From assembly GCA_905178155.1 (NCBI GenBank), contig CAJINV010000015.1, positions 1,850,920-1,914,919 of the forward strand: a DNA stretch of 64,000 nt, in the 5' to 3' direction. A program made the translations under genes and the position numbers. This document shows, in pieces, positions 1 to 64,000 of this stretch. Origin of the DNA: Amoebophrya sp. A120. Taxonomy: Eukaryota > Protista > Dinoflagellata. The notes below the pieces were generated by a model. It ran no database searches. It saw nothing but the letters and a program-made list of their open reading frames with translations, and was not told the DNA's origin. Within the stretch, counting starts at the first letter, position 1, and each line of letters opens with the position of its first letter.

Positions 1-124
1 TTCAATGCTTATCGCAGGAGCCTGCGGGCCGCCGCGGGCGACAGTAGTTGTCCGCGGCCCTTTAGGGCCGCGGGGAAGTGGTGGAGCCCGCGGCGGCCCG
101 CAGGCTCCTGCGATAAGCTTTGAA
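1..124. repeat. GC-rich long hairpin with a nested inner stem
   Basis: 7-39 (gcttatcgcaggagcctgcgggccgccgcgggc) is the exact reverse complement of 86-118; extends to 1-39/86-124 with 1 mismatch; inner stem ccgcggccc/gggccgcgg at 52-73. Confidence 0.9.
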
Positions 125-1456
125 TGCGAATCCGGAAGCCCCCGATGACCCAGATACCTTCCTTGCCAGGGGGCCAGTTTCTCACGCAGGGGGCTTGAAG
201 AAGAAGGAGGGGGACTGTAATCAAAAATAAATAGCGCCAAAGCGCGGCCCGCAGGGCCGCGCTTTCGCCGCGCGGCTGGTTAGGCTTTCGCGCTGGTTAG
301 AATTTCGCGCACGCATTTGGTTACCAATATCGCCCTCCGGGCGCGACCTTCATAGAAGGACTTCAAACGATCGGGAAAGCGTTTGCTGATAACAAGAAGA
401 TTGCGCATTTACTCGCTCTGCGGTTCGGACACGCGTGTAACCGGCGATTGTGGAAAATGAAGCTGCGGCGCAAAAAGAGCCAAGTATTGAGAGGAAAAAT
501 CCCCCCTCCTCATATCGAAAATGTGTGTGCTGCCCGAAAATTTGTCTTGCTGATTTGAGACCACAAATCACGTCTGTCTTGCAAGAAAACAAGTCTACAG
601 GCTCTGCCGCATTATGCAGGCGGTTTGTGATGCTGTTGGGCCTACAGGGTAGACGTTTCTCTTGCTAAGCGCCTAGGCCGGAGCCTCTCTGCTCAGGCTT
701 GGCAGGGGCCTGCAGTCCTCTACTGCAGGACAGACCTAATTTGTGTGCGCAAATCCAGCGTCAGAGACTTCCGTTTGATATGGGGAGGGGGGGCGTTCCC
801 TTGTGATACCAAGTTGGGAGTACGCATTTCCACCCAACTTCGTTCGGTGGCGAGAAGGCAAACTATCCTGAGCAAAAACGTCCCCACCCCAGAGTCAAGA
901 TCATGGGGATCTCGCAACACAAATCGAGAATTTTTGGAGATCAAGCGTGACAAGTTCGTTTCTGTATTGTAGTGAAGCTTAGCAAGTACTACAGCCGCAA
1001 CGCAAATCCATCTTCTATTCATTCTGCTTAGAGTATTACAAAGTCCAAAACACAATCGGGAATGCCTCTCATTTTGAGGATGCGCATTACTTGTCCTCCT
1101 GTGACTGGAAATCTGCACGACAAGCCTGGGGTGGAGACGTTTTTACTCAGGATACAAACAGACAGAAACTGAAGATAGGACTCTCGAAGGAAGGTACTCA
1201 AACCGAGATCGAGGTGAGTCCGCAAATGGCGAAGCTTCACGGGGTGCATATCCTGTGGAGAAACTACGTCCCCATACCATAGTCAAGTTGGTAAATAAAT
1301 ATTTTGCAACTACAGAAGTCTTCAAGTTTTGGGAGTTATGCATGACAAGTTTGGGTGTAATTCTGTGTAGCTGCTAGTAGCTCAACAGCGTCACAGATCC
1401 AGCCTATCAGGCTCCTTCGAGCGCCAGAGATGCCGGAACTGGAACAGAACTAGAAA

Positions 1457-1974
1457 ATGCTTCTCATGGGGCTCGCTCCGCATGAGAAATATTATCAGCA
1501 TGCATATTTGCATGACAACTCTGGCGGGCTGGGGACGTTTTTCCAAATGATAGCGCAGCTGGCCGGTAAGATTAGAACAATTGATGGGCAAGAGTTGCCA
1601 GCTAGGCTACTTCATCTCATGGTGAGGCAGACACTCCCGAAAACAAGCGAAGCAGAACCGGAGAAAATGATCCTCGCCTCTCGCACAGCAGATATGGCGC
1701 TCTCAAACGTTACATTCTCAACTGGTACAACATTGATTTGTCACGCAAAAGCACCTTAAGCCGGCAGATGATCGAGCTGCTTCGCATGACAAATTTCGGG
1801 AGGGCTAGACAGCATCTAAATCTGCGCCAAACTTGTAAATGCAAAGGGCGCAATCTTCCTCCTTCCAATTTTGCCAGTCTTGCATTACAAATTCATGTAA
1901 CAGTTGAGAGTGTAACATTTTAGAACTCCATAGCAGAGCCGGACGAGTTCGAGTTTTTCCGTGGCGAAGTATGA
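1457..1974 (+). CDS. Hypothetical protein or gene fragment with one introner; 5' part unresolved
   Basis: Removing 1693-1937 gives ...ILASRTAEPDEFEFFRGEV*; in-frame stop at 1451 just upstream of the ATG. Confidence 0.35.
1693..1932. mobile_element. Introner family C (240 bp)
   Basis: TIR tatggcgctctcaaacgttacattctcaactg / cagttgagagtgtaacattttagaactccata; TSD gcaga/gcaga. Confidence 0.9.
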
Positions 1975-2256
1975 GCAGAGTGCACAAGAACTCCCCCTTG
2001 TTCCCTTCTTTTGGGTGTTCATCTTGGCATAAATAGCAATGCAAGCGTCTGCAAGATGAGGACGAGTGCGAGGAGGTTCGTTTTGCTGCCTGACAGATTT
2101 ATTGCAGGACTACACGACGAGGAGTGCCGCGTGTGTACTTACTAGAAGTTGTGCTATAATTTTTTGCGCTCCTGGTCCTGCAGCAAGAACTACTTTAACC
2201 AGGGAATGAACAGTCCCACGAGCAGGCAAGGCGTAAATTTATTTTAAACAGTTTGC

Positions 2257-5200
2257 ATGATCGAAATGAGCAGGCCGAGGGGGAATACTACTAGTTGTGC
2301 ACTCTTATACCCAGTCGAATACGCGGAGGAGCCGTTCGGAATACCCGCGCATTACAGGGCGGACGTTAGCATTGTCTTCATAAACGGGCGGTGGCAACTT
2401 ATCGTCAAAAAAATCTTTTGGAAGGACTTGCAAGAAAGAGCGACCGAGGGAACTACGCCGGGTCGTACTACGAAAATCCTCGAGGAGGTACCCATGGACC
2501 AGGAGACGAAGCAGGAAAGAAGAACGTTTTCGCTTTTGGGGAATTCAGGACTAAAAAAGACGAAGGGTGGAGAGTGCACGGGTGTGCTCATGGAATCGAA
2601 AAAAGAAATCGTGGAAGATATGCGTAAAAACAACGAGCGGCACAGCACCTCGATTCTGCTGCCCTATTTCGCGGAAGAGACCTTCTTTTTGACGACGTCG
2701 TCGAGTACGAGTAGCAGCTTCAACGGGCGGCGGGGACGAGGTTCTTGCGAAGATACATCGTCGCAATTCTTTGACTACAATTTTCTGGAGTCGAACAGTC
2801 AGGCTTATGAAGACGGGGGTGACGTGCGCAGTTTTGGGAGCGGAAAGGACATGCATATCCAGTGCAAAAGTATCGTACTCGTAGTAATTGCAGCTTTTAT
2901 GGCATATACAAATCTTTTTGTTAAGGCAAATCCGCATCACAAATTTACTTAATTTAACGTTGTAATGCTGAGCTAATTGCAATTGCTATACATTATATTC
3001 ATGCGAAAAAAGAGGTAGACAGAGGGCCCCAGAGAGGTGGCCGAAAAAAGAGGTCGACAGAGGTAGAAAAGAGGTCGACAGAGGTGGAGAGGTGGCGCGG
3101 GACCCCGTTCGAGAGGGTCCGCGAGAGGGTGCGCGAATAAGGCCCGCAGTAAGCGCCCACCCTTAGGCCCCGCCTAAGTGGCACAGAGGGCGCAGAGAGG
3201 TCAAAAAGAGGGGGCGCGAGAGGTCGACAGAGGTGGAGAGAGGTGTTGTGAATAAGGGGCGACCTCTCGTGGACCCTCTTGGCCACCTCTCGGCCACCTC
3301 TGTCGACCTCTTTCTACCCCCCCGCGAGTATAGCCGGACTATTAGCGGGGACCCCCAAAAGAGGCCAAAAAGAGGGTCCGCGAGAGGTCTGTGAGAGGGT
3401 AAAAGCACAAAGAAGCGGGCGCGAATCCGCATGGCGCTACCCATATTTGGCATTGCAGGCCATTCGCGGACTTGTTTTGTCCGACGCCGGCCTTTCCGTG
3501 CCACCCTCTCGCGCACCCTCTCGCGCCACCCTCTCGCGCCACCCTCTCGCGCCACCCTCTCGCGCCACCCTCTCGCGCCACCCTCCCGCGCCACCCTCGC
3601 CTCTCCCGCCGTGCGGCTTCTGTTCCTTCGCCCCCGGTGTTCTTTGCAGCTGCTCCCTGCGCAGAGCGCCCACAGGCGCGGGAAGCGCGCAAGTGGTCCG
3701 GCGGCTTGGCGCGGCGCAAACCGGCGGCAGGAGTCCAGTAGTGTTTTTCTGTGCCTAGGCCCGTGGGGTTGTGGTCCGAGCGGCAAACAGCCTTGCCCCG
3801 GCCCAACAGCCTAGCGCTCCGGCGGCAGCCGGGGCATGGCTGGTTTATTATACTAGTGCGATGCTTTTGCAGTTCATAATGCAGACCAGCAACCAAATCG
3901 ATCTGCTTGATGCGGTGCGGCAGGTCCTTAGATTCGGCTATAATATTTTTATGCCGGATGAAGAACAAGTACAAGACACGACGAGAGATGCTGGTGCAGA
4001 AGAACACGCTCGAAAAGTTTTCCTGGAAGAGCTTGCCATGGACCTCGATACCCTTGTAGTTGTTGCGCGCGATCAAGATCAGCGACGCGAAATCCACCGC
4101 GTCCGCGCCCAGGAGAAGTTGGGAACGATTCTCCCGATTTTGCTCGAGCACTTTGCTAATGACTACGTGCTTCGCGACCACACATATTCCGAGGAACTCC
4201 GGCCTCTTGTGGCGCGGAGACAAGTTCAAGTCAAATCACGCCAAATTCCACCACCTTCTGAGGCAGCAGATTCGAGAACATCGGCGGCGCCAGGTGCTGA
4301 ATTCGCTTTCGACGTTGATTTCTCTGTCGAAGTGGTGGCGGACGCTTTCGCCATATTGACGCCAAAGCTGCCGGAAGCTTTCTACCGCGAGACAAAACGT
4401 GACCACAACGGGGAGCCAAGGAAACCCGGCTATCGGTTGAAGAAGGTAAGGGAAGCAGTGGAGAGTTGCGTCAAGGTCGTTCTCGCGCAGGTTTCACGCG
4501 CCGCCACAGGAGAGCAGCTGCAGCTCCGCCAAAAGGGCTCAGGAGCAACGTCAGCCGGTACTTCTAGAAATCCAGAAGCTCCTCTTGTTGGGGCACTGGC
4601 ACAGACGAGATCGAGCGTGGACTTGTGGACGAGCATTATGGACTACGAACCTGGGACCTACATGATTCCCAACGGGATCACGCTCACTAAAGGATTGCTA
4701 AGTGTTTTCTGGCACTACCTGAACATGAATGGCAAAGCAGAAGTTACTATCGAGGCCTTTGCGAATCTAAACACTCGGGAGCAGAAGAGTCAACAAGTAC
4801 GGGCGCGGGAGTTGCTGCGGCTGTTTGCGTTGGGACCGCGGAGGGAGGGGAAAAGCCCTTGGGTCGCTTCCACAAAACGCTTGTTTCCAGATTCCTCATC
4901 TCCTTCTCCGACACCCGGCACCGCGGCAGGCCAAGGCGCTCCTCCCCCTCGTTTATCGCGCGAACAGACGTCCTATCAAATGTAAAAATGTCTGGGTCTG
5001 GAAGGTCGGAACTTGTAATGCGTATTTCAGAACACAGAAAAGTCTCTCATGCATACGTAGCAAAAGCTGCCCACTTTCTGTCAGCAAAATAGGCAATTTG
5101 TCATGCGGATTCGGCATTGCGGAAGCTTCTCGAAACCTGTGACGCTAGAGCTTTCATGCCAGACCTTCTGTGTCATGCAAAAACAGCATGACTTTTCCAG

Positions 5201-5535
5201 ACCCAGACATTTTTACATTTGATACGTCCTTTACCGCGGTTCTGTATGATTCGCTGCGTGGATTGTACGCAGAAAGAGCGGAAAAAGATCAGTGGTATTC
5301 TAATTCTTCGGGGGCGGTGGAAAAGAAAACCAAAACTCCACCATCTTCTGAAGTGGTCGGTGGATTAGGATTAGGGAGCGCTGGCGGACCACGTGGTCAA
5401 GATATGGCGGCTTCCGGCAGTGGCAGTGGCGGAACTGCAGCCGGCGGAGCTCCAACTGTACGCAGGGCGCGTCGAAAACGGCGGAGGCGGAGGGTGACGA
5501 CGAAAGGTCGTCGCGTCAGGTCGAAAACGAGATGA
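2257..5535 (+). CDS. Hypothetical protein, 3 exons (2257-2855, 3884-4973, 5230-5535), basic Arg-rich C-terminus
   Basis: ORFs 2257, 3771 and 5170 join in frame after element+TSD removal: GSGKDM|QTSNQID and REQTS|FTAVLYD. Confidence 0.75.
3006..3400. repeat. Degenerate agaggt(cgac/gg) repeat block with internal inversion
   Basis: Repeated agaggtcgacagaggt units; 3281-3318 is close to the reverse complement of 3062-3096. Confidence 0.75.
3500..3600. repeat. 13-bp minisatellite (gccaccctctcgc) x about 8
   Basis: Tandem units read directly from the sequence. Confidence 0.95.
4974..5224. mobile_element. Introner family B (251 bp)
   Basis: TIR tatcaaatgtaaaaatgtctgggtctggaa / ttccagacccagacatttttacatttgata; TSD cgtcc/cgtcc; frame restored. 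Confidence 0.95.
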
Positions 5536-6423
5536 AAAAGAAACAAGATGAACGTATTTTGAAAACCTTATATCAGAATAATGTGAATCTGAAACGACGT
5601 GCTGCAAGTCAGTAGAAGAACAGCTGTTGTAGTAGATACTTGTTATCAACAGGAGCGGCACCCGGCGCGGACTGAAACTGATCCTATGTTCCTCAGCGCC
5701 GCGGCCTAAGTCCTCAGCTCCTAAGTATCTAATGATCGTATGATTTTCGACATCAAGTGAAGACGAACAGCACTCGACTACAACTGCCGCGGATCCAGCG
5801 AGCCACTATCTTCAATCCGACTTACCGCGACAAAGGGGTGATCGTAGGCAGACTAGAAGCGGGGCTTGCAGCAAACCGAGGGAGACAACGGGTCGCAACT
5901 GCTGGAGGTTGCGGCGTTACAGACCTTCGGATTGCTGGGCTTATCGCTTCAAAAAGATGTCCTATGGTTAGCTTAAGAAAAGAGTAGCTTAGTAGATAGA
6001 AGCTGGCTATAGAGTTTTCCTCCTCCTCCTCCTCACTCAGGTGTAATCACAGCGCATTCAGATATGATCACGGAACTCACTTCGAAGATATAGTCGTGGC
6101 ACGGCAAAAATCATGCAGTCCGTAATTTCTTGACGATCACGATTCATTTTGAGAAAGCGCGTCCAGAAAAGATCGAATCGTTTATATTTTTGTGCTCCTG
6201 TAAGAAGGCAGCAGCATCCGCTAGAGTGCTGGATGCGCGATGAACGCGACACAAGGCTCGTAGCCCGTCGCTGACATTGAAAGACCGTGGCAAAATCAAC
6301 CAACACGACGCTAGTAGCGAAGACGCGTCGATGCTGCCATCAGGAGCATTGGAATAAGAGCCCGCCGGTGCGCTCTAAGACGCCCCCCCCCCAGCAGGGT
6401 GGCCCAGGCACCTCCAGGATCCT

Positions 6424-6480
6424 TGTTCACCTCTTGAGATGTTCGTCAGGATCACGAATGCAGAGGGTTGCTTCACACTC
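6424..6480 (+). repeat. 57-bp direct repeat, copy 1
   Basis: tgttcacctcttgagatgttcgtcaggatcacgaatgcaga... matches 8260-8316 with 3 mismatches. Confidence 0.9.
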
Positions 6481-6608
6481 GAACGGGCAGGCAATTTAGA
6501 TCATGTGGATTCTTGTGTGAGAGTAAGTACTACAACTACGCCTAGTTCTGCTTGTACTATCAAAGTCATCTTATCACACGAGGCCTTTCCAGCACGAGAA
6601 AGTTGAAA

Positions 6609-6920
6609 CCGGCCAAGAAGTTTTTTCGTCTTCGAGCCACCTGCGCCCGCTACCCGCCCGTCCTCACCCGTAAAAGCAGTAATTTTTCATTTTTTCCGGG
6701 CAATTTGCAAGGGGGAAGGCTGGCCATTTTTTCGAAATCGGCCTAAGTTTTTTTTTCGTCTTGTACCCACCTGCGCCCGCTACCCGCCCGTCCTCACCCG
6801 TAAAAGCAGTAATCTTTCATTTTTTCCGGGTAATTTGTAAGGCGGAATGCTCGCCATTTTCCCAAAATTGGCCTAAGTTTTTTTTTCGCCTTCCCATCTG
6901 CCCCCGCTACCCACCCGTCA
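6609..6920 (+). repeat. About 130-bp tandem repeat, about 2.4 copies
   Basis: ctgcgcccgctacccgcccgtcctcacccgtaaaagcagtaat at 6641 and 6771; partial third copy near 6898. Confidence 0.9.
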
Positions 6921-7113
6921 TTGCGTACTGTCATTTCTCCTGTCACTAACCTACCTACCCATCCGCCGAAACATACCGTCATTTCTCCTGTCGGGCTTGT
7001 TTTGGGCTGTGAATCAGTTCTTCAGCGGCTTGCATCGCGACGGTTTCCCGGTGTTGCGGGACACAGTGAACGAACTTCAAAGCGCAAACCCCGAACTGCA
7101 AGGAATTCGAATC

Positions 7114-7321
7114 TATCCACTGCAAAAGTTACTAGCACCGCGCTGCTCGTACTGTAGCCAGTTGCGCATATTACTTCTTGCATGTTGACAACTCTATTTT
7201 CGGTAATTCAGCACTGCAAATTCAGCCCGTTTTGTTTTCACGTAGAGAAAATTTCTTGAGCAAAAATGCAGTTGCCACTGGATAGTACAAGTAGAGTACG
7301 GTAGTGCTTTTGCAGTGCATA
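7114..7321. mobile_element. Introner, family A-like variant (208 bp)
   Basis: tatccactgcaaaag...cttttgcagtgcata; TSD degenerate gaatc/gattt; frame restored. Confidence 0.75.
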
Positions 7322-7422
7322 GATTTACGGCATTGAGTACCAACGACGTGCTGCGCGGAGACCAGACGCCCGACTTGTACGCCAACGACAGTTTGCATCC
7401 GAATTGGCGCGGCAGCGAGGTT

Positions 7423-7688
7423 TATGAATTGCAAATATGTCTGGGTCTGGAAAGTTGGAACTTGTGATGCTAACTTCGGACTCTGAAAAAATTTGTATTG
7501 TATGGCCAGCAAGTAGAGGAGTCTAGCACTAGCTTGTGCTTCGCGGGGAGGGCCTTTGTCATGCGGAATAGGCATCAGGAAGCAATCAGAAGATCTGTGA
7601 TGCTAGGGGATACATGCATCACAGACGTCACGGGTCATGTAAAATCTGCATGACAACCTTCCAGACCTAGACATGTTTGCATTTGATA
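7423..7688. mobile_element. Introner family B (266 bp)
   Basis: Family B TIRs; TSD aggtt/aagtt; frame restored. Confidence 0.9.
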
Positions 7689-8042
7689 AAGTTTTGGCCA
7701 GAAAGCTGTACGATTACATAGCCACTACTTCTACACCCTGCAAGTAGAACTTCTACCCGTAGAACTGTCACTGAGGAGATTGGAGATTTTTTTCAAAAAA
7801 CAGCTACAGGCTGATGTGTAAGGTTCTAGTTTTGGCAAACGCGACTACTTGTTACACAAAGTGATTTTTTTCCGATCTATTGATGTTTTGAAAAAGGTAC
7901 AGGTACTAAAGACTGAGAATCAACGAAGAATAATTGTCACAATACAGTACGGATTTAGGTACTAGTTTTCTGCTGCCGTTTTGTTTTGGAACACGAAGAG
8001 GAGCAAGTCGTGTATGATTGTGCATCGTAGTTAGCGCCCGGT

Positions 8043-8259
8043 CATTTTTGAAAAATTGGCACGTTTTTGCTTTTCGTCTCCTCGCCTGCGCCCTGTCCCC
8101 GCCGGTCCTCACCCGTGGGAGCAGTCATTTTTGATTTTCCCCGGGCAATCTGTAATGCGCCACGCTGGCCATTTTTGATTGAAAAATTAGCATGTTTTTC
8201 GTCTCCCCGCCTGCGCCCTGTCCCCGCCGGTCCTCACCCGTGGGAGCAGTAATTTTTGA
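8043..8259 (+). repeat. About 125-bp tandem repeat (about 1.7 copies) related to 6609-6920
   Basis: ctgcgccctgtccccgccggtcctcacccgtgggagcagt at 8086 and 8211. Confidence 0.9.
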
Positions 8260-8316
8260 TGTTCACCTCTTGAGATGTTCGTCAGGATCACGAATGCAGA
8301 AGGTTACTTCAGACTC
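8260..8316 (+). repeat. 57-bp direct repeat, copy 2
   Basis: Matches 6424-6480. Confidence 0.9.
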
Positions 8317-9195
8317 TTGCTCGCTCGTACACCGTTGAGTGGATCGCTTTCCAGGAGACAGGATCAAATTTAGAGCACCACAAACCTCTCGTAGAGTCGC
8401 GTGGGCTGTGTATGTATGTACTTTGAGCGTTAGGCATCTATGAGTTAGTACAGCTGGTGGTGCCATCGAGACTCCGAGGACTCATCAAAATCGAGACACT
8501 GAACAATCTCAATCTTCAAAAACCGCACTGCAAACGGATGCTTTTTCTTTTTCAGGAGCAGCATTCTGAAAAGGAGAGTGAGCAGGAGCTGAAAACTTTT
8601 CAAACGCCTGGAAGCAAGATTCGAAAGCTCACGGTCGTCTCGACCTAGAAGAACGGATCGTGTTAAATTCCTTTGGTGGGAGCCATTGTTCTTCTGTGCC
8701 CGACATGCAGGCACAGGTTATCATCAATACGTATCGGTATCTACTACGAATTGTCGCCTTCTTCTTTAATGCCAGTTTTATAATCCGAAAATGTCGTTCT
8801 GGGCGGGGTATCGTTCGATTGCTCTTTGTCTTTGGCGTCGTTGGAAGAGGAGGTTGTAACAAAGCTTGTACTTTGAGCCAGACAGCACTTCTACGTCGAA
8901 AAATCTAAAAACAAAATCACTCTGGGGAAGCCTGAATTTCAATTTTTTGAATTGCTTCATTTTATCTTCACTAGTGAGTATTCTTGTTCCTGAAAAAAAA
9001 GTTCCTTCGTTCTAGTTGACGATAGGACGTCGAACCAAGGAAAAGCAAAAGGTTTTTTTTTTGAAACGAACTGGAAATTTCAGTTTCACACAGCGTTATT
9101 AACCAACGAACTACGGAGGTAGTTCACGTACAACTATGTGTGTCACTAAAACCACCTGACAGACGAATTTTAACAACTTCATCGTCAAAGATTAA

Positions 9196-12100
9196 ATGGC
9201 AGCGTTTTTCGCACCGGTTGAGCATGTTGATCCTGCTCCAGCAGCCCACTGGAAATACCGCACCTACACGGAACTGTGCATCCGCTCACTGGAGACCAAC
9301 GGCCTCCGGATCCACGGGCTAACAGATGCTTTGATGCAAGAAATCGCAGCTGCCTTGGAGCAACAACAGGAAGTTTTCTACGCTTCTGTGTTGCAAGATC
9401 AAGATGTTGAACAAGGTCAGCATGAACAACAACATGAAAACCAGTTGTACCCCAGGGTTCTCTCGATCGCCGTTTCGATGCGGCAATTGCCAACCGTCCA
9501 CCCGGATATCAAACGACGGTTTGGTATGGGAGTGTCAGGATTGAAATCGACAAAATCGAAAAATTTGCAATGCATAAAATGTAGGGCAAGTGAGGCCTGT
9601 GCTCGGGAGCAGGCAATTGAGACCGATTGTTAGCCTGTTTAGGAGAAGGCGATGTGCTGCCAGAGTGGCACGACAGGAGCAGTCTTCTTTGCCCAACAGC
9701 ATGACAGACTGTATTTCGGCTCTACCCAAATTTGTCATGCGCTTCTTGCAAACTGAGGCTCCAAGACCAAGTGGTATCGATTTTATGCATGGCAAACTAT
9801 AACTATTCCAACTTTGACGATTTCAATCCTGACACTCCCATATTTGGCCGTTTCGTCTTGCACTTGGTGGACAAAATTATCGACCCGATGGACTTCGTGC
9901 TATGCATTGCATGCAAATATGTCTGGGTCTCCTGGAAGAATGCAAGATTTGTCATGCATATTCTGCATGGCCCAGAACCAGAACGTCTGGAATGCGAGCT
10001 GTAGCCTGGCAAGTTTTGCGAAGGCTCCGCAATGCGTGTTCTGCATGAGAAGCTGAAGCGTTGTCTTCTCGTAACCGAAACTTGTACTTGGCACTTGTGT
10101 TGGTCGTGCAATACAGATTCTTGTATCGATCAGACCTAGCATGACAAACTCAAACTCCTCCAGCGCCAGACGTATTTCTATTTGCAGTTCATACGTGCGT
10201 GTGGAAAACGATTTGGAGATTCAGAACCTGATCACGCGGAAGGGAAAAATCGAAACGGTGAAGAACGGGAAAAATAAAATGGACAAGATCGAATCCGAAT
10301 TTCCAGAGGATTTGAACCCGGTGTTAAAGCTGAAACGCCTGGAGTCGGTGTATTTCGCACTCATCGCGGCAACCATGTTGCTGCCCAAGTTGCGATATGA
10401 ACTGCAAAAGTATCGCACTCGTACTAATTGCAATCATGCATTGCAAATTTTTTTCTCAAGGTAAATCCGCATTACAAATTCCATTTTTCATGCTGACGAA
10501 ATTTGTATAATGCAATTCATACTAGTACGATGCTTTTGCATTGCATATGCGAAACGACAAAAAGAAGGTGGATTGCGAGATGGAGCTGAACAACAATCTT
10601 GTGATCGGAAATATCAAATGCAAAAGTGTCTGGGTCTGGAAGAATGCAAGTTTGTCATGCTTGTTTGGCATGACTCGAGAATCTGTGTTGCATAGGCACG
10701 AAAGAGCCCTCTTAACTGTCATGCGAAAAGGCAGTTTGCCATGCGGAATACATAAGACATGACAGCCACAAAATTTGTCATGCGTAGCTGCGTATTGCGG
10801 CGCGTCTATCATTCACTTTTAGCATTACAAGTTTCCAGACCCAAACATTTTTGCATTTGATAGGAAAAACGAGTGATAACAATCATGCCGCGGGGGCACA
10901 ACTAACAGCAAACGGCGCATCATCGCGCTCTCCAAGTACTAGATCGGCGTCCGCATCACCGAGCAAGAATACTAGAACTGCACTGTCTATGCATCGCAAA
11001 ACTATCGGACTAATATGATAATTGCATTACAAGAAATTGACTTCGCATTACAAATTGAATCTGTCATGCGGATTTGCCTCAAGAACAAGATTTGTAATGC
11101 ATAAACGCAATTTGATAGTACGAGTGCGATTCTTTTGCACTGCATACTGTCACCCTCTCCGACCAAAACCCCACGGGAGCTGCTGACCATATGCAAGAAA
11201 AAAACTGTGTAAGTGTAATTATGTGTTGCAGAACATGCAAAAGGGTTACACCTGTCATGCCAGATAGCCATGAAGTCCTCTTTTCACGTGTGTTTTCCCT
11301 TACAAGTCACGCATGACAGGTTTTCTCTGTCATGTAGAGCAAATTTGTGATGCTGTTTCTCAGAGAAAGTTACACTTACACACTTTTTTTCCTGGATAGA
11401 CCATGGACCAGGAGGACTGCTTACCCGGGCAAGCCAGTCCGTTCCGAAAGCCGCAGAAGAAGAAAGCCTCGCTGTTGTATTCTGCTGGGGGGACGGGCCG
11501 CGGGACGGGGCCGAGGGCAGCTGCAGCTGGGAACAATAATTCCAACAATGTCAATCTCAATCACGCAGAACTACAAGTGAAGGACATCCGGGCCGGGAAG
11601 CCAGTGCTATGCATTGCAGAAGTATCGTACTCGTATAAATGCATTACAAATTTCCTTAGCATGAGAAATAATGTTTGTCATGCGGATTTACCTTACGAAC
11701 AAAATTTGTAATGCATGGCTGCAATTACTACGAGTATGATACTTTTGCACAGGATAAGTGCCTTTGTTTTACCACGATCCGGAAGCGGACCAGTACCGGC
11801 TCGATTACAACAGAACAGCAGGTTCTTCAACCTCTCCTGTTGACCGCACTGCTGCTCGTGCTGGGATTCAACGTCGTAGCTCAGGTCGTGGTTATTTTCA
11901 ACGAAACCATCAAAACAATCACAACCCGAGCATCCAGCAGTTTTACGAGGACGACAGCTGTAACAACCCGCCGGTTCATGATTTTTACACCACAGAAGTA
12001 GATGCAAGAACTGCCGCACGTCGGCCATGCGGAAACGGAGGCAGGACCGGCGGCGGAACTACATCAAGGAAGAGTTGGAAGATGAACATGCCAGGAAGAT

Positions 12101-12324
12101 CAAGAACGATGGGACGGAGCTGCTCGACGACTTCGGCAAAGAGCTTCACCTTCCCTAGCAGTACGACGCGGGCAGTGGACAATAGAAATGGCAGGAAGAT
12201 GTTCTTGCACAGTTACGCCACGAATATCAGCACTTGCAGGGGCCAGTACAAAAAACCTCACAATCGTAGTATCTACGACGCGGACGCGGAGGACGACGAA
12301 CTGTTGGTCACGTTTGGACAGTAG
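9196..12324 (+). CDS. Hypothetical protein, 8 exons separated by 7 introners; 3' end uncertain
   Basis: Exons 9196-9524, 9848-9900, 10199-10395, 10553-10611, 10868-10987, 11152-11189, 11404-11607, 11762-12324 join without stops (e.g. IKRRFG|RFVLHLVDKIIDPMDFV|RVENDLEIQ). Confidence 0.8.
9525..9842. mobile_element. Introner family D (318 bp)
   Basis: TIR tatgggagtgtcaggattgaaatcg / cgatttcaatcctgacactcccata; TSD tttgg/tttgg. Confidence 0.95.
9901..10193. mobile_element. Introner, family B-like (293 bp)
   Basis: tatgcattgcatgcaaatatgtctggg...ccagacgtatttctatttgcagttcata; TSD cgtgc/cgtgc. Confidence 0.9.
10396..10547. mobile_element. Introner family A (152 bp)
   Basis: tatgaactgcaaaagtatcgcactcgta...tacgatgcttttgcattgcata; TSD tgcga/tgcga. 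Confidence 0.95.
10612..10862. mobile_element. Introner family B (251 bp)
   Basis: Family B TIRs; TSD ggaaa/ggaaa. Confidence 0.95.
10988..11146. mobile_element. Introner family A (159 bp)
   Basis: Family A TIRs; TSD ctgtc/ctgtc. Confidence 0.92.
11190..11398. mobile_element. Introner singleton (209 bp)
   Basis: tatgcaagaaaaaaactgtgtaagtgtaa / ttacacttacacactttttttcctggata; TSD gacca/gacca. Confidence 0.92.
11608..11756. mobile_element. Introner family A (149 bp)
   Basis: Family A TIRs; TSD agtgc/agtgc. Confidence 0.95.
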
Positions 12325-12344
12325 TCTAGCTTTTGAAGAAGATT

Positions 12345-12493
12345 TATCCTGTGCAAAAGTATCGTACTCGTATAAATGCAAGTCTTGCATTACAAATCTT
12401 GTTCCTACGGAAAATCTGCATTACAAATTTTATTTCTCCTGCTGAGGAAATTTGTAATGCATTGATACGAGTGCGATACTTTTGCACTGCATA
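12345..12493. mobile_element. Introner family A (149 bp), just downstream of an apparent stop codon
   Basis: Family A TIRs; TSD agatt/agatt; host frame unresolved. Confidence 0.92.
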
Positions 12494-13037
12494 AGATTGG
12501 TGGAGAAGTAGAACATGAACAGGTCTTCCTCATGATCAAGAATAGATTTCGCAGGACCGAATCGGAATCGCAAGATGTTGCCAGAAAGATCATGAGGAGC
12601 AGGGCAAGCCGCGCTGCTGGGTTTATTTACCACTAGCCGTAGAAGTGGTATTAACTACGAAAATTCGTAGAGAACTGCGTTTTGACAGATCTGTTGGTGT
12701 TCTTTCCTGGTTGTACTGGTCTGCTCGACCTGCATCTCCAGCAGTATGTGCTTATCGCACAACTGTGTTTGAAGTTGAAAAACTTGGAGCGAAAGTTGAT
12801 GCGGAGAGGGTAAAAGTTTTGAGTATATTATGCGAGTAGCAGTAGACAATCCTGACCCGAGCTGCCAGAGTTACAGATTACTTGTTCACGACCCTCAATA
12901 TCAATCGGAACACTTTTGTTCACACCGGGACCAGACAAAGACGAAGGAAAATGACTTAAAGACAAGATGTGAGCCACTTCGTCTTGTTTCGACGTCTTCT
13001 TGCCCTGCTCAGGCGAAGACCCAGCACCTGCAGCAAG

Positions 13038-16000
13038 ATGGGCACCTCCGCAAATAAGTCGCGAGCCAGCTCGCTTTGGGCCATTTGCGAGAGTCCTCCT
13101 TGTACCAAAGTGCTCCTTCCATGTGGTCCCGGCACGAGGACCACCTCCACAATGGTTGCACTACTCTTTCTCACACTCGCACAAGTAGAAGTTGCTCCGG
13201 CCACTGCCATCACTACAAACCTGCAGAATCGCATCAGTTTGCGCAGCCGAAGTAGCCACACGACACTGTCCTCACTGGAAAGAAAATCATCATCGTCCTC
13301 CCGGAACGCGAAGCAAATCGCAAATTTGGTTTCCGTGCTCGACAGGATGCAATCGGACTTGCAGAAAGAGCTGGAACTCGAGGCGCAGGAAGCCAAAAAG
13401 AAGCAGTGCTACTGCGAGAACACCATCGACGAGACGAAAAAGGAAGTCAGTGTGGGGAAAAATCGGGTTAAGGAGATTGGGTCCGCTTTGAAGCAGCAAG
13501 TTGGCGTCGTCGCGGAGGAGAAAGTGGTGATCAAAGAGCTGAAAGCGAATATGGATTGCAAAAATGTCTGGGTCTGGAAGATTTCGAGATTTCTCATGCT
13601 AGTTTGGCATGACTCTGAACTCTGTATTGCGTGGCCACGAAGACCTCCTCTTGTCTGTCATGCAAAAACGATGTTTCTCATGCGGAATACGCAACAGAGA
13701 GCCACGAGAAAATCTGTCATGCTTGGCGGTGCATTACAAGGCGCTTTCCGTTCACTGACATGCATCACAAGTTTCCAGACCCAGACATTTTTGCATTTGA
13801 AAACGAAGCTCGAGAAACAAAAAGCGGCGGTGTTAGCCGCAACGGAGATTTTCGAGAAGAACGCAAAAACTTTTGAGGATGAGATCAAGGAAGCGAATAT
13901 TGGGAAAAGGGACATTGAATCCGCGTTGGTGGTGCTGCAAAAGCCGGGCATGGAGGTTATGCATTGCAAAAGTAAAAGTATCGTACTCGTATAAAATACA
14001 AATTGGCTCAGCATTACAAATTGAATTTGTATTGCGGATTTACCTTAACAGCCTAGATTTGTAATGCATACTTGTAAGCAGTACGAGCGCGATACCTGGG
14101 CAATGCATAGAGGTGAAGGATGTGCAATTAGTGCAAGCGGCGGTGGCGGCGTTAGTGCAAAACTCGAAGTATCCTGTGCAAAAGTATCGTACTCGTATTG
14201 CAATCATGCATTACAAATCGAAATCCTTTTGTTCAGGTAAGTCCGCATCACAAATTTCATTTCTCATGCTGAGGAAATTTGTAATGCATTTGTACGAGTG
14301 CGATGCTTCTGCTTCTGCACTGCATACGAAGGAAAAAGACGTGTGGTTTGGGCGAGATAGAGATGTATTTGGCGATTCTTTCATCGAAGGAGCGACCGAT
14401 ATTGCAGGTGACTCATACAACTCACCGGAACATCAAGCAGAACCCGATCTGGAAGGAAGTGGAGCGGAGTCGCTGTCTGATCAACATGTAGGTGAGAATG
14501 AGATGAAAGAGCATCTACAACCGACTAGCACGAGGACAAGCTTTCTGCAAGTGAAGAGTGAGATGAACGAATTTTCGAAAACAAGAACTTCATCTACCGC
14601 GGGAACGTCATTCGCGTCTCAACTGGCGCAAAGTTTGGACGACGACGGGGGCGCATATTCCCTGAACATTAACCGTCCCCATCCACTTTTTGCATGACAA
14701 GCACAGAATTTGCTACGTTTTTTGCATGACAAATTGGATGGGGATGGTTAATTTTTAGGGGATAGCGCAAACGCTGGCGCAACGCTCTCTCCAACCCTGG
14801 CCCGGCAAATCATTGCGAACTTTCTGACCAAGACGACAGCTACAGCTGGTAGTTCTGATCCGCAAAGTGAAAGTAACAACCCCGTAATACTGATGAAAAA
14901 ATCGTTGCGCTCGCTGCGCAGCAGCGATGACCACCAGGACCACGTCGATCTCGCGTTGCTTCAACTCGAAGGGAGACAAGGGCTGAGTTCATCCACGTCA
15001 GCCAAGAACCTGATGAACACTCCTTCATCCCCCGCGCTGTCTCGTCTATTGGGAATGTTGAAGAACATGAAAAACAACTTTGAGAAAACCGCGACTTCTC
15101 TTGCAGAGAAGCAAAAGAAGGAGAAAACGGAATACGACGAATTCAGAAGCACCACGGAAGGGGAAGTGAACAACTTACAGCAGGTATTCTAGAAAGAAAA
15201 ACCACGACGGACTTGCTCGCCCCCAGTTTGTAATGTGAAATGAACATCGCCACGAGCACGACATGAGGGCACAATACGAAAAATTAAGATACACATTTCG
15301 TCGTGCAGCGCCGTGCTATTGATTCTGCTATAGTTTGTTGTTCTAGCTGCACGAATACGCATTAAGTACAACTTGAGGGCGGTGTTGTTCAACAAAGTTT
15401 TTTTCCCCTCGATAGCGGCGGCTTGATGACAAAGTGAAGAAGCAAAACGCGGCGAAGCTGCAGATAGAAGATTTGAAGGAAGAAAGGGGAAAACTGGTGG
15501 AGAAAGAGCTCCCCGAAGCCGAACGATTTTTGGTTGACACCGTGCAAGAGTTATGCTGATGTGGAAAATCACTTCAGCTACTTCTCGCTTCCTTCACTGT
15601 GGATAATTTTTGATGAGGACGATGATAGATCATGATCATGATGCGTTGTAATGATCGAAAATCAAAATATTAGGTGGCATTGACATTTTGACTTTTGCAG
15701 TTCATGCATGACAGATATCCGCAGGGCAGCAAAACGTCGACATCACTGAGCGAGGCGTCGAGCCGGTGGTTCGTTTCCACAGGACAGCAGTGCGATGAAG
15801 CGAAAAAAGAGTTTGCCATTAACGAGAAAGCGCGGCTCGACGAGTTAAAGGGACTGGCCGAGGGTGGTGCAGTGCTGAAGGAATTTTTGAAGGAAGGTGG
15901 AGCAACTACATCAGTGGCGGCGGGACTAGTGCAAGTAGAGAATCCAGTGGAACAGGAATCGGCTGCTTCTTCAATACTACAACAGGACGAGAGGAGCAGC

Positions 16001-18337
16001 TCGCGGTTTGAGGTTGTTCATTCGGACATCACTCCTGGTGCTGGCCCGCAGCAAGTGTTTCTGCAACTTGGCAGTACGACGAGAACTTCTTCCGTGGAGA
16101 GAGATGAACCGCAGCTACAGCCAGGGACCACTCCTGGTGTCGATGATGTAGACCTTCTCGCGGTTTTCAACGCCGAAACGCACTCGGGGAAGAGTATACT
16201 CGCGACGTCGGCATCAAGTGCAGTTTTACCTTCTGCGAGGACGACAACATCACCGACTTCCGCGTTCTTCGCTGAAGACACATTGTCAGACGAAGCGAGG
16301 AAGGCACGAGGTACGAAGGAAAGAGGAACAATGCCCAGGAGAACTTCTACGCCCGCGAAAGCCTTCTTGTTGCAGAAATTCAATGACCTCTTCGCGACCG
16401 CCGCTGGAGAAGTGGAAGTGCGTGCGGAACAACCCGCGACCACACGAAAAACTGGGTCATTGCCGCGTGGTGAAGTAGAACAATCCAGCACGAGTTCGAG
16501 CTCTAGCTCCACCGCGCACGTGCAGCAGCTGGCGCAAGAGCAAACAGGGAGAGCGAGTACTTCTATGGTGCAAGAACAACTTCAGAACAACTACAACAAG
16601 CTCAAGGGTGACGTCTTGGCCCAAGATGAGAAGTCCTCCTCGCAGTCAGGTCTTCAGCTACACCAGCAGCAGATGTACACGACGCACAAGAATGCTTCTT
16701 TTTCGAACACGCTGGTCGAAAAGATCCAGAAGCTCATCACCCATTTGAAAACGAAACAAGCCGCCGACAACGCCGCCCGAGATTCTTGCAGCCAAGATTT
16801 GCGGACCAATGCGGGGAAATTGGACCTGCTGAAGCGAAAAGAGCAGGAAGTGACCGCAGGGTTGGAGAAATTACAGCTGTATGCAAAAATGCCATAGAAG
16901 TCTTGCTCTTGCACACAATGTTTTAGTGCAGATATTAATTGCATCACAAACACTTCTTCGAAAGGAACAGCACTCGAACTTGTCTTTATCCTGAACATGT
17001 AGATTCTTTTAGTAGGAGCTACAAGACGAGATCTGTCCTGGTGCTACTAGTAGATGAACGAGTGCTATGTTGCAGCTTCTGCATTGGATCAGCTGCAACT
17101 GGAGCAGATTGGGGAAAAGGTGGAGAACGTGGAAAAGCACGACTTGCCGAAAATCCAGGGAGAGCAGAAGCAGCTCTCGCAGGATATGGCTCGTCCGTGC
17201 ACCTGCGTCGACAATGATCTTCTCAACTGCAATGACGTATTTGTGATACCTAAAGTTGTCGCACGAGGATGGTGCGTCTTCTAGCACATGAACATTTCCG
17301 CGGCTTTTTTAATGTAGTAGCTGAGCATGACAAGGGTTCTGGGTTATATTAACATGAGACATCAAACTCAAACTCTGCACAGGACCTGTCATGTAAAAAA
17401 TACACCTTGCTGTAGTAGACAAGATTGTCTTATCCTCTGGTGAAGTGGATTGTTTGTGTCTGACAAAAAAATGTTGTAGGCTCTTCCTCTTGCTTATTGA
17501 GATAGAGACTCATTGTCCGAGCTCCTGAGCACCCGGGCATACAGGAGAGAGAACGGGAAAACAAGCTCTTCCAGGACGAAGTCAAGGAGCAACGGGCGAT
17601 GAAGAAAGTGCTGGAACTCGCGTTGAAACAGATCAGCAAAACGTCGGTGGGGTCTTCTAGTAAGACTGGAGGCGGCACATCAAGTGTGGAAAAATTGTAT
17701 CCAGGAAAAAACACCCATCCCCATCCATTTTTCGCATGACAAACGCCGGACTTTATGCATGTTTTGCATGACAAAGTGGATGGGGATGGGTGTTTTTTCC
17801 TGGAAAAATTGTTCCACCAACTCATCACGGAGGCCGTGGAGGAAGAAAAACAGCTAATGACCTATCCTGTGCAAAAGTATCGCACTCGTATTGCAGTCAT
17901 GCTGCATTACAAATCTTTTTCTTAAGCTGCGTCAGCATTGCAAGTTTTCTTTCTCATGCTAAGGAAATTTGTAATGCATTTATAGATTATATTACGAGTG
18001 CGATAGTTTTGCACTGCATATGACCTCCGAAGCGACAAAACAGCGCGAGTACATCAGCCTGGCGCAGGAGTTTACGCAATTGGAAGAAACGCTTGTGGAA
18101 AAGCGAGACAATTTAGAAAAACAGCGTGCGCAGCTGCAGGAAGAAAACTTCAAAGTCCAGAATGTGGAGAAGAAGCAAATTCTGTTAGAGATCGAAAACC
18201 ACGCGAAGGTGAGCCGGGAGCGGGCAGCGGAGTGTGACTTCATCCTGAAGGCGTTTGGAAAACGGCAGGCGGACCGGACGGCAGAAAAGGAGAAGCTGGC
18301 GAAAGCACAGGAAGTGCTGAAAGGGCTGGATAAGTAA
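13038..18337 (+). CDS. Probably secreted, repeated coiled-coil protein with spaced cysteines (alveolate/dinoflagellate type), about 11 exons
   Basis: Hydrophobic MVALLFLTLAQ segment; repeated units such as IANLVSVLDRMQSDLQKELELEAQEAKKKQCYC and LVEKIQKLITHLKTKQAADNAARDSC; ORFs 12969, 14113, 14893, 15695, 17054, 18020 join in frame; intron about 15552-15791 is degenerate. Confidence 0.75.
13550..13802. mobile_element. Introner family B (253 bp), stop-free and in frame with host
   Basis: Family B TIRs, right end AAA instead of ATA; TSD gcgaa/acgaa. Confidence 0.9.
13958..14109. mobile_element. Introner family A (152 bp)
   Basis: Family A TIRs; TSD gaggt/gaggt. Confidence 0.92.
14170..14326. 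mobile_element. Introner family A (157 bp), stop-free and in frame with host
   Basis: Family A TIRs; TSD cgaag/cgaag. Confidence 0.92.
14656..14764. mobile_element. Introner family E (109 bp)
   Basis: tattccctgaacattaaccgtccccatcca / tggatggggatggttaatttttaggggata; TSD gcgca/gcgca. Confidence 0.92.
15184..15415 (+). other. GT-AG intron with GTAT...ATAG ends (possible aged introner)
   Basis: Removal joins NNLQQ|RRLDDKVKK in frame. Confidence 0.7.
16880..17090. mobile_element. Degenerate introner (211 bp)
   Basis: tatgcaaaaatgc...gcattggatc; TSD agctg/agctg; frame restored. Confidence 0.75.
17237..17505 (+). other. GT-AG intron with GTAT...ATAG ends (possible aged introner)
   Basis: Removal joins LNCND|RLIVRAPEH in frame; contains gcatgacaag and tgtcatg motifs. 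Confidence 0.7.
17698..17806. mobile_element. Introner family E (109 bp)
   Basis: tatccaggaaaaaacacccatccccatcca / tggatggggatgggtgttttttcctggaaa; TSD aattg/aattg. Confidence 0.93.
17863..18020. mobile_element. Introner family A (158 bp)
   Basis: Family A TIRs; TSD tgacc/tgacc. Confidence 0.93.
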
Positions 18338-19362
18338 AGCTCATGGAGGGCAGCACGATGGGCACAGGCGGGTTGGAAACTACGGCTCAACATCCGCTCG
18401 TTCTCATTCGACGGCACGGGAAAGTTTAAGGAGGCCACTCTGTCGTGCTAGGAGTAGGGCAGCATCATCTGCACGTGGTGCAGCTGCAGATATATTTTCT
18501 TTTCTTTTCGTTGAACTTGAAGATTTTTTCCAGAAATGAAATCGAACCTGTGATGATGCTGGTGGACACAAAGATCGAAATGTAAGATGCGGAAAATAAA
18601 ATCAAATGTGCGCACAGTTATCACTCTCACCTGTCTATCAAGCCACGACTTGTGCACTCATCTGTGCATTGATCAATGGATGCTGGAGCGTGGCAGCGGC
18701 TCTGGAACTATGCGACAGCGGCCATATAGTTTTTGTTTCCAGCAGCGATATGTTTGTTCTCATCACGGTGTCAAGATTTTCTTATGGCCGATTTAACGAA
18801 GATGCCGCGGATCTCTCTTGTGGTTTTTGTTTGCGTGCGTAAGATCCTTTTTTTTGTGTGGAGAAGATCATCATCCTAATCATGCTCAGTGACTACGTCT
18901 ACGGCAGGTGAAGCAGTGCAAGAAGATTAGGCTTCGTTCCGGTTGATTGATGTATTCGGGATCCTTTTCTCCTTTCTGAACGAATTCTCTTTTGAACCAC
19001 CAGAATTTGCCTCTCTAGGGTAGCAGGACAACGAAAACGAGAAGCCGAGTCGCAGTTCCACTAACAAAGACGGTGAAAATCATCGCAATGCCGTGATATA
19101 GTTGTGCTACGCATAGCATGGCGATGGAAAGATTCGGAAGCAAGTTGAAGCCACTTGTGTAGTCGGATAGATTCTGAAGCAAGTCCAAGTCGATTGGTAG
19201 AAACATGTTCATGTAGGGCGCTTTTATTGCGGCCTGGATCTCGTGCTGGCAAGTTGGTTGTAAGTCTCTGTATGGAGCAGGTCGGTAAGAAGTGCAGGAC
19301 TACATAGTTACTGGTTACTAGAGATACACACAACCGTGAATAATTTCTACAAGAACTACGCC

Positions 19363-22300
19363 ATGTCTCCCTTCGCAACCAACCCTGACCACGAAAAGGC
19401 ATGGCAGCAAGCCATCAGTACTACAACTCGTGCCCGAGCAACAAGTGCAACAGCTGGCAAAGAATCGGCAAACCTATTTCTATTTGCGTCAAGGAACCAG
19501 AACCACGTGTGTAGTACAACACCAGGAGCAGGAGCTGCATCAGGAACAGCGGCTGTGGGTGTTGACTCGAGAGCAGGGTCCCCCGATTTTGAAGGTGGAA
19601 TTGGAGGAGGCGGTGCTGTAGCAGGAGCAGCCAGCACCGCCGAAAATAAAACCGTACAGCACCAGCGCTATGGTACATCTCTCCTGCACACCCTGCTTTT
19701 CGCGCTCTTCCGCTTTCTGGACAACCACAAGAAGAAACTCCTCTTTCTCGGTCTCCCGACGATCGTCATCTTTCTCTACCTCCGGAAACTGTACCTGAAA
19801 TATTTGAAGCCGATTCTAGAACTGGTCCGAGCCACGCAAGGCATGGGAAATATGATGGGCTCGTCGTCTGTTGGTGGTGGCAAAGTTGGTGGTGCGCCAG
19901 GAGGCGCAGAACAAGGCTCTGCCACCGCGACGGGCATTGGAAATACTGCGTTACCCGACCAAGATTTCAACGAGCAAGAACTGGAGAAGATGCTGAAATC
20001 GCTGCTGAGTCTCGGCAGCGGAGACGAAGACGACAACGATCCGCAAAACCAGGCGTTACTTCAAGGCTTGCTGGGAAGCACCGGTTCCGGAATTACGGGC
20101 GGGAGCGCCTCCTCCGCCCAAGGAAGTCCGTTGGAGGAGCTGCTGAGTGGGGCCGGGTCCGGAGGGTCCTCGTTCCTGCAAAACATGAGCAACCTTATGA
20201 ACGATGGGGTTGCTGCGCCGACGTCGTCGCACAATCAAAATCATGTTGACAGCAGTTCGAGCGACGTGGCCCAGGAGCTGTTTATTACCTACCAGGAGCA
20301 AGATTTTTTTTCGCAACAGAGCTTCCAAACGTATTTGAATTTCGACGAAATCCAGTACCAACTCTACTTGTCTTATGGGTGTGTCAGGATTGAAATCGAC
20401 AAAGTTGAAATAACTTGTAATGCATAAAATGGATGAGTAAAGTTGTGACCCAGTTTCCAATTGGCGCAACACAAATTTGGGTAGAGCCGCAATCCAGTTT
20501 GTCATGCTGTTTGGGTAAGAAAGACGCCTTTTGTCATGCTACTCTAGCAGCTCAGTGTCTACCCCTCAACAGGCTTGCAATCTGCCTCACTTGCCTACTC
20601 TGCAAGACAGGCACTTTGAGGGCTGCGTTTTATGCATGACAAACTATTTCATTTTCAACTTTGACGATTTCAAATCTGACGCTTCCATATGTCCGATGCC
20701 TCGGTCTCCGAAAACTTGTCTGTGATCCGTTCCGAATTGTTTGACAAGGTGTTTCGGACCAACATCGAGGCCGCGGCAGCAAGGATTCGGCAACTCAACG
20801 AGATTGGCAATGGCTCGGCTTGCAATGGCGATGATGTCGTGTTGGCAGCGGACCATCTTCATGGGCGGACGCCGGAGGCCGCCACAACCTCGAGGGACAA
20901 AGATGTTGGAAGCGGGCTCGCCGCTAGTACTTCGTCTAGTACAGCTGGTGCTCTAGTGCTGCAACATGCGACCTCAGCACACCAGCACCAGCAGCAGCTA
21001 ACTTTTGTGCAGGAGAAACAGCTCGTATGGGATGGAAAACATTTAAGTCTAGTACGCTCTTCGCTTTGCAGTTGAGGTTCAGAGCTGATGAAGAAGATTT
21101 TTTTGCATGAAATTATCAAAGAGAAGAAAGCTTGTCATTTCTAGCGGGACAATATCGACCTCACGCAGCTGAGCAGTTCTTTTTCATGTGTTTTTCTATC
21201 CGATACCTAGCGGAGAAGAAGGAGAAGGCGTTCCACGAGTTGCAGGCACTGTGCTTGGCGAAACTTTTGACGGGAGTCGTGTGCCTGAGCGCGGTGGCGC
21301 TGCAGAACCGCGTGTGCACTGTCCTGATTCTGAAACGCAATCGGGCGGTGTTTCTGCAGGAGTACTGCAAAAGCTGGAGGGAGTACTACGGAGTAAACGA
21401 AGAAGATCATGGAGGAGGTGAAGTACAACTACACCCAGTGCACCAGGGCAGCAGCAGCAAGAGCACGAAGTGTCAGACTGCTGAGCGTGCTCCTGGCATG
21501 GTGGACCACGTCGACAATCAGAAGTACAAGGAAGAAATAACCAAATATCTACAACTCGTGCGGAACTGCTTTTCTTACAACGCTAGCGGGAGCGGAGGTC
21601 GAGGTGAGGAGGACGGAGCAGGTTCATCCATAAATAACACCGGGCAGCTGCAAGAACACGAAACAGATCATGTTCATGTTGCTTCTACGCCACCTTATCC
21701 TTGTCCTGTTGACAATCAGGCCCCCGCAGCTGCCATATCATCTTCATCTTTGGTCGACAAGATTTTTGACAAGGGTCAGATTTTGGTGGAAAAAGTTTCC
21801 GCCAAGTTGGAGGGTTTCGTCGCAAAACACGTCTTTGCTGACAGTGCGTCTGTTTCCCATGATGAAAATGCTGATTCCCGGGCTCTTGCAGGCAGGAGTC
21901 GCACGGCAGGAACGGGAGAGAGTGGCGTTTCGGAGATGTTAACAGCACCCGGATTACAACATTCACCTGTGCCCGGTAGTACTACCAGTACAACTACGGG
22001 GAACGACTGGGCGGCCGAGTTTGCGGAAAAAATGCAAGAAAATGGGCAACATGATGATCTACAAGTTCAAGGGAACAACAAGCCGAAACAGGTGCAACAA
22101 GACAGTCGTGGTCGCGGCGCCGACACCAGCACTCCTGCTACGACCGTCGCATCGCGCTCTCCTGCCCCTGACGAGAACAGTACGAAAAGCAAAATACCAC
22201 TTGCTCCCTTCACCGCTGCAACGGTGGAGCGATTGCTGCAAACTACCATCCACTGTCAGACGGAGAAAGGGCTCAAAAACTTGGCGGATTCGATTCTACC

Positions 22301-23447
22301 GGACGTGAAAAGCACGTACGCCGAGTACCTAGAGGAAAACCGGCTGCAGCAGCGGCTGACAGAAAGGGTCTCGGCCGAGGATTTAAAGCCGTTGTTTGTG
22401 GGGAAAGTCCTTGCAGGGATGAAGTTATTTCGACGACAAGAAGAGCTACTTGCTCAGCGGCGGGCGGACGAAGCAAGAGACTGTAATATAGCGAGAGGTA
22501 GAGCTATCAATTTCAATTTGCAGTGGAAGAGCTTGCTGCTAGCACAGGAAGATCAGCGGAAGGAGGAAACAAGCAGAAGTTCTTGCGACGTAGTAGACGA
22601 GCAGAAGAACTACACTACAACTTCCATTAATTCGGCAATGGGAAGAGAACCAGCTGCTGCAAGTCCGGCAGCCACACGCGGCGAAGAGGCAACAGCTACA
22701 GAACATCAAGCTGCGGATGAAGACCACCAGCAGCAGCAAGCCACTACGCAGCGGCTCCTTCTTGCGGAGCAGGAGGATATCCTGGAGTCTCCCCACTTTC
22801 ACAACGCCGTGGTTTCTACGACTCACTCCCTGTTGGACGTGCTGCACCAAGCAGTGGTGGCGTACGTTGAGGAAAATGGCGAAGAGATCGCCACGCCAAC
22901 TGCCGCTATGATGGTTGAGACCGTCGGGCAGGGTGGCAGCACCGTGTTGACAGGACCAGATGTAGACGAGGTACAGGAGGTACAAATAGGGGCACCATCT
23001 TCTTCGACATCAAACTCCGAGGATGTTAGACTTAGGAGGCGAACGAAAAACATGGACGACGAGGTTTTTGGTGCGCCGGAAGAGGATCAAGCCGATGAGG
23101 AAATGTTAGCTACTACAAGTAGAGCAGCAGCAGCAGTGGCTGCAACAAGTGCAGAAAGATCAATACTGGAAAATCATCAAGATCAGGGAATAGACCCCCG
23201 AAGGCAACACTCCCCTGCTGGTGAAGAAAACCGTGAACGACCACCAAAAACGAAAACCATCGAGATTGGGAAACTGGTGCCATTCCTCTGTCAGCAAGCC
23301 GAGGTCATGTTCGAATTTTTGGAGGGAGAGCTTGACGAAAACGGGTATCAATCGCAGAACCCCTACATGCAAGCCATCAATGCCAGCAACGAGAGGGAAA
23401 ATAGTCCAGAATTCATGCTGATGAAGGCCATATTGCAAGCGGGGTAA
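19363..23447 (+). CDS. PEX3: Peroxin-3-like peroxisomal membrane biogenesis protein with long low-complexity insertions, 3 exons
   Basis: Ordered Pex3-like blocks: FLDNHKKKLLFLG followed by a TM helix; KEKAFHELQALCLAKLLTGVVCLSAVALQNRV; LLAEQEDILESPHFHNAV; IGKLVPFLCQQ; NPYMQAI; exons 19363-20373, 20695-21025, 21211-23447. Confidence 0.75.
20374..20689. mobile_element. Introner family D (316 bp)
   Basis: Family D TIRs; TSD tgtct/tgtcc; interior inverted relative to the 9525 copy. Confidence 0.93.
21026..21205. mobile_element. Degenerate introner (180 bp)
   Basis: tatgggatggaaaaca / tgtttttctatccgata; TSD gctcg/cctag; frame restored. Confidence 0.7.
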
Positions 23448-24210
23448 GAAGATGAAAAAGAAGAAGTTCTTGATGTAGTAGTTCTTGTGCCAGCACCAGG
23501 TTTATTACACAAATAATTGAGTCTTCACGTTAACGTTTACATTTACAAATGGGCACCTGTTGTTGGTTTTCGCGTGCTGGCACCGAGAGTTGTAGTTCTG
23601 GTGTGAAATTGTAATTGACACAGGATGGATCGTGCAGTTTTTGTTGTATCCACAAAGTGGAGGAAGGGAGCGACCTGTAAATGGAACCTCCTTGTTGTGT
23701 TTGCCTGAAGGTGAAAATCAAACTAGCTCCGCCTGAGCGACGTGTAGTCAACTCTGCTCAATGAAGATGCACGATGACAAATCTAACGAGTCCGCAGTGG
23801 GCAGAAGATAAAAATGGTCAGCACGAGGACCTTCTACTTCTTTTTCGTAAACGATGAATCAGACCGGCTTCGACATAGGTAACTTGCTCAAGTTGTAATT
23901 TCAATGACCGTTGTTGGCAGTTGTGAGTGAGGGCGAAAATGAAAAAATCAAAAACTAAAAGCAGAAAAGAAGATAAAAGTCAAAGTTGCGAGAGGCTCCT
24001 AAGAGAACCGTGATCCAAGCTCGACCGGCGTGGGCTTTCCGTGTCGGATCATAATTCTTACTCCGGACGAACAAAGGATAATTAAGGTAGGCCTGCTCAG
24101 TGGCCACCTCTTAGTAGAGTCTGGTACCTGCAACAAGAAAGGTTGAAATGACGTAACGATAACTCGTAAACATTTCATCTTCAACCCGGGAGCTGCCAGA
24201 AATCGCGACG

Positions 24211-26558
24211 ATGTGTCTGAAGCTTTGCTGTGCGCTGGTCGTGACGCTGCTTAGCAGCACTATTGTTCCTGGCAGCGGAGGAGATCTTCTCGCGTACAGC
24301 TACGCCGGCGCCCTTTCATTCGTCCAGGCAACGAATATCGCCGGATCTGCTGCAACGACGAGTACAGGCGCTACGACCGCTTCTCCACCCGCTAATACAA
24401 CTAGTACAGCGACAACCGCCAATTCTTCTCCTTCCCAAACACAAGTCCAACCCCCAGCACCGCCCCGCCCGGCCACCGACACGAGCGAAGAGAACCTGTG
24501 GAAGCAAGTGAGCTCTCTCTGGTGGGTCTTACTCATCGCGGCGTTCATTCTCCTCTTTATCTACCCGGGGCTGTGCTACGAGTTTCTCTTTTCCGACGCG
24601 GACACCATCGAGGAAGCGAACTTGCGGGATCAGGAGTTCATTCTGAAAATACTGAAACACGGACCGCCTGCGAAGTCCGACGTCGTCGCGAGAAACGACG
24701 CGGGCGAAGTGGAGGTGAATTTCAAGCAAATCGGCAACCGGTTTTCCAGTTGGAGTCCCGGACCGGCGGGGAGTAATAATCTAGGAGGTGCAGCAGGGAA
24801 CAATAAAGCGAACAGCAGTAGCGCCGGCCCGAAAAAGCCAGCGCACGGTGTGGGCGGCACGAGGCGACACTCTTTGGTCCGGAAAGACCAACCAGACCAC
24901 AGCGCAGAATCTACTGCCCGGAAGAACAGCTTCGTGACCCAGGAACGCCGGTGGTCCGAAGCGACGTTGGAGTCGAGCTACGACGGGGGTTACTGCAACG
25001 GGTTTGAGTTGTTTCAAAATTCCGTTTTCCAGGCCACGTTTAACTACAAAAAGTCTCTGACGAAGAAAGCGGTCGCGTCGAAGAACAAAACGGCTGCGCT
25101 GATCGCGACTGTCAGTGGGGGTGGTTTGGGCGGTTCAAGCAAAACTACGTCGAATAAAACGCCGAACTCAAATCTGTCCAACAATAAGACCCCCTCGACC
25201 CTCTTCTCTTCCTTCACGAAAGCGGAGGAAGATGCGGCTGCGAATCTCGAAACCGCGTGCTACCACCGGAAGGCGACCAACTGGAAATCCACCCTGGACA
25301 AGGGCTATCCTGCGCAAAAGTACCGTACTCGTATTGATTGCAAATATGCATGACAAATCTCCTTCCACCTAAGGTAAAACAGCATTACAAATTCCCCTTT
25401 TCCTCTTGCCGAAATTTGTGATGCACTTTATACTAGTACAATAGCGAAACTTTTGCAATGCATAAGGGCTACATCGCGTTCACCAATTTCAACCCGGCAG
25501 CCCAGACTTTCACGGGCAACGGGACGGATGAGCGGAACGGACCGTTTGACGTCATCGGGCGGTATGATCAGCAGACGGGGCGGATTTGGTGGAAGCAGAT
25601 TTTCAAACAGCGGATCTCCAGTAGAGGGAGTTTGTTCGGACTCGGAGCGGAAGCGGCGGATCATGGTGCAACCGCGGATCAGACGGGTAGAAAACTCACC
25701 ATCGACGACGGAGCGGAGCCCAGCACCCAATCCACGGTCACCTTGATCTGTGTCGCGGCGAAAATCTCAACTCAAACGGGACGGACGATCACGGGGAGGT
25801 TTATTCCAAACGGGGGTTTGAATCGGGGCGGGGTGATACATCTGTTCCGGAAACCGATTGCCGCGGGAGATCCGGACAAGTACAATTCGGTATTTAGTGT
25901 GACGGGGGTGAAAGACCTCGGAAATAACAATCCGATGTTGCTGGTCGAGAACGAAATCAACGCCGGGCGATGTGGGCCTTCTTCGTCCCTCGACCGTAGC
26001 ATGAGCGGTTTCGGGTCTTCTTCCAGGACTCCAAGCCGGTATTACGCCAGCGCAGTGAACCCGATGGAAGTGGAAAGCGTGGATAGCTACGGAGAGCATG
26101 AAGCACAAGCAGCAAATCCTACTAGAAATGGACCGTCAGGAACTTCAACTTCTTCTTACAACGCCCCGCCTGGAACAACTATGACAGGTTTCTCACCCGC
26201 CCTTTCGCAACAATCCAAGAAGAGTTCGAAAAGCGCAGCTGGTATGAAATCGAACAAAACAACAACATCAGCAACAACTCCCTCCGCCTCTGCAAAAAAG
26301 AAGAAAGAAAAAAAGCACAGCAAGAGAAGCAAGAGAGACGAGCTTGCCGCGAGCAAAACTTCAACGCTGTTTAACCGGTCGACCAGTTCGTTAGAGGAGT
26401 TTGTCACCGATGATCCGGTCGGGTACCGGGTGAGTACTAGTAGCAGTAAGAAGGTGTCGGAGTACGGGATGAAAATTTCTACGGACGTTTTTGAAGCCAG
26501 TTCGGGACACAGTCCGCTCTTCATGGAGAAACACCGGGCAAGCATTGTGCAGGTGTGA
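24211..26558 (+). CDS. Signal-peptide plus single-TM hypothetical membrane protein, 2 exons
   Basis: N-terminal hydrophobic leader; TM LWWVLLIAAFILLFIYPGLCY; join TLDKG|YIAFTNF. Confidence 0.85.
25306..25464. mobile_element. Introner family A (159 bp)
   Basis: Family A TIRs; TSD agggc/agggc. Confidence 0.93.
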
Positions 26559-27421
26559 GGTGGATAGAGGTGGTAGTAGGGCTGCTACTGCTAGTACAGG
26601 TCACCCAAACTTATGATGGATATGGATTAGATTTTCCGCATTGATTCGAATTTCTTCGTACCTCTTCTCACAGATTGATGAAAAAAGTTTTAGCGTCAGA
26701 AGTTTGAACGATTTGTATGATTGGTTGTGCCAGAGTCAGCCTCAGTAATGGAAAAATGCACCTATGATAATGCAGCATAGATAGACATAGACAAAATTCA
26801 TGGTAACTTTTTTGGAAACAAGAAAATCCCAAGATGAATTATCGGATCAACATACTCGTTTTTGTCATGGCACGCACCGCGAAGTAGTAGAGCGCAATGT
26901 CATCTTTGACTTGTTTTTTTGGACAATTTCTTGCCAAGCACACGTTTCAACATAAAGATTTCTATTCCTTGTTTTCCTCGAAGATTAATCGCACCTACGG
27001 GGGATGATGTTGAACTCATTCCGTCGCAGCGTCGTGTCTTGATGTGTTAATGTTCCAGCTTCATCTCATCACCTGAATGCTAAGGGTCGTACTATCACCG
27101 TAAAAAATCCATAGGACAAGATTCTTCTCGCGCTCGAGTCATAACCAACTGCAGCTGGAGCATCTTTGATATTGGACAATGATGACAGCGAGCACTCTAA
27201 TCTGCCATCAAATCTGTAATTTTATTTTCGACGACTGCGCTTGGGCTTGTTGCACGCTGCACTGAATTAACTTAGAAAGAAAAATGCTTCGCTGAGGACA
27301 TCAATACAAGTGGAATTTGCGTCTAGTAAGCATCCAAGGCACCGAGGAGAAGTTTGACACAATCTTCACGTCGAAGAGTAAATTTTTACGAGTTGTAGTA
27401 CTTATTTTCTATAACAAGAGA

Positions 27422-28900
27422 ATGCCACTCCCATTTTTCGTGCAATCTATTTTAGGGACGTCGGCCCTCTTCTCGTTTTTTTCCCTGTTTTCCTCACATT
27501 GCGCTGACTCGGTGCAAGGTTTTAGTCGTGTTGAATCATCTTATTTGAAAAGCAAGATCAAGAAGAGTAACGCACGCAAAAAATCCAAATTCAAAAAAAT
27601 GGGCTCATCTTCCTCCAGCAAGGCTGTTTCACCAACATCCTCAATCCCGATGAAGATCTTGACGAACAAGAACACGCAAGCCACGATGAAAGGTGGGAGT
27701 AAAAAGTCTCCGTCTTCCCGCCCATCGCTCGATATCATGAATCTCGTTGTTCAGACAGAAGCGAACAAGAAGAAAGCGTCATCTTCCCAGTCAAAAGGTG
27801 CAGCTTCTGCTGCAGCTGTTGCCGGTTCTTCGTCTCTCTCCTCGACGACCGGCGGTCCGTCGAGCGGTAGTTCCTCTAGTTCTTCCTCTTCCTCCTCTTC
27901 CAAACGCAGGGGCCATGGAGTTGTATCGTCCACTGCGGGAGCGGCCCCCGCTGGAAATAAGCCCAGATCCATCTCGATTTCCTCCACCTCCAGCAGCGCC
28001 AGCATCTTCGCGAACCAGATGCCGGCGAAGATGAAAGTGCAACCACAACAACAGCAGCCGATGAAGCGCGTGATGCCGCACCGAAACTGCAAGGTGGATT
28101 ACAGTGACGCTATGCCACATGCAGCGAAGGCGTATGAACGGATGCGGGAGAAACTTGCGGCGCGGGGGGAAAAGCTACCGGCACTGAAGATGAACAAGAT
28201 GAAAGCGAAGAACAGCAGTAGATCTTCGCGGTCAGGCTCCATTTCATCTTCGAGCTCATCTGCGGCATCGATGTCCTCCTCGTCGAAGAAGATGAAACAG
28301 GTCATCAAGCCTTCCGGCTCTGCGAAGGGCGGTAAAAACGCGATGAAAAAAGCAACTTCGACTCCTTCCAAATCTTCGTCCTCATCATCCCGGCGGAGCA
28401 AGAAAAGCGACGACAAGGTCGACGAGGTGCTCCACATGACTCTGGAAGTGGGGCCGTTCGAGGTCATGGTCACGGGGGAGAAAAAAATCGAATACAGGGA
28501 GTACAAGGACCGGATGCATTCGCTCTTCGTGAGCAAGGAGAACCGCGCCGCTGGTGATTTCAACACCTTCCGGAAATACAAAGTAGTCCGGTTCAAAAAC
28601 GGCTACCAGTCCAACGCGGCGGTCATGGAGGTCGAGTTTAAGGGGATCCGGAAGAGCAAGGAGGCGGTGGATCAGCAGTTTTCGAATGGCTTACATGTGA
28701 AGTTGAAGAAAGGGGTGACCCACTACGAGATCGACCTCGGGAAGGTGCTGAAGGTGGAGAATTACGACAAGGAAAAAGCCCGGGCTATGACGCAGAAGAA
28801 GTATTTCGGCGTGCCGCTGCCACTGAAGTACAGAACTAGCAGCGCCATGAAGAAAGCTGCAATGAAGAAAGTGCAGCCGGGGAAGACGCAAAAGAAGTGA
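27422..28900 (+). CDS. Ser/Lys-rich protein with C-terminal ASCH (PUA-like) domain; intronless; start codon uncertain
   Basis: LHMTLEVGPFEVMVTGEKKIEYRE has the ASCH GxKxxExR signature, followed by VVRFKNGY...VEFKGI...YEIDLGKVL. Confidence 0.8.
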   Translation: MPLPFFVQSILGTSALFSFFSLFSSHCADSVQGFSRVESSYLKSKIKKSNARKKSKFKKMGSSSSSKAVSPTSSIPMKILTNKNTQATMKGGSKKSPSSRPSLDIMNLVVQTEANKKKASSSQSKGAASAAAVAGSSSLSSTTGGPSSGSSSSSSSSSSSKRRGHGVVSSTAGAAPAGNKPRSISISSTSSSASIFANQMPAKMKVQPQQQQPMKRVMPHRNCKVDYSDAMPHAAKAYERMREKLAARGEKLPALKMNKMKAKNSSRSSRSGSISSSSSSAASMSSSSKKMKQVIKPSGSAKGGKNAMKKATSTPSKSSSSSSRRSKKSDDKVDEVLHMTLEVGPFEVMVTGEKKIEYREYKDRMHSLFVSKENRAAGDFNTFRKYKVVRFKNGYQSNAAVMEVEFKGIRKSKEAVDQQFSNGLHVKLKKGVTHYEIDLGKVLKVENYDKEKARAMTQKKYFGVPLPLKYRTSSAMKKAAMKKVQPGKTQKK

Positions 28901-29864
28901 CGACGAAGCTGATTCGCCTATCTCCTGCGTTATAAGTATGTGCTCACAGTCACCCCTCAGCCCTTTGCCCTTTGCCCTTCCGCATGTAACTCGATAAAGT
29001 CCTGCAGCTCATAAGTTCTAGAAATCTTTTACATCACCCTTCCGGTTTTGATGAATCTACACGCATTGTTGTGCTTCTTCTACTGCGCCTTGGTTGAACT
29101 ACGAGTAAAAAGATGCTTCGCAACCGCTCATCTCATTTCAACAAGCAAGTACTAAAATATGCACACACAAATCCAAATGCGCGTCGAAATGTACGATAAA
29201 TTGCAAACGTCGCTGCAGCTGGAGCTGTTAGCGCGATACCCTTTGATGTCTTCTATAAAAGTCTCATCGGTTTTGTACCGTTCTTTCTTTAGTCGATGAG
29301 CAGACTGTCATGTGGTGTCAAGATGTTTGTGCAGGGATATCGACCTTATTTGTACACCAAGTATGCGTTGCTGTTGCGAATGTTGATCATTTCACTTTCG
29401 TGGAAGCAGAAAAGTAATCAACGAGCAAGGGGACGCTCAGTGCAAGTGCTGCTTGACGCAGCTTTGGCTTTTGATTGCCTATACTAGCCTCCACGTTCTT
29501 GTTTTGATGTCGCATTCGCCCCGTCCTTTCGTTTTGATGATTCGTTGCCAGCATGGAAAACTGAGCGAATGCGAAGGAATGACGAGTATGAGAGTGAGAG
29601 GGAAGATCAAAGACCGGCTGTAGCGGTTGTTCTGGTGAGTGCTTTGTATCGAGGAGCAGAGTGCTATACAATGAATGGGCTTCCTCGTGTGCTTCTATCT
29701 CGCTCGTGCCCATTTCGGTGCGCCGCGTTGAAAAGCAAAAATTGAAGCTGAACACTCTTCGCAGGCAGCTGCTGCTTTACTTAGCTTCAGCTTTTTTAGC
29801 TTCTCCACGTGTACAATTTATCATCCTGCTGAGCAGCGAAAACTCCTACGAACTTACCACGAGA

Positions 29865-32800
29865 ATGGCCGACCTCCCGCTCCGCATCGGCTATTCGCAG
29901 CCGCGAAACTTCGCGCAATGCCAGCCGGTGTTACCGAGCAACGACCCAAGCGCCAGTTTGTACGAGCAGTCGGTGGAGAATTTGGACGACTTCTATCCAG
30001 GAAAAAACACCCATCCCCATCCACTTTTTGCATGACAAATAGTGGATTTTATGCATGTTTTGCATGACAAATTGGATGGGGGTGGGTGTTTTTTCCGGGA
30101 TAACTTCCGCACCGGTTTAGGCTCCATGATGTTCGCGTCGACGACGATGACGAAGTCGAATTTTCTATCAAAAGAAAAAAGTTCGTCACGATCACTCATG
30201 GGCATTTTTGCAATACAAAATTGTCTGTCATGCGTAAAAATGCATCACAGACACAGCCACACTTCATAAGGGATTTCCCTAGTGTTTCTGCAATACAAGC
30301 AGAAGTTGTGATGCTAAAAAAATTTGTAATGCAAAGCCTGCAACTTAGTGACTGTGACAAACTTTATTTTTCTCTCCATATTTTCTCGGCGCCGGTGCTG
30401 CTGGGAATAAAAAGTCGAACTACAAATCTTCCGGAGGAGGTGGACACAGCACCTCATCCAGCACTACAGCGTCGAAATCTTTACTGCAGCGACCAGCGAC
30501 AGTAGACCACCAGGTGACAAGTGCCAGCGCAGCAAACAATAAAATCGACCTGGAGAGCGAGATCTATTCGCAACTTTTCGCGGAAACCGCAAGTGCATTT
30601 AACTCATCAAGGTCGAATAAAATGAGCAACAAGACTCGAGGAGGCGCAACAAGTAGTGTGAGGACCGCGTCAGAAACAGCTGCGACTAAGCGACCATCCA
30701 CTTCTGCCGCCGACGGGGCAACGGAAACCACAAAAGGGAAGAAAAAGGCCACCATCAACGCCCCACTACCGGAGTCAACATCGTCCTTGACAAAGGATTT
30801 GAGTCCGAGTTTCAAAAACACCGAGCCGTTTCGCTGCGACGCGAGGATCACCTCGAGATCTACCTTCGACGAGTACTATCCTGTGCAAAAGTATCGCGCT
30901 CGTAGTAAAATTGCAGTCCTGCATTACAAATTCTTTTCGTAAGGTAAATCTGCACGACAGATTTCACTTCTCATGCTGTCTGAGGAAATTTGTAATGCAT
31001 TTATACGAATGCGATACTTTTGCAATGCATAAGTACATCAAACAATCCAACGAGGCGAAAAGACTCGGGATCTCCCGGAAGGAGGTCGAAATCGAGCAGA
31101 AACTGCGGAAGAAACTGACTTACATCCAGAAACAGCAACGGTTTGATTCCTTAGTCAAGTCCGACGGGACCTTCAAAAGACAAGTTTGGGCGTCCATGAT
31201 CAAGGAGGGGTTGATCGGGTACAATAAGACGAGTAAAAAGGCGCAGGCGGAAATGGGGGCCAGAGACGCTCTATGCATTGCAAAAGTATCGCACTCGTAT
31301 GAATTGCAACTATGCATGACAAACTAGTATGTTAATACTTGAATCAGCATTACAAATTCCAACTTGAACTTTCTTCTTGAGAAAATTTATCATGCAATTT
31401 AATCGTAGTGCGATACTTTTGCCATGCATACGCGCAGTCTTTCCTCCAATTACTCGTCCGGCGATTCGGCACCATCATGCGTGCGTGGCGGAACGGGTTA
31501 GATTTGGACGGGAACGGGAGGATTAGTTACTACGAGTTCTGCAAAGCGGCGAGGGCGATCGGGTACGAGTCGAGTTTGCGGCAGCTGTGGAATGATTTGA
31601 ATGACAACGATGATAAAGCGTTCATCACGCTAGACGAGCTAGACGTGGACACCTTCAACCGCATCAACTACTTCAACGACATTCTGACGAGGAACTTCAG
31701 TTCTTTGAAAGAGGCCTGGCTCTTCTTCGACATTGACAAGCAGAACCAAATTTACGAGAAACAGTTCCGAATTGCGCTGGTATCCACAGTATAATTCCCG
31801 TACACGTACAAGTGCTGTCTCTCTCTCTGCATGGCAAAACTCGGCGTCGATCGTAGTTTAGCATGACAAGTCTCGTCGCACTCCCGATTGGGGAAATTTG
31901 TCATGCGTCTTGTACATCAGGTGCGGGAAATTTGTATTGCATAGCTGGTGGACAAGTTGAATTTCGACACGGCGAAGTACGTATCAAATGCAAAAATGTC
32001 TGGGTCTGGCAGAATGCAGATTTTTGTCATGCTGTTTTTGCATGACACAAAATGTCTGTCATGGAAGCCCTAGCATCACAGATTTCGAGAAGCCTCCGCG
32101 TTGCTTAATCCGCATGACAAACGTCGCCCCATTTCGGTGACAGGAAATGGGCGGCTTTTGCTGTCTATGCATGAGAGATTTGTCTGTGTTGTGTTATTCG
32201 CATCACAAGTTCGCACCCTTCCAGACCCAGACATATTTGCAATGCATAGTACGATTTGAAGAAACTGTATGAAGATCTGGACTACGACGGCAACGGGTTT
32301 TTGACCTTGGATGATTGGCTGTTCCTGAAGAAATGGGTGACCAGCAACGACTGCAAAATGCTGGAGGAGTTCAGGAAGGTATAGATTCTTGTGTGTTTTG
32401 CGCATAGCAAACCGCCTTTTCCATGCACGGTTTTGCATGACAAATTCAAAAAATCACACAACCCCAGGTCCTCCGCTCGAAATATTTCAAGCCGACCGAC
32501 GCGTTCTACAAAGTTTTCGATGTCAACAGGAACGGCTCCATCGACCCATTGGAGTTCGTTGAGGGGTGCAATAAGTTGAAACTGGAGAAACACATCACCG
32601 AGATTGCCATCAATCCAAGACGCCTCTTCGAACTCCTAGACGCCGACGAGTCGGGGGAGATTTCCGTTTCGGAGTTTATCAAACTTTTCACGGCTACCGA
32701 ATCCTCGGAGAACAAAGTAACCGCGGTGGACGAGCACAACCCTCTGCCCGCGATCCAGAAGGAGATCCAGTCGAAATTCGGGTGTATTGTGGATTTGGAG

Positions 32801-35218
32801 GAACTGCAACAACCATTGAAAAAATCCTACCAGTTGTACGACGCGGTATTCCGCCGGTTGGAGGAAACGGAAAGAACAGATTTGCACGAGCTCATCAACT
32901 ACCAGTGGACGGGGCCGGACGAGAGTTTGATGAGCAGAAAATCGAGGTCGAATAATTTGTTCGCAGCTGACGGAACAAATAAGCCGACAGGAGAAAACAA
33001 AGAGCATGTCAGGAAGATCTACTCGGCTGACTCGATCCAAGACATCGCGGATTTGGATTTGTTACTGCAACAGGCGGAGCTGGCGCAGGCGTTTTTGAAA
33101 CGGGCTTTGTTGAAGGAAGAAGTGCTGAAAGAGAATGGGATAATGACAACAGTTAGTACAACGAGTGGAGCTGCAAGTAGAAGCAGCACTAAAACCTCCT
33201 CCAGTCCGGCCGACGACCCGTCAAAAAATTTCGACGCGCAGGAGTTCAAGAAGAAAATCGACCAGATTTGGCCGTCAAAGACGACAACGAAGTCTTCTTC
33301 TCTGCTCAAGTATGCACTGCAAAAGTATCGTAAAAGGTACAAATACATATACAAATTTCCTCAGCATGGGAGCTGCATTTTGTCATGCTGTTTTACCATA
33401 AAAACAAGAGTTGTCATGCATAGTTGCAATTAGTACGAGTGTGATACTTGTTTTGCAATGCATATCAAGCACCCTTTTCAAGAAGCGTTTGATCCGGCGA
33501 TAAAGTCGAAGAAGCGGTGCATCGAGAAAGCGAATTACAAATACGAAGCGACGTTATCCACAGTAAATTTCCCGTACTCGTACAAGTGTGGTTTCTGCAT
33601 GACAAAACTTGCGTGGCTACCGTTTTAAGGTTTAGAGAACGACAGGGACGCCCAGCCCTTAGCTTCCCAACATGACAAAACTTGCACTCAATCCTAGTCC
33701 AGCATGACAAGTTGGGCTCTGCAAGGTAGCGAAATTTGTCATGCATTTTGCACATGTACAGGAAATTTACATTGCATAGACGTATGGGAAAGCGAATAAG
33801 TTCAGGCGGATTCGGGACGTCGCGAGGATTTCCCTGCACTTCAACAAATGTAGGGAATTGTTGTCCGCGTTGAAGTATGAATTGCAAAAGTATCGTACTA
33901 TTATAAATTGCATTACAAATCTCCTCAGCGTGAGAAATAAAATTTGTAATGCGGTTTTAGCTAAGGAAGGCGATTTGTCATGCATGTCTGCAATTAGAAC
34001 GAGTGCGATGCTTTTGCAGTGCATATGAAGCAATTAGACGAGTTCTACAACGTGATCTCCATCGACAACCGGATGAAGTATCCGACGGCGCTGGGGTGGA
34101 GAGACTTCGCCGCGTTAGTGATGATTGAATTGCCGAGTGAAAACCAGAAGAGCCCCGAGATGAAGAAACACGTCTGCGAGATACAGTACAACTAAAGGGA
34201 TGTGTTGATGTTTGCTGATGTCGAACGCTTTTTGTGATGCAACTTTTTGAGAAGAAAATAAAAATCTTGCCGTATGTTCTTCAACTGGCTGCGCCAGAAC
34301 CTGTGATGCAAAAAATCTTATGATCCAAAGAAACCGACTTATCAGGCTCCAACTGACTCCCTTTAACGTCGCGCGGAAGCAGGCCCACCAATACTACCGC
34401 ACTTTGCGCGAGAAAATCCCGTCATTAGTCCAGTCGAAACAGGCCGACGCTTTGCAGGAGGCGATTCTCGACAGTCTGCAAGCCGTGCGGAAATCGGAAT
34501 TCTGTTCCCACGTGACCGTTATGAATTGCAAGAGCATCGTACTAGTAGTAATTGCATTACAAATTACCTCAGCATGACAAATGGAATTTGTCACGCTGTT
34601 TTACCTTGGGATGTAGATTTGTAATGCACAATTGCAATTACTACGAGTACGATACTTTTGCACTGGATGACCGTCGGCGTCGATATGGACCGTTCGAAAG
34701 TGTGGACCCAGCCCTGGTACCAAAACCCACTGGTGTTGGAGGGCAGGGTCGGATCACGACGGGAAAAGATGAAGAACCAGAAAGCGCTGCAAGACCCGGA
34801 AAAAAGCGCGAATAACTCTCCGTTACTCAAAAACCAGTTCCCGAAGAGCAGACCGGAACTCCCGATCGTTTCCATGCGGACCGATTGGATGCGGGGAAAC
34901 ATGCACGGATCCTTTCCGCCGCCGGTACCAGATCTACGGGATAACCGGCCGTGGCTCCCGGCGGGCGGGTTGTTGAACGGGTTGTTTACCAATTTGACCG
35001 CAAATCACGAGATGGAGGACTATGTCACGGAGGGGGAACGGAACAAAATGGTGGAGAAATTGGGAAATTCACCGCCGGGGAATAAACTGTCTGGGGGGAA
35101 GAAGGGCGGAAATGAAGTCCCCGTTGGCGAGGCGAATTTTGATGAAAGGGTGAAAATGTTGGAAAAATCTCGGAAGAATCACGAGAAGAGAAAGCGGGAG
35201 TACTTGCAGAGTCGGTGA
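29865..35218 (+). CDS. Multi-EF-hand protein fused to a RelA/SpoT-synthetase-like nucleotidyltransferase domain, 13 exons
   Basis: Removing 10 introners and 2 GT-AG introns gives one open frame; EF loops DLDGNGRISYYE (31501), DYDGNGFLTLDD (32280), DVNRNGSIDPLE (32519), DADESGEISVSE (32639); then IKSKKRCIEK...IRDVARISL...DNRMKYPTALGWRDF...HVCEIQLQL...AHQYY. Confidence 0.85.
29994..30102. mobile_element. Introner family E (109 bp)
   Basis: Family E TIRs; TSD acttc/acttc. Confidence 0.95.
30166..30380. mobile_element. Introner singleton (215 bp)
   Basis: tatcaaaagaaaaaagttcgtcacgatcact / agtgactgtgacaaactttatttttctctccata; TSD ttttc/ttttc. Confidence 0.85.
30877..31031. mobile_element. Introner family A (155 bp)
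   Basis: Family A TIRs; TSD agtac/agtac. Confidence 0.95.
31272..31430. mobile_element. Introner family A (159 bp)
   Basis: Family A TIRs; TSD cgctc/cgcgc. Confidence 0.9.
31781..31943. mobile_element. Introner family F (163 bp)
   Basis: tatccacagtataattcccgtac / gtgcgggaaatttgtattgcata; TSD gctgg/gctgg. Confidence 0.92.
31982..32248. mobile_element. Introner family B (267 bp)
   Basis: Family B TIRs; TSD gtacg/gtacg; interior inverted relative to the 4974 copy. Confidence 0.95.
32379..32467 (+). other. Canonical GT-AG intron (89 nt) containing the introner motif gcatgacaaa
   Basis: aag|gtatag...ccccag|gtc joins EEFRK|VLRSKYF in frame. Confidence 0.8.
33311..33464. mobile_element. Introner family A (154 bp)
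   Basis: Family A TIRs; TSD tcaag/tcaag. Confidence 0.93.
33555..33778. mobile_element. Introner family F (224 bp, about 73 bp longer than the 40804 copy)
   Basis: tatccacagtaaatttcccgtac / gtacaggaaatttacattgcata; TSD gacgt/gacgt. Confidence 0.93.
33876..34025. mobile_element. Introner family A (150 bp)
   Basis: Family A TIRs; TSD tgaag/tgaag. Confidence 0.95.
34186..34345 (+). other. Canonical GT-AG intron (160 nt)
   Basis: ca|gtacaa...tatcag|g joins HVCEIQ|LQLTPF in frame. Confidence 0.8.
34520..34669. mobile_element. Introner family A (150 bp)
   Basis: Family A TIRs, right end ATG; TSD accgt/accgt. Confidence 0.92.
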
Positions 35219-36223
35219 AGATGGGGGTAAGAACATTGAGGAGGGGGATGGCGCCTATCATCTGGTGCTGTGGTGGAAGCACGTACTTCCTCTAACAGTA
35301 TCCTCTCGGTCTCGTGCTACTTCTATCAAGAATCACTTCCCAGCAGCAGAATGGCTGTAGACTTTCATGTACCTGCAGCTTGCTAAAAGACTTCCTTATT
35401 TTGATCTAGTACAGTACAACTTAGAGCGAAAGCGAATTGAAGTCATTGCCCGTGCTTAATATATCAAGATGTATGATGTTAATCAGTTTCAAGACGAAGA
35501 CAGAAAACAAGATGTGGTCACGCTAGGACTCGTCAGGAAGAGCAGGAACAAATTGGTTGGATTGCACTTGCTAATGTACTGCATTGCTTGTATAGAAGCT
35601 AGCGCCCGTATCAACAATTAAACACGAGCTATAATTCGGCAGGACAAGAGACAGGATCAGATGGAGCGTTGGTCGTGGATGAAAGATGCTTTTGTAATGT
35701 CGTGTGATGGTCGTGCCCCCCGTGTAGCAACTACCTAGGTGAGGATGTGCGCGCTCAAGTTCAGGAAGATTCTTACGCGAGCAGCTGTCTTCTTCATCTT
35801 CAAAGATGAAAGCTACAAGTTCATCACATGGATCTGGATCATTTCCTCCGCGTTTTTGAAGCCCTTCATGTCGTTTGATGACCGCAGGAGTACTAAGAGT
35901 AGAGAGGCAGAGTATTAGACAGAGACCACACACAGTGTAGCTGATTCTGATCTTCTGGTTCGACCCAGCCCACCACAGATCTGTGGCGAGGATCATTGTG
36001 ACTTTAGATCATAGTCTTTTCAATTCTTTGGTCGTCTATCATTTTCCACTAGTATTGGTGTTTTCATCTTTTTGCTGGTCGGAGAAGGTAAAAGTAAATG
36101 TTGTTTGGTCGTGGATGAGGAGATTATGATTCAGTTTGTGTGGATGATGATGTTAACCTACTACTTTTTCGTTTATCCCATTTCAACGCTCTGCATTAGC
36201 TGATGAAAACGAGAAGTTGATCG

Positions 36224-39200
36224 ATGGCGGGCAAAAAGTCCAGACACTCCTACTCGGACTCCTCCGCGGGGGAATCGCGCAGGAGGACCGAACGCCGGCG
36301 AAAGCAGCATAACGCAATGCCTAAGCAACATGGGACAACGAGAAGTGACAAGGTCAAAGGCGAGCCTTCTGCTGGCGAAGATGTCCCCCGCCGCGAGAAT
36401 AGTGCTCGTCCGTACAACGATGGCCTTAAACCGAGGCGGGAGCGAGATCTCGGCAATGACGATGGCGTGACGAAGGGGACGAGCTCGCCACGTGAGAAAA
36501 AGGAACAAAAGAAAAAAAAGTATAGTAAGTACCATAAAAGATTTTGATGTTGAGTTTTGCTCTCATCGGTGATGCGTGATGGTGATGGTGTGTGGTGAGT
36601 TGAATCAAATTTCTTAAAACTGAAAAACTACACACAGGAAAAATCGCCGCCACAGTGGTCCAGATCAATCGCCCTCTTCGTCTCGCGCTTCAAGCTCGGC
36701 GCAAAAAAACGTCACTCGCTCGGAGCGCAGAACAAAGGAGAAAAAAGAAGATGAGTTTGAGCGAAACTACAAGGTTCGACGTGGTGAGAGGAAGGGGCAA
36801 TCGCAGGCTCCAACGCCGCGCACAAACCGGAAAAAAACTCCCCATCACAAGAGTGCCAACATCTCTGGTTCCGATGCTGCACTCGGAGATCGTGACAGGA
36901 GCCGGGGAATCGTACAACCAACTTCGGGATCTTCCTCTGCGGAATCGTACAACCGTGTGGGCAAGAACACGGCTTTCATCCCGGATGGGTCTACTAGGGA
37001 GAAGGGGAAAAAGAACCACGTCTGGAAATTGACGCCAGAGGAACTGGAAATACAGCGGCAGGCCTTTGCAAAGCGGCCCGATCGCATGGTTGTTCCGCAT
37101 TTGGCTGGTGCTGCTGCTGCTGCTGCTCCAAGAGCCCGCTGCTCATCTCAATCGTCAAAGAAAGTGGAGCCACCAGATGTAGCTCCCGCAGCGGAGGAGG
37201 ACGCAACTGCATCTCCGGGTGGAGCACCCACGGGCAGTCGCAGCACGAAAGATGTAGACCCCGGAGGGAAAACTAAAAAGGAACGGAAGAAGGATGAAAA
37301 AAAGTCGAGAAGGCAAAAAGAAGAGCGGGTAGCTGGATCAAGCTCTAGGTCTAGGAGCCCCCGCGGCAGTCGAAACGGGTCCAATCCTCGACGTAACGCG
37401 AAACTTAAAGTTCCGAGCATAGCCTCCCGCAAAAGTCAAGCTGCTGACGCGACTGGGCAAGAAGAACGTGACGACAGAGCAGCTAGTACTATGCGCCGAA
37501 GATCTCCTACTACAAATCGGCCTGCTGACAAGAAGAACGCTCCTGGAGTAGATCCTGAGACCACTTTTGCTGGCGGCTTTCTTGGCAAATACGGTGAGGT
37601 GATTGGTTGCAGCTCCCTGACTACATCGTCGAGCGAAGAGGACGAACGTCGCAGGCGTGAAAAACGGCGGCGTGGCGAAGAACATGTTGACAAAGACGCC
37701 AAATTGGCAGGTTATCGCGAGCGCGATCACGAGATGAAATCCGGCTTTTCGAGAGAATCACGGCAAAGGCGATGTGATCGTTCTAGCACGGACGACGAGG
37801 TAATAAATGCAAGTACTCAATTGGTAGCAAGTCTTCGATGCAGTGAGGAGGAGCTGCTCGTTCCTTTCATCAGGCTATGGCTCGTATTAACTACGTATTG
37901 ACCTTTGCATTTTCTAAATCGATTATTTTGCTTTTTATCCCTCTCTGGTGTGTCTTTGCTTCAGCAGTTCATCTTCGTGCTGACTTTTTATTGTCTTCAA
38001 ATCTACACACAGTCACTCACCGTCAAGGATGAACTCCTCGTGGAACCTGCTGGTGCAAATGATCCTGCGCAAGAAAGCGCCGGCGTGGAGCAGCGAAACA
38101 TTGCCGATACGCTTCAGAAGACCGCTACCGATCGTTCCAACGATGGAGGTCCGGTAGAAGACGGAAAATCCCAGTCAAAACTTGGTGGACCTCCGGGTGC
38201 CGTCGTGGCATCGTCTTCTACTGCACACCTCGAGCAGGAGACAAACCAGCTGGCAGAATCAGGAGATGAACAAGACGAGGCCGCAGATGAACCAGTCCGG
38301 CTCACCCTACCGGACAACGTTGCTAGCCAGCACGCCTGGTCTTTGGAAACTACGAAAAATGCCCACTCGTTCCTGTTGCAAAACGAGGAGTGGCCAGACT
38401 TCCTGGAAAAACTCCACAGCGTGTCGTTCCCCCCAGTAGCTGCTACTCCGACGACTGTTCAAGATCCGCACGAAAAAACACTGCTCGTTACCGACGATGC
38501 AGCCGAACAGGAACACGAGGATGAAGACGCTTCAAGGTCCTCGTCCGATAGTGCGTCGGTACTGTATCTGGCTCTGGCCCTCCAGAAACTTGCGGGACGG
38601 CTGGAGGCAGGCGTAGGCGTGACGCAATCTTCTTCGAAAAAGACCGGTCGCCGCTCTACCCCGGCACCCTCCAAGTTCATTCCGTTTCAACTGCGATCCA
38701 TCATCACAGAAGCTGTGAAAAGACACGTTGTGCACCGTACCCCAATAGCGGTCGTTTCTCTCGCGGGAGAGGAATCAATATGCACTGCAAAAGTATCGTA
38801 CTCGTAGTAATTGCCGGATGCATGACAAATCTCCTATCTTAGGTGAATCAGCATTGCAAGTTCTATTTTTCTTCTTGGAGAAATTTGTCATGCAATTCCC
38901 ACTAGTTGTACGATACTTTTTCTTTTGCAATGCATAGTCCACAACTGAACCACCGCTGACAACCTGGACAACCTGGAAAAAGCCGACTTTCTGCGAGTCG
39001 GTTCTACGACAGTGCACAACTCCCGCCCCTCCCCCTCATTTGTCATGCAAAATACCGAGTCCACATCTTGCCTTGAAGGATTCGGCGCATGACAAGTTTT
39101 GGACGCCCAAACAGGACTACATTCCAGGTGCGGATTCATTGTCATGCAAAAGCTACACTTGTGGCATTGCTTCTGTTGCTGCTCATGCTATATAAATGAG

Positions 39201-42200
39201 GGGGAGGGCAAGTTGTGCACTCTCATAGATTCGTTCGGTGCTACACAAACAGCAGAAATTTATCGTTGAGCAGGAAAGCGAAACGTTTGGAAAGGAGCAG
39301 CACGCCCTGCTCGGCTGCGCCCACCACTGCAGCGAATCCGAATTGCAATTCTTTGCAGACGATTTGCCCGGGTTTGTGGTCTTCGTACTGACGTTGGCGA
39401 AAGTGGTCGAGGTGGAGCGGGTTTTGCTGCAGTTACGAAGGGAGGAAAGGGAGCTACTGGAGGAAGAGGAAGATGAATACGAGGAAGATCATGATCCGGA
39501 GATGGACGCTGCCAGCGGCCTTTTGGAAATCGCCGAGAAGGTGAGGAAAAAAATCCGCAGTGACAATTGGAAAAAGGGGCTGAAGACAAAACTGCTGGAG
39601 CGTCTGGAAACGATCTCGGCGAAAGATCTTTTGGTCGTTGGTGGAGGTTCATCATCGTCGGCGTCAGTCAGCAAGAGATGCAATATCACTGTCAACTTAT
39701 CGAAAAGCCCCTACATGTTGATCTTTCTCTCTCGTCTCGTCAAATCCACCCAGGGCTGCAACGTCGATCTGTTCGGTATGGCGTTCTCAAACGTTACATT
39801 CTCAGCTGTTACATGATCTGTCATGCAAGAACAGCAATAGTGAAAGAGGCAAGATTGCAGCTTTCGCATTACAGACTTTCCACAGATTATCATGCTGCTT
39901 AGCCCTTCGAAAATTTGTCACGCTAAGCACCTTGATCAAGTGGAGGCTGATGGCAATCTTGCATGACAAATCCGTGTAACAGTTGAGAATGTAACAGTTG
40001 AGAGCGCCATACTCGGTTTGTTTTCAGAAATCGACCGGATTTGTGGAGAGAAACTCGATAAGGAATCCGACCGGGACATGGCAGAGTACGAACATGGAAA
40101 GGACCTGCAAATCCTCCTGGCTGTTTTGGCGGAGAAAAAAGCGGAGGCGGAGCGGAAGAAGCAGGAAGATGAGCTTCTTCGGTCTCTCCGGTCTGACGTG
40201 CAGCAGGCTGTGCAGCAAGCCGTCGCAGTGGATGGTCCGCGAAATAAACTTAAACTACACAGTCGCACTATGGATGAACGGGAAACGGGCGCGAGTGTTG
40301 TCGTGATCGGTGGCCGCGACCTGGCCATGGATGACAACTTCGGGGGACTGGGGGTGCGAGACAATCAAAGAAATTGCGCAACGCCACACAGCCACATGAT
40401 GAACAATGACAGCCCCTATAGTTGTGCAGGTGTTCAAGATCATATGGTGTCTGGAAACTACGCTCGTCGCGCGGGTGCGCAAGTCCAGCTGGGAGACCAA
40501 AGCTTCGTCGTATTTTCGCCTCGCCCAACGTCTTCGCGAGACGTTTCCGTCGGGTCTACTTCGCGCCGCGATAGCCACCGAAACAAGCACATTGGCGCGA
40601 GGAGAGAGATTTTTGGCGGGCAGGAGGAAAGTGCAGGGCCAGATGATCTCCCTTCTAGTTCTAAGCATAACCTCCGGGTGGAACAGCAGCTACAGCTACT
40701 ATCCCCGACAGCATCCGACTCCGACAGCAGTTTTTTACCGGTGTCGAAGGAGAAGGGGCGTTTAGGACGAGACAGAAAGACGGCACAACTCCGAGGACAC
40801 GACTATCCACAGTAAATTTCCCGTACACGTACAAATGCAGTCTCTGCATGACATAACTCGCCTTCAATCCTAGTCCAGCATGACAAGTTGGACTCTGCAA
40901 GGTAGCGAAATTTGTCATGCATTTTGTGCGTGTACAGGAAATTTACATTGCATAACGACAATAACAATTCTTCTGGGCGAAGGTTACGCCAACATCGCGC
41001 AGAGCTGTACTCCAATCCCAGCGACGCTTGCTCGGACGGGGATGGTGGAGGTTTTTTCAACGACGCAAGTAGTCTTGACGAGGAGAAAGATCGTTCGCGT
41101 TCCCGAGATAACAGGATAAGAGCCGGACAAGTCAACAATAAAGGGTCGCTTTCTGGCACGAGGCGGAGAAGCGCAAGCTCGTTAGATGGTCGGAGCTCTT
41201 CGTCCTGCGAGGACCACGACAACAGACCAGCTTCGCCAGAGAGTAAATCTCGCGGAGTTTTTAGGTTTCTGCATCAGCACCTGCTCGACGAAATAAAAGA
41301 CGAACAGAAAAAGAGAAGCTGTAGAAACAACAAGAAACGGACCAACGGCGCGGCTGCGGACGAGCAGGATGTGGATGCCAATTTAGCGCCGAAAAATAGA
41401 GATACACCTCTTCCGAGCACGCCTCCTAAGGACAAGAGTACTGCTCAACAAGATGAAGAGCAGCCAAGTACATCATCGCGATCGCCGGATATTAATCACG
41501 ACAAAGCAGATGTCGTGTCTAGCTCGCCCAATAATTTGCAGAAGGTTCTTGATCGGGCCCTTCTTTCGGCATCATCTCGTCTGGACGAGAGACGCGACGA
41601 CGAGCAGCCCATCTCGGAGTCGGAGCTGAGGTTTGAAAATAAAAAGTCCAAGAAAAAAGAGGGTGAACAGTCGGTAGATCATACTCGGCACGAGGACACT
41701 GAGCGACGTATAATCCCCGCAGTGGACTACAAAAACCGAGTGGCGGGGTCGTGTGGAGACGTGTCAGAAGACAAAGAAGGCCAGAGCCAGAGCGGGTCCC
41801 GTAATATCGTGCATGCAGCTCTAGATAAGGATGACGCGGCTCGCATCACGGCAACAACTGCAGTTCCGTCACCGACACTGGACGAAAATAAGTTCCACGA
41901 GGCAGCGGACGATTTTATTTCAGCGAATGGGAATGCACTTCCACATGCGGCCTCCTGTGCTCGGCAGACCGAATATCAAGTCTCTGCAGAAGCACAAGGC
42001 GACGATGCGAAATCTTCGAATGGTGCATCGCCCCAAACTGCAAGAAGGGAGTGTAGCCGACCCGAGTCTCCTTTCGTGTGTAGTAAAACTCGTCGAAAAA
42101 AAGGAATTCCTTTTTGCCGATCGCCGCCCGGGCTGGGAAGTAGTAGTGCACAAGACGAGACGCTGCGATCGCTCGAGGTCAAGGAGGAGGATTGTCGTGA

Positions 42201-45200
42201 AGATGTGCGTGACACGCTCGTAAGTGTGACTGCCTCGTCTACCGATCGAAGAAAAACATCACATCATCGACGAGAAGTTGCACAACCTTCAATGTCGGAC
42301 GGTGCGAGTAGAAGTAGTTCTACTTCATCTTCCTCTTCTTCTCCCCGGCGGCCGAAAGGAGATCAAGACGCGGTTGCAGGTGAGTCACCTATTACAACTT
42401 CGAGGTCGTCAACATCGTCACCCATTGTACCGGTGCGCCGATCTTCTTCTTCAGGCATAATTCGCGCTAAGACTACTGAAGCCAGAAAAAAGATCCGAAA
42501 GACAGAGAAAAAGCCAGCAGCCTCTTCCCCCGGCTCCCTCAGCAGTGAACAGCCATCCCTGCGGTACCGTGGCCCCTCTGCGCTAGTGTCGCGTCGCGGT
42601 CCGCATGCTCGTCCTTCTTGGCGCCCAGGTTCCACTCCGCCTGACATTAGAGTAGAACGGCGCAGACGGCTGTTGGCGGACGCGCAGGCTGTGCTTGACA
42701 CGACTCCGCCCTCGGATCCGCGCCACGAAGCGTCGCTAATCGTGACTACGGAAAAATCTTCAGAAGAGTCGAGCGGGACGACGAGCAGGAGCTCTACATC
42801 TACTACTTCTTTTTCCAGCGATGAGGATAACCATGAGCAGGCCGCTAGAAGGCGGAGCAAAAGTCGTGGCGCAGACCATGACGCAGCTTCTACATCATCT
42901 TCTAGCACGACCAGCAGCAGCGGCTCGCGCGGTTGCTCGGTTGTAAGAAGCACGAGCAAGATTGCAAAGAAGCCGTCTGCCACGTCACGACGTGACCAAC
43001 AACCACATCACGATGTTGTGCAAGAACGCCGAGGAGGACCAAGAAACGACTTCAACAACCACAGAAATCTTCAAGAAGCGTCATTGTCTGCTGGTGGTGC
43101 TGTCGCTGCCAACAGTTCCGCGGCGGGGGCCGCGGAGATGGGCTTGAGAAATTTCGAGGACCGCTTCGATCGCGGCACTAGGCATGACGTCGGCAGGTGC
43201 CAACCCATTCAGGTTCAGCCTGAGGTGTGGCGGACGCGGGACCGGCTGAAGATGCGAACGGGCCAACCCGAGCAGCACCGGGGCCAGCAGCAACTACCCG
43301 CGCCAGCAGAGGAAGGCATCTACGGGAGCATCGGCAATCGCGAGCGCCCAGTGTATTGGGATCCCTACAGACCAGGGGGGACGCAAGAAACAGCAGAGCA
43401 GAACGACAGACAGCTTCGGAAATTTTTAGACAAGAAAGGCCGACAGAGAGCAAATTGTCCCCGTCCTACGATTCAGCCGGTGCCCGTTCGGGTCATGTCG
43501 GGTCTCGGGGTTCAGCAGGCGTATGATTATTTCCGTGGGAGCCGCATGGACATGCCGGCAGCGAGGATAGCAACGAAGTACGTCGCGCCCTCGGGGCCTC
43601 GCGCTGTTGCTCGATCTCGCCCAGCTGCGCCAGATGTCAGAGCGGGCGGCCCTTCCCCTACCAGCAGGAGAGGCGTTCGCGTTGGACCCCCATCCAGGAT
43701 GAAGAGTAAGCAAGGGAAGACGCGCACTTTTTCGCCGGGGCGCAACCGGAACCACGCAACTGCGGACGAGCAACGCAACGGGAGCCGAAAGCAGGACCGT
43801 CACACTCAGCGGGTCGCCGCGCAGAGGAACCACGCGGCTGTCGCACGCCGGCAGGACGGAAGGAGTAGCACAAATCAGAGAAATTATGCGAGGCACAGCC
43901 CATCTCGTTCACCTCCGTTAGAGGTGGCCCATCAGCAGCACCGGAGCCAGGACCCGCGAGAGCAGCGTATTCTACACACCATCACGCCGCGACCGGGCCG
44001 ACCCGGTAGGCTTAATTTCGAGAAGGCTATGACACTGCCAACAATGTCAAAAGCCTGCATTGTTCTCAGTTTTTTTTTCCGGGCTCGCTGCAGCTTTTGC
44101 TATAGTTTTAGAATTTGATCAAAGCAGCTTCTGCTATGTCAGCTTTTGATGCTATATTTTTTTGAGAGTCTTTGCTTTGACATTGTTGGCAGCGCCATTA
44201 TACCGACCGCGATGCAGCAGGTTTGGCTGATATCCATGGAAAATAAGAATCTAAACTGCGCTATCGTGCACGAATCAGACTCTGATGATATGATGAACTA
44301 TGATTCGTCTTCGCTTGTTCTCACGCAAGATGTAGATGCTATGCGCCACTATTCTCATGGCAACCACATTCTTGATGGCACTCGTACCATTATATGATCC
44401 GTTTTTACACAATTTCCGATTCATCCGTGCGGAATTTCTATGAAATTGGCAGGAGCAGGTGCAGCCAGGAATGAGTAAACAAATTTGCCACGGTATTGCT
44501 CATTACTTCAGTGCAGTTTTGTTCCAGGATAGCTTGCCTCCCAGCCGAAGAGCCCTGGGATACCGAGCCAGATTTGCGACCACTTGCACTGTTTTCAAGC
44601 GGACTCCAGGGGCAGGCACCATCGCATTCCCTATTACGAACCCATAGTAGACACTGGAAGCGGCGCCGGGATGTTCTGCATGTTGTGCGACAAGATTGCC
44701 GATAGTGCTCACTGCCAGTCGGAGGCGCACCTGAAAAAAGCCGAAGTATTCGAGATGATGCACGAAGCCGACCGGGCAAAGCGATCGAAGTTGCTGCTCC
44801 CCTACCCGGAGGCGCCGTGGGTGATGTACAAGGTTCACCGCAACGGGTATTGCTTTCTGAAAGACGAAGCGGACTGGTGGCCTTATTGTTTGTTGTGCGC
44901 TGGTATCCTGTGCAAACAAGCATCGCACTCGGGTACGTGGGCTGCTACCTTGCATATGCATGACAGATTGCCGCATGACAAGCGCAAGCTATTTGTTGCT
45001 TAGTACTTCTTTGCTGGGATGAATTCAAACTGGGTTGTAATGCGTTCTATACTAGTGCGATACTTGTTTTGCGAAACTTCATACGGGAGAACGGGGGGCA
45101 CGATATCACGCGGAACTATGAATGCCGCTGGTCCTTTCCGCTCGACAAGGACACCCCGCACATCTGCGGCCCGGTCGGGGCTGGAAAAAACAACAAGTCG

Positions 45201-46427
45201 CAGGGCCGCTGGCATGCGGAGTTTGTCCGTGAGTATTGGGCCAAGCCGGCAAAGCGGCGGGAGGTGGAGAGCCAGCGGAAAAGGATCTACGAAGCGGACA
45301 AGGAGTATTACAACTACCGCTGCTGGGAGGCAGGCAGCACGCGGGGCGCGATTGTGCGGCGGGCGGGGCACAAGTTGATGGATTGCGGAAAGGACGAAGA
45401 TGAGGACTGGTTGTCGGGGGAGGAGGAAGATCCGAGGAAGGAGGTTTTCAGACAGAAAGAAAAGGAGCGAGAAATAGAATACGTGGAGCAGGACAGCAGC
45501 CCCCTCAGCAGCGCGCCGGCAGATCACGCGCATAGCTACAGGGGCGGACGAGGAGACGCAAGGCGGGGCAGAAACTTCTATCACCGACGAGCGGGCAGGC
45601 GAGCGGACGAGGCTACGTCTTGGCGGAACTACGTGGCCAGCCGTCGAGGCAGTCATGTCGAGAGCATTACGTCATCGGCTGCGCAAGTAGATTTCTCCTC
45701 GTTTATCAGAAGTGCAACTGATGTGACAACTGACTCCGCGTCCGCCATCAGGTTTTTTTTTTTGTTTTGTGAAAAAGTAAAAGAAAAACGCATGCACAGC
45801 ATGAATATAAATTAGTTTTCAGTGCGTCGCCCCCGTCGCGTAGACTGTATAGCTTTTTTCGACGGGCTGACGCGAGTCTTGCTGCTTTGAAAACTCAAGC
45901 ACATTCTTCGCATGCACACACTTCAAAGCGATTTTTGTTTTTGTACACGAGGTCCTCGCTGCTTTGCATGACAAAATGGGAGCGAGGGGTCACTTGTTGC
46001 ACTTTGTGTAGTTGCATACCTCCCGACCCGACAACCTCCGACTCGGAAGAGAGCGACCAAGATCCACGCGCACCATGGAGGCAAGGCGGTAGATGGTATC
46101 CGCTGGAAATTTGCTGCACAGGATGCTGACGCACAAATTAGAACCGCCTTGCATGACACAACCAGCGATCTAGGTGTAGTGGGCCTACTTACGAAGTTCT
46201 TGCAGCATAGCCATGTGCTTTTTCTGTGCGTCCTCGTGTCGTGGGGTGCTACACTTTTCCAACTGCATAGAGGGGGGAAAGCAGGCCGTGGTGGAGTCAC
46301 ACCAGGAGAAGCGGGAACTACAGGCACTACTAGCCTGCCCGCCCCGGCGAAGGGCAAGGGTAAGGGAGAAGAGCTGGCTGCTGCCATGCGGGCGGAAGTA
46401 GTAACTACTGGGAATTCCAAGCAGTAA
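36224..46427 (+). CDS. Very large Arg/Ser-rich low-complexity protein with U1/matrin-like C2H2 zinc finger(s) near the C-terminus; join around 45690-46020 unresolved
   Basis: GT-AG introns 36520-36637 and 37800-38012 plus introners link ORFs 36224, 36957, 37905, 39238, 40018, 40912, 44146, 44584, 45069; motif FCMLCDKIADSAHCQSEAHLKK. Confidence 0.6.
38779..38936. mobile_element. Introner family A (158 bp)
   Basis: Family A TIRs; TSD atcaa/gtcca; frame restored. Confidence 0.88.
39005..39227. mobile_element. Introner family G (223 bp)
   Basis: tacgacagtgcacaact...ctccccctcattt / aaatgagggggagggcaagttgtgcactctcata; TSD ggttc/gattc. Confidence 0.9.
39777..40011. mobile_element. Introner family C (235 bp)
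   Basis: Family C TIRs; TSD ttcgg/ctcgg; interior inverted relative to the 56882 copy. Confidence 0.93.
40804..40954. mobile_element. Introner family F (151 bp)
   Basis: Family F TIRs; TSD acgac/acgac. Confidence 0.95.
44028..44199. mobile_element. Introner singleton (about 172 bp), TSD not preserved
   Basis: TIR tatgacactgccaacaatgtcaaa / tttgacattgttggcagcgccatt. Confidence 0.7.
44231..44531. mobile_element. Degenerate introner (301 bp)
   Basis: tatccatggaaaa / ttttgttccaggata; TSD gctga/gcttg; frame restored. Confidence 0.6.
44904..45083. mobile_element. Degenerate family A introner (180 bp)
   Basis: tatcctgtgcaaacaagcatcgcactcg / ctagtgcgatacttgttttgcgaaacttcata; TSD poorly preserved; frame restored. 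Confidence 0.7.
46097..46269. mobile_element. Introner singleton (173 bp)
   Basis: tatccgctggaaa / ttttccaactgcata; TSD gatgg/gaggg. Confidence 0.7.
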
Positions 46428-47370
46428 GTAGTGGAAAAAGCCATCCTGCTACGACGGGACGGCCGAGGACTTACGGCTGACGTGCTAATATTCTTCCGGA
46501 AGGTTGCAGCGAAATCAAAATGGAATTTGAGGAGCAAGAGTCACAATTAGTATCGTAAATAGTATCTTCAGTTGCATGCACTTCTACTACTTCTATCGCG
46601 CAATCGCAATGTCACAGTACTCGTCGCAAAATACGTCCACTCGCAATTTTGGTTGAATCCCATTCGCTTTTTTGAAGAAAACAATCCGCTTCCGGCACGA
46701 AAAAGGAACAAACGCTTGAGCAAGAAGATGACTGGGTATCATGAGCACGATCGCCTTGGTGTTGATCATGATCTTCTGACTCAGTAGATTTTCTACTTGG
46801 ATGAAACAGCTCCAGCTTCACAAACGGCATGGATTCTCGCCTCGCCTTCGGTAACTGAGCATGCGTTCTTTCTGTCGGTTTCCTTCACTAGGAACAAATA
46901 CAAAGGTGAAGACCGTTTTTCCCCACTACATCAGCTTCTGCATCTCCATCTCCCGTTATTGCTTCGTGCATGAGCGATGACGCAGATTGTACTTCGCAAC
47001 AGCTGTGAAGAGTGCATCATGGAAACACAAACTAAGTACTTACACAGCGGACAATTAGGAGAGAGCGCTGTCTGACGAAGACGAGTTGTGAAGTTCTAAC
47101 TTTTCTTCGTAGAGCTCCAGCATCGTCGATTGTCTGGTTTCGTGCTAGTACTCGCAGGGCAGTGATAATGAATCAGTGCCCGTACCAGGCTCAGACCCTA
47201 CATGATGTTACGCAAGCCGTATTTTACAGTTATCAGAATCAGTATGAAGACGCTCGAAACAGTTTCTGCTGGATTGACTCCTACTTATTTATCATGAAAC
47301 ACTACCAGTAGAAGTCCCGCCTGCACATCCTAGAATTCACGAGCTGTTCCGAAAAAGAACAAAAAGCAAG

Positions 47371-47760
47371 ATGGCGGTAGAGGATGTTTCAGCCCAGCCG
47401 AGCCATTTGGAGCATGGCGAAAGGGCGGGCCAGCCAGGTCAGCCTACCAGGAGAAGTTCGGGTCGCAGTCATGATCATGGTTCAGCTGCGTTAGGAGCAG
47501 TGCTAGCAAAGCAGGATCACCACGCATCAACGACCCCAGTCGGTGGAACTACAGGTGGCGAGCCGACGCAGCTTCAAGAAGAGATTGCAGCCGCAGGAGG
47601 AGCGAGCAGTGACCAGCTTCTAGATGACGCAAGTACAACCGCAGCAAATAAGTCGCAGGAACTTTTTTCCAGCCAGCATCAGCGGGGTGTGTACCTGATG
47701 GGCCAGCTGCTGAGCGTCGGGATCGCGCTGACGACCGGAATGGTGGTGGTTGTGGTGTAG
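47371..47760 (+). CDS. Small hypothetical protein with C-terminal hydrophobic tail
   Basis: 129-aa ATG ORF ending LLSVGIALTTGMVVVVV; composition like neighbouring genes. Confidence 0.45.
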   Translation: MAVEDVSAQPSHLEHGERAGQPGQPTRRSSGRSHDHGSAALGAVLAKQDHHASTTPVGGTTGGEPTQLQEEIAAAGGASSDQLLDDASTTAANKSQELFSSQHQRGVYLMGQLLSVGIALTTGMVVVVV

Positions 47761-48493
47761 TAGAGCTGCGAAGGTTGATGAATCCGCCTGTGGTGCCATC
47801 GTGTAACAAAACCAAGAAGAGAGTCTCCTCGCTGCAGCTTTCACAACTCCTCGTTCCTCGTACCGGCACCGAACTAGTATGAAGTAACACGTAAATCGAG
47901 AAGGGTCAAGAATCTTTATTCTTTCAGCAGGCCAATGAAGCGCTGACGCTGAGACAGACGTACGAATAGATAAAGAAGAACTCAGGTCATTTCACTGTAG
48001 AACATTCCTTGCTCAGTTTCACCATCGCTGATAACAAACAACTTTTGACAGAGTACAGTAGGACAGAACTGTTGATATACGCAAATTGCTTTGCATTCAC
48101 AGAGAAACTTATCACGTGTGTTGACTCGTTCGTTCCGTTCGCTTTGTTTCGAAATTTCATCGCAGCCTGCAGAGCTTGTCTTGTGCTTCTGACCTTGTAG
48201 CAGCCGGTGGCTCGAGGAAAAATGCGACATAAAGATGTTCAACAATTTCTGTGTCGCTCCGCAAAAACGAAGTGGTGCTTTCAGCCAAGTTTTGAAGTTG
48301 AAGGCAAGCAGGATCAACCCTTCGGAGGGAGTCGAGGGCAGCCTGGCTGCTCAATAATAGAATTCTTTGTAGTTCTTAACAACGGGAACGGAATCAATTT
48401 GAAAACGACTGCGTAAAAAGACTGTAAAGAGAGGTAGCCACAGTGACAGTTCGAGGTGGACCGCCAGTTTTTTTTTTCACGCGGCAGGTCGAA

Positions 48494-51400
48494 ATGAAGA
48501 TCATGAAGATGCTGTCAGACGTCCATCGGTTGTGCTTGCTGGTCTTTACGACCTCTACACTGTTTACCCCTAAAATCTTTCCATCGCTGCTCCTACCTTG
48601 TTCCGCGCACAAGCTCACCACGAAGAAAGCAGTCGCCGCGTCCCACTATGGCACCAGCATCGCTCGATCACGCTCTATTTCAGGCGGTTCATCCCCCGGG
48701 TCGTCGATTCAATTGCCACGTGCAGCGGTGACACCGAGTCTGAGCAAATCCGCTGTGATCTCACCGTCAGCGCCAACTGCTCCATCTCCGTGCCAATTAC
48801 TCGCGAAATCCTGTCAGAAATGTGTGATGAAGAAGTGCACAGACAACGCGGCGTGCTGCATCGGCTCTCTCACCACCATGATTGCGAAGACGGCGGGGCT
48901 GAAGGCTTTGGATCTGTACACCTACGATGGGGGCAGGGGAGAGTTTTATAGCAGTGCCGGAGCCACCTCTACTGCTTCCGGGCTTTTCGGTGGTGGAGGA
49001 TCCTCTTCTACGCCCTTTCTCGTCACTCAACGGAAGCAAACGGTTCTGCAAACCATCGAGGAGAAATCCCGTTTGCTTGAGACGGAGCTGTGTCGGTACG
49101 AAAACGCGTTTCGCAATCTGTTCAATTCGAAGAAGGTTTATGGGCAGTTTGCCGGACAGAAAGCGGATATGGTGGCGAAGTTATTTGGCTTTGAAGAGGT
49201 GAACTACTCTGCTGTGAAATGGCCGATAGAGAAGAAAACAACTACTTCTGACGCAAGGACCACAGCGAGCATGGAAAATAATCCGAATCACAATCCGTTT
49301 CTGAAATTCATCCCAGACTGGTCATATCCTCTCGAAGAAGAATCCCGCGGGGTTTTCATCGCCCTCCTCCGTGCAATGAGCACCAATAATTACATCATGG
49401 AAGACGTGCTGCCTTCGGAAACTGTGTGGCAGGAACGAGCAATGATAGACGAGGAGGAAGCTGTTTCCTCGCCGAGGGTGAGCCAAGAGGTGTTGGACAA
49501 CAAGGTCAAGGATGCGAGAGCAGAGCAGGAGTTCCTCCGTGGGCAGCGGCTCCAGACGGATCTGGAAGAGATTTTTGCAGATACGAATTTCGTGCCGCTG
49601 TCGAAACGCCGGAGTGCAAGCACGCCGACTTTTGCTCCTACAGCGACGAACAACTCAAATGGTGGGGGTAGTTCTGCAGGAGCTAATGCGTTGTCCGCGC
49701 CAAAAACGACTACAACTGGAGAAATTTCTGACGCAGCAGTACTAGCTGGCGCTGCACCACCGCGCCAACCGTCTCTGCGGAAAAGCACCAGCAGAGTGGC
49801 GATGACCAAATTGCGAGATTTGGATTTGCAAGTGGACGACGGGACGAAGCTGCACCTCTCTTCAACAATTACAAACCAGGAAAACGCAGCCGATGTCTTC
49901 CTCCAACACAAGAAAATCAGCATCGCGCCACTTCCCCTCCCCTCCTCCCCGAGGCCAAGCGAATACGCGGGAGACGAGCCGTTGTTATTTCATATCCAGG
50001 AAAAAACACCCATCCCCATCCAATTTGTCATGCAAAACATGCATAAAATCCAATATTTGTCATGCCAAAAATGGATGGGGATGGGTGTTTTTTCCTGGAT
50101 ATTTCAGTTCCACTTGCCAGCGGCTTTACCGCAGATTCTGTTCGGCTTTGAAGAGGCGGCTTTAGGGATTGTGAAGAGGAGAAGGAAGTACAACAGCAGC
50201 GAGCGAGATAGTACAACATATCAAGCAAAAAAGTGTTAACGTTAACGGTTTTCACAGATGGCAGTTATGCATTACAAATTTTGCCTTCCATGCATGCTAC
50301 GCAACACAAATCTGGCCAACTTTTCTGTTGCGTTACTGCATCACAAATTCCGTTCACGTTAACACTTTTTGTTGTGATACAACAAGCAGTGCTGACACAA
50401 ACTGTCGCGAAGAAGTAGACGATGCATCAACCACTGGCTGCACCCCGTACGCGTGTTCTCCCCACTACGATTTCGAACGCGAAGGGTCTAACGCATTACC
50501 TGTGCAGCCACGCGGCATCGTAAATTCAGGTATGGTATATCATACACGAGAAAACACAGTTTTGCGACTACCCTCCACCACCGCGCAACTACAACACCAA
50601 CCACCGGAAATCGTGAAACGCCCCAGAAGAAGTTTCTGGTCCAGGTGTTGTGGGAAACGAGGCCTTACTAAGAACGCAGGAGGGGCCAGGATGATGGCAC
50701 CGTACCAGCAAGATCATTACGACGGGGGCCTATCGGATATTGAGAGCGGTTTGCTCGAAAAAGAAAAAGAAGAAGACAAAGTTCTTGATAACGAGTATGC
50801 AGCAGCCAGCATGCAGAACTGCGACACCATGAGCACGGTGAGCACCAGGACTCCTTCCAGTAGCGCCGACAGCAGTTACAACTGTGGCCAATCAGCTGCT
50901 CGCTCCATGGCCATGCCTGCGAATCAGGAGGTGTATGATCAGGCGAAGATGTTGACTTCAGCTTCACAGTACAACGCAGGCAGAGGACGAACGCGCACAG
51001 CAAAACCTGCCTCCTCGTCTTCTCGCCTCGCAGCCCTTTCAAAATCCACCGAGTGCTGGCGTAAGCTGTTTTTCCTGAACCAGTGCGCCGGGCGAGGCTC
51101 ATCAGGTAGTTCCAAAAAGAGGAGAAACAATCAACAGCCGCTTGGGAACTTTCTCCCATCTTCCGACCGAGGGCAGCCCATGTACCCTAGAGGGCACCAA
51201 ACTTCCTGCTCGTCCCCAGATGAGGACGATTTTGATTTCGCGTGCTACGAGGACCAGTACTACTGCAACAATTTTTCTTCGGAGGATGATGAAGATCATA
51301 GCGATCATTGTTCCAACGAGGATGGAACAGATACCGAAGGGGGCTGCTCCTACAATCAGATTTCGGAAGAAAACCTGATCGCCTACCGCACGACCCAGGA

Positions 51401-51959
51401 GCTCCTCCTCATTTCCCTGCTACAAGCGTTAAAGCCGCTGACGAAACGGTTTGGGTTTATGCTGCGTGCGGTGGAGATATGAGAGTGCATAACCCCCGCT
51501 CCCCCTCATTTCCATCTGTATGGCATGAACAGCAACAAAAACACCGCCACACGTGGAGCCTGTGCATGACAAATTTATGTGCCTGACGTAGTACTGTTTA
51601 GACTTCCGGAATTTGTCATGCAAGCAGTGCCACAGGACAGCAACTGGATTTGGGGTTTTGCATGACAAATGAGGGGGAGTGGGAGTTGTGCACTGTGATA
51701 GGAGAAATGGGTAGAGTTTGAGGACACGGAGATTTTTGACGAAAAGCAGCTCCACTACGAGCGCATTTTCCACCAGTCAGACGCGATCCGGATGCTGCTA
51801 CAGGAAATCGTCGGGGGGGAGAAGATTCCGAAAAAACCCTTTTCGTCGACCTACGGGCCGGGCGGGGGAGGAGTGATGTTTACGGCTGACGAGCTACGGG
51901 GTGAGAAGAGTAAAACGCCGGTCGGGGGAGGGAGTCTGCGCAAGGCGGTGGCGCTTTGA
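48494..51959 (+). CDS. Hypothetical protein with possible N-terminal leader, 4 exons
   Basis: Exons 48494-49992, 50107-50218, 50385-51477, 51706-51959 join in frame (RDSTT|SSADT; RAVE|KWVEFEDTEIF). Confidence 0.8.
49993..50101. mobile_element. Introner family E (109 bp), inverted interior, stop-free in host frame
   Basis: Family E TIRs; TSD tttca/tttca. Confidence 0.95.
50219..50379. mobile_element. Introner family H (161 bp)
   Basis: tatcaagcaaaaaagtgttaacgt / acgttaacactttttgttgtgata; TSD caaca/caaca. Confidence 0.93.
51478..51700. mobile_element. Introner family G (223 bp)
   Basis: Family G TIRs; TSD ggaga/ggaga. Confidence 0.95.
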
Positions 51960-53966
51960 ATGGAAGATACTAGTAGTCAGGAGGGGAGCTGCTCAAGGTC
52001 AGAGCGATGTGGGTAGAAATGGCTCCTGGAGTAGATGCCGATCATGATGACCAGCTGCTCCTACAACTTCTTTGCGTTTATGTATTTTTGGAATTTAGAT
52101 CATGAAGAAATAGACCTCATGAAAGTTTTCAGTCGTCACTTCTAGCCTTCAGCAATTTGTTGATACCTCTTCACTCCTAGCGTGATGCTGGATTCGCAAC
52201 AACGGGTTTTACGAGCCAAGAACTCTGTATGATCTAGTACACATTTATTCTATTGAAGCTTCAACTTGGGTTATACAAGAATACAGTCGCAGTTGGATGT
52301 TTTAGGATAACGCTTCCCGTCACGCCGATTGAGATTGTGAAGAGGAGTGCCATCGAAGTAGGTTGAGGCATGTTGATCTGTGCCGTATTTTTCATTTTCA
52401 GTTTTAATTTCTAGAAGTACAAATCTCTTTCCTGCCAAACTCACAAGCAACCACGACAAGAATGATGCTTCTTTCAGCAGATAGAGGAGCTTCACAAACA
52501 AACGAAAGATCTTCCGTGGTCCTATTCTACGCGTCTGCCTGAAACACCAAGATAACTTTTGCCAGGAACAATATTTTTGTCCGTATAAACTGCAAATGCC
52601 AGCAAGGAGGTGGTCGTTATGGTTTTATAAGCGATATCAAGAGCCCTTCGAAGAGTAGGACGCCTCATGAGGAGAAGTGGCGCCGGGTTCTTCTGCACAA
52701 GCGAATAAAACGGCACGAGCGCCGGAGAAGTATTGATTTGAAGCTATCAATTGGATCGCGTAGCGAAGAAAGAGAAACACGAAAAAGGAGTGAATCTGAG
52801 AGAAGCCTGCTGCGCTCTGTTGGCAGCGCGTTTCGAGTAGGAGTGCCGAGCGCGTCCGTCATGGATGCTCCACGTTGTGGGCCCGTGCGTCTTTCACGAC
52901 CCCAGCACGAAAAGCGGCCCAATTGTAGACTGAGAGCGCACTTTGCACTTTGTTCCCGTGCCTGCTGCGCGGGCCCCCGCTCTGGCCTGGCGCGCTATCT
53001 TGCGTCCAAGTTCGCGCGCACGGCGTTCAAGAGGCTGAAAAGCGCCGCGAGTGAGGAGGACGCAGGGTTGTTCGGCAGAGGTATGGCTCTCCAGTTTCCG
53101 AACAAGTTCGACGGCCCTTGCTCGACCGAGCTGGATGATTTGGATTTCTGTGCCGAGATGGCTCCGCTCAATCATCCTCGAAGACGGCGGCGGCTCCGCT
53201 CATACTCGAAGACAGCGAGCGGCCCGGCCCCCCCCGGCCGGCCTAGCTGGGCCCCCCCCGGGCCTGCGTTCGTTGCGCCTCGTGCTTCGTATCCCCCGCC
53301 GTGACGCCCGTCTTTCCCCCTGTGCAGCAACCCGGCCCAGTTGGCAGGGAAGCACTTAAACTTATCGGGAAAGCCCGAGCACGCCGCGGCAGCCGGGGGC
53401 GGCGCCGGTTGCTTGGGCTACTGTCTGGCTAAGCCGCCGGGCCCGGGGCTCGTCTGCTGCTGGATATTCCTGGCGCGCCCCATAATGCGTTGGGGGAATT
53501 CGGTGCCAGTGCATGTGCCGCCACTGTGGGACCGCGCGTCGCACGGGTGGCCGGCGCCGTCCGCAGTGAGGAGGGCGGGCTGTCAATGCATTATATATGA
53601 TTAAGTATTCAAGCGCGTGCACCGTTGCCCTCGTCCTCAGTCAGAGCTAGATTGGTGCTTTGCACGAGCTGCCCCACGGACGAACGTTGGCACGCCCGGC
53701 CTGATGTGTTGTGTCTGCCTGTGTATTTGAGTGGATAAGGCGCAGAGTGGAGAGAGGGGGCGGGGCGCGATAGCATTTTAGTTCGAGGAGAAAACGGAGG
53801 CGCTACTAAGCATGTTGTGTATAGTGGTCCTATACTTTTGCTAGATTGTATCTTCAACTTCACTCATTTCCATTTGCTGTAAGCCTTTGTCTCCAAGGAC
53901 CGCCGCACAGTATCCTTTTCTCTTTACTTAAATAATACATTTTCCACCCGGAAGGGACGTTGAACC

Positions 53967-56900
53967 ATGTCGCGCCGCCTGAAAATTGAAAACGCGATCA
54001 AAGGCCTGATCGCCGACAAAGAGGCCGCGCTGCTCAAAGCCGAGGAAGAGTTTCAAAAGGAACGGGAGCTGCGGAGCCAGGAGAAGCGGAATGTGAAGAG
54101 ACTCGCCGCTTCGGCACATTTAGGAGCGCGGGATGGCGAGACGGAGAAAACGCCGAGGCGTGTGGTGACGGGAGGACTAGATTTCGGGTATAGCTAGTTT
54201 TTCATGCAAAATGAAGAGCATGTGCATTGCATGTCTGGATTTTCTGTTACGGCATTAGCTGTACGAAATACAGCGCACGAATAATCTTTACATTTACGAA
54301 TGATCCTGTACTCCATCATCAAACTCTACTCAAATAAGAGACCTTCGGCCACCCTGACGGCCCCAGTTCCGTACGCCTGCGCAGTCTGTTTCGCGACAAC
54401 GTCGGGAGGGGGCAGTGGTAGTGCCAGCAGTAGCTTCTCGTCCTCGTCCACCGCGAACTACACAAATTTTGCGGCGCATCAACATGGTGGAGTTGGAAAT
54501 GAAACCCGCATCTCAAATTCAGCTGGAAGTAGTTCAACTCTCACGACAACTACCACACCCTCTCGGCCGCTTCGCGTCTGTCCCGCGCGGCTGCACCGCT
54601 ACTGCGACAAACACTGGAAGACGTCAAGATGCGACTGTGAGCCCAGCAGTGGGAATTCGAATTGTAGTGCTAGTACTACGGCGGAGACAACTATCGACAA
54701 GCAATTCTGTCGCGAAATCCCACCCGCGACGGTCACGGATACGGAAAAGCTGCACTTGAAACTGAAACGACCCCACGACTCAGTGACGACCACAAACTCC
54801 TTCCCCTATTGCGCGGTGTGTTGCAAAGCACCGGTAGCAGCGGGGAACTTCTTCTGCCAGAACTGCTTCACCGTCGGGTACTGTTCGGAGGGGCACATGA
54901 GACAGCACGTTAACCACTTGCACGTGTTCGGGCTGGAATGTTTGGAGGAACAGTTTGGCAGGTTCGAGGAGCTTGTCGGGGACAGTTCCGATCATATGAA
55001 CAGTAGCGGAAACTACAGCACGAACATCAACACAAAAGGAAACATGTTCAAGAGATTCCCGATGCTGAGGTTTCCGACCTGTGAGGAACTGCAGGGAACG
55101 TTTGCGGCGAAGAAGATGTACTATGAGTTGAGCCGGGACGATCGAGCTAGTCGAGGAAGAAGAACTACAAGGGCGGCAGCAACGGCGGAGGGCCAAGACG
55201 CCGATGGCAACCACGGTGGAACCAAAAACCCCGGTCAACTTCTGTGGGAAGCCCTGCTGCACCGGGTGAAAATCGAAGCGGAGGCAGCGGTAGAGCAGGA
55301 TGATGAAGGGGCGGACGCTGGTCGTGCGCCGGGTCTAGCGGCGCACCACGAGGAACGAGATCCTGTTCCACATGATCAAGAAAAAAAAGGCGCTGACCAC
55401 GGCGCTGCAGTGGGAGCTGGCAATAAGAAGAGATTAACCAAAACCCACAGCCGTATGGACGAGGAAAAAGAAAACCAGCTCGCCATCCTTCACTCCGGCC
55501 CTGGCCGCAGTAGGAAACGGAAGAAAAAGCGACAGAGGACAATCCTGGACGAATTGCCGAGGTTTGAAATTCCGAAGACAACACTCACGTCAGGACATCT
55601 ACTTCCAGTACACGACAGTAGCGCTTCTACGAAGACGCTTCGTCAACAGCAAACTTCTGAAGAAAAGCAACTCTCCTCTTCCACCTCCTGGACCACGTTT
55701 CTCCTGAACTATCAAACAAAAAACTGTTAACGGTAACGGCTTTCCTGGATTGCGGATATGCATGACAAATTTGCCTAGCATGCATGCTATGCATGACAGA
55801 TCTGGGCACGTTTTGCGATGCGTTACTGCATTACAAATTCCGTATATTATACGGAATTTGTAATGCGATAACGTTATACTATAACGTTATAACTTTTTCC
55901 TGTGATATGAACACCGGCTGGATCACGCTCGGGCTGAGGAAGGGCGAGTGGGGAACTCTGATGCACGCTTTGTCCGAGGTGTTTCTCTTTCTGCAGTTGC
56001 GGGAGGTGTTGTTTGATAGGGGGTCGGGGTCCTCCTCCAAGCGGAGCAGAAATAAACTACCTGGTGGAATAAATAGTGCGAATCCAGCAGCAGAAGACTC
56101 AGACAGCGAATTTGATTACGACGAGGCCATGCTGTCGGAAAGGCAAGTGTTTGTTGAAGAAGATGAACGCTTTTCTCCTGAAAGTAAAGGCGGAGCGACG
56201 CAGACGAGTAGAAGAGGTGGCACGACCACAGCGCAAGAAGGTAAGGCAAGCATCAGCAAAAGCAAAGCGGCAATTATACAGCCTCGACGCCAAGAGCGAG
56301 ACACTCCCGAACCCGTTGTCGTGAAGAAGTCTCAAGTCGAAGTCACCGACGGAAAAACACTGAAGGACTTGCTGGACAAGGCCAACAAAATTCCGACGAC
56401 CGACGGTTTCTTCGCCGAGAAGAAGAAACCAATCGGGTTGCTGTCGTTTGTTGGTGATAAAGCGAACGCCGGCAGCACTGCCGGTCGTTTTGACGATGAT
56501 GTCGGGCCCTCCTCAACATTGTCATCTGTTCTTGCAGAGAACAATGCCAGCCCCGCCGGAGAACTACAAGCCGACGTCTCACCATCGTCCCGGGTCAAAG
56601 ACACGTTTGAAATTCTGGACGCCTACCCAGTTGCTCCGGGTCCAACCGCATTAGCCCCGGGCGCGGCGAACGGAAATTATAAGCCGACATTACCGCCGCC
56701 AACTCCCTTCAACGTCGTCTTTCTCCACGCAGAGTTGGAAAACACCGACATGCTGCAGTTTTTGCGCGAAAAATGGACCTTGTTTCTGTCGATGCTGTGC
56801 TTCGGAAACGATGGCGATAGCGAAGATGCTGCAGGATCTACTTCGCATGTTGGAAAAAATCTGAAGCTCGAGCTTACCTTCTATGGCGTTCTCACCTGTT

Positions 56901-58449
56901 ACATTCTCAACTGTTGCACGGATTTCCCATGCAAAACTGCCATCAGCCTCCACTTGATCAAGGTGCTTAGCATGACAAATTTTCGAAGGGCTAAGCAGCA
57001 TGACAATCTGTGGCAAATCTGTGATGCGAAAGCTGCAATATTGCCACTTTTACTGTTGCTGTTCTTGCATTACAAATCCATGTAACAGTTGAGAATGTAA
57101 CGTTTGAGAACGCCATACCTTCTGCGTCCCGGAAAACCTCCACTTCGATTGCAGCTCGGAAATGTTTTCGAAGGACAGCCTGCAGATTTACCGGGGGAGT
57201 ACGACCATAGCAGCTAGCACAGGTAAACAAGCAGAGGCACCAGACGATCTTCATGCTCCAGCACCACTTGCAAATGAAGATGTGCGCGACGTCGTGCAGG
57301 GATTGATCGTGAATCAGCAGGCATTGGCGCAGCAGCAGCTTCAACCACCGATCACACCGGCGCAACTACAGGAAGTAGAGGACCAAAAAATACTTTTACC
57401 GGAAACCGCTCGCGACCCTGGACCGGGAACGTTGTTGGAAGAGAAAATCACTCATGCTCTTCCGCACCACTGCACCTCCTCCCTTCGCTATCGGCTCTTT
57501 CCGCAAACAGTGAAGTTTGAACACGAGTTTTTCAACTCCCGGACGGATTTGTTCGTCTTCGTCGGCGGGGGGTTTTTCCAGCACAAAGACCAAATGGCCA
57601 ACGTTGATAATGTTAATGCCTCTTCAACAGCCGCACCAGCATCTTCGGATGGTGCAACCACGACAGCAGGAGGAGGAGAAGCCACGGGAGGACGCACAAA
57701 TAATGCAAGAGAAGTAGACCACGGACTAGTACAACCACAACCACAAGATACAACTACAGACGACCCCTTACTCGAACTGGATCTTCGCCACTTTTTCGAT
57801 ACCGTTTTGAGAAAATCCTCGAAGAAGCGGAAAAAATCCGACCAGCAACAGTTCGTGAATTCTTGGAAGAAGTTCGGAATCACATCGAAGCCCGGGACCA
57901 AATTGCTCCTCGTGAACCGAAAGAGGAAGCTGGTGGAGAGAAATTTGGAGTTCTGCTTGAAAACATTGAACCGAGAACGAGACCAGTTATTAGATGACGA
58001 TGAGGTTTTCGCGACTGCACCGTGGGCGAAGCAGGAAGGTGATACGCTGTTAGGCAACGCGGGGCGGAAAAAAACCGCTTGGGAAATTTTGCTGCCGGTA
58101 ACGGAAAATGCTGGTTTTGCGAGTCCCTTGTATTATGAGAGTGCACGACAATTCCCCCTCCCCCTCATTTGTATGGCATGAACAGCAACACAAGCAGCAG
58201 TAGAAAAGGGGCGTTTGCATGACAAATCTGCATGCGACTTGTAGTACTATTTGAGGTTCCGAAATTTGTCATGCTGACAGTGCTTACGAGCAAAGGGGGC
58301 GGGAGTTTGGTATTTTGCATTACAAACGAGGGGGAGGGGGAGTTGTGCAGTCTCATATGTACCTGCATGCGGACTACGAGCGCGAATGGAGGTGGTTTGC
58401 TGTGTTGGTGAGAGGGAAGGAGAAGAGAAACTACAACTACAGATCATGA
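53967..58449 (+). CDS. MYND zinc-finger protein with MSS51/ZMYND15-like C-terminal region, 5 exons
   Basis: CAVC...CQNCFTVGYCSEGHMRQHVNHLH...C; later VVFLHAELE, LKLELTF|CVP, DLFVFVGGGF, SWKK, ENAGFASPL; GT-AG intron 54188-54340 plus 3 introners. Confidence 0.7.
55710..55907. mobile_element. Introner family H (198 bp)
   Basis: tatcaaacaaaaaactgttaacg / cgttataactttttcctgtgata; TSD tgaac/tgaac. Confidence 0.9.
56882..57117. mobile_element. Introner family C (236 bp)
   Basis: Family C TIRs; TSD ccttc/ccttc. Confidence 0.95.
58134..58357. mobile_element. Introner family G (224 bp)
   Basis: Family G TIRs; TSD tgtat/tgtac. Confidence 0.93.
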
Positions 58450-59342
58450 AATAAGCGTAGTCACACTTACAACTGGAGGAAGAGCTTCACGGTAGATCAA
58501 TCGTGGCAGGAGTGCAAGCTGCACTGCTGCCAGTAGCGCTACGTAAAAATGCACTTCGATGCCAACTACGGCGACGAGAGGCCTCCTGCTCGCGTTCCCG
58601 TCCTCGAAGTTCAAATTCCAACCAGAAGATCAGTTCTTGACATCAATCTAGGGTCCCCGGAGGGAAGATCTTCCGTGGTCTATGTAGTTGAGTTCCTTTT
58701 TTTGCATTTGCATTCCATTTCCGGAGCGAAGGAGGGAACAAGATCCATCGATCCACCCAAAACCAAAAGATCCATTAAGACCCTTTCATCTTCATTTGCT
58801 CCACTCAAAACAAGACAAATATTGAAAGATCACCCGTAATCTTCTTGGTCATCGTGATAATGCCCGGATCAAGGTCAAGTGAGTGGTCATGATGACATGA
58901 AATCCACTAAGTACTTTCTTCGGATCGATTGAAATGAAGCTGCGCAGTAGAGTTCGACAGCTGTCGCGCAGGAGCTTCTCCAGATCCACCATTTGTTTGA
59001 AGCGTTTTTTCAAGATAATCGCTGAGGCCATCTCAACCTCTCCAGCTCGACAGGCGACGTTGTCACGCGCGAAAACAAAACAATTTGTAAGTGTAAGATT
59101 GATTAGATGTACTAGAACTACAATAAAGTTTTCGTTTTGCAATTTGTACTATTTTTTAAATGAAAACGAATAGGAGGTTTAGAAATCGTTCCATATTTAC
59201 GCAATGCCTGCCATGCGCACCATGTCCTAGTAACATCGTTATAAGCACCAGATAATTCCCCCGATAGCAAGGAAGACAGGCGCAGTCCTGGTGCAGCGAA
59301 AGCAATAGTAATAAATAAGCTGGTGGATCTGTTTTTTGAAAA

Positions 59343-62300
59343 ATGATGGCGTATCTAATCTCCAATGTGATACCGCCCACATTCAGACGGGACCCTTCTT
59401 CACAATCATCGCGAGGCTGTAGTCGGTGCAGCAGCGGCGCCATCATAATTGCCAGCGAAAATACGCCGAGCATGATGTTCATGCCCTGTGTGGTCTCGTC
59501 CTGGTGTTTAATATTCTCTGCATTCATCCTATTCCTCCCTGAGTTCCAGTCCTTTAGTACAACAAATGCGCTGGCGAAGCGAATGCCAATGCCGGGTACT
59601 ACACTTCCAAAAGCTCCAGCCTCTCCTTCGCCTCCTCGAAACCGCCACTTTCAAAAACTACTCCAACTTGTCGCGCGACGGGAAAACACCTCCCAAATCA
59701 TGGAGCAGTGGAGCAGCTTCGTCAAGCCCGTACCGCGCTCGCAGCCGTTGAATGGAGAAGAGGTTTTCCAGAAACTGAAACAGCAGCTGCATAGCTTCTG
59801 CACCCAGGTCGCAGACATTCGTAGACGAAGCATGAATCCGCCCAGTCCGAGACCTCTCCCTACTAGCCTCGAAGACGAGAAAAGTTTGTTCCTGCTCCGG
59901 CAACTCGCCTATACCCTCGCGAAACCAATCGAGGCGGCGCAGCAGACGGGCGGGGGGTCGGTGGCCGTTAAGAAGGAATTCTACCCGTATCGCTCGTTTG
60001 AGGAAGACCTGCGGGATCGGCACAATGATTTGAATCCGACTATCGGGGAACTACCACTTTTTTCCGCTGTCTACCGTGCGCCCTTCTCCGACGGCCGGCT
60101 TGACATTTACGCGCCCAGAGTCGTGTTTCCAGTAGAACAATTCCAGCCCGCGACAAGTTTTTGGCCGGAGTTACTGGCCCAGCCGACGCATCACGCTGAT
60201 TACCGACACTGGGACGTGCGTCTAGAGGGGCTCACGCTTAAGATGGCCGTCTCCCCGCAGGGATTTCGTCGCGGCCGCGTGGCCAATCACATCGTGCGCG
60301 TAAACTTTGACATAGAAGTGGAGAGGATGGCTGACGTAGTGTTCCCTTTAGCAGACCCCTATCCGCTCGTCGGTCATCCAGACACGACTGGCGTTCCAGT
60401 TTCTTCACAACAAAGGGCGCCGATGCCACAAATGCCGAGGCCGCCACAAATGCCGAGCCCCCCGAGGCCGCCACAAATGCCGAGGCCGCCACAAATGCCG
60501 AGGATGCCACAAATGCCGACGATGCCACAAATGCCGACGATGCCACAAATGCCGACGATGCCACACATCAGCAACATGTCGGGGATGTCACACATGGATC
60601 CTGGGATGCCACAAATACCACCTTCTTCACCGTCGAAAGCGGGACCGACAAATAGCGGGCAGGCTCCGCCCGGAGGCAAAAGCAAGCCAAATGATGTTGA
60701 TCACATCAACCGTAATCTCGGGAACCTATATGTCAGAGAAGCCCAGGACCGACTTCAACGGGCTGGCGAGGTGGAAACGGGGGTGTGGATCGTGCTGGGG
60801 GTCGGAATATGGATTGCAAAAATGTCTGGGTCTGGAAACCTGTGATGCTTGGTGGCGTATCATGAGGAAGCAACAAGTGCTGGCTCAGCATGACAAGTTT
60901 CTGAGCTTCTAGGTGTTGCCTATTTTGCATGACAGACTGCGTTTTTGCATGACAGAAAAATGGGGCTCTTGGGTAACCAACGCGCATGACAGATTTAAGA
61001 GTCAAGCCAGACAAGCATGACAAACATGCATTCTTCCTGACCCAGACACTTTTGCAGTTGATACGGAATTTTCCTGGCGGTTGCGAACCTGGTGGTGCTG
61101 GTTGTGTTGATTTGCCGATGGAACAAAAAGGTAAGAAATCGTGCCGTCGAAGGGACTTCTCCGAGTAGTGCTGCACCAGGTAAATCTGAATCTACAACTC
61201 CTGGAGCTGTTCCTGGAAAGGAAGAAGCTCGTGATCAACTCTCTGGTGAAGCGCAGCCGGTGGTGCAGCTGGTGCACCAGCCGCTGGACGAGGATAGAGC
61301 CACTGCCGACAGTGGAGCCGCCGCGCCAGGATTTGAGGACCCTTTTGCTGCTGCTGCAATTGGCCCATCGGATGAAAACAGTCATCCCGGAAAAAATAAA
61401 TTAGAAGCTGCACAAGAACCACCAGTTCTTCTGGCGCTGCAACATCAAGAAGTAGGAGCAACGCCAAAACAGCCGGCCTCGTCCCGCGCTGGGCTGTTTA
61501 AGGAACACGTGCTCACTATGGAAGATCCTGCGCCGTTTAACAACCAACATCGGAATGGAATTCGACACGCAGCTGGTGTGCCAGGAGCGCCGCCACTTCT
61601 ATTCTTTGACCAGCACCAGCACGCCGTCGCAGCACAGCAGCAACAGGCAGTAGCAGTACCGCCGCCTGGAGCACCTCCACAAGCGGCGTTTCCAGGAGCG
61701 GTTGGGGCAGCACCTGCCATAGAAGAAGGACAACGAGGAGCTCAAGCCGCGCCACAAGAAGTTCTTACCGCGAACGACCCCCACGCTCTGACGCGGTTTG
61801 AGAAGTACCAGCTGAAGATGCAGCAAATGCAGCAATATCAGAATTTGCAGCGGTTCGGGGGGAGGCAAAACTTTCGAAATTTGCAGGTAAACGAGAACAA
61901 GGGTGGCGACAGTGCTGGGAGTGAGCAAGTAGAGCAGGTTGGCGTGCAAAACTTCGACCGAGAAGTCGTTGCTGAAACTAAAGCAGCTCCTCCCATCGCC
62001 GTGCGAGAAATAGGTGCTCGTCGAGCTACGACGACCGGAGCTGGTCCTGCTGGCGCGCAAGGTTGTGCAACTGGCAGCTCATCTGCAGCAGCAGCAACAA
62101 ATGAGCCTGCTGTGCCTGGTTTTCTGAAAGATACACAAGTTGTAATCAGTGTCGGTGTTGGGCCAGGAGGATCTCCTCCACACGGAAAGCGTCCTGACGA
62201 CGAGATTGTGCAGGGAGGAAGTTTCAGCACTACGGCTGAGATGACACCATCAGCAGAAAACGTTCGACCGTCGGCTCCCGTCTTGGAACGAACTGTGCTG

Positions 62301-62483
62301 CCCGCTGGAGGTCTTGACTGTGGTTATGCCAGCGCGCACCAAACAGCGACAGTATTACACAACGGCGGTATGATTGGGAGCTCCTGCCCATCAAGAACTA
62401 CCGGCGATAGCTCTTTCATCCCTCCCGAAACCCCCTCGGGTTGGGAAAGGGTGCAAGCTTTACAGGGGTATTCCTTCGATTGA
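59343..62483 (+). CDS. Single-pass membrane protein with Pro/Gln/Met repeat stalk, 2 exons; start codon uncertain
   Basis: The spliced junction rebuilds one TM helix VWIVLGVG|IFLAVANLVVLVVLICRW; hydrophobic leader near 59473. Confidence 0.8.
60422..60567 (+). repeat. Coding 18-bp tandem repeat (MPQMPT/PPQMPR)
   Basis: gatgccacaaatgccgac-type units, about 7-8 copies. Confidence 0.95.
60808..61063. mobile_element. Introner family B (256 bp)
   Basis: Family B TIRs; TSD cggaa/cggaa. Confidence 0.95.
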
Positions 62484-64000
62484 AAAGTTGTCTACGTATT
62501 TCAGCGAGTTTTTTTGTGCGTCGCGCTATGCAGGAGCTCAGATACTAGCACAACGCCAATACTTACGGATATTACAGTGTAATACTCGTTCAATTCTATC
62601 CAGTTCATATTTTCATATTTTCTAGCCATGATCAAGTTTTGCTGCGAAGACCCAGTTGTGTGCTTCTGTATGGGATGTCTTTATTCCCTTGCTTTGCTAC
62701 TCTCCCTTTTTTTTTTTCGCTTTCAGTATTGCACCTCTGTCAACAAATTTGAAGTCACAAGTGCGAGCTACCTTCTTTTTTCAAAACATCATTGTTTCGG
62801 CTCATTGTCATGGTTTCGTTTCGAATTGCAGCTGACGCTGAGTTGTACCTTCTAAGTGCTTTTGATCCAACGACAGAGACAGACAGCCTTAGAAAAACCT
62901 AAAGAACCTCTAGAAAAATAAATTAGTAAGTATCCCGAAATCATTTTTTTTGCGACTAAAGAACTAACAGTACAAAAATAGAAATCGCATGCTCTGTTCA
63001 AGCTCATCTGGCGCTAGAAGCATCTGTTTCTGTTTGACGACTACACGTGATAACACTAACATCACAAGTCTGGTGAATTGTATGATTGAAGACTTCAAGT
63101 TAGTACACATCAAGCAACGATCACGAACAAGCCGGACGCCGTTGATTGTTTCGCCTCCAAAACTTTTTCGCATGTCGCGCGAAGAAATTGTTCCAGAAGG
63201 TCCAGTACTAGGTGGAGTTGCAGTGCGATCGCGATGAATCTGCAGGATCGTTTCGCGATCGCGAAAAAACAAAATGTTGATCACAGCTGTCTCTGCAGGA
63301 TCGTTTCTTTGGTAATGTTTGTTCAACTTGGTGCGCTTTGGCGACGTCTGTTTTGCACTTCATCTTCGGGAAGACTATATCCGTATCGACGTAGAGCGTG
63401 AGTCTACTTGAATGCACATAGAGTTAGACTTGGGCCAAGTCTAAGTCTTAGACTTGGACAGCAACGATGCCCAACATCGTGGTCCATTGATCGCGTCTTG
63501 ATTCGTTCCCTCTTCTAGAACTACTCACAGTCTTGGATTCTCGATTGCCCGCCTCGTTATGGGTGTCGTCTGCAATGAGAAACTTTGGTCGCATCTGAAG
63601 GGGAGCGATGTTGATGCCTATCCTGCCAGAGGAAACTGCGGCAAAAGAGCGAGAGGCGAGAGTGAAGGTGCTGTTTCACTACACCAGCATCGCCACCTGC
63701 AGCGCAGAATTCTGTATTGGTCGAGATTGAGTTCATCGGGGTAGTACAAGTAAGAAGTACTACAGCTCCATGGTGCATACTTAATTACTGCACGCTGTGT
63801 ATCTTTTGTTCGACCAGATTTGCTTCTCTTAGTAAAATTAAAATTTTATTTTCTACTTGTTTTGGTTGACCTCCCTATATCCGAGTGAGAAGCTGCGCCC
63901 ACCATCACGCCTGCACCCCTGCAAAAATAAATGGCTCGTCTATCTTGCTAGAGCGCCTCCAGCTTGATGTTCCTCCAAGTTCCAGAACGATAACCAGAAC

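What the first reader, a model, noticed from the sequence alone, without database searches (positions are those of the whole stretch)
4974..57117. Introners occur in both orientations within same-strand genes
Seen: all hosts are on +, yet interiors are reverse complements in four family pairs: B (4974 vs 31982), D (9525 vs 20374), C (39777 vs 56882) and E (17698/29994 vs 49993). Known: spliceosomal introns need oriented donor, branch point and acceptor signals. Inference: removal depends only on symmetric features (TIR stem, TAT/ATA ends, TSD, bidirectional motif), which points to a structure-guided RNA endonuclease/ligase, an altered spliceosome, or ciliate-IES-like DNA excision. It also argues against spread by reverse splicing.
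Basis: partly seen in the sequence, partly recalled or inferred. Interest (0 to 1): 0.78.

Follow-up and report, generated by a model that had tools for sequence, protein, structure and literature searches.

The report
Transposon introns spliced in either orientation
In the marine parasite Amoebophrya, short transposon-like inserts sit in genes facing either way and are missing from the RNA in both cases, cut at one fixed position without the usual GT-AG ends, likely by an altered spliceosome that reads the insert's mirrored ends as start and end signals.

Summary
Observation confirmed. The window is Amoebophrya sp. A120 (100% protein matches). The elements are its published TAT...ATA introners with 5-nt target duplications. 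All four pairs are reverse complements in + strand genes. All 10 larger families occur both ways (101:91 of 192 copies). RNA contigs and published gene models remove both orientations, always element + 5 nt. DNA-like contigs keep them, which argues against IES-like excision.

New here: imperfect duplications fix the cut. The intron is 1 nt + TAT...ATA + 4 nt in 12 of 12 RNA joints (exact in 2). Selection on the ends is polar. In 228 copies with known host strand, +2 T, +3 A and -7 A never vary, while their mirror positions do (14 variants; one hand-called exception outside that set). Some spliced copies lack a predicted terminal stem or an intact duplication. So the signals are symmetric in DNA but read directionally in RNA: a donor without G+1, and a likely branch A with a 6-nt ruler in place of AG. 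Best reading: an altered, U1-less spliceosome (0.6); rival: a euglenid-like non-spliceosomal route (0.28). Lariats untested. The elements are known; I did not find the orientation, register or polarity in print.

The parts
4974..5224 (.). Family B element (orientation opposite to 31982); intron 4973-5228 in + gene
   Evidence: 256-nt intron in A120 gene model P0005; no RNA joint seen directly
31982..32248 (.). Family B element, reverse orientation; intron 31981-32252
   Evidence: 272-nt intron in P0001; two orthologs colinear across the junction
9525..9842 (.). Family D element; intron 9524-9846
   Evidence: removal inferred only from the length of RNA contig record 1 and the restored 520-aa ORF
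20374..20689 (.). Family D element, reverse orientation; intron 20373-20693
   Evidence: 321-nt intron in P0004
39777..40011 (.). Family C element; intron 39776-40015
   Evidence: RNA joint 39772>40013, 240 nt, run X1 only, depth 2.6
56882..57117 (.). Family C element, reverse orientation; intron 56881-57121
   Evidence: RNA joint 56874>57116, 241 nt, runs X1 and X4
17698..17806 (.). Family E element, 3' end mutated to AAA
   Evidence: RNA contig record 5 (808 nt) equals 17542-18626 minus 114 minus 163
29994..30102 (.). Family E element, same orientation as 17698
   Evidence: 114-nt intron in P0001
49993..50101 (.). Family E element, reverse orientation
   Evidence: RNA joint 49985>50100, 114 nt, X1 and X4
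11608..12493 (.). Two family A elements in opposite orientation (11608-11756, 12345-12493) bounding one exon
   Evidence: X1 piece 11757-12338 ends at both predicted joints within one contig
13550..14764 (.). Four elements in one gene (13550-13802; 13958-14109 and 14170-14326, family A, opposite; 14656-14764)
   Evidence: 1219 - 691 = 528 nt, as in X1 record 2
44230..44535 (+). Intron with decayed duplication that fixes the register exactly: A-TAT...ATA-GCTT
   Evidence: joint 44229>44536, both=0, run X4
45703..46022 (+). Second exact register pin: T-TAT...ATA-CCTC
   Evidence: joint 45702>46023, both=0, X1 and X4
54188..54340 (+). Decayed element-like intron that obeys the register and is also GT-AG
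   Evidence: joint 54186>54340, run X1
29865..35218 (+). Host gene, EF-hand protein (A120 CAD7968886.1), 12 introns, 10 of them element + 5 nt, in both orientations
457..5535 (+). Host gene A120 CAD7968875.1, 7 introns, all element + 5 nt
19363..23447 (+). Host gene A120 CAD7968880.1, 2 introns (321 and 185 nt)

Best explanation
These are likely non-autonomous DNA transposons (MITE-like) that sit in Amoebophrya A120 exons in either orientation and are missing from the RNA as 1 nt + TAT...ATA + 4 nt, likely removed by an altered U2-type spliceosome that would read the terminal repeat as a donor at the 5' end and its mirror as a branch point with a fixed-length acceptor at the 3' end. Shown: both orientations, exact removal of element + 5 nt, the 1+4 register, invariant U+2, A+3 and A-7. 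Inferred: (1) insertion by a transposase making a 5-bp duplication; (2) N-U-A-U acts as a donor that keeps U+2 and A+3 of the ordinary GUA donor but no longer needs G+1, fitting the reported lack of U1; (3) A-7 is the branch nucleotide and the 3' cut falls 6 nt after it, replacing AG; (4) the A-run/U-run in the repeat, the internal GCATNACA motif and end pairing help define the intron. Because both signals lie in the inverted repeat, any site and either orientation gives a seamless intron.
For: Register: 12 of 12 joints allow 1 nt before TAT, and two allow only that; gene-model junction 21024/21210 fits too. Published Table S4: all 9 commonest A120 non-canonical end pairs are NT-NN and all 9 for A25 are TT-NN. 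Polarity: +2 T, +3 A and -7 A are 228 of 228; variants sit only at +4 (2), -6 (8) and -5 (4). The rule came from 5 window variants; it held for 9 of 9 automatically called variants in the other assembly (p=0.004) and 12 of 13 with hand calls (p=0.003). Same base on the same strand (T: +2 0, -6 8; A: +3 and -7 0, -5 4) speaks against mutation bias. The 3' variants break end pairing, yet 13550 and 17698 are removed. The six most decayed introns all start GT (6 of 6 vs 59 of 226, post hoc), suggesting one machine for both intron kinds. A120 keeps U2, U4, U5, U6 and most spliceosomal proteins, and U1 was not detected (PMC7789003 section 10).
Against: No lariat or branch data. No U2-type branch consensus: YURAY lies in the last 45 nt in 12 of 52 elements on either strand, and -9/-8 are variable. 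One element in L058 has C at -7 in a hand-called 195-codon frame, with no RNA check. GT-AG intron 34186-34345 has T at -7, so the rule is not universal for canonical introns. The G+1 enrichment vanishes at looser thresholds and in a rank test (p=0.60). Three invariant bases carry too little information alone. Polar sequence needs could also belong to a protein nuclease. RNA evidence is one sample of assembled contigs whose RNA status is the tool's guess.
Confidence: 0.6

Rival explanations
1. A non-spliceosomal RNA route, as proposed for euglenid nonconventional introns: end pairing brings the junctions together and a nuclease/ligase or direct transesterification cuts 1 nt before and 4 nt after the stem.
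For: Most copies are predicted to pair their ends in both orientations with similar energy (mean -34.1 vs -33.0 kcal/mol, n=54). The offset geometry resembles the euglenid +4..+6 with -8..-6 pairing (PMC11282704 section 6). No AG and no branch consensus. Farhat et al. suggested a distinct mechanism.
Against: Spliced copies 55710, 46097, 45704 and 54189 have terminal pair probability of 0.04 or less. No excess of wobble-preserving changes in the arms (103:113 vs interior 486:462, p=0.37). Base identity, not pairing, is conserved, and the kept bases match the ordinary donor positions.
Confidence: 0.28
2. A divergent minor (U12-like) spliceosome: the N-TATCC ends resemble the U12 donor RTATCCTT, and U12 introns tolerate odd terminal bases (consensus recalled, not from a call).
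For: TATCC in 48 of 228, RTATCC in 23 of 228. Transposon-derived U12 expansion is reported in Physarum (review).
Against: Most ends are TATCA, TATGG or TATGC; U12 branch-like CCTTRA in 0 of 228. U11, U12, U4atac and U6atac were not found in A120.
Confidence: 0.06
3. Programmed DNA excision like ciliate IES removal, so that transcribed templates lack the element.
For: Seamless removal, TA-containing inverted ends, orientation independence.
Against: In DNA-like run X5 the 8 listed contigs run 24-68 nt into elements at 12 junction sides, and one runs unbroken across four divergent elements. RNA-like run X1 holds a retained form of 17185 next to spliced neighbours, while a silent stretch has depth 0. 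The 1+4 offset and the polar constraint follow the transcript strand. Limits: most X5 records were hidden and contigs drop rare variants.
Confidence: 0.03
4. Ordinary GT-AG splicing using cryptic or shifted sites on either strand.
For: 6 of 228 are GT-AG in the fixed register; some decayed introns are GT-AG.
Against: Only 2 of 52 window elements allow GT-AG in any junction-equivalent register. The exact joints are AT-TT and TT-TC.
Confidence: 0.02

Closest known systems
Amoebophrya A120 introner elements (Farhat et al. 2021, PMC7789003)
   Same: Same organism and elements: inverted repeat starting TAT, 7 variable nt, then a run of A; 3-5 nt direct repeats; RNA-supported non-canonical removal; U1 not detected; hairpin model proposed.
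   Different: In the sections read, the paper says no clear splice signature and variable or unknown borders, and does not discuss element orientation. Here: both orientations, one register (1+4), polar U+2/A+3/A-7. [quoted passage not shown]
Micromonas/Aureococcus TIR introners (Huff et al. 2016; not held, seen only through review PMC10228655)
   Same: MITE-like, TIR + TSD, reported to insert in both orientations.
   Different: They use or co-opt canonical splice sites; these need neither G+1 nor AG, so there is no site restriction.
Euglenid nonconventional introns (PMC11282704, PMC6221363)
   Same: Non-canonical ends, TIR pairing offset from the junctions, TSD-like repeats, proposed MITE origin.
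   Different: Paired motif CAG +4..+6 with CTG -8..-6 and a pyrimidine|purine junction bias; excised as circles without lariat. Here TAT +2..+4 / ATA -7..-5, no such junction bias, excised form unknown.
Fritillaria borealis non-canonical introns (Henriet et al. 2019; seen through review PMC11282704)
   Same: TIR/TSD-derived introns handled by an evolved U2 spliceosome.
   Different: There the ends are mostly AG-AC/AG-AT with an exonic TAC preference; here ends are NT-NN with no exonic preference.

Membership tests
Amoebophrya A120 introner elements | Genome is A120 | tested here: met
   100% identity to A120 proteins P0001, P0004, P0005
Amoebophrya A120 introner elements | Inverted repeat TAT + 7 variable nt + run of A; 3-5 nt direct repeat | tested here: met
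   logos; definition
Amoebophrya A120 introner elements | Removed from transcripts, non-canonical ends | tested here: met
   12 joints; contig arithmetic
MITE (non-autonomous TIR DNA transposon) | TIRs, constant TSD, short, multicopy families | tested here: met
   273 copies in 10 families of 7 or more
MITE (non-autonomous TIR DNA transposon) | Cognate autonomous transposase with the same ends | not tested
   no whole genome held; the paper reports none in A120
MITE (non-autonomous TIR DNA transposon) | Empty site in a related allele or strain | tested here: inconclusive
   orthologous proteins colinear across junctions; no DNA of an empty site seen; the 132 loci do not overlap window flanks among the 40 longest hits
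Canonical U2-type spliceosomal intron | GT/GC donor and AG acceptor | tested here: not met
   G+1 61 of 228, AG 16 of 228, GT-AG 6 of 228
Canonical U2-type spliceosomal intron | U2-pairing branch consensus | tested here: not met
   YURAY in 12 of 52 on either strand; only a single invariant A at -7
Canonical U2-type spliceosomal intron | Lariat formed by the spliceosome | not testable with these tools
   only contigs available for the matching RNA runs; raw-read runs X8/X9 did not cover the genes
U12-type intron | RTATCC donor and TCCTTAAC-like branch | tested here: not met
   23 of 228 and 0 of 228; consensus recalled
Euglenid nonconventional intron | CAG(+4..+6)/CTG(-8..-6) pairing, pyrimidine|purine junctions | tested here: not met
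   logos
Euglenid nonconventional intron | Released as full-length circle | not testable with these tools
   needs RNase R or circular RT-PCR data
Ciliate-type IES | Empty site in somatic DNA | tested here: not met
   X5 contigs keep the elements; limited to listed records and common alleles

The most novel reading that the evidence does not exclude
Amoebophrya A120 has a U1-less spliceosome that has dropped both G+1 and the terminal AG and works from N-U-A at the donor plus a branch A and a 6-nt ruler. A transposon whose 3-nt end TAT/ATA supplies both signals becomes a seamless intron at any site and in either orientation, which would explain about 30,000 new introns and give a natural system for AG-independent 3' splice-site choice.
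Probability: 0.5. Interest if true: 0.85.

Novelty: new variant of a known kind. Interest (0 to 1): 0.64.

Why it matters
How Amoebophrya removes its roughly 65% non-canonical introns has been open since 2021, with borders called variable or unknown. A single register and three invariant, transcript-polar bases turn that into one direct test: is there a lariat at A-7? It would also show how a transposon end can pre-encode both splice signals. Practical point: introner pipelines that require same-orientation ends or familiar splice sites (methods passages of PMC12130899) could split or discard such families, and A120 intron borders can be re-annotated by the 1+4 rule.

Tried and rejected
No whole genome is held, so no transposase or snRNA search. 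No holder is on record as RNA; X1-X4 are guessed RNA. I accepted X1 and X4 as RNA because they lack elements and X1 has depth 0 at 8484-9147 where X5 has 51. Raw-read runs X8 and X9 covered only 3 and 5 of 30 bins, so no splicing efficiency by orientation and no strand or lariat data. X5 swamped the joint table, so X1 joints there come from piece ends and lengths. Joints for 38779, 39005 and 40804 were not listed (low cover; no conclusion). The wobble-selection test for an RNA stem was negative. The internal motif is slightly better kept as TGTNATGC than as GCATNACA in the transcript (4.8% vs 6.3%, p=0.02, non-independent copies): not relied on. Base bias at mismatched duplication positions: none clear (two coordinates there were off by one and were fixed). 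Five weak candidates (15047, 21629, 35472, 48110, 52635) were dropped as at control level. 92 of 320 elements had no host-strand call or lay too near a locus edge and were left out of the logos. L003 984, L058 2639 and L127 66 were left out of the variant count (the first two not family elements, the last without a frame). The codon model was trained on window + ORFs, so its window calls are circular. Homolog search for 3759-4970 at near lengths found nothing; one search found it. Pfam was clear for 2 of 14 exon pieces. Rfam: nothing. Earlier scan findings: none in 3 look-ups. Literature searches for orientation or branch data in Amoebophrya: searches found no such report. Huff 2016 was not held; Roy 2023 and Henriet 2019 were not read; figures of Farhat 2021 (Fig. 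3, S19-S25) could not be seen and may bear on novelty.
Full report
Observation. The nine coordinates all start an element of the form 5-nt repeat, TAT...ATA, 5-nt repeat, with about 30-nt terminal inverted repeats. With the repeats trimmed, each pair aligns better as reverse complement: B 77 vs 57%, D 71 vs 61%, C 90 vs 62%, E 85-95 vs 56-64%. Among 47 window elements, 126 of 126 similarity edges in the large cluster gave consistent orientation labels. Removing element + 5 nt opens a + frame at 40 of 47 sites and builds ORFs of up to 1809 codons.

Identity. Exon pieces match Amoebophrya sp. A120 proteins at 100%. Farhat et al. 2021 (PMC7789003; I read the abstract, sections 10, 11, 12 and 16, passages, supplement part 4 and the Table S4 rows, no figures) describe A120 introners whose inverted repeat starts with TAT, then seven variable bases and a run of A, with 3-5 nt direct repeats, 29,850 copies, and no U1 snRNA detected. 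The elements are therefore known.

Both orientations are removed. Runs X1 and X4 (one sample; RNA by the tool's guess and by absence of cover on a silent stretch) give 12 joints in 38600-58500, each skipping element + 5 nt, among them both C copies (39777 in X1 only, depth 2.6; 56882 in both) and E copy 49993. In 4500-24400, X1 contig lengths fit exactly the removal of 13550, 13958, 14170 and 14656 (528 nt) and of 17698 and 17863 (808 nt), and one piece is bounded by opposite family A copies 11608 and 12345. Published gene models remove 4974 (256 nt), 20374 (321 nt), 29994 and 31982 (114 and 272 nt); these models are annotation built with RNA-seq, not independent data. A25 and MMETSP orthologs are colinear across the junctions in the conserved part of the EF-hand gene. 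9525 rests on a weaker length argument. With the window this gave 320 distinct elements; all 10 families of 7 or more have both orientations relative to the host, 101:91 of 192, the most skewed being 26:13, p=0.053.

Not DNA excision. In DNA-like run X5 the 8 listed contigs run 24-68 nt into elements at 12 junction sides, and one spans four divergent elements unbroken. X1 holds a retained form of 17185. Most X5 records were not shown and contigs lose rare alleles, so this excludes only common empty sites.

The cut register. With a perfect duplication the joint can slide. Decayed duplications fix it. All 12 joints allow one base before TAT; 44230 and 45703 allow only that; 44904, 54189 and 58134 exclude zero; 46097 excludes more than two. 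The intron is N-TAT...ATA-NNNN. The ends are otherwise random: G+1 61, AG 16, GT-AG 6 of 228. Farhat's Table S4 agrees genome-wide: the nine commonest A120 end pairs are all NT-NN, and those of A25, whose repeat starts TTA, are all TT-NN.

Polarity. Elements were detected symmetrically, allowing one change in the six terminal bases. In transcript orientation, +2 T, +3 A and -7 A are 228 of 228; the 14 variants lie at +4 (2), -6 (8) and -5 (4). Part of the 228 were detected as perfect TAT...ATA only, so the test rests on the variants. The pattern was first seen in five window copies and held in 9 of 9 automatically called copies from the other assembly (p=0.004). Hand calls add three that agree and one that does not (L058 1492-1744, C at -7, no RNA): 12 of 13, p=0.003. 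Further in, the two arms show no significant difference. End pairing is predicted for most copies in both orientations, but not at the terminal pairs of spliced copies 55710, 46097, 45704 and 54189, and there is no sign of selection for wobble-keeping changes.

Mechanism. Insertion by a DNA transposase is inferred from TIR, constant duplication and even orientation; reverse splicing would give sense-only copies (established reasoning). No transposase was looked for. For removal, the kept bases U+2 and A+3 are those of the ordinary GUA donor, and an invariant A seven bases from the end suits a branch nucleotide with a fixed short spacer (inference from general spliceosome knowledge). A120 keeps U2, U4, U5, U6 and most proteins. 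The six most decayed introns all begin GT, a post hoc hint that does not survive looser thresholds. Against: no branch consensus, no lariat data, one -7 exception, and a GT-AG intron without A-7. I put an altered U2-type spliceosome at 0.6, a euglenid-like non-spliceosomal route at 0.28, a U12-like machine at 0.06, DNA excision at 0.03 and ordinary cryptic splicing at 0.02.

Comparison. Two-orientation insertion of TIR introners is reported for Micromonas and Aureococcus (Huff 2016, seen only in a passage of review PMC10228655), with canonical sites. The search method of PMC9860276 allowed opposite-orientation pairs (passages); that of PMC12130899 required the expected orientation (passages). 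Euglenid and Fritillaria introns are the nearest non-canonical parallels (PMC11282704 section 6; PMC6221363 passages). Hypoxylaceae symmetric stwintrons are canonical and lack duplications (PMC8469720 passages). A 2024 review repeats the Amoebophrya picture without a register (PMC11453091 passages). Nine searches found no report of orientation, register or branch point for Amoebophrya; subscription papers such as Roy 2023 and the figures of Farhat 2021 were not seen.

Verdict. Observation confirmed; interpretation partly supported. The signals are symmetric in DNA but read directionally in RNA. New variant of a known kind; interest 0.64, because it reduces an open question to one branch-point experiment.

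Noticed in passing
window 6193-6350: Only place with deep cover from raw RNA runs X8 and X9 (mostly 90-99% alike, loose ends on both sides); raised depth in X5; no Rfam match. Possibly an expressed repeat or small RNA.
   Followed up: partly
all elements: Internal motif GCATNACA / TGTNATGC at 13.7 per kb in family elements, 5.4 in decayed ones and 0.11 outside; 5-6% mismatch vs 25% for other interior columns. Shared by unrelated families: transposase or splicing-factor site.
   Followed up: partly
window 17185-17541: Divergent element seen as a retained form in RNA-like run X1 (depth 23) next to spliced neighbours.
   Followed up: no
window 2856-3878: 1023-nt family A element with intact ends and duplication and an internal expansion holding tandem repeats; removed as 1028 nt in gene model P0005.
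   Followed up: partly
window 32379-32467, 34186-34345, 54188-54340: GT-AG introns with decayed repeats, two with remnants of the internal motif: element-derived introns may end up canonical.
   Followed up: partly
window 4974-5021: Run X8 has about 110 reads of a B-type element end joined to another flank, i.e. an unspliced copy transcribed at another locus.
   Followed up: no
L058 1492-1744: B-type element with C at -7 inside a - strand frame of 195 codons; exception to the rule or assembly error.
   Followed up: partly
window 6606-6865, 8051-8267; 60399-60586: 130-nt intergenic repeats and an 18-nt tandem repeat inside a coding frame.
   Followed up: no
PMC7789003 section 11 (A25): The A25 repeat starts TTARR, so its mirror reads YYTAA: donor-like and branch-like respectively, suggesting the same trick in the sister strain (inference).
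   Followed up: no

Follow-up and report, generated by a model that had tools for sequence, protein, structure and literature searches.

A predicted EF-hand array fused to a diverged RelA/SpoT-type synthetase domain in the dinoflagellate Amoebophrya sp. A120

The locus described here, located in a window of 64,000 nucleotides from the dinoflagellate Amoebophrya sp. A120 (contig CAJINV010000015.1, positions 1,850,920 to 1,914,919; all coordinates below are window positions on the forward strand), is one expressed gene of 13 exons that encodes a protein of 1102 amino acids. The domain encoded by exons 9-12 is, as judged from profile comparisons and the predicted structure of a homologue, a diverged synthetase (SYNTH) domain of the RelA/SpoT superfamily, of the type found in RelV, Tas1 and the exported alarmone synthetases, and it follows an array of predicted EF-hands. 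The best explanation for this combination, to which we assign a probability of about 0.55, seems to be a cytosolic, Ca2+-controlled pyrophosphokinase that makes (p)ppGpp and/or (p)ppApp. Such a protein would transfer the β,γ-pyrophosphate from ATP to the 3'-OH of a purine nucleotide, with the N-terminal EF-hand array keeping the synthetase off at resting Ca2+ and releasing it as Ca2+ rises, and would represent a convergent counterpart of plant CRSH that comes from another branch of the superfamily.

The gene structure was read from two intron-free Logan transcript contigs, X1 (3908 nt) and X4 (3874 nt), which originate from two runs (two samples of a single study), start at window positions 29792 and 29772, respectively, extend past 35400 and skip 12 segments in between. 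The spliced sequence contains one open reading frame of 1102 codons, from the ATG at 29865 to the TGA at 35216-35218. The contig joints delimit exons at 29865-29988, 30103-30159, 30380-30871, 31032-31270, 31435-31775, 31944-31975, 32248-32376, 32466-33305, 33465-33549, 33779-33870, 34026-34185, 34346-34512 and 34668-35218; these are free of stop codons and together form an in-frame sequence of 3309 nt, in which none of the 11 codons interrupted by introns is a stop. The genome contains exons 11 and 12 at a single locus only, so the contig does not derive from a retrocopy. Ten of the 12 introns are non-canonical, introner-type introns, the only GT..AG introns being 32377-32465, if its cut is moved by 2, and 34186-34345. 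The latter is one of four introns that conceal the SYNTH domain from an ORF scan; the other three, 33306-33464, 33550-33778 and 33871-34025, are non-canonical and have a 5-bp direct repeat at either end, together with terminal inverted repeats, an architecture that has been described for Amoebophrya introner elements (PMC7789003). A sequence-only reading of this DNA had placed the starts of the four introns at 33311, 33555, 33876 and 34186; the first three differ from our positions only by the 5-bp direct repeat, which makes the junction ambiguous, and are therefore the same introns. All four are real, but the whole gene has 12. The spliced peptide proposed in that reading is identical to the exon translations, and its placement of the EF-hand and synthetase parts on one transcript holds, given that a single contig spans both parts in two samples.

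The protein begins with about 300 amino acids that are predicted to be disordered and continues with a conserved helix, six EF-hand loops, a helical linker, the SYNTH domain and a conserved tail. Exon 1 (29865-29988, joined in the contigs to 30103) begins with the start codon and encodes the N-terminus MADLPLRIGY..., an opening motif shared with the orthologues P0001 and P0002. The exon lacks a hydrophobic signal-like segment (maximum Kyte-Doolittle 15-residue mean -0.19), and no exon exceeds a hydrophobicity of 1.16 or encodes a transmembrane segment. Exons 2 (30103-30159) and 3 (30380-30871) encode a Ser/Thr/Ala-rich, poorly conserved region without Pfam matches, and residues 1-271 of P0002 are predicted to be disordered (pLDDT about 28). 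Exon 4 (31032-31270) contributes a helical segment, RFDSLVKSDGTFKRQVWASMIKEGLIGYNK (31106-31243), upstream of the EF-hand array, that is conserved in P0001, P0002, P0052, P0058, P0061 and P0155 and corresponds to helix 276-318 of the P0002 model (pLDDT 77-91). At the other end of the protein, exon 13 (34668-35218, with the TGA at 35216-35218) encodes a C-terminal tail with the motifs DMDRSKVWTQPW, FPKSRPELP and PVPDLRDNRPWLP, which are conserved in P0002, P0004, P0052, P0058, P0061, P0155 and P0151. The tail has no Pfam match and, judging from the low pLDDT in the P0002 model, is probably disordered for the most part. The full-length orthologue from strain A25 is ordered, in its predicted model, only over the helix, the EF-hand array, the linker and the SYNTH domain. 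This orthologue, which is about 70 % identical over exon 8, is annotated as "unnamed protein product", which is explained by the failure of Pfam to recognize the domain and by the introner-type introns that conceal it from ORF scans.

The absence of an HD hydrolase domain that had been noted from the sequence was confirmed, in that Pfam searches of the exons and of the orthologues gave no HD match, and there is no room for such a domain since disorder is predicted for the first ~270 residues in the full-length orthologue. The (p)ppGpp hydrolase HD_4 was not detected in the genome either, a weak negative given that the scan was performed exon by exon.

The EF-hand array is encoded by exons 5-8. 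Exon 5 (31435-31775) contains the first canonical loop, DLDGNGRISYYE (31501-31536), and two degenerate loops (31603-31638 and 31729-31764), and matches Pfam EF-hand_6 (PF13405) with 28.3 bits against a cut-off of 25. Beyond exon 6 (31944-31975, 32 nt), exon 7 (32248-32376) encodes another canonical loop, DYDGNGFLTLDD (32280-32315), which is matched by EF-hand_7 with an E-value of 6e-4, below the threshold for this 44-aa piece alone. Exon 8 (32466-33305) encodes a pair of canonical EF-hands (32519-32554 and 32639-32674; EF-hand_1, PF00036, 40.6 bits against a cut-off of 25.4), followed by the conserved helical linker, a low-complexity insert and helix α1 of the SYNTH domain. Ligand positions 1, 3, 5 and 12 are retained in the four predicted canonical loops, which, together with the above-threshold Pfam matches on exons 5 and 8, places the array in the EF-hand family; the earlier tally, four clear loops and two degenerate ones, is correct, and the Pfam matches fall on exons 5, 7 and 8. 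In all homologues with EF-hands, the loop directly preceding the linker is of the canonical kind, and residues 1-90 of the P0004 model match EF-hand pairs with Z 10-12.

The SYNTH-like domain is assembled from exons 9-12 and the helix at the end of exon 8 (α1, 33047-33109, ..LLLQQAELAQAFLKRAL). The linker and α1 are conserved across the homologue family, with A177 and Q181 (P0004 numbering) invariant, and the structural matches begin at this helix (model residues 168 onward). Exon 9 (33465-33549) encodes β1 and the start of α2 with the motif DPAIKSKKRCIEKANYKY, in which a Lys (33503-33505), an Arg (33515-33517) and two further Lys (33527-33529 and 33539-33541) are invariant in the family. This motif aligns with the RelP segment VKSFESIVNKLMRK, that is, with SaRelP K80, S84, K88 and K92 (active-site numbering, including H190 as the ATP-ribose contact, according to PMC5794853). 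Exon 10 (33779-33870) encodes β2 with RIRDVARISL, which includes a putative Mg2+-binding Asp (33816-33818) that aligns with RelP D107 and an Arg at D+3 (33825-33827); both are invariant in the family, and the same D..R spacing is found in SaEAS (D121/R124) and Apk1 (R330) (PMC12691689). Exon 11 (34026-34185) encodes β3, the G-loop, β4 and the start of β5, with NR (34067-34072), PTALGWRD (GWRD at 34094-34105), a His (34169-34171) and the putative catalytic Glu (34178-34180) of an E-I-Q motif, the Gln codon of which is split by the intron (CA/G, 34184-34185 and 34346). The Trp of this exon aligns with the SaRelP G-loop Tyr151 and the Glu with E174 (VpEAS E186). Exon 12 (34346-34512) encodes the rest of β5 and helices α4/5, LQLTPFNVARKQAHQYYRTLREKIP, with invariant Ala-Arg (34371-34376), His (34386-34388, aligned with SaRelP H190) and Tyr (34395-34397).

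No exchange of the D, E, Q, three K, R, H and Y is seen among 12 database homologues that are 29-52 % identical to the reference P0004 (D246, E311 and Q313 in its numbering), and all invariant active-site residues are found in the exons of the window. The equivalents of both catalytic metal ligands, Asp (SaRelP D107, SaEAS D121) and Glu (SaRelP E174, VpEAS E186), are present, the counterparts of SaRelP K80, K88, K92 and H190 are invariant, and S84 is replaced by an invariant Arg. By alignment, the domain appears to have kept the metal-binding Asp, the Glu-x-Gln, the lysines that bind phosphate, the ATP-ribose His..Tyr and, in the G-loop, an aromatic residue. Because these residues are invariant at such low identity and match catalytic residues of RelP in the alignment, the order of the motifs K..S..K / D..R / P..GW. 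/ E.Q / H..Y recognized in the sequence-only reading is real rather than a chance resemblance. The adenine-sandwich arginines R78 and R112 of RelP are replaced by Gly/Ala and Ser/Ala, respectively, and the R91 position is variable. The G-loop Tyr of GYxSxH is not kept; the family has GW[RM]D, with the aromatic residue retained and the His position variable, and no characterized enzyme with a Trp in the G-loop was found.

Searches were made with individual exons and intact orthologues rather than with the joined window protein. Of the HMMs suggested in the sequence-only reading, EF-hand models matched, but PF04607 (RelA_SpoT) stayed below threshold throughout: no match was obtained on exons 9-12, on any single exon or in a six-frame scan of the genome, and no member of the family reaches the threshold (best E 0.18, in one of 18 alignment rows). 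Bridging relatives that were found via family-specific motifs score 22.6-25.3 bits against a cut-off of 27, over model positions 3-110. When a profile of the family (alignment A2) was compared with PDB sequences, RelP (6fgk_A, E 3.8e-5) was the only significant match, with all five motifs aligned. Comparison of the family (A3) with a set of secreted small alarmone synthetases (SAS) of Vibrionaceae (A4) using hhalign gave a probability of 99.1 % (E 1.4e-18, 164 columns, 26 % identity); the latter set is the RelV/VpEAS cluster, as indicated by its motifs and by the inclusion of Q5E423_ALIF1 in the supplement of PMC12691689. The fold was assessed on homologues that are 50-74 % identical to the exons of the window, not on the joined protein itself. 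In the AlphaFold2 model of P0004, the domain has a pLDDT above 90 and shows the SYNTH fold known from RelQ, RelP and RelSeq, in which helices flank a mixed β-sheet. The top 38 Foldseek matches of this model are all RSH synthetases (E about 1e-5, probability 1.0), as the check proposed in the earlier reading anticipated, and VIA superposition on RelQ (5ded) gave Z 14.5 with an rmsd of 2.1 Å over 142 residues, and on RelP (6fgk) Z 13.4. A Foldseek-independent scan of 48,161 representative PDB chains matched residues 168-366 to RSH synthetases only (RelP, RelQ, Rel, Tas1, SpoT, CapRel, SaEAS and RelA). Homology to RelA/SpoT synthetases, as originally proposed, was thus detected at the level of both fold and profile.

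The same architecture is present in at least five full-length homologues; P0152-P0154 contain a SYNTH-like domain without recognizable EF-hands, and in other relatives this domain is fused to Ras/Roc, kinase or TPR-Myb domains. No GW[RM]D-type relative was found when 185,579 prokaryote genomes were scanned for the pattern. The closest sequence relatives found are RelV/VpEAS, the Sec-exported small alarmone synthetases of Vibrionaceae (cluster B of PMC12691689), with which the domain shares the helix A..AQ..L and the motifs (P)G[IV]KS..R...K, [RT]D.AR, NRF..P..G[YW]RD, H.AE[IV]Q L.L and H..Y. These enzymes are single-domain proteins of ~260 aa with a Sec signal peptide, whereas the window protein, at 1102 aa and cytosolic by sequence, lacks this exported single-domain layout, contains an N-terminal EF-hand array and has Trp for Tyr in the G-loop. 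The best structural matches, RelQ and RelP (SAS1/SAS2 of Firmicutes; Z 14.5 and 13.4), have conserved counterparts of D107/E174, K80, K88 and H190, but the identity is only ~17-21 %, R78, R112 and the His of GYRSLH are not kept, and DxxGxR is changed to DxxR. Tas1/Apk1 (a type VI effector domain) and SaEAS are similar in the motif IKSRERA..KI...DLAR and, in the case of SaEAS, in the D121/R124 spacing; Tas1 is the best PDB match of a RelV-like profile (E 4e-9), and the structural scores are Z 10.8 for Tas1 and 9.6-9.7 for SaEAS. Unlike the window protein, these lack EF-hands and are toxins or exo-enzymes that bacteria secrete and that have a very high turnover. Within this branch, Tas1 makes (p)ppApp, RelV (p)ppGpp and SaEAS both, so the product is not readable from sequence. 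The suggestion that GWRD in place of GYxSxH points away from ppGpp is weakened because the closest bacterial relatives carry GYRD, RelV-type GYRD enzymes are active, and their characterized members VpEAS and VcRelV are specific for (p)ppGpp (PMC12691689); the effect that the Tyr-to-Trp change may have comes in addition, and Tas1 of the same branch makes (p)ppApp.

Plant and green-algal CRSH (RSH4) also combine EF-hands with an RSH synthetase domain, and Ca2+-dependent (p)ppGpp synthesis by CRSH has been reported in vitro (summarized in PMC6881373, PMC3153485). However, CRSH is a plastid-targeted long RSH with a degenerate HD domain and C-terminal EF-hands that scores in Pfam RelA_SpoT, whereas the window protein shows no HD match, has its EF-hands encoded upstream of the SYNTH domain, and contains a SYNTH domain of the RelV/Tas1-like SAS branch; the lineage is reported to have lost the plastid (PMC7789003). 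The proposal of an assembly independent from that of plant CRSH is upheld by the N-terminal position of the EF-hands and by the affinity of the domain to the RelV/Tas1/EAS-like small-synthetase branch rather than to RSH4/CRSH. Eukaryotic precedents exist both for N-terminal EF-hands joined to an RSH, in two CASH-algal RSH4 proteins (Avilan et al. 2019, PMC6881373), and for stand-alone, synthetase-only RSH, in the 'divRel' SAS that occur in Dictyostelium, diatoms and some fungi (Atkinson et al. 2011, PMC3153485). Compared by description only, these proteins differ from the window protein in belonging to the RSH4 clade of plastid-bearing algae or in consisting of a single domain, and they are canonical enough to score, as they were found with RSH HMMs.

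Several alternatives to a Ca2+-controlled alarmone synthetase have to be considered. The synthetase might be active while the EF-hands serve in localization, partner binding or structure rather than in gating, so that the enzyme would be constitutive or otherwise regulated, for example, through the tail motifs. The strong conservation of these motifs, the degeneration of two of the six loops, the lack of EF-hands in P0152-P0154 and their replacement by Ras/Roc, kinase or TPR-Myb modules in other relatives are compatible with this possibility, but it appears unlikely given that the linker-adjoining EF-hand is canonical in all EF-bearing homologues and that synthesis by plant CRSH is Ca2+-dependent (PMC6881373). 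Moreover, the fusion of several different sensor modules to SYNTH domains suggests that the N-terminal module functions as an input, and the toxicity of RelV-type enzymes that are free in the cytoplasm (PMC12691689) argues for tight control. We consider it rather improbable that the acceptor is an RNA 3' end, as in the tRNA-CCA pyrophosphokinases CapRel and FaRel2, in which case Ca2+ would trigger a shut-down of translation without any diffusible messenger. CapRel is among the structural matches (Z 10.0-10.3), the best PDB match of the RelV-like profile, Tas1, points to a toxSAS-like branch, and the altered G-loop (Trp, Asp) together with the lost adenine-stacking arginines would permit another substrate geometry; nevertheless, the closest sequence relatives among those compared, RelV and VpEAS, are nucleotide-specific (PMC12691689), and the Z-scores of 13-14.5 for RelQ and RelP compare with about 10 for CapRel.

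There is also a small chance that the domain is a pseudo-enzyme without catalytic activity, its role in a Ca2+-binding scaffold protein being only to bind a nucleotide or a partner, as the score below the Pfam threshold and the lack of counterparts of RelP R78 and R112, which contact the ATP base, might indicate. Yet the invariance of D, E-x-Q, the lysines and H..Y at 29-52 % identity is what a functional active site would be expected to show, and the D..R spacing is the same as in the active SaEAS and Apk1. Finally, because no single exon matches RelA_SpoT, the likeness could be coincidental or the EF-hand and C-terminal parts could belong to separate genes. This is extremely improbable, and both variants were rejected, the former in view of the hhalign probability of 99 %, the VIA Z of 14.5 and the exclusive matching of RSH synthetases among 48,161 chains, and the latter in view of one spliced contig with one ORF across both parts and an architecture repeated in at least five full-length homologues. 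Counted against the reading that we prefer, a cytosolic, Ca2+-controlled synthetase of (p)ppGpp and/or (p)ppApp, are the sub-threshold Pfam scores, the lost adenine-stacking arginines, the G-loop Trp, the failure to detect HD_4, and the presumed absence of the classical organellar targets from this lineage (PMC7789003).

In eukaryotes, (p)ppGpp synthesis is known from plastid RSH enzymes, along with a few unplaced 'divRel' proteins, and animals possess the hydrolase Mesh1 with no known synthetase (PMC3153485, PMC6881373, PMC10107265). Here, a plastid-less alveolate parasite expresses a predicted calcium sensor fused to an RSH synthetase domain that looks catalytically intact and comes from the RelV/Tas1 branch, the bacterial members of which are exported or act as toxins. 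Relatives in which the domain is joined to GTPase, kinase or Myb modules suggest a broader, undescribed use of this enzyme family in eukaryotes. We tentatively propose, as a possibility rather than an expectation, that Amoebophrya and a wider range of marine protists represented only in metagenomes and metatranscriptomes possess an organelle-independent, cytosolic alarmone-type signaling in which a RelV/Tas1-like pyrophosphokinase is wired to eukaryotic sensors, a Ca2+-binding EF-hand array in this case and a Ras/Roc GTPase, a Ser/Thr kinase or TPR-Myb elsewhere. A Ca2+ spike, for instance at host entry or sporulation, would then give rise to (p)ppGpp or (p)ppApp in the cytosol of a cell without a plastid or a recognizable HD hydrolase. 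If active, the enzyme would link Ca2+ signaling to alarmone chemistry in the eukaryotic cytosol and, if the proposal is true, would be the first enzyme dedicated to making such a messenger to be found beyond bacteria and plastids.

The stretch 29865-35218 (+ strand) is eukaryotic DNA in which the coding pieces shift frame every few hundred bases. Transcript evidence came from public sequencing runs that contain about 59 % of the sampled words of this stretch, the share expected for a spliced copy. Two runs, representing two samples of one study, each yielded a single contig across the gene (3908 and 3874 nt); these contigs start at 29792 and 29772, reach beyond 35400 and skip 12 segments. Their joints delimit 13 exons, all on the + strand: E1 (29865-29988), E2 (30103-30159), E3 (30380-30871), E4 (31032-31270), E5 (31435-31775), E6 (31944-31975), E7 (32248-32376), E8 (32466-33305), E9 (33465-33549), E10 (33779-33870), E11 (34026-34185), E12 (34346-34512) and E13 (34668-35218). 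The exons comprise 3309 nt of coding sequence, free of internal stops, and end with a TGA codon at 35216-35218, giving a protein of 1102 aa; all 11 split codons are sense codons. Given that E11 and E12 are single-copy in the 115.5-Mb assembly (115,520,608 bases), with their own locus as the sole match in a paralogue search, the intron-free contigs represent spliced RNA, and a retrocopy is excluded. A single spliced contig spans the EF-hand and C-terminal parts, which the sequence-only reading had proposed to be fused, and separate transcripts are thereby ruled out. Over 22 kb surrounding the gene (window 21132-44118), every ORF piece of at least 200 aa lies on the + strand, which agrees with the unidirectional clustering of genes reported for Amoebophrya (PMC7789003).

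Only two of the 12 introns have GT..AG borders. The other 10 are bounded by direct repeats of 5-7 bp (a single base in one case) that span both boundaries, and most of these carry terminal inverted repeats with 13-28 matching bases; the same architecture has been described for introner elements in both Amoebophrya strains, A25 and A120 (PMC7789003). The introns placed in the sequence-only reading are the same ones, offset only by the 5-bp repeat. A common terminal inverted repeat, TGCAAAAGTATCG..., is present in 5 of the 12 introns (30872-31031, 31271-31434, 33306-33464, 33871-34025 and 34513-34667), and a second one, ..ATCCACAGTA.A.TTCCCGTAC.CGTACAAGTG, is common to two (31776-31943 and 33550-33778), which indicates repeated insertions into the gene from at least two introner families. 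Contig depth is highest over intron sequence, for example at 31992-32182, as expected of multi-copy elements.

Pfam EF-hand matches were obtained for E5, E7 and E8. The exon translations contain four canonical EF-hand loops, DLDGNGRISYYE, DYDGNGFLTLDD, DVNRNGSIDPLE and DADESGEISVSE, and two degenerate ones, exactly the count originally given; the loop that adjoins the linker is canonical in all EF-bearing homologues. The structural model of the orthologue from strain A25 shows disorder for residues 1-271 (pLDDT about 28). Residues 272-880 are ordered and form a single long helix, followed by the EF-hand array, a helical linker and the synthetase (SYNTH) domain; most of the tail is modelled with low confidence. 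No HD hydrolase domain was found in the protein, as previously noted, and one hidden in the N-terminal region can be rejected because that region is disordered in the A25 model; a six-frame scan of the genome with PF13328 (HD_4) likewise returned nothing, a weak negative. Neither a hydrophobic N-terminus nor a transmembrane segment was found in the exons. Upstream of the first EF-hand, E4 encodes a conserved stretch roughly 45 aa long (window 31106-31243; RFDSLVKSDGTFKRQVWASMIKEGLIGYNK) that is present in all full-length homologues, forms the long helix in the model, and may act as a pseudo-EF partner or in autoinhibition. The tail encoded by E13 (34668-35215; for example, 34676-34720), for which no Pfam family match was found, contains the motifs DMDRSKVWTQPW, FP.KRP.LP and P.VPDLR.NRPW.P, which are conserved in distant homologues despite predicted disorder and probably function as linear motifs for docking or regulation.

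For database searches, the exons were used singly, and intact orthologues served as proxies for the whole protein. An exhaustive phmmer search with E8 retrieved the A25 orthologue (P0002, CAD7940242.1; 1046 aa, 'unnamed protein product'), the best full-length homologue with about 70 % identity over this exon, together with P0001 (an MMETSP transcript), P0003 and P0004, all three partial, and the more distant P0052, P0058 and P0061, which have the same domain layout; later searches added P0151-P0154, P0155 and others. The exons align with the homologues without gaps. Among 12 proteins with 29-52 % identity to the reference member P0004, the motifs D-P..K...R...KA..KY, D..R, NR...P..LGW.D, H..E.Q and AR...H..Y are invariant, and every one of these positions is found in the exons of the window. 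Region and profile searches of protein databases yielded about 15 relatives, all unnamed, and no bridge to named proteins of the RelA/SpoT homologue (RSH) superfamily; a scan of prokaryote genomes with the pattern GW[RM]D detected no relatives, and the matches in the ESM Atlas were no more than leads, namely clusters without a name and a single cluster carrying PF04607 (RelA_SpoT; score 0.92). The A25 gene identifier is absent from the supplement of PMC6176090, and our literature search found no paper linking alarmones or ppGpp with Amoebophrya or Syndiniales.

Three independent lines of evidence, from profile, structure and bridging relatives, show that the C-terminal domain is an RSH synthetase domain, the identity originally suggested from its motifs. 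In direct comparison with PF04607, the domain goes undetected: Pfam and NCBIfam searches with single exons 9-13 gave no relevant matches, the pieces (27-55 aa) being too short, the intact homologues stayed below threshold (best E 0.18, in 1 of 18 rows), and a six-frame genome scan found nothing, again a weak negative. Structure prediction and Foldseek, however, recover RSH synthetases. The only Foldseek matches of the AlphaFold2 model of P0004 (mean pLDDT 82.6, above 90 within the domain) at E about 1e-5 are RelQ, RelP, Rel, RelA and SpoT; Tas1 and the exported alarmone synthetase SaEAS follow lower in the list (E about 2e-3). The model superimposes on RelQ with Z 14.5 and 2.1 Å over 142 residues. 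When 48,161 representative chains were scanned independently of Foldseek, residues 168-366 of this model matched RSH synthetases only, and all remaining matches were to EF-hands, over residues 1-90. When the family profile was compared with all PDB sequences, the sole significant match was RelP/YwaC (6fgk; E 3.8e-5), in an alignment that covers all five synthetase motifs.

The bridging relatives emerged from a search with family-specific peptide patterns, which yielded 20 loci from metagenomes. One of them, a bacterial contig of Photobacterium type (L013), encodes two tandem diverged 260-aa proteins with signal peptides (L013:2683-3483 and L013:3737-4519) that score 22.9 and 25.3 bits, near threshold, against PF04607; the same protein occurs in Photobacterium species and in Aliivibrio fischeri. 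The 2025 data set of exported alarmone synthetases includes the motifs of this protein as well as the entry from A. fischeri; among the members of its Vibrio cluster are VpEAS and RelV of V. cholerae, which are specific for (p)ppGpp (PMC12691689). Alignment of the eukaryotic family with the Vibrionaceae set by hhalign gave 99.1 % probability (E 1.4e-18, 164 columns) and takes in the helix preceding beta-1. The best PDB match of the Vibrionaceae profile is Tas1, over the segment IKSRER...K / DLAR that is also carried by the window protein. A chance match of motifs is rejected, given that the profile, the fold and the bridging relatives all point to an RSH synthetase. On L013, and also on L023-L028, the RelV/EAS-type genes adjoin a gene for a DeaD-type helicase.

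The family-RelP alignment was used to map the active site onto SaRelP residues (PMC5794853). Counterparts of the Mg2+ ligands D107 and E174, together with the Gln of E-x-Q, of the phosphate-contacting K80 and K88, and of H190, which contacts the ATP ribose, are invariant in the eukaryotic family, whereas S84, the alpha-phosphate contact, is replaced by an invariant Arg, and the adenine-stacking R78 and R112 have no counterparts at the aligned positions. G110 (Asp +3), for which no role is described, corresponds to an invariant Arg; this Asp/Arg spacing is that reported for SaEAS D121/R124 and Apk1 R330 (PMC12691689). In the G-loop, Y151, which stacks on the acceptor base, is replaced by Trp, and the Ser and His of GYxSxH by Asp and a variable residue. 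The sequence-only reading took GWRD in place of GYxSxH to mean that the product may not be ppGpp. The Asp lends this no weight, since GYRD is found in the Vibrionaceae relatives, of which the characterised members make (p)ppGpp. Products differ within the RelV/Tas1-type branch, (p)ppApp for Tas1, (p)ppGpp for RelV and VpEAS, and both for SaEAS, so that the product is not callable from sequence.

The same genome contains a second, more diverged SYNTH-like gene, L034 (G000:C1:7955672-7958869; ORF L034:61-1770), with a hydrophobic N-terminus and the C-terminal motifs SDYLRARVVF, VKNKMKK, HIAELQLLL and EHRYYE, and without the GWRD G-loop. It matches the eukaryotic family profile A2 (E 2.2e-4) and, in hhalign, the RelV/VpEAS-type set (80.6 %, E 1.3e-5), with no match in Pfam. 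In metagenome contigs, diverged SYNTH-like domains are fused to other modules: a Ras/Roc GTPase (L006:2611-4140; 23.9 bits to PF04607), a Ser/Thr kinase (L020:720-2399), TPR and Myb domains (L019:2070-5498 and L021:204-3194), and three Myb repeats (L011:8-1858); tblastn support for L019-L021 is weaker (E 2e-7 to 2e-8). These fusions suggest an undescribed family of sensor-SYNTH proteins in marine protists.

The RSH superfamily and Ca2+-activated RSH proteins are already known. Plant CRSH is activated by Ca2+, but the window protein has the opposite domain order and appears to belong to a different branch of the superfamily; orthology is rejected, and the independent assembly initially proposed is supported by the RelV/Tas1-like branch and the N-terminal EF-hands. 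Two algal RSH4 proteins provide a precedent for the latter arrangement (PMC6881373). The RelV/EAS-type bacterial proteins are about 260 aa long, with a signal peptide and GYRD, whereas the window protein has 1102 aa, EF-hands and GWRD. What is new is a eukaryotic RSH subfamily that lies under the Pfam detection limit, its apparent RelV/Tas1-like affinity, its N-terminal EF-hand architecture, and the presence of an RSH-type synthetase domain in a plastid-less parasite, no genetic trace of a plastid having been found in A25 or A120 (PMC7789003). Bacterial SYNTH domains of this type are so active that export or neutralisation is needed (PMC12691689). We infer that the protein is a Ca2+-controlled cytosolic pyrophosphokinase, in which the EF-hand array would act as an N-terminal Ca2+ sensor controlling the SYNTH domain; in that case, Ca2+ gating would have arisen convergently with that of plant CRSH, from a different branch and with the domains in reverse order.
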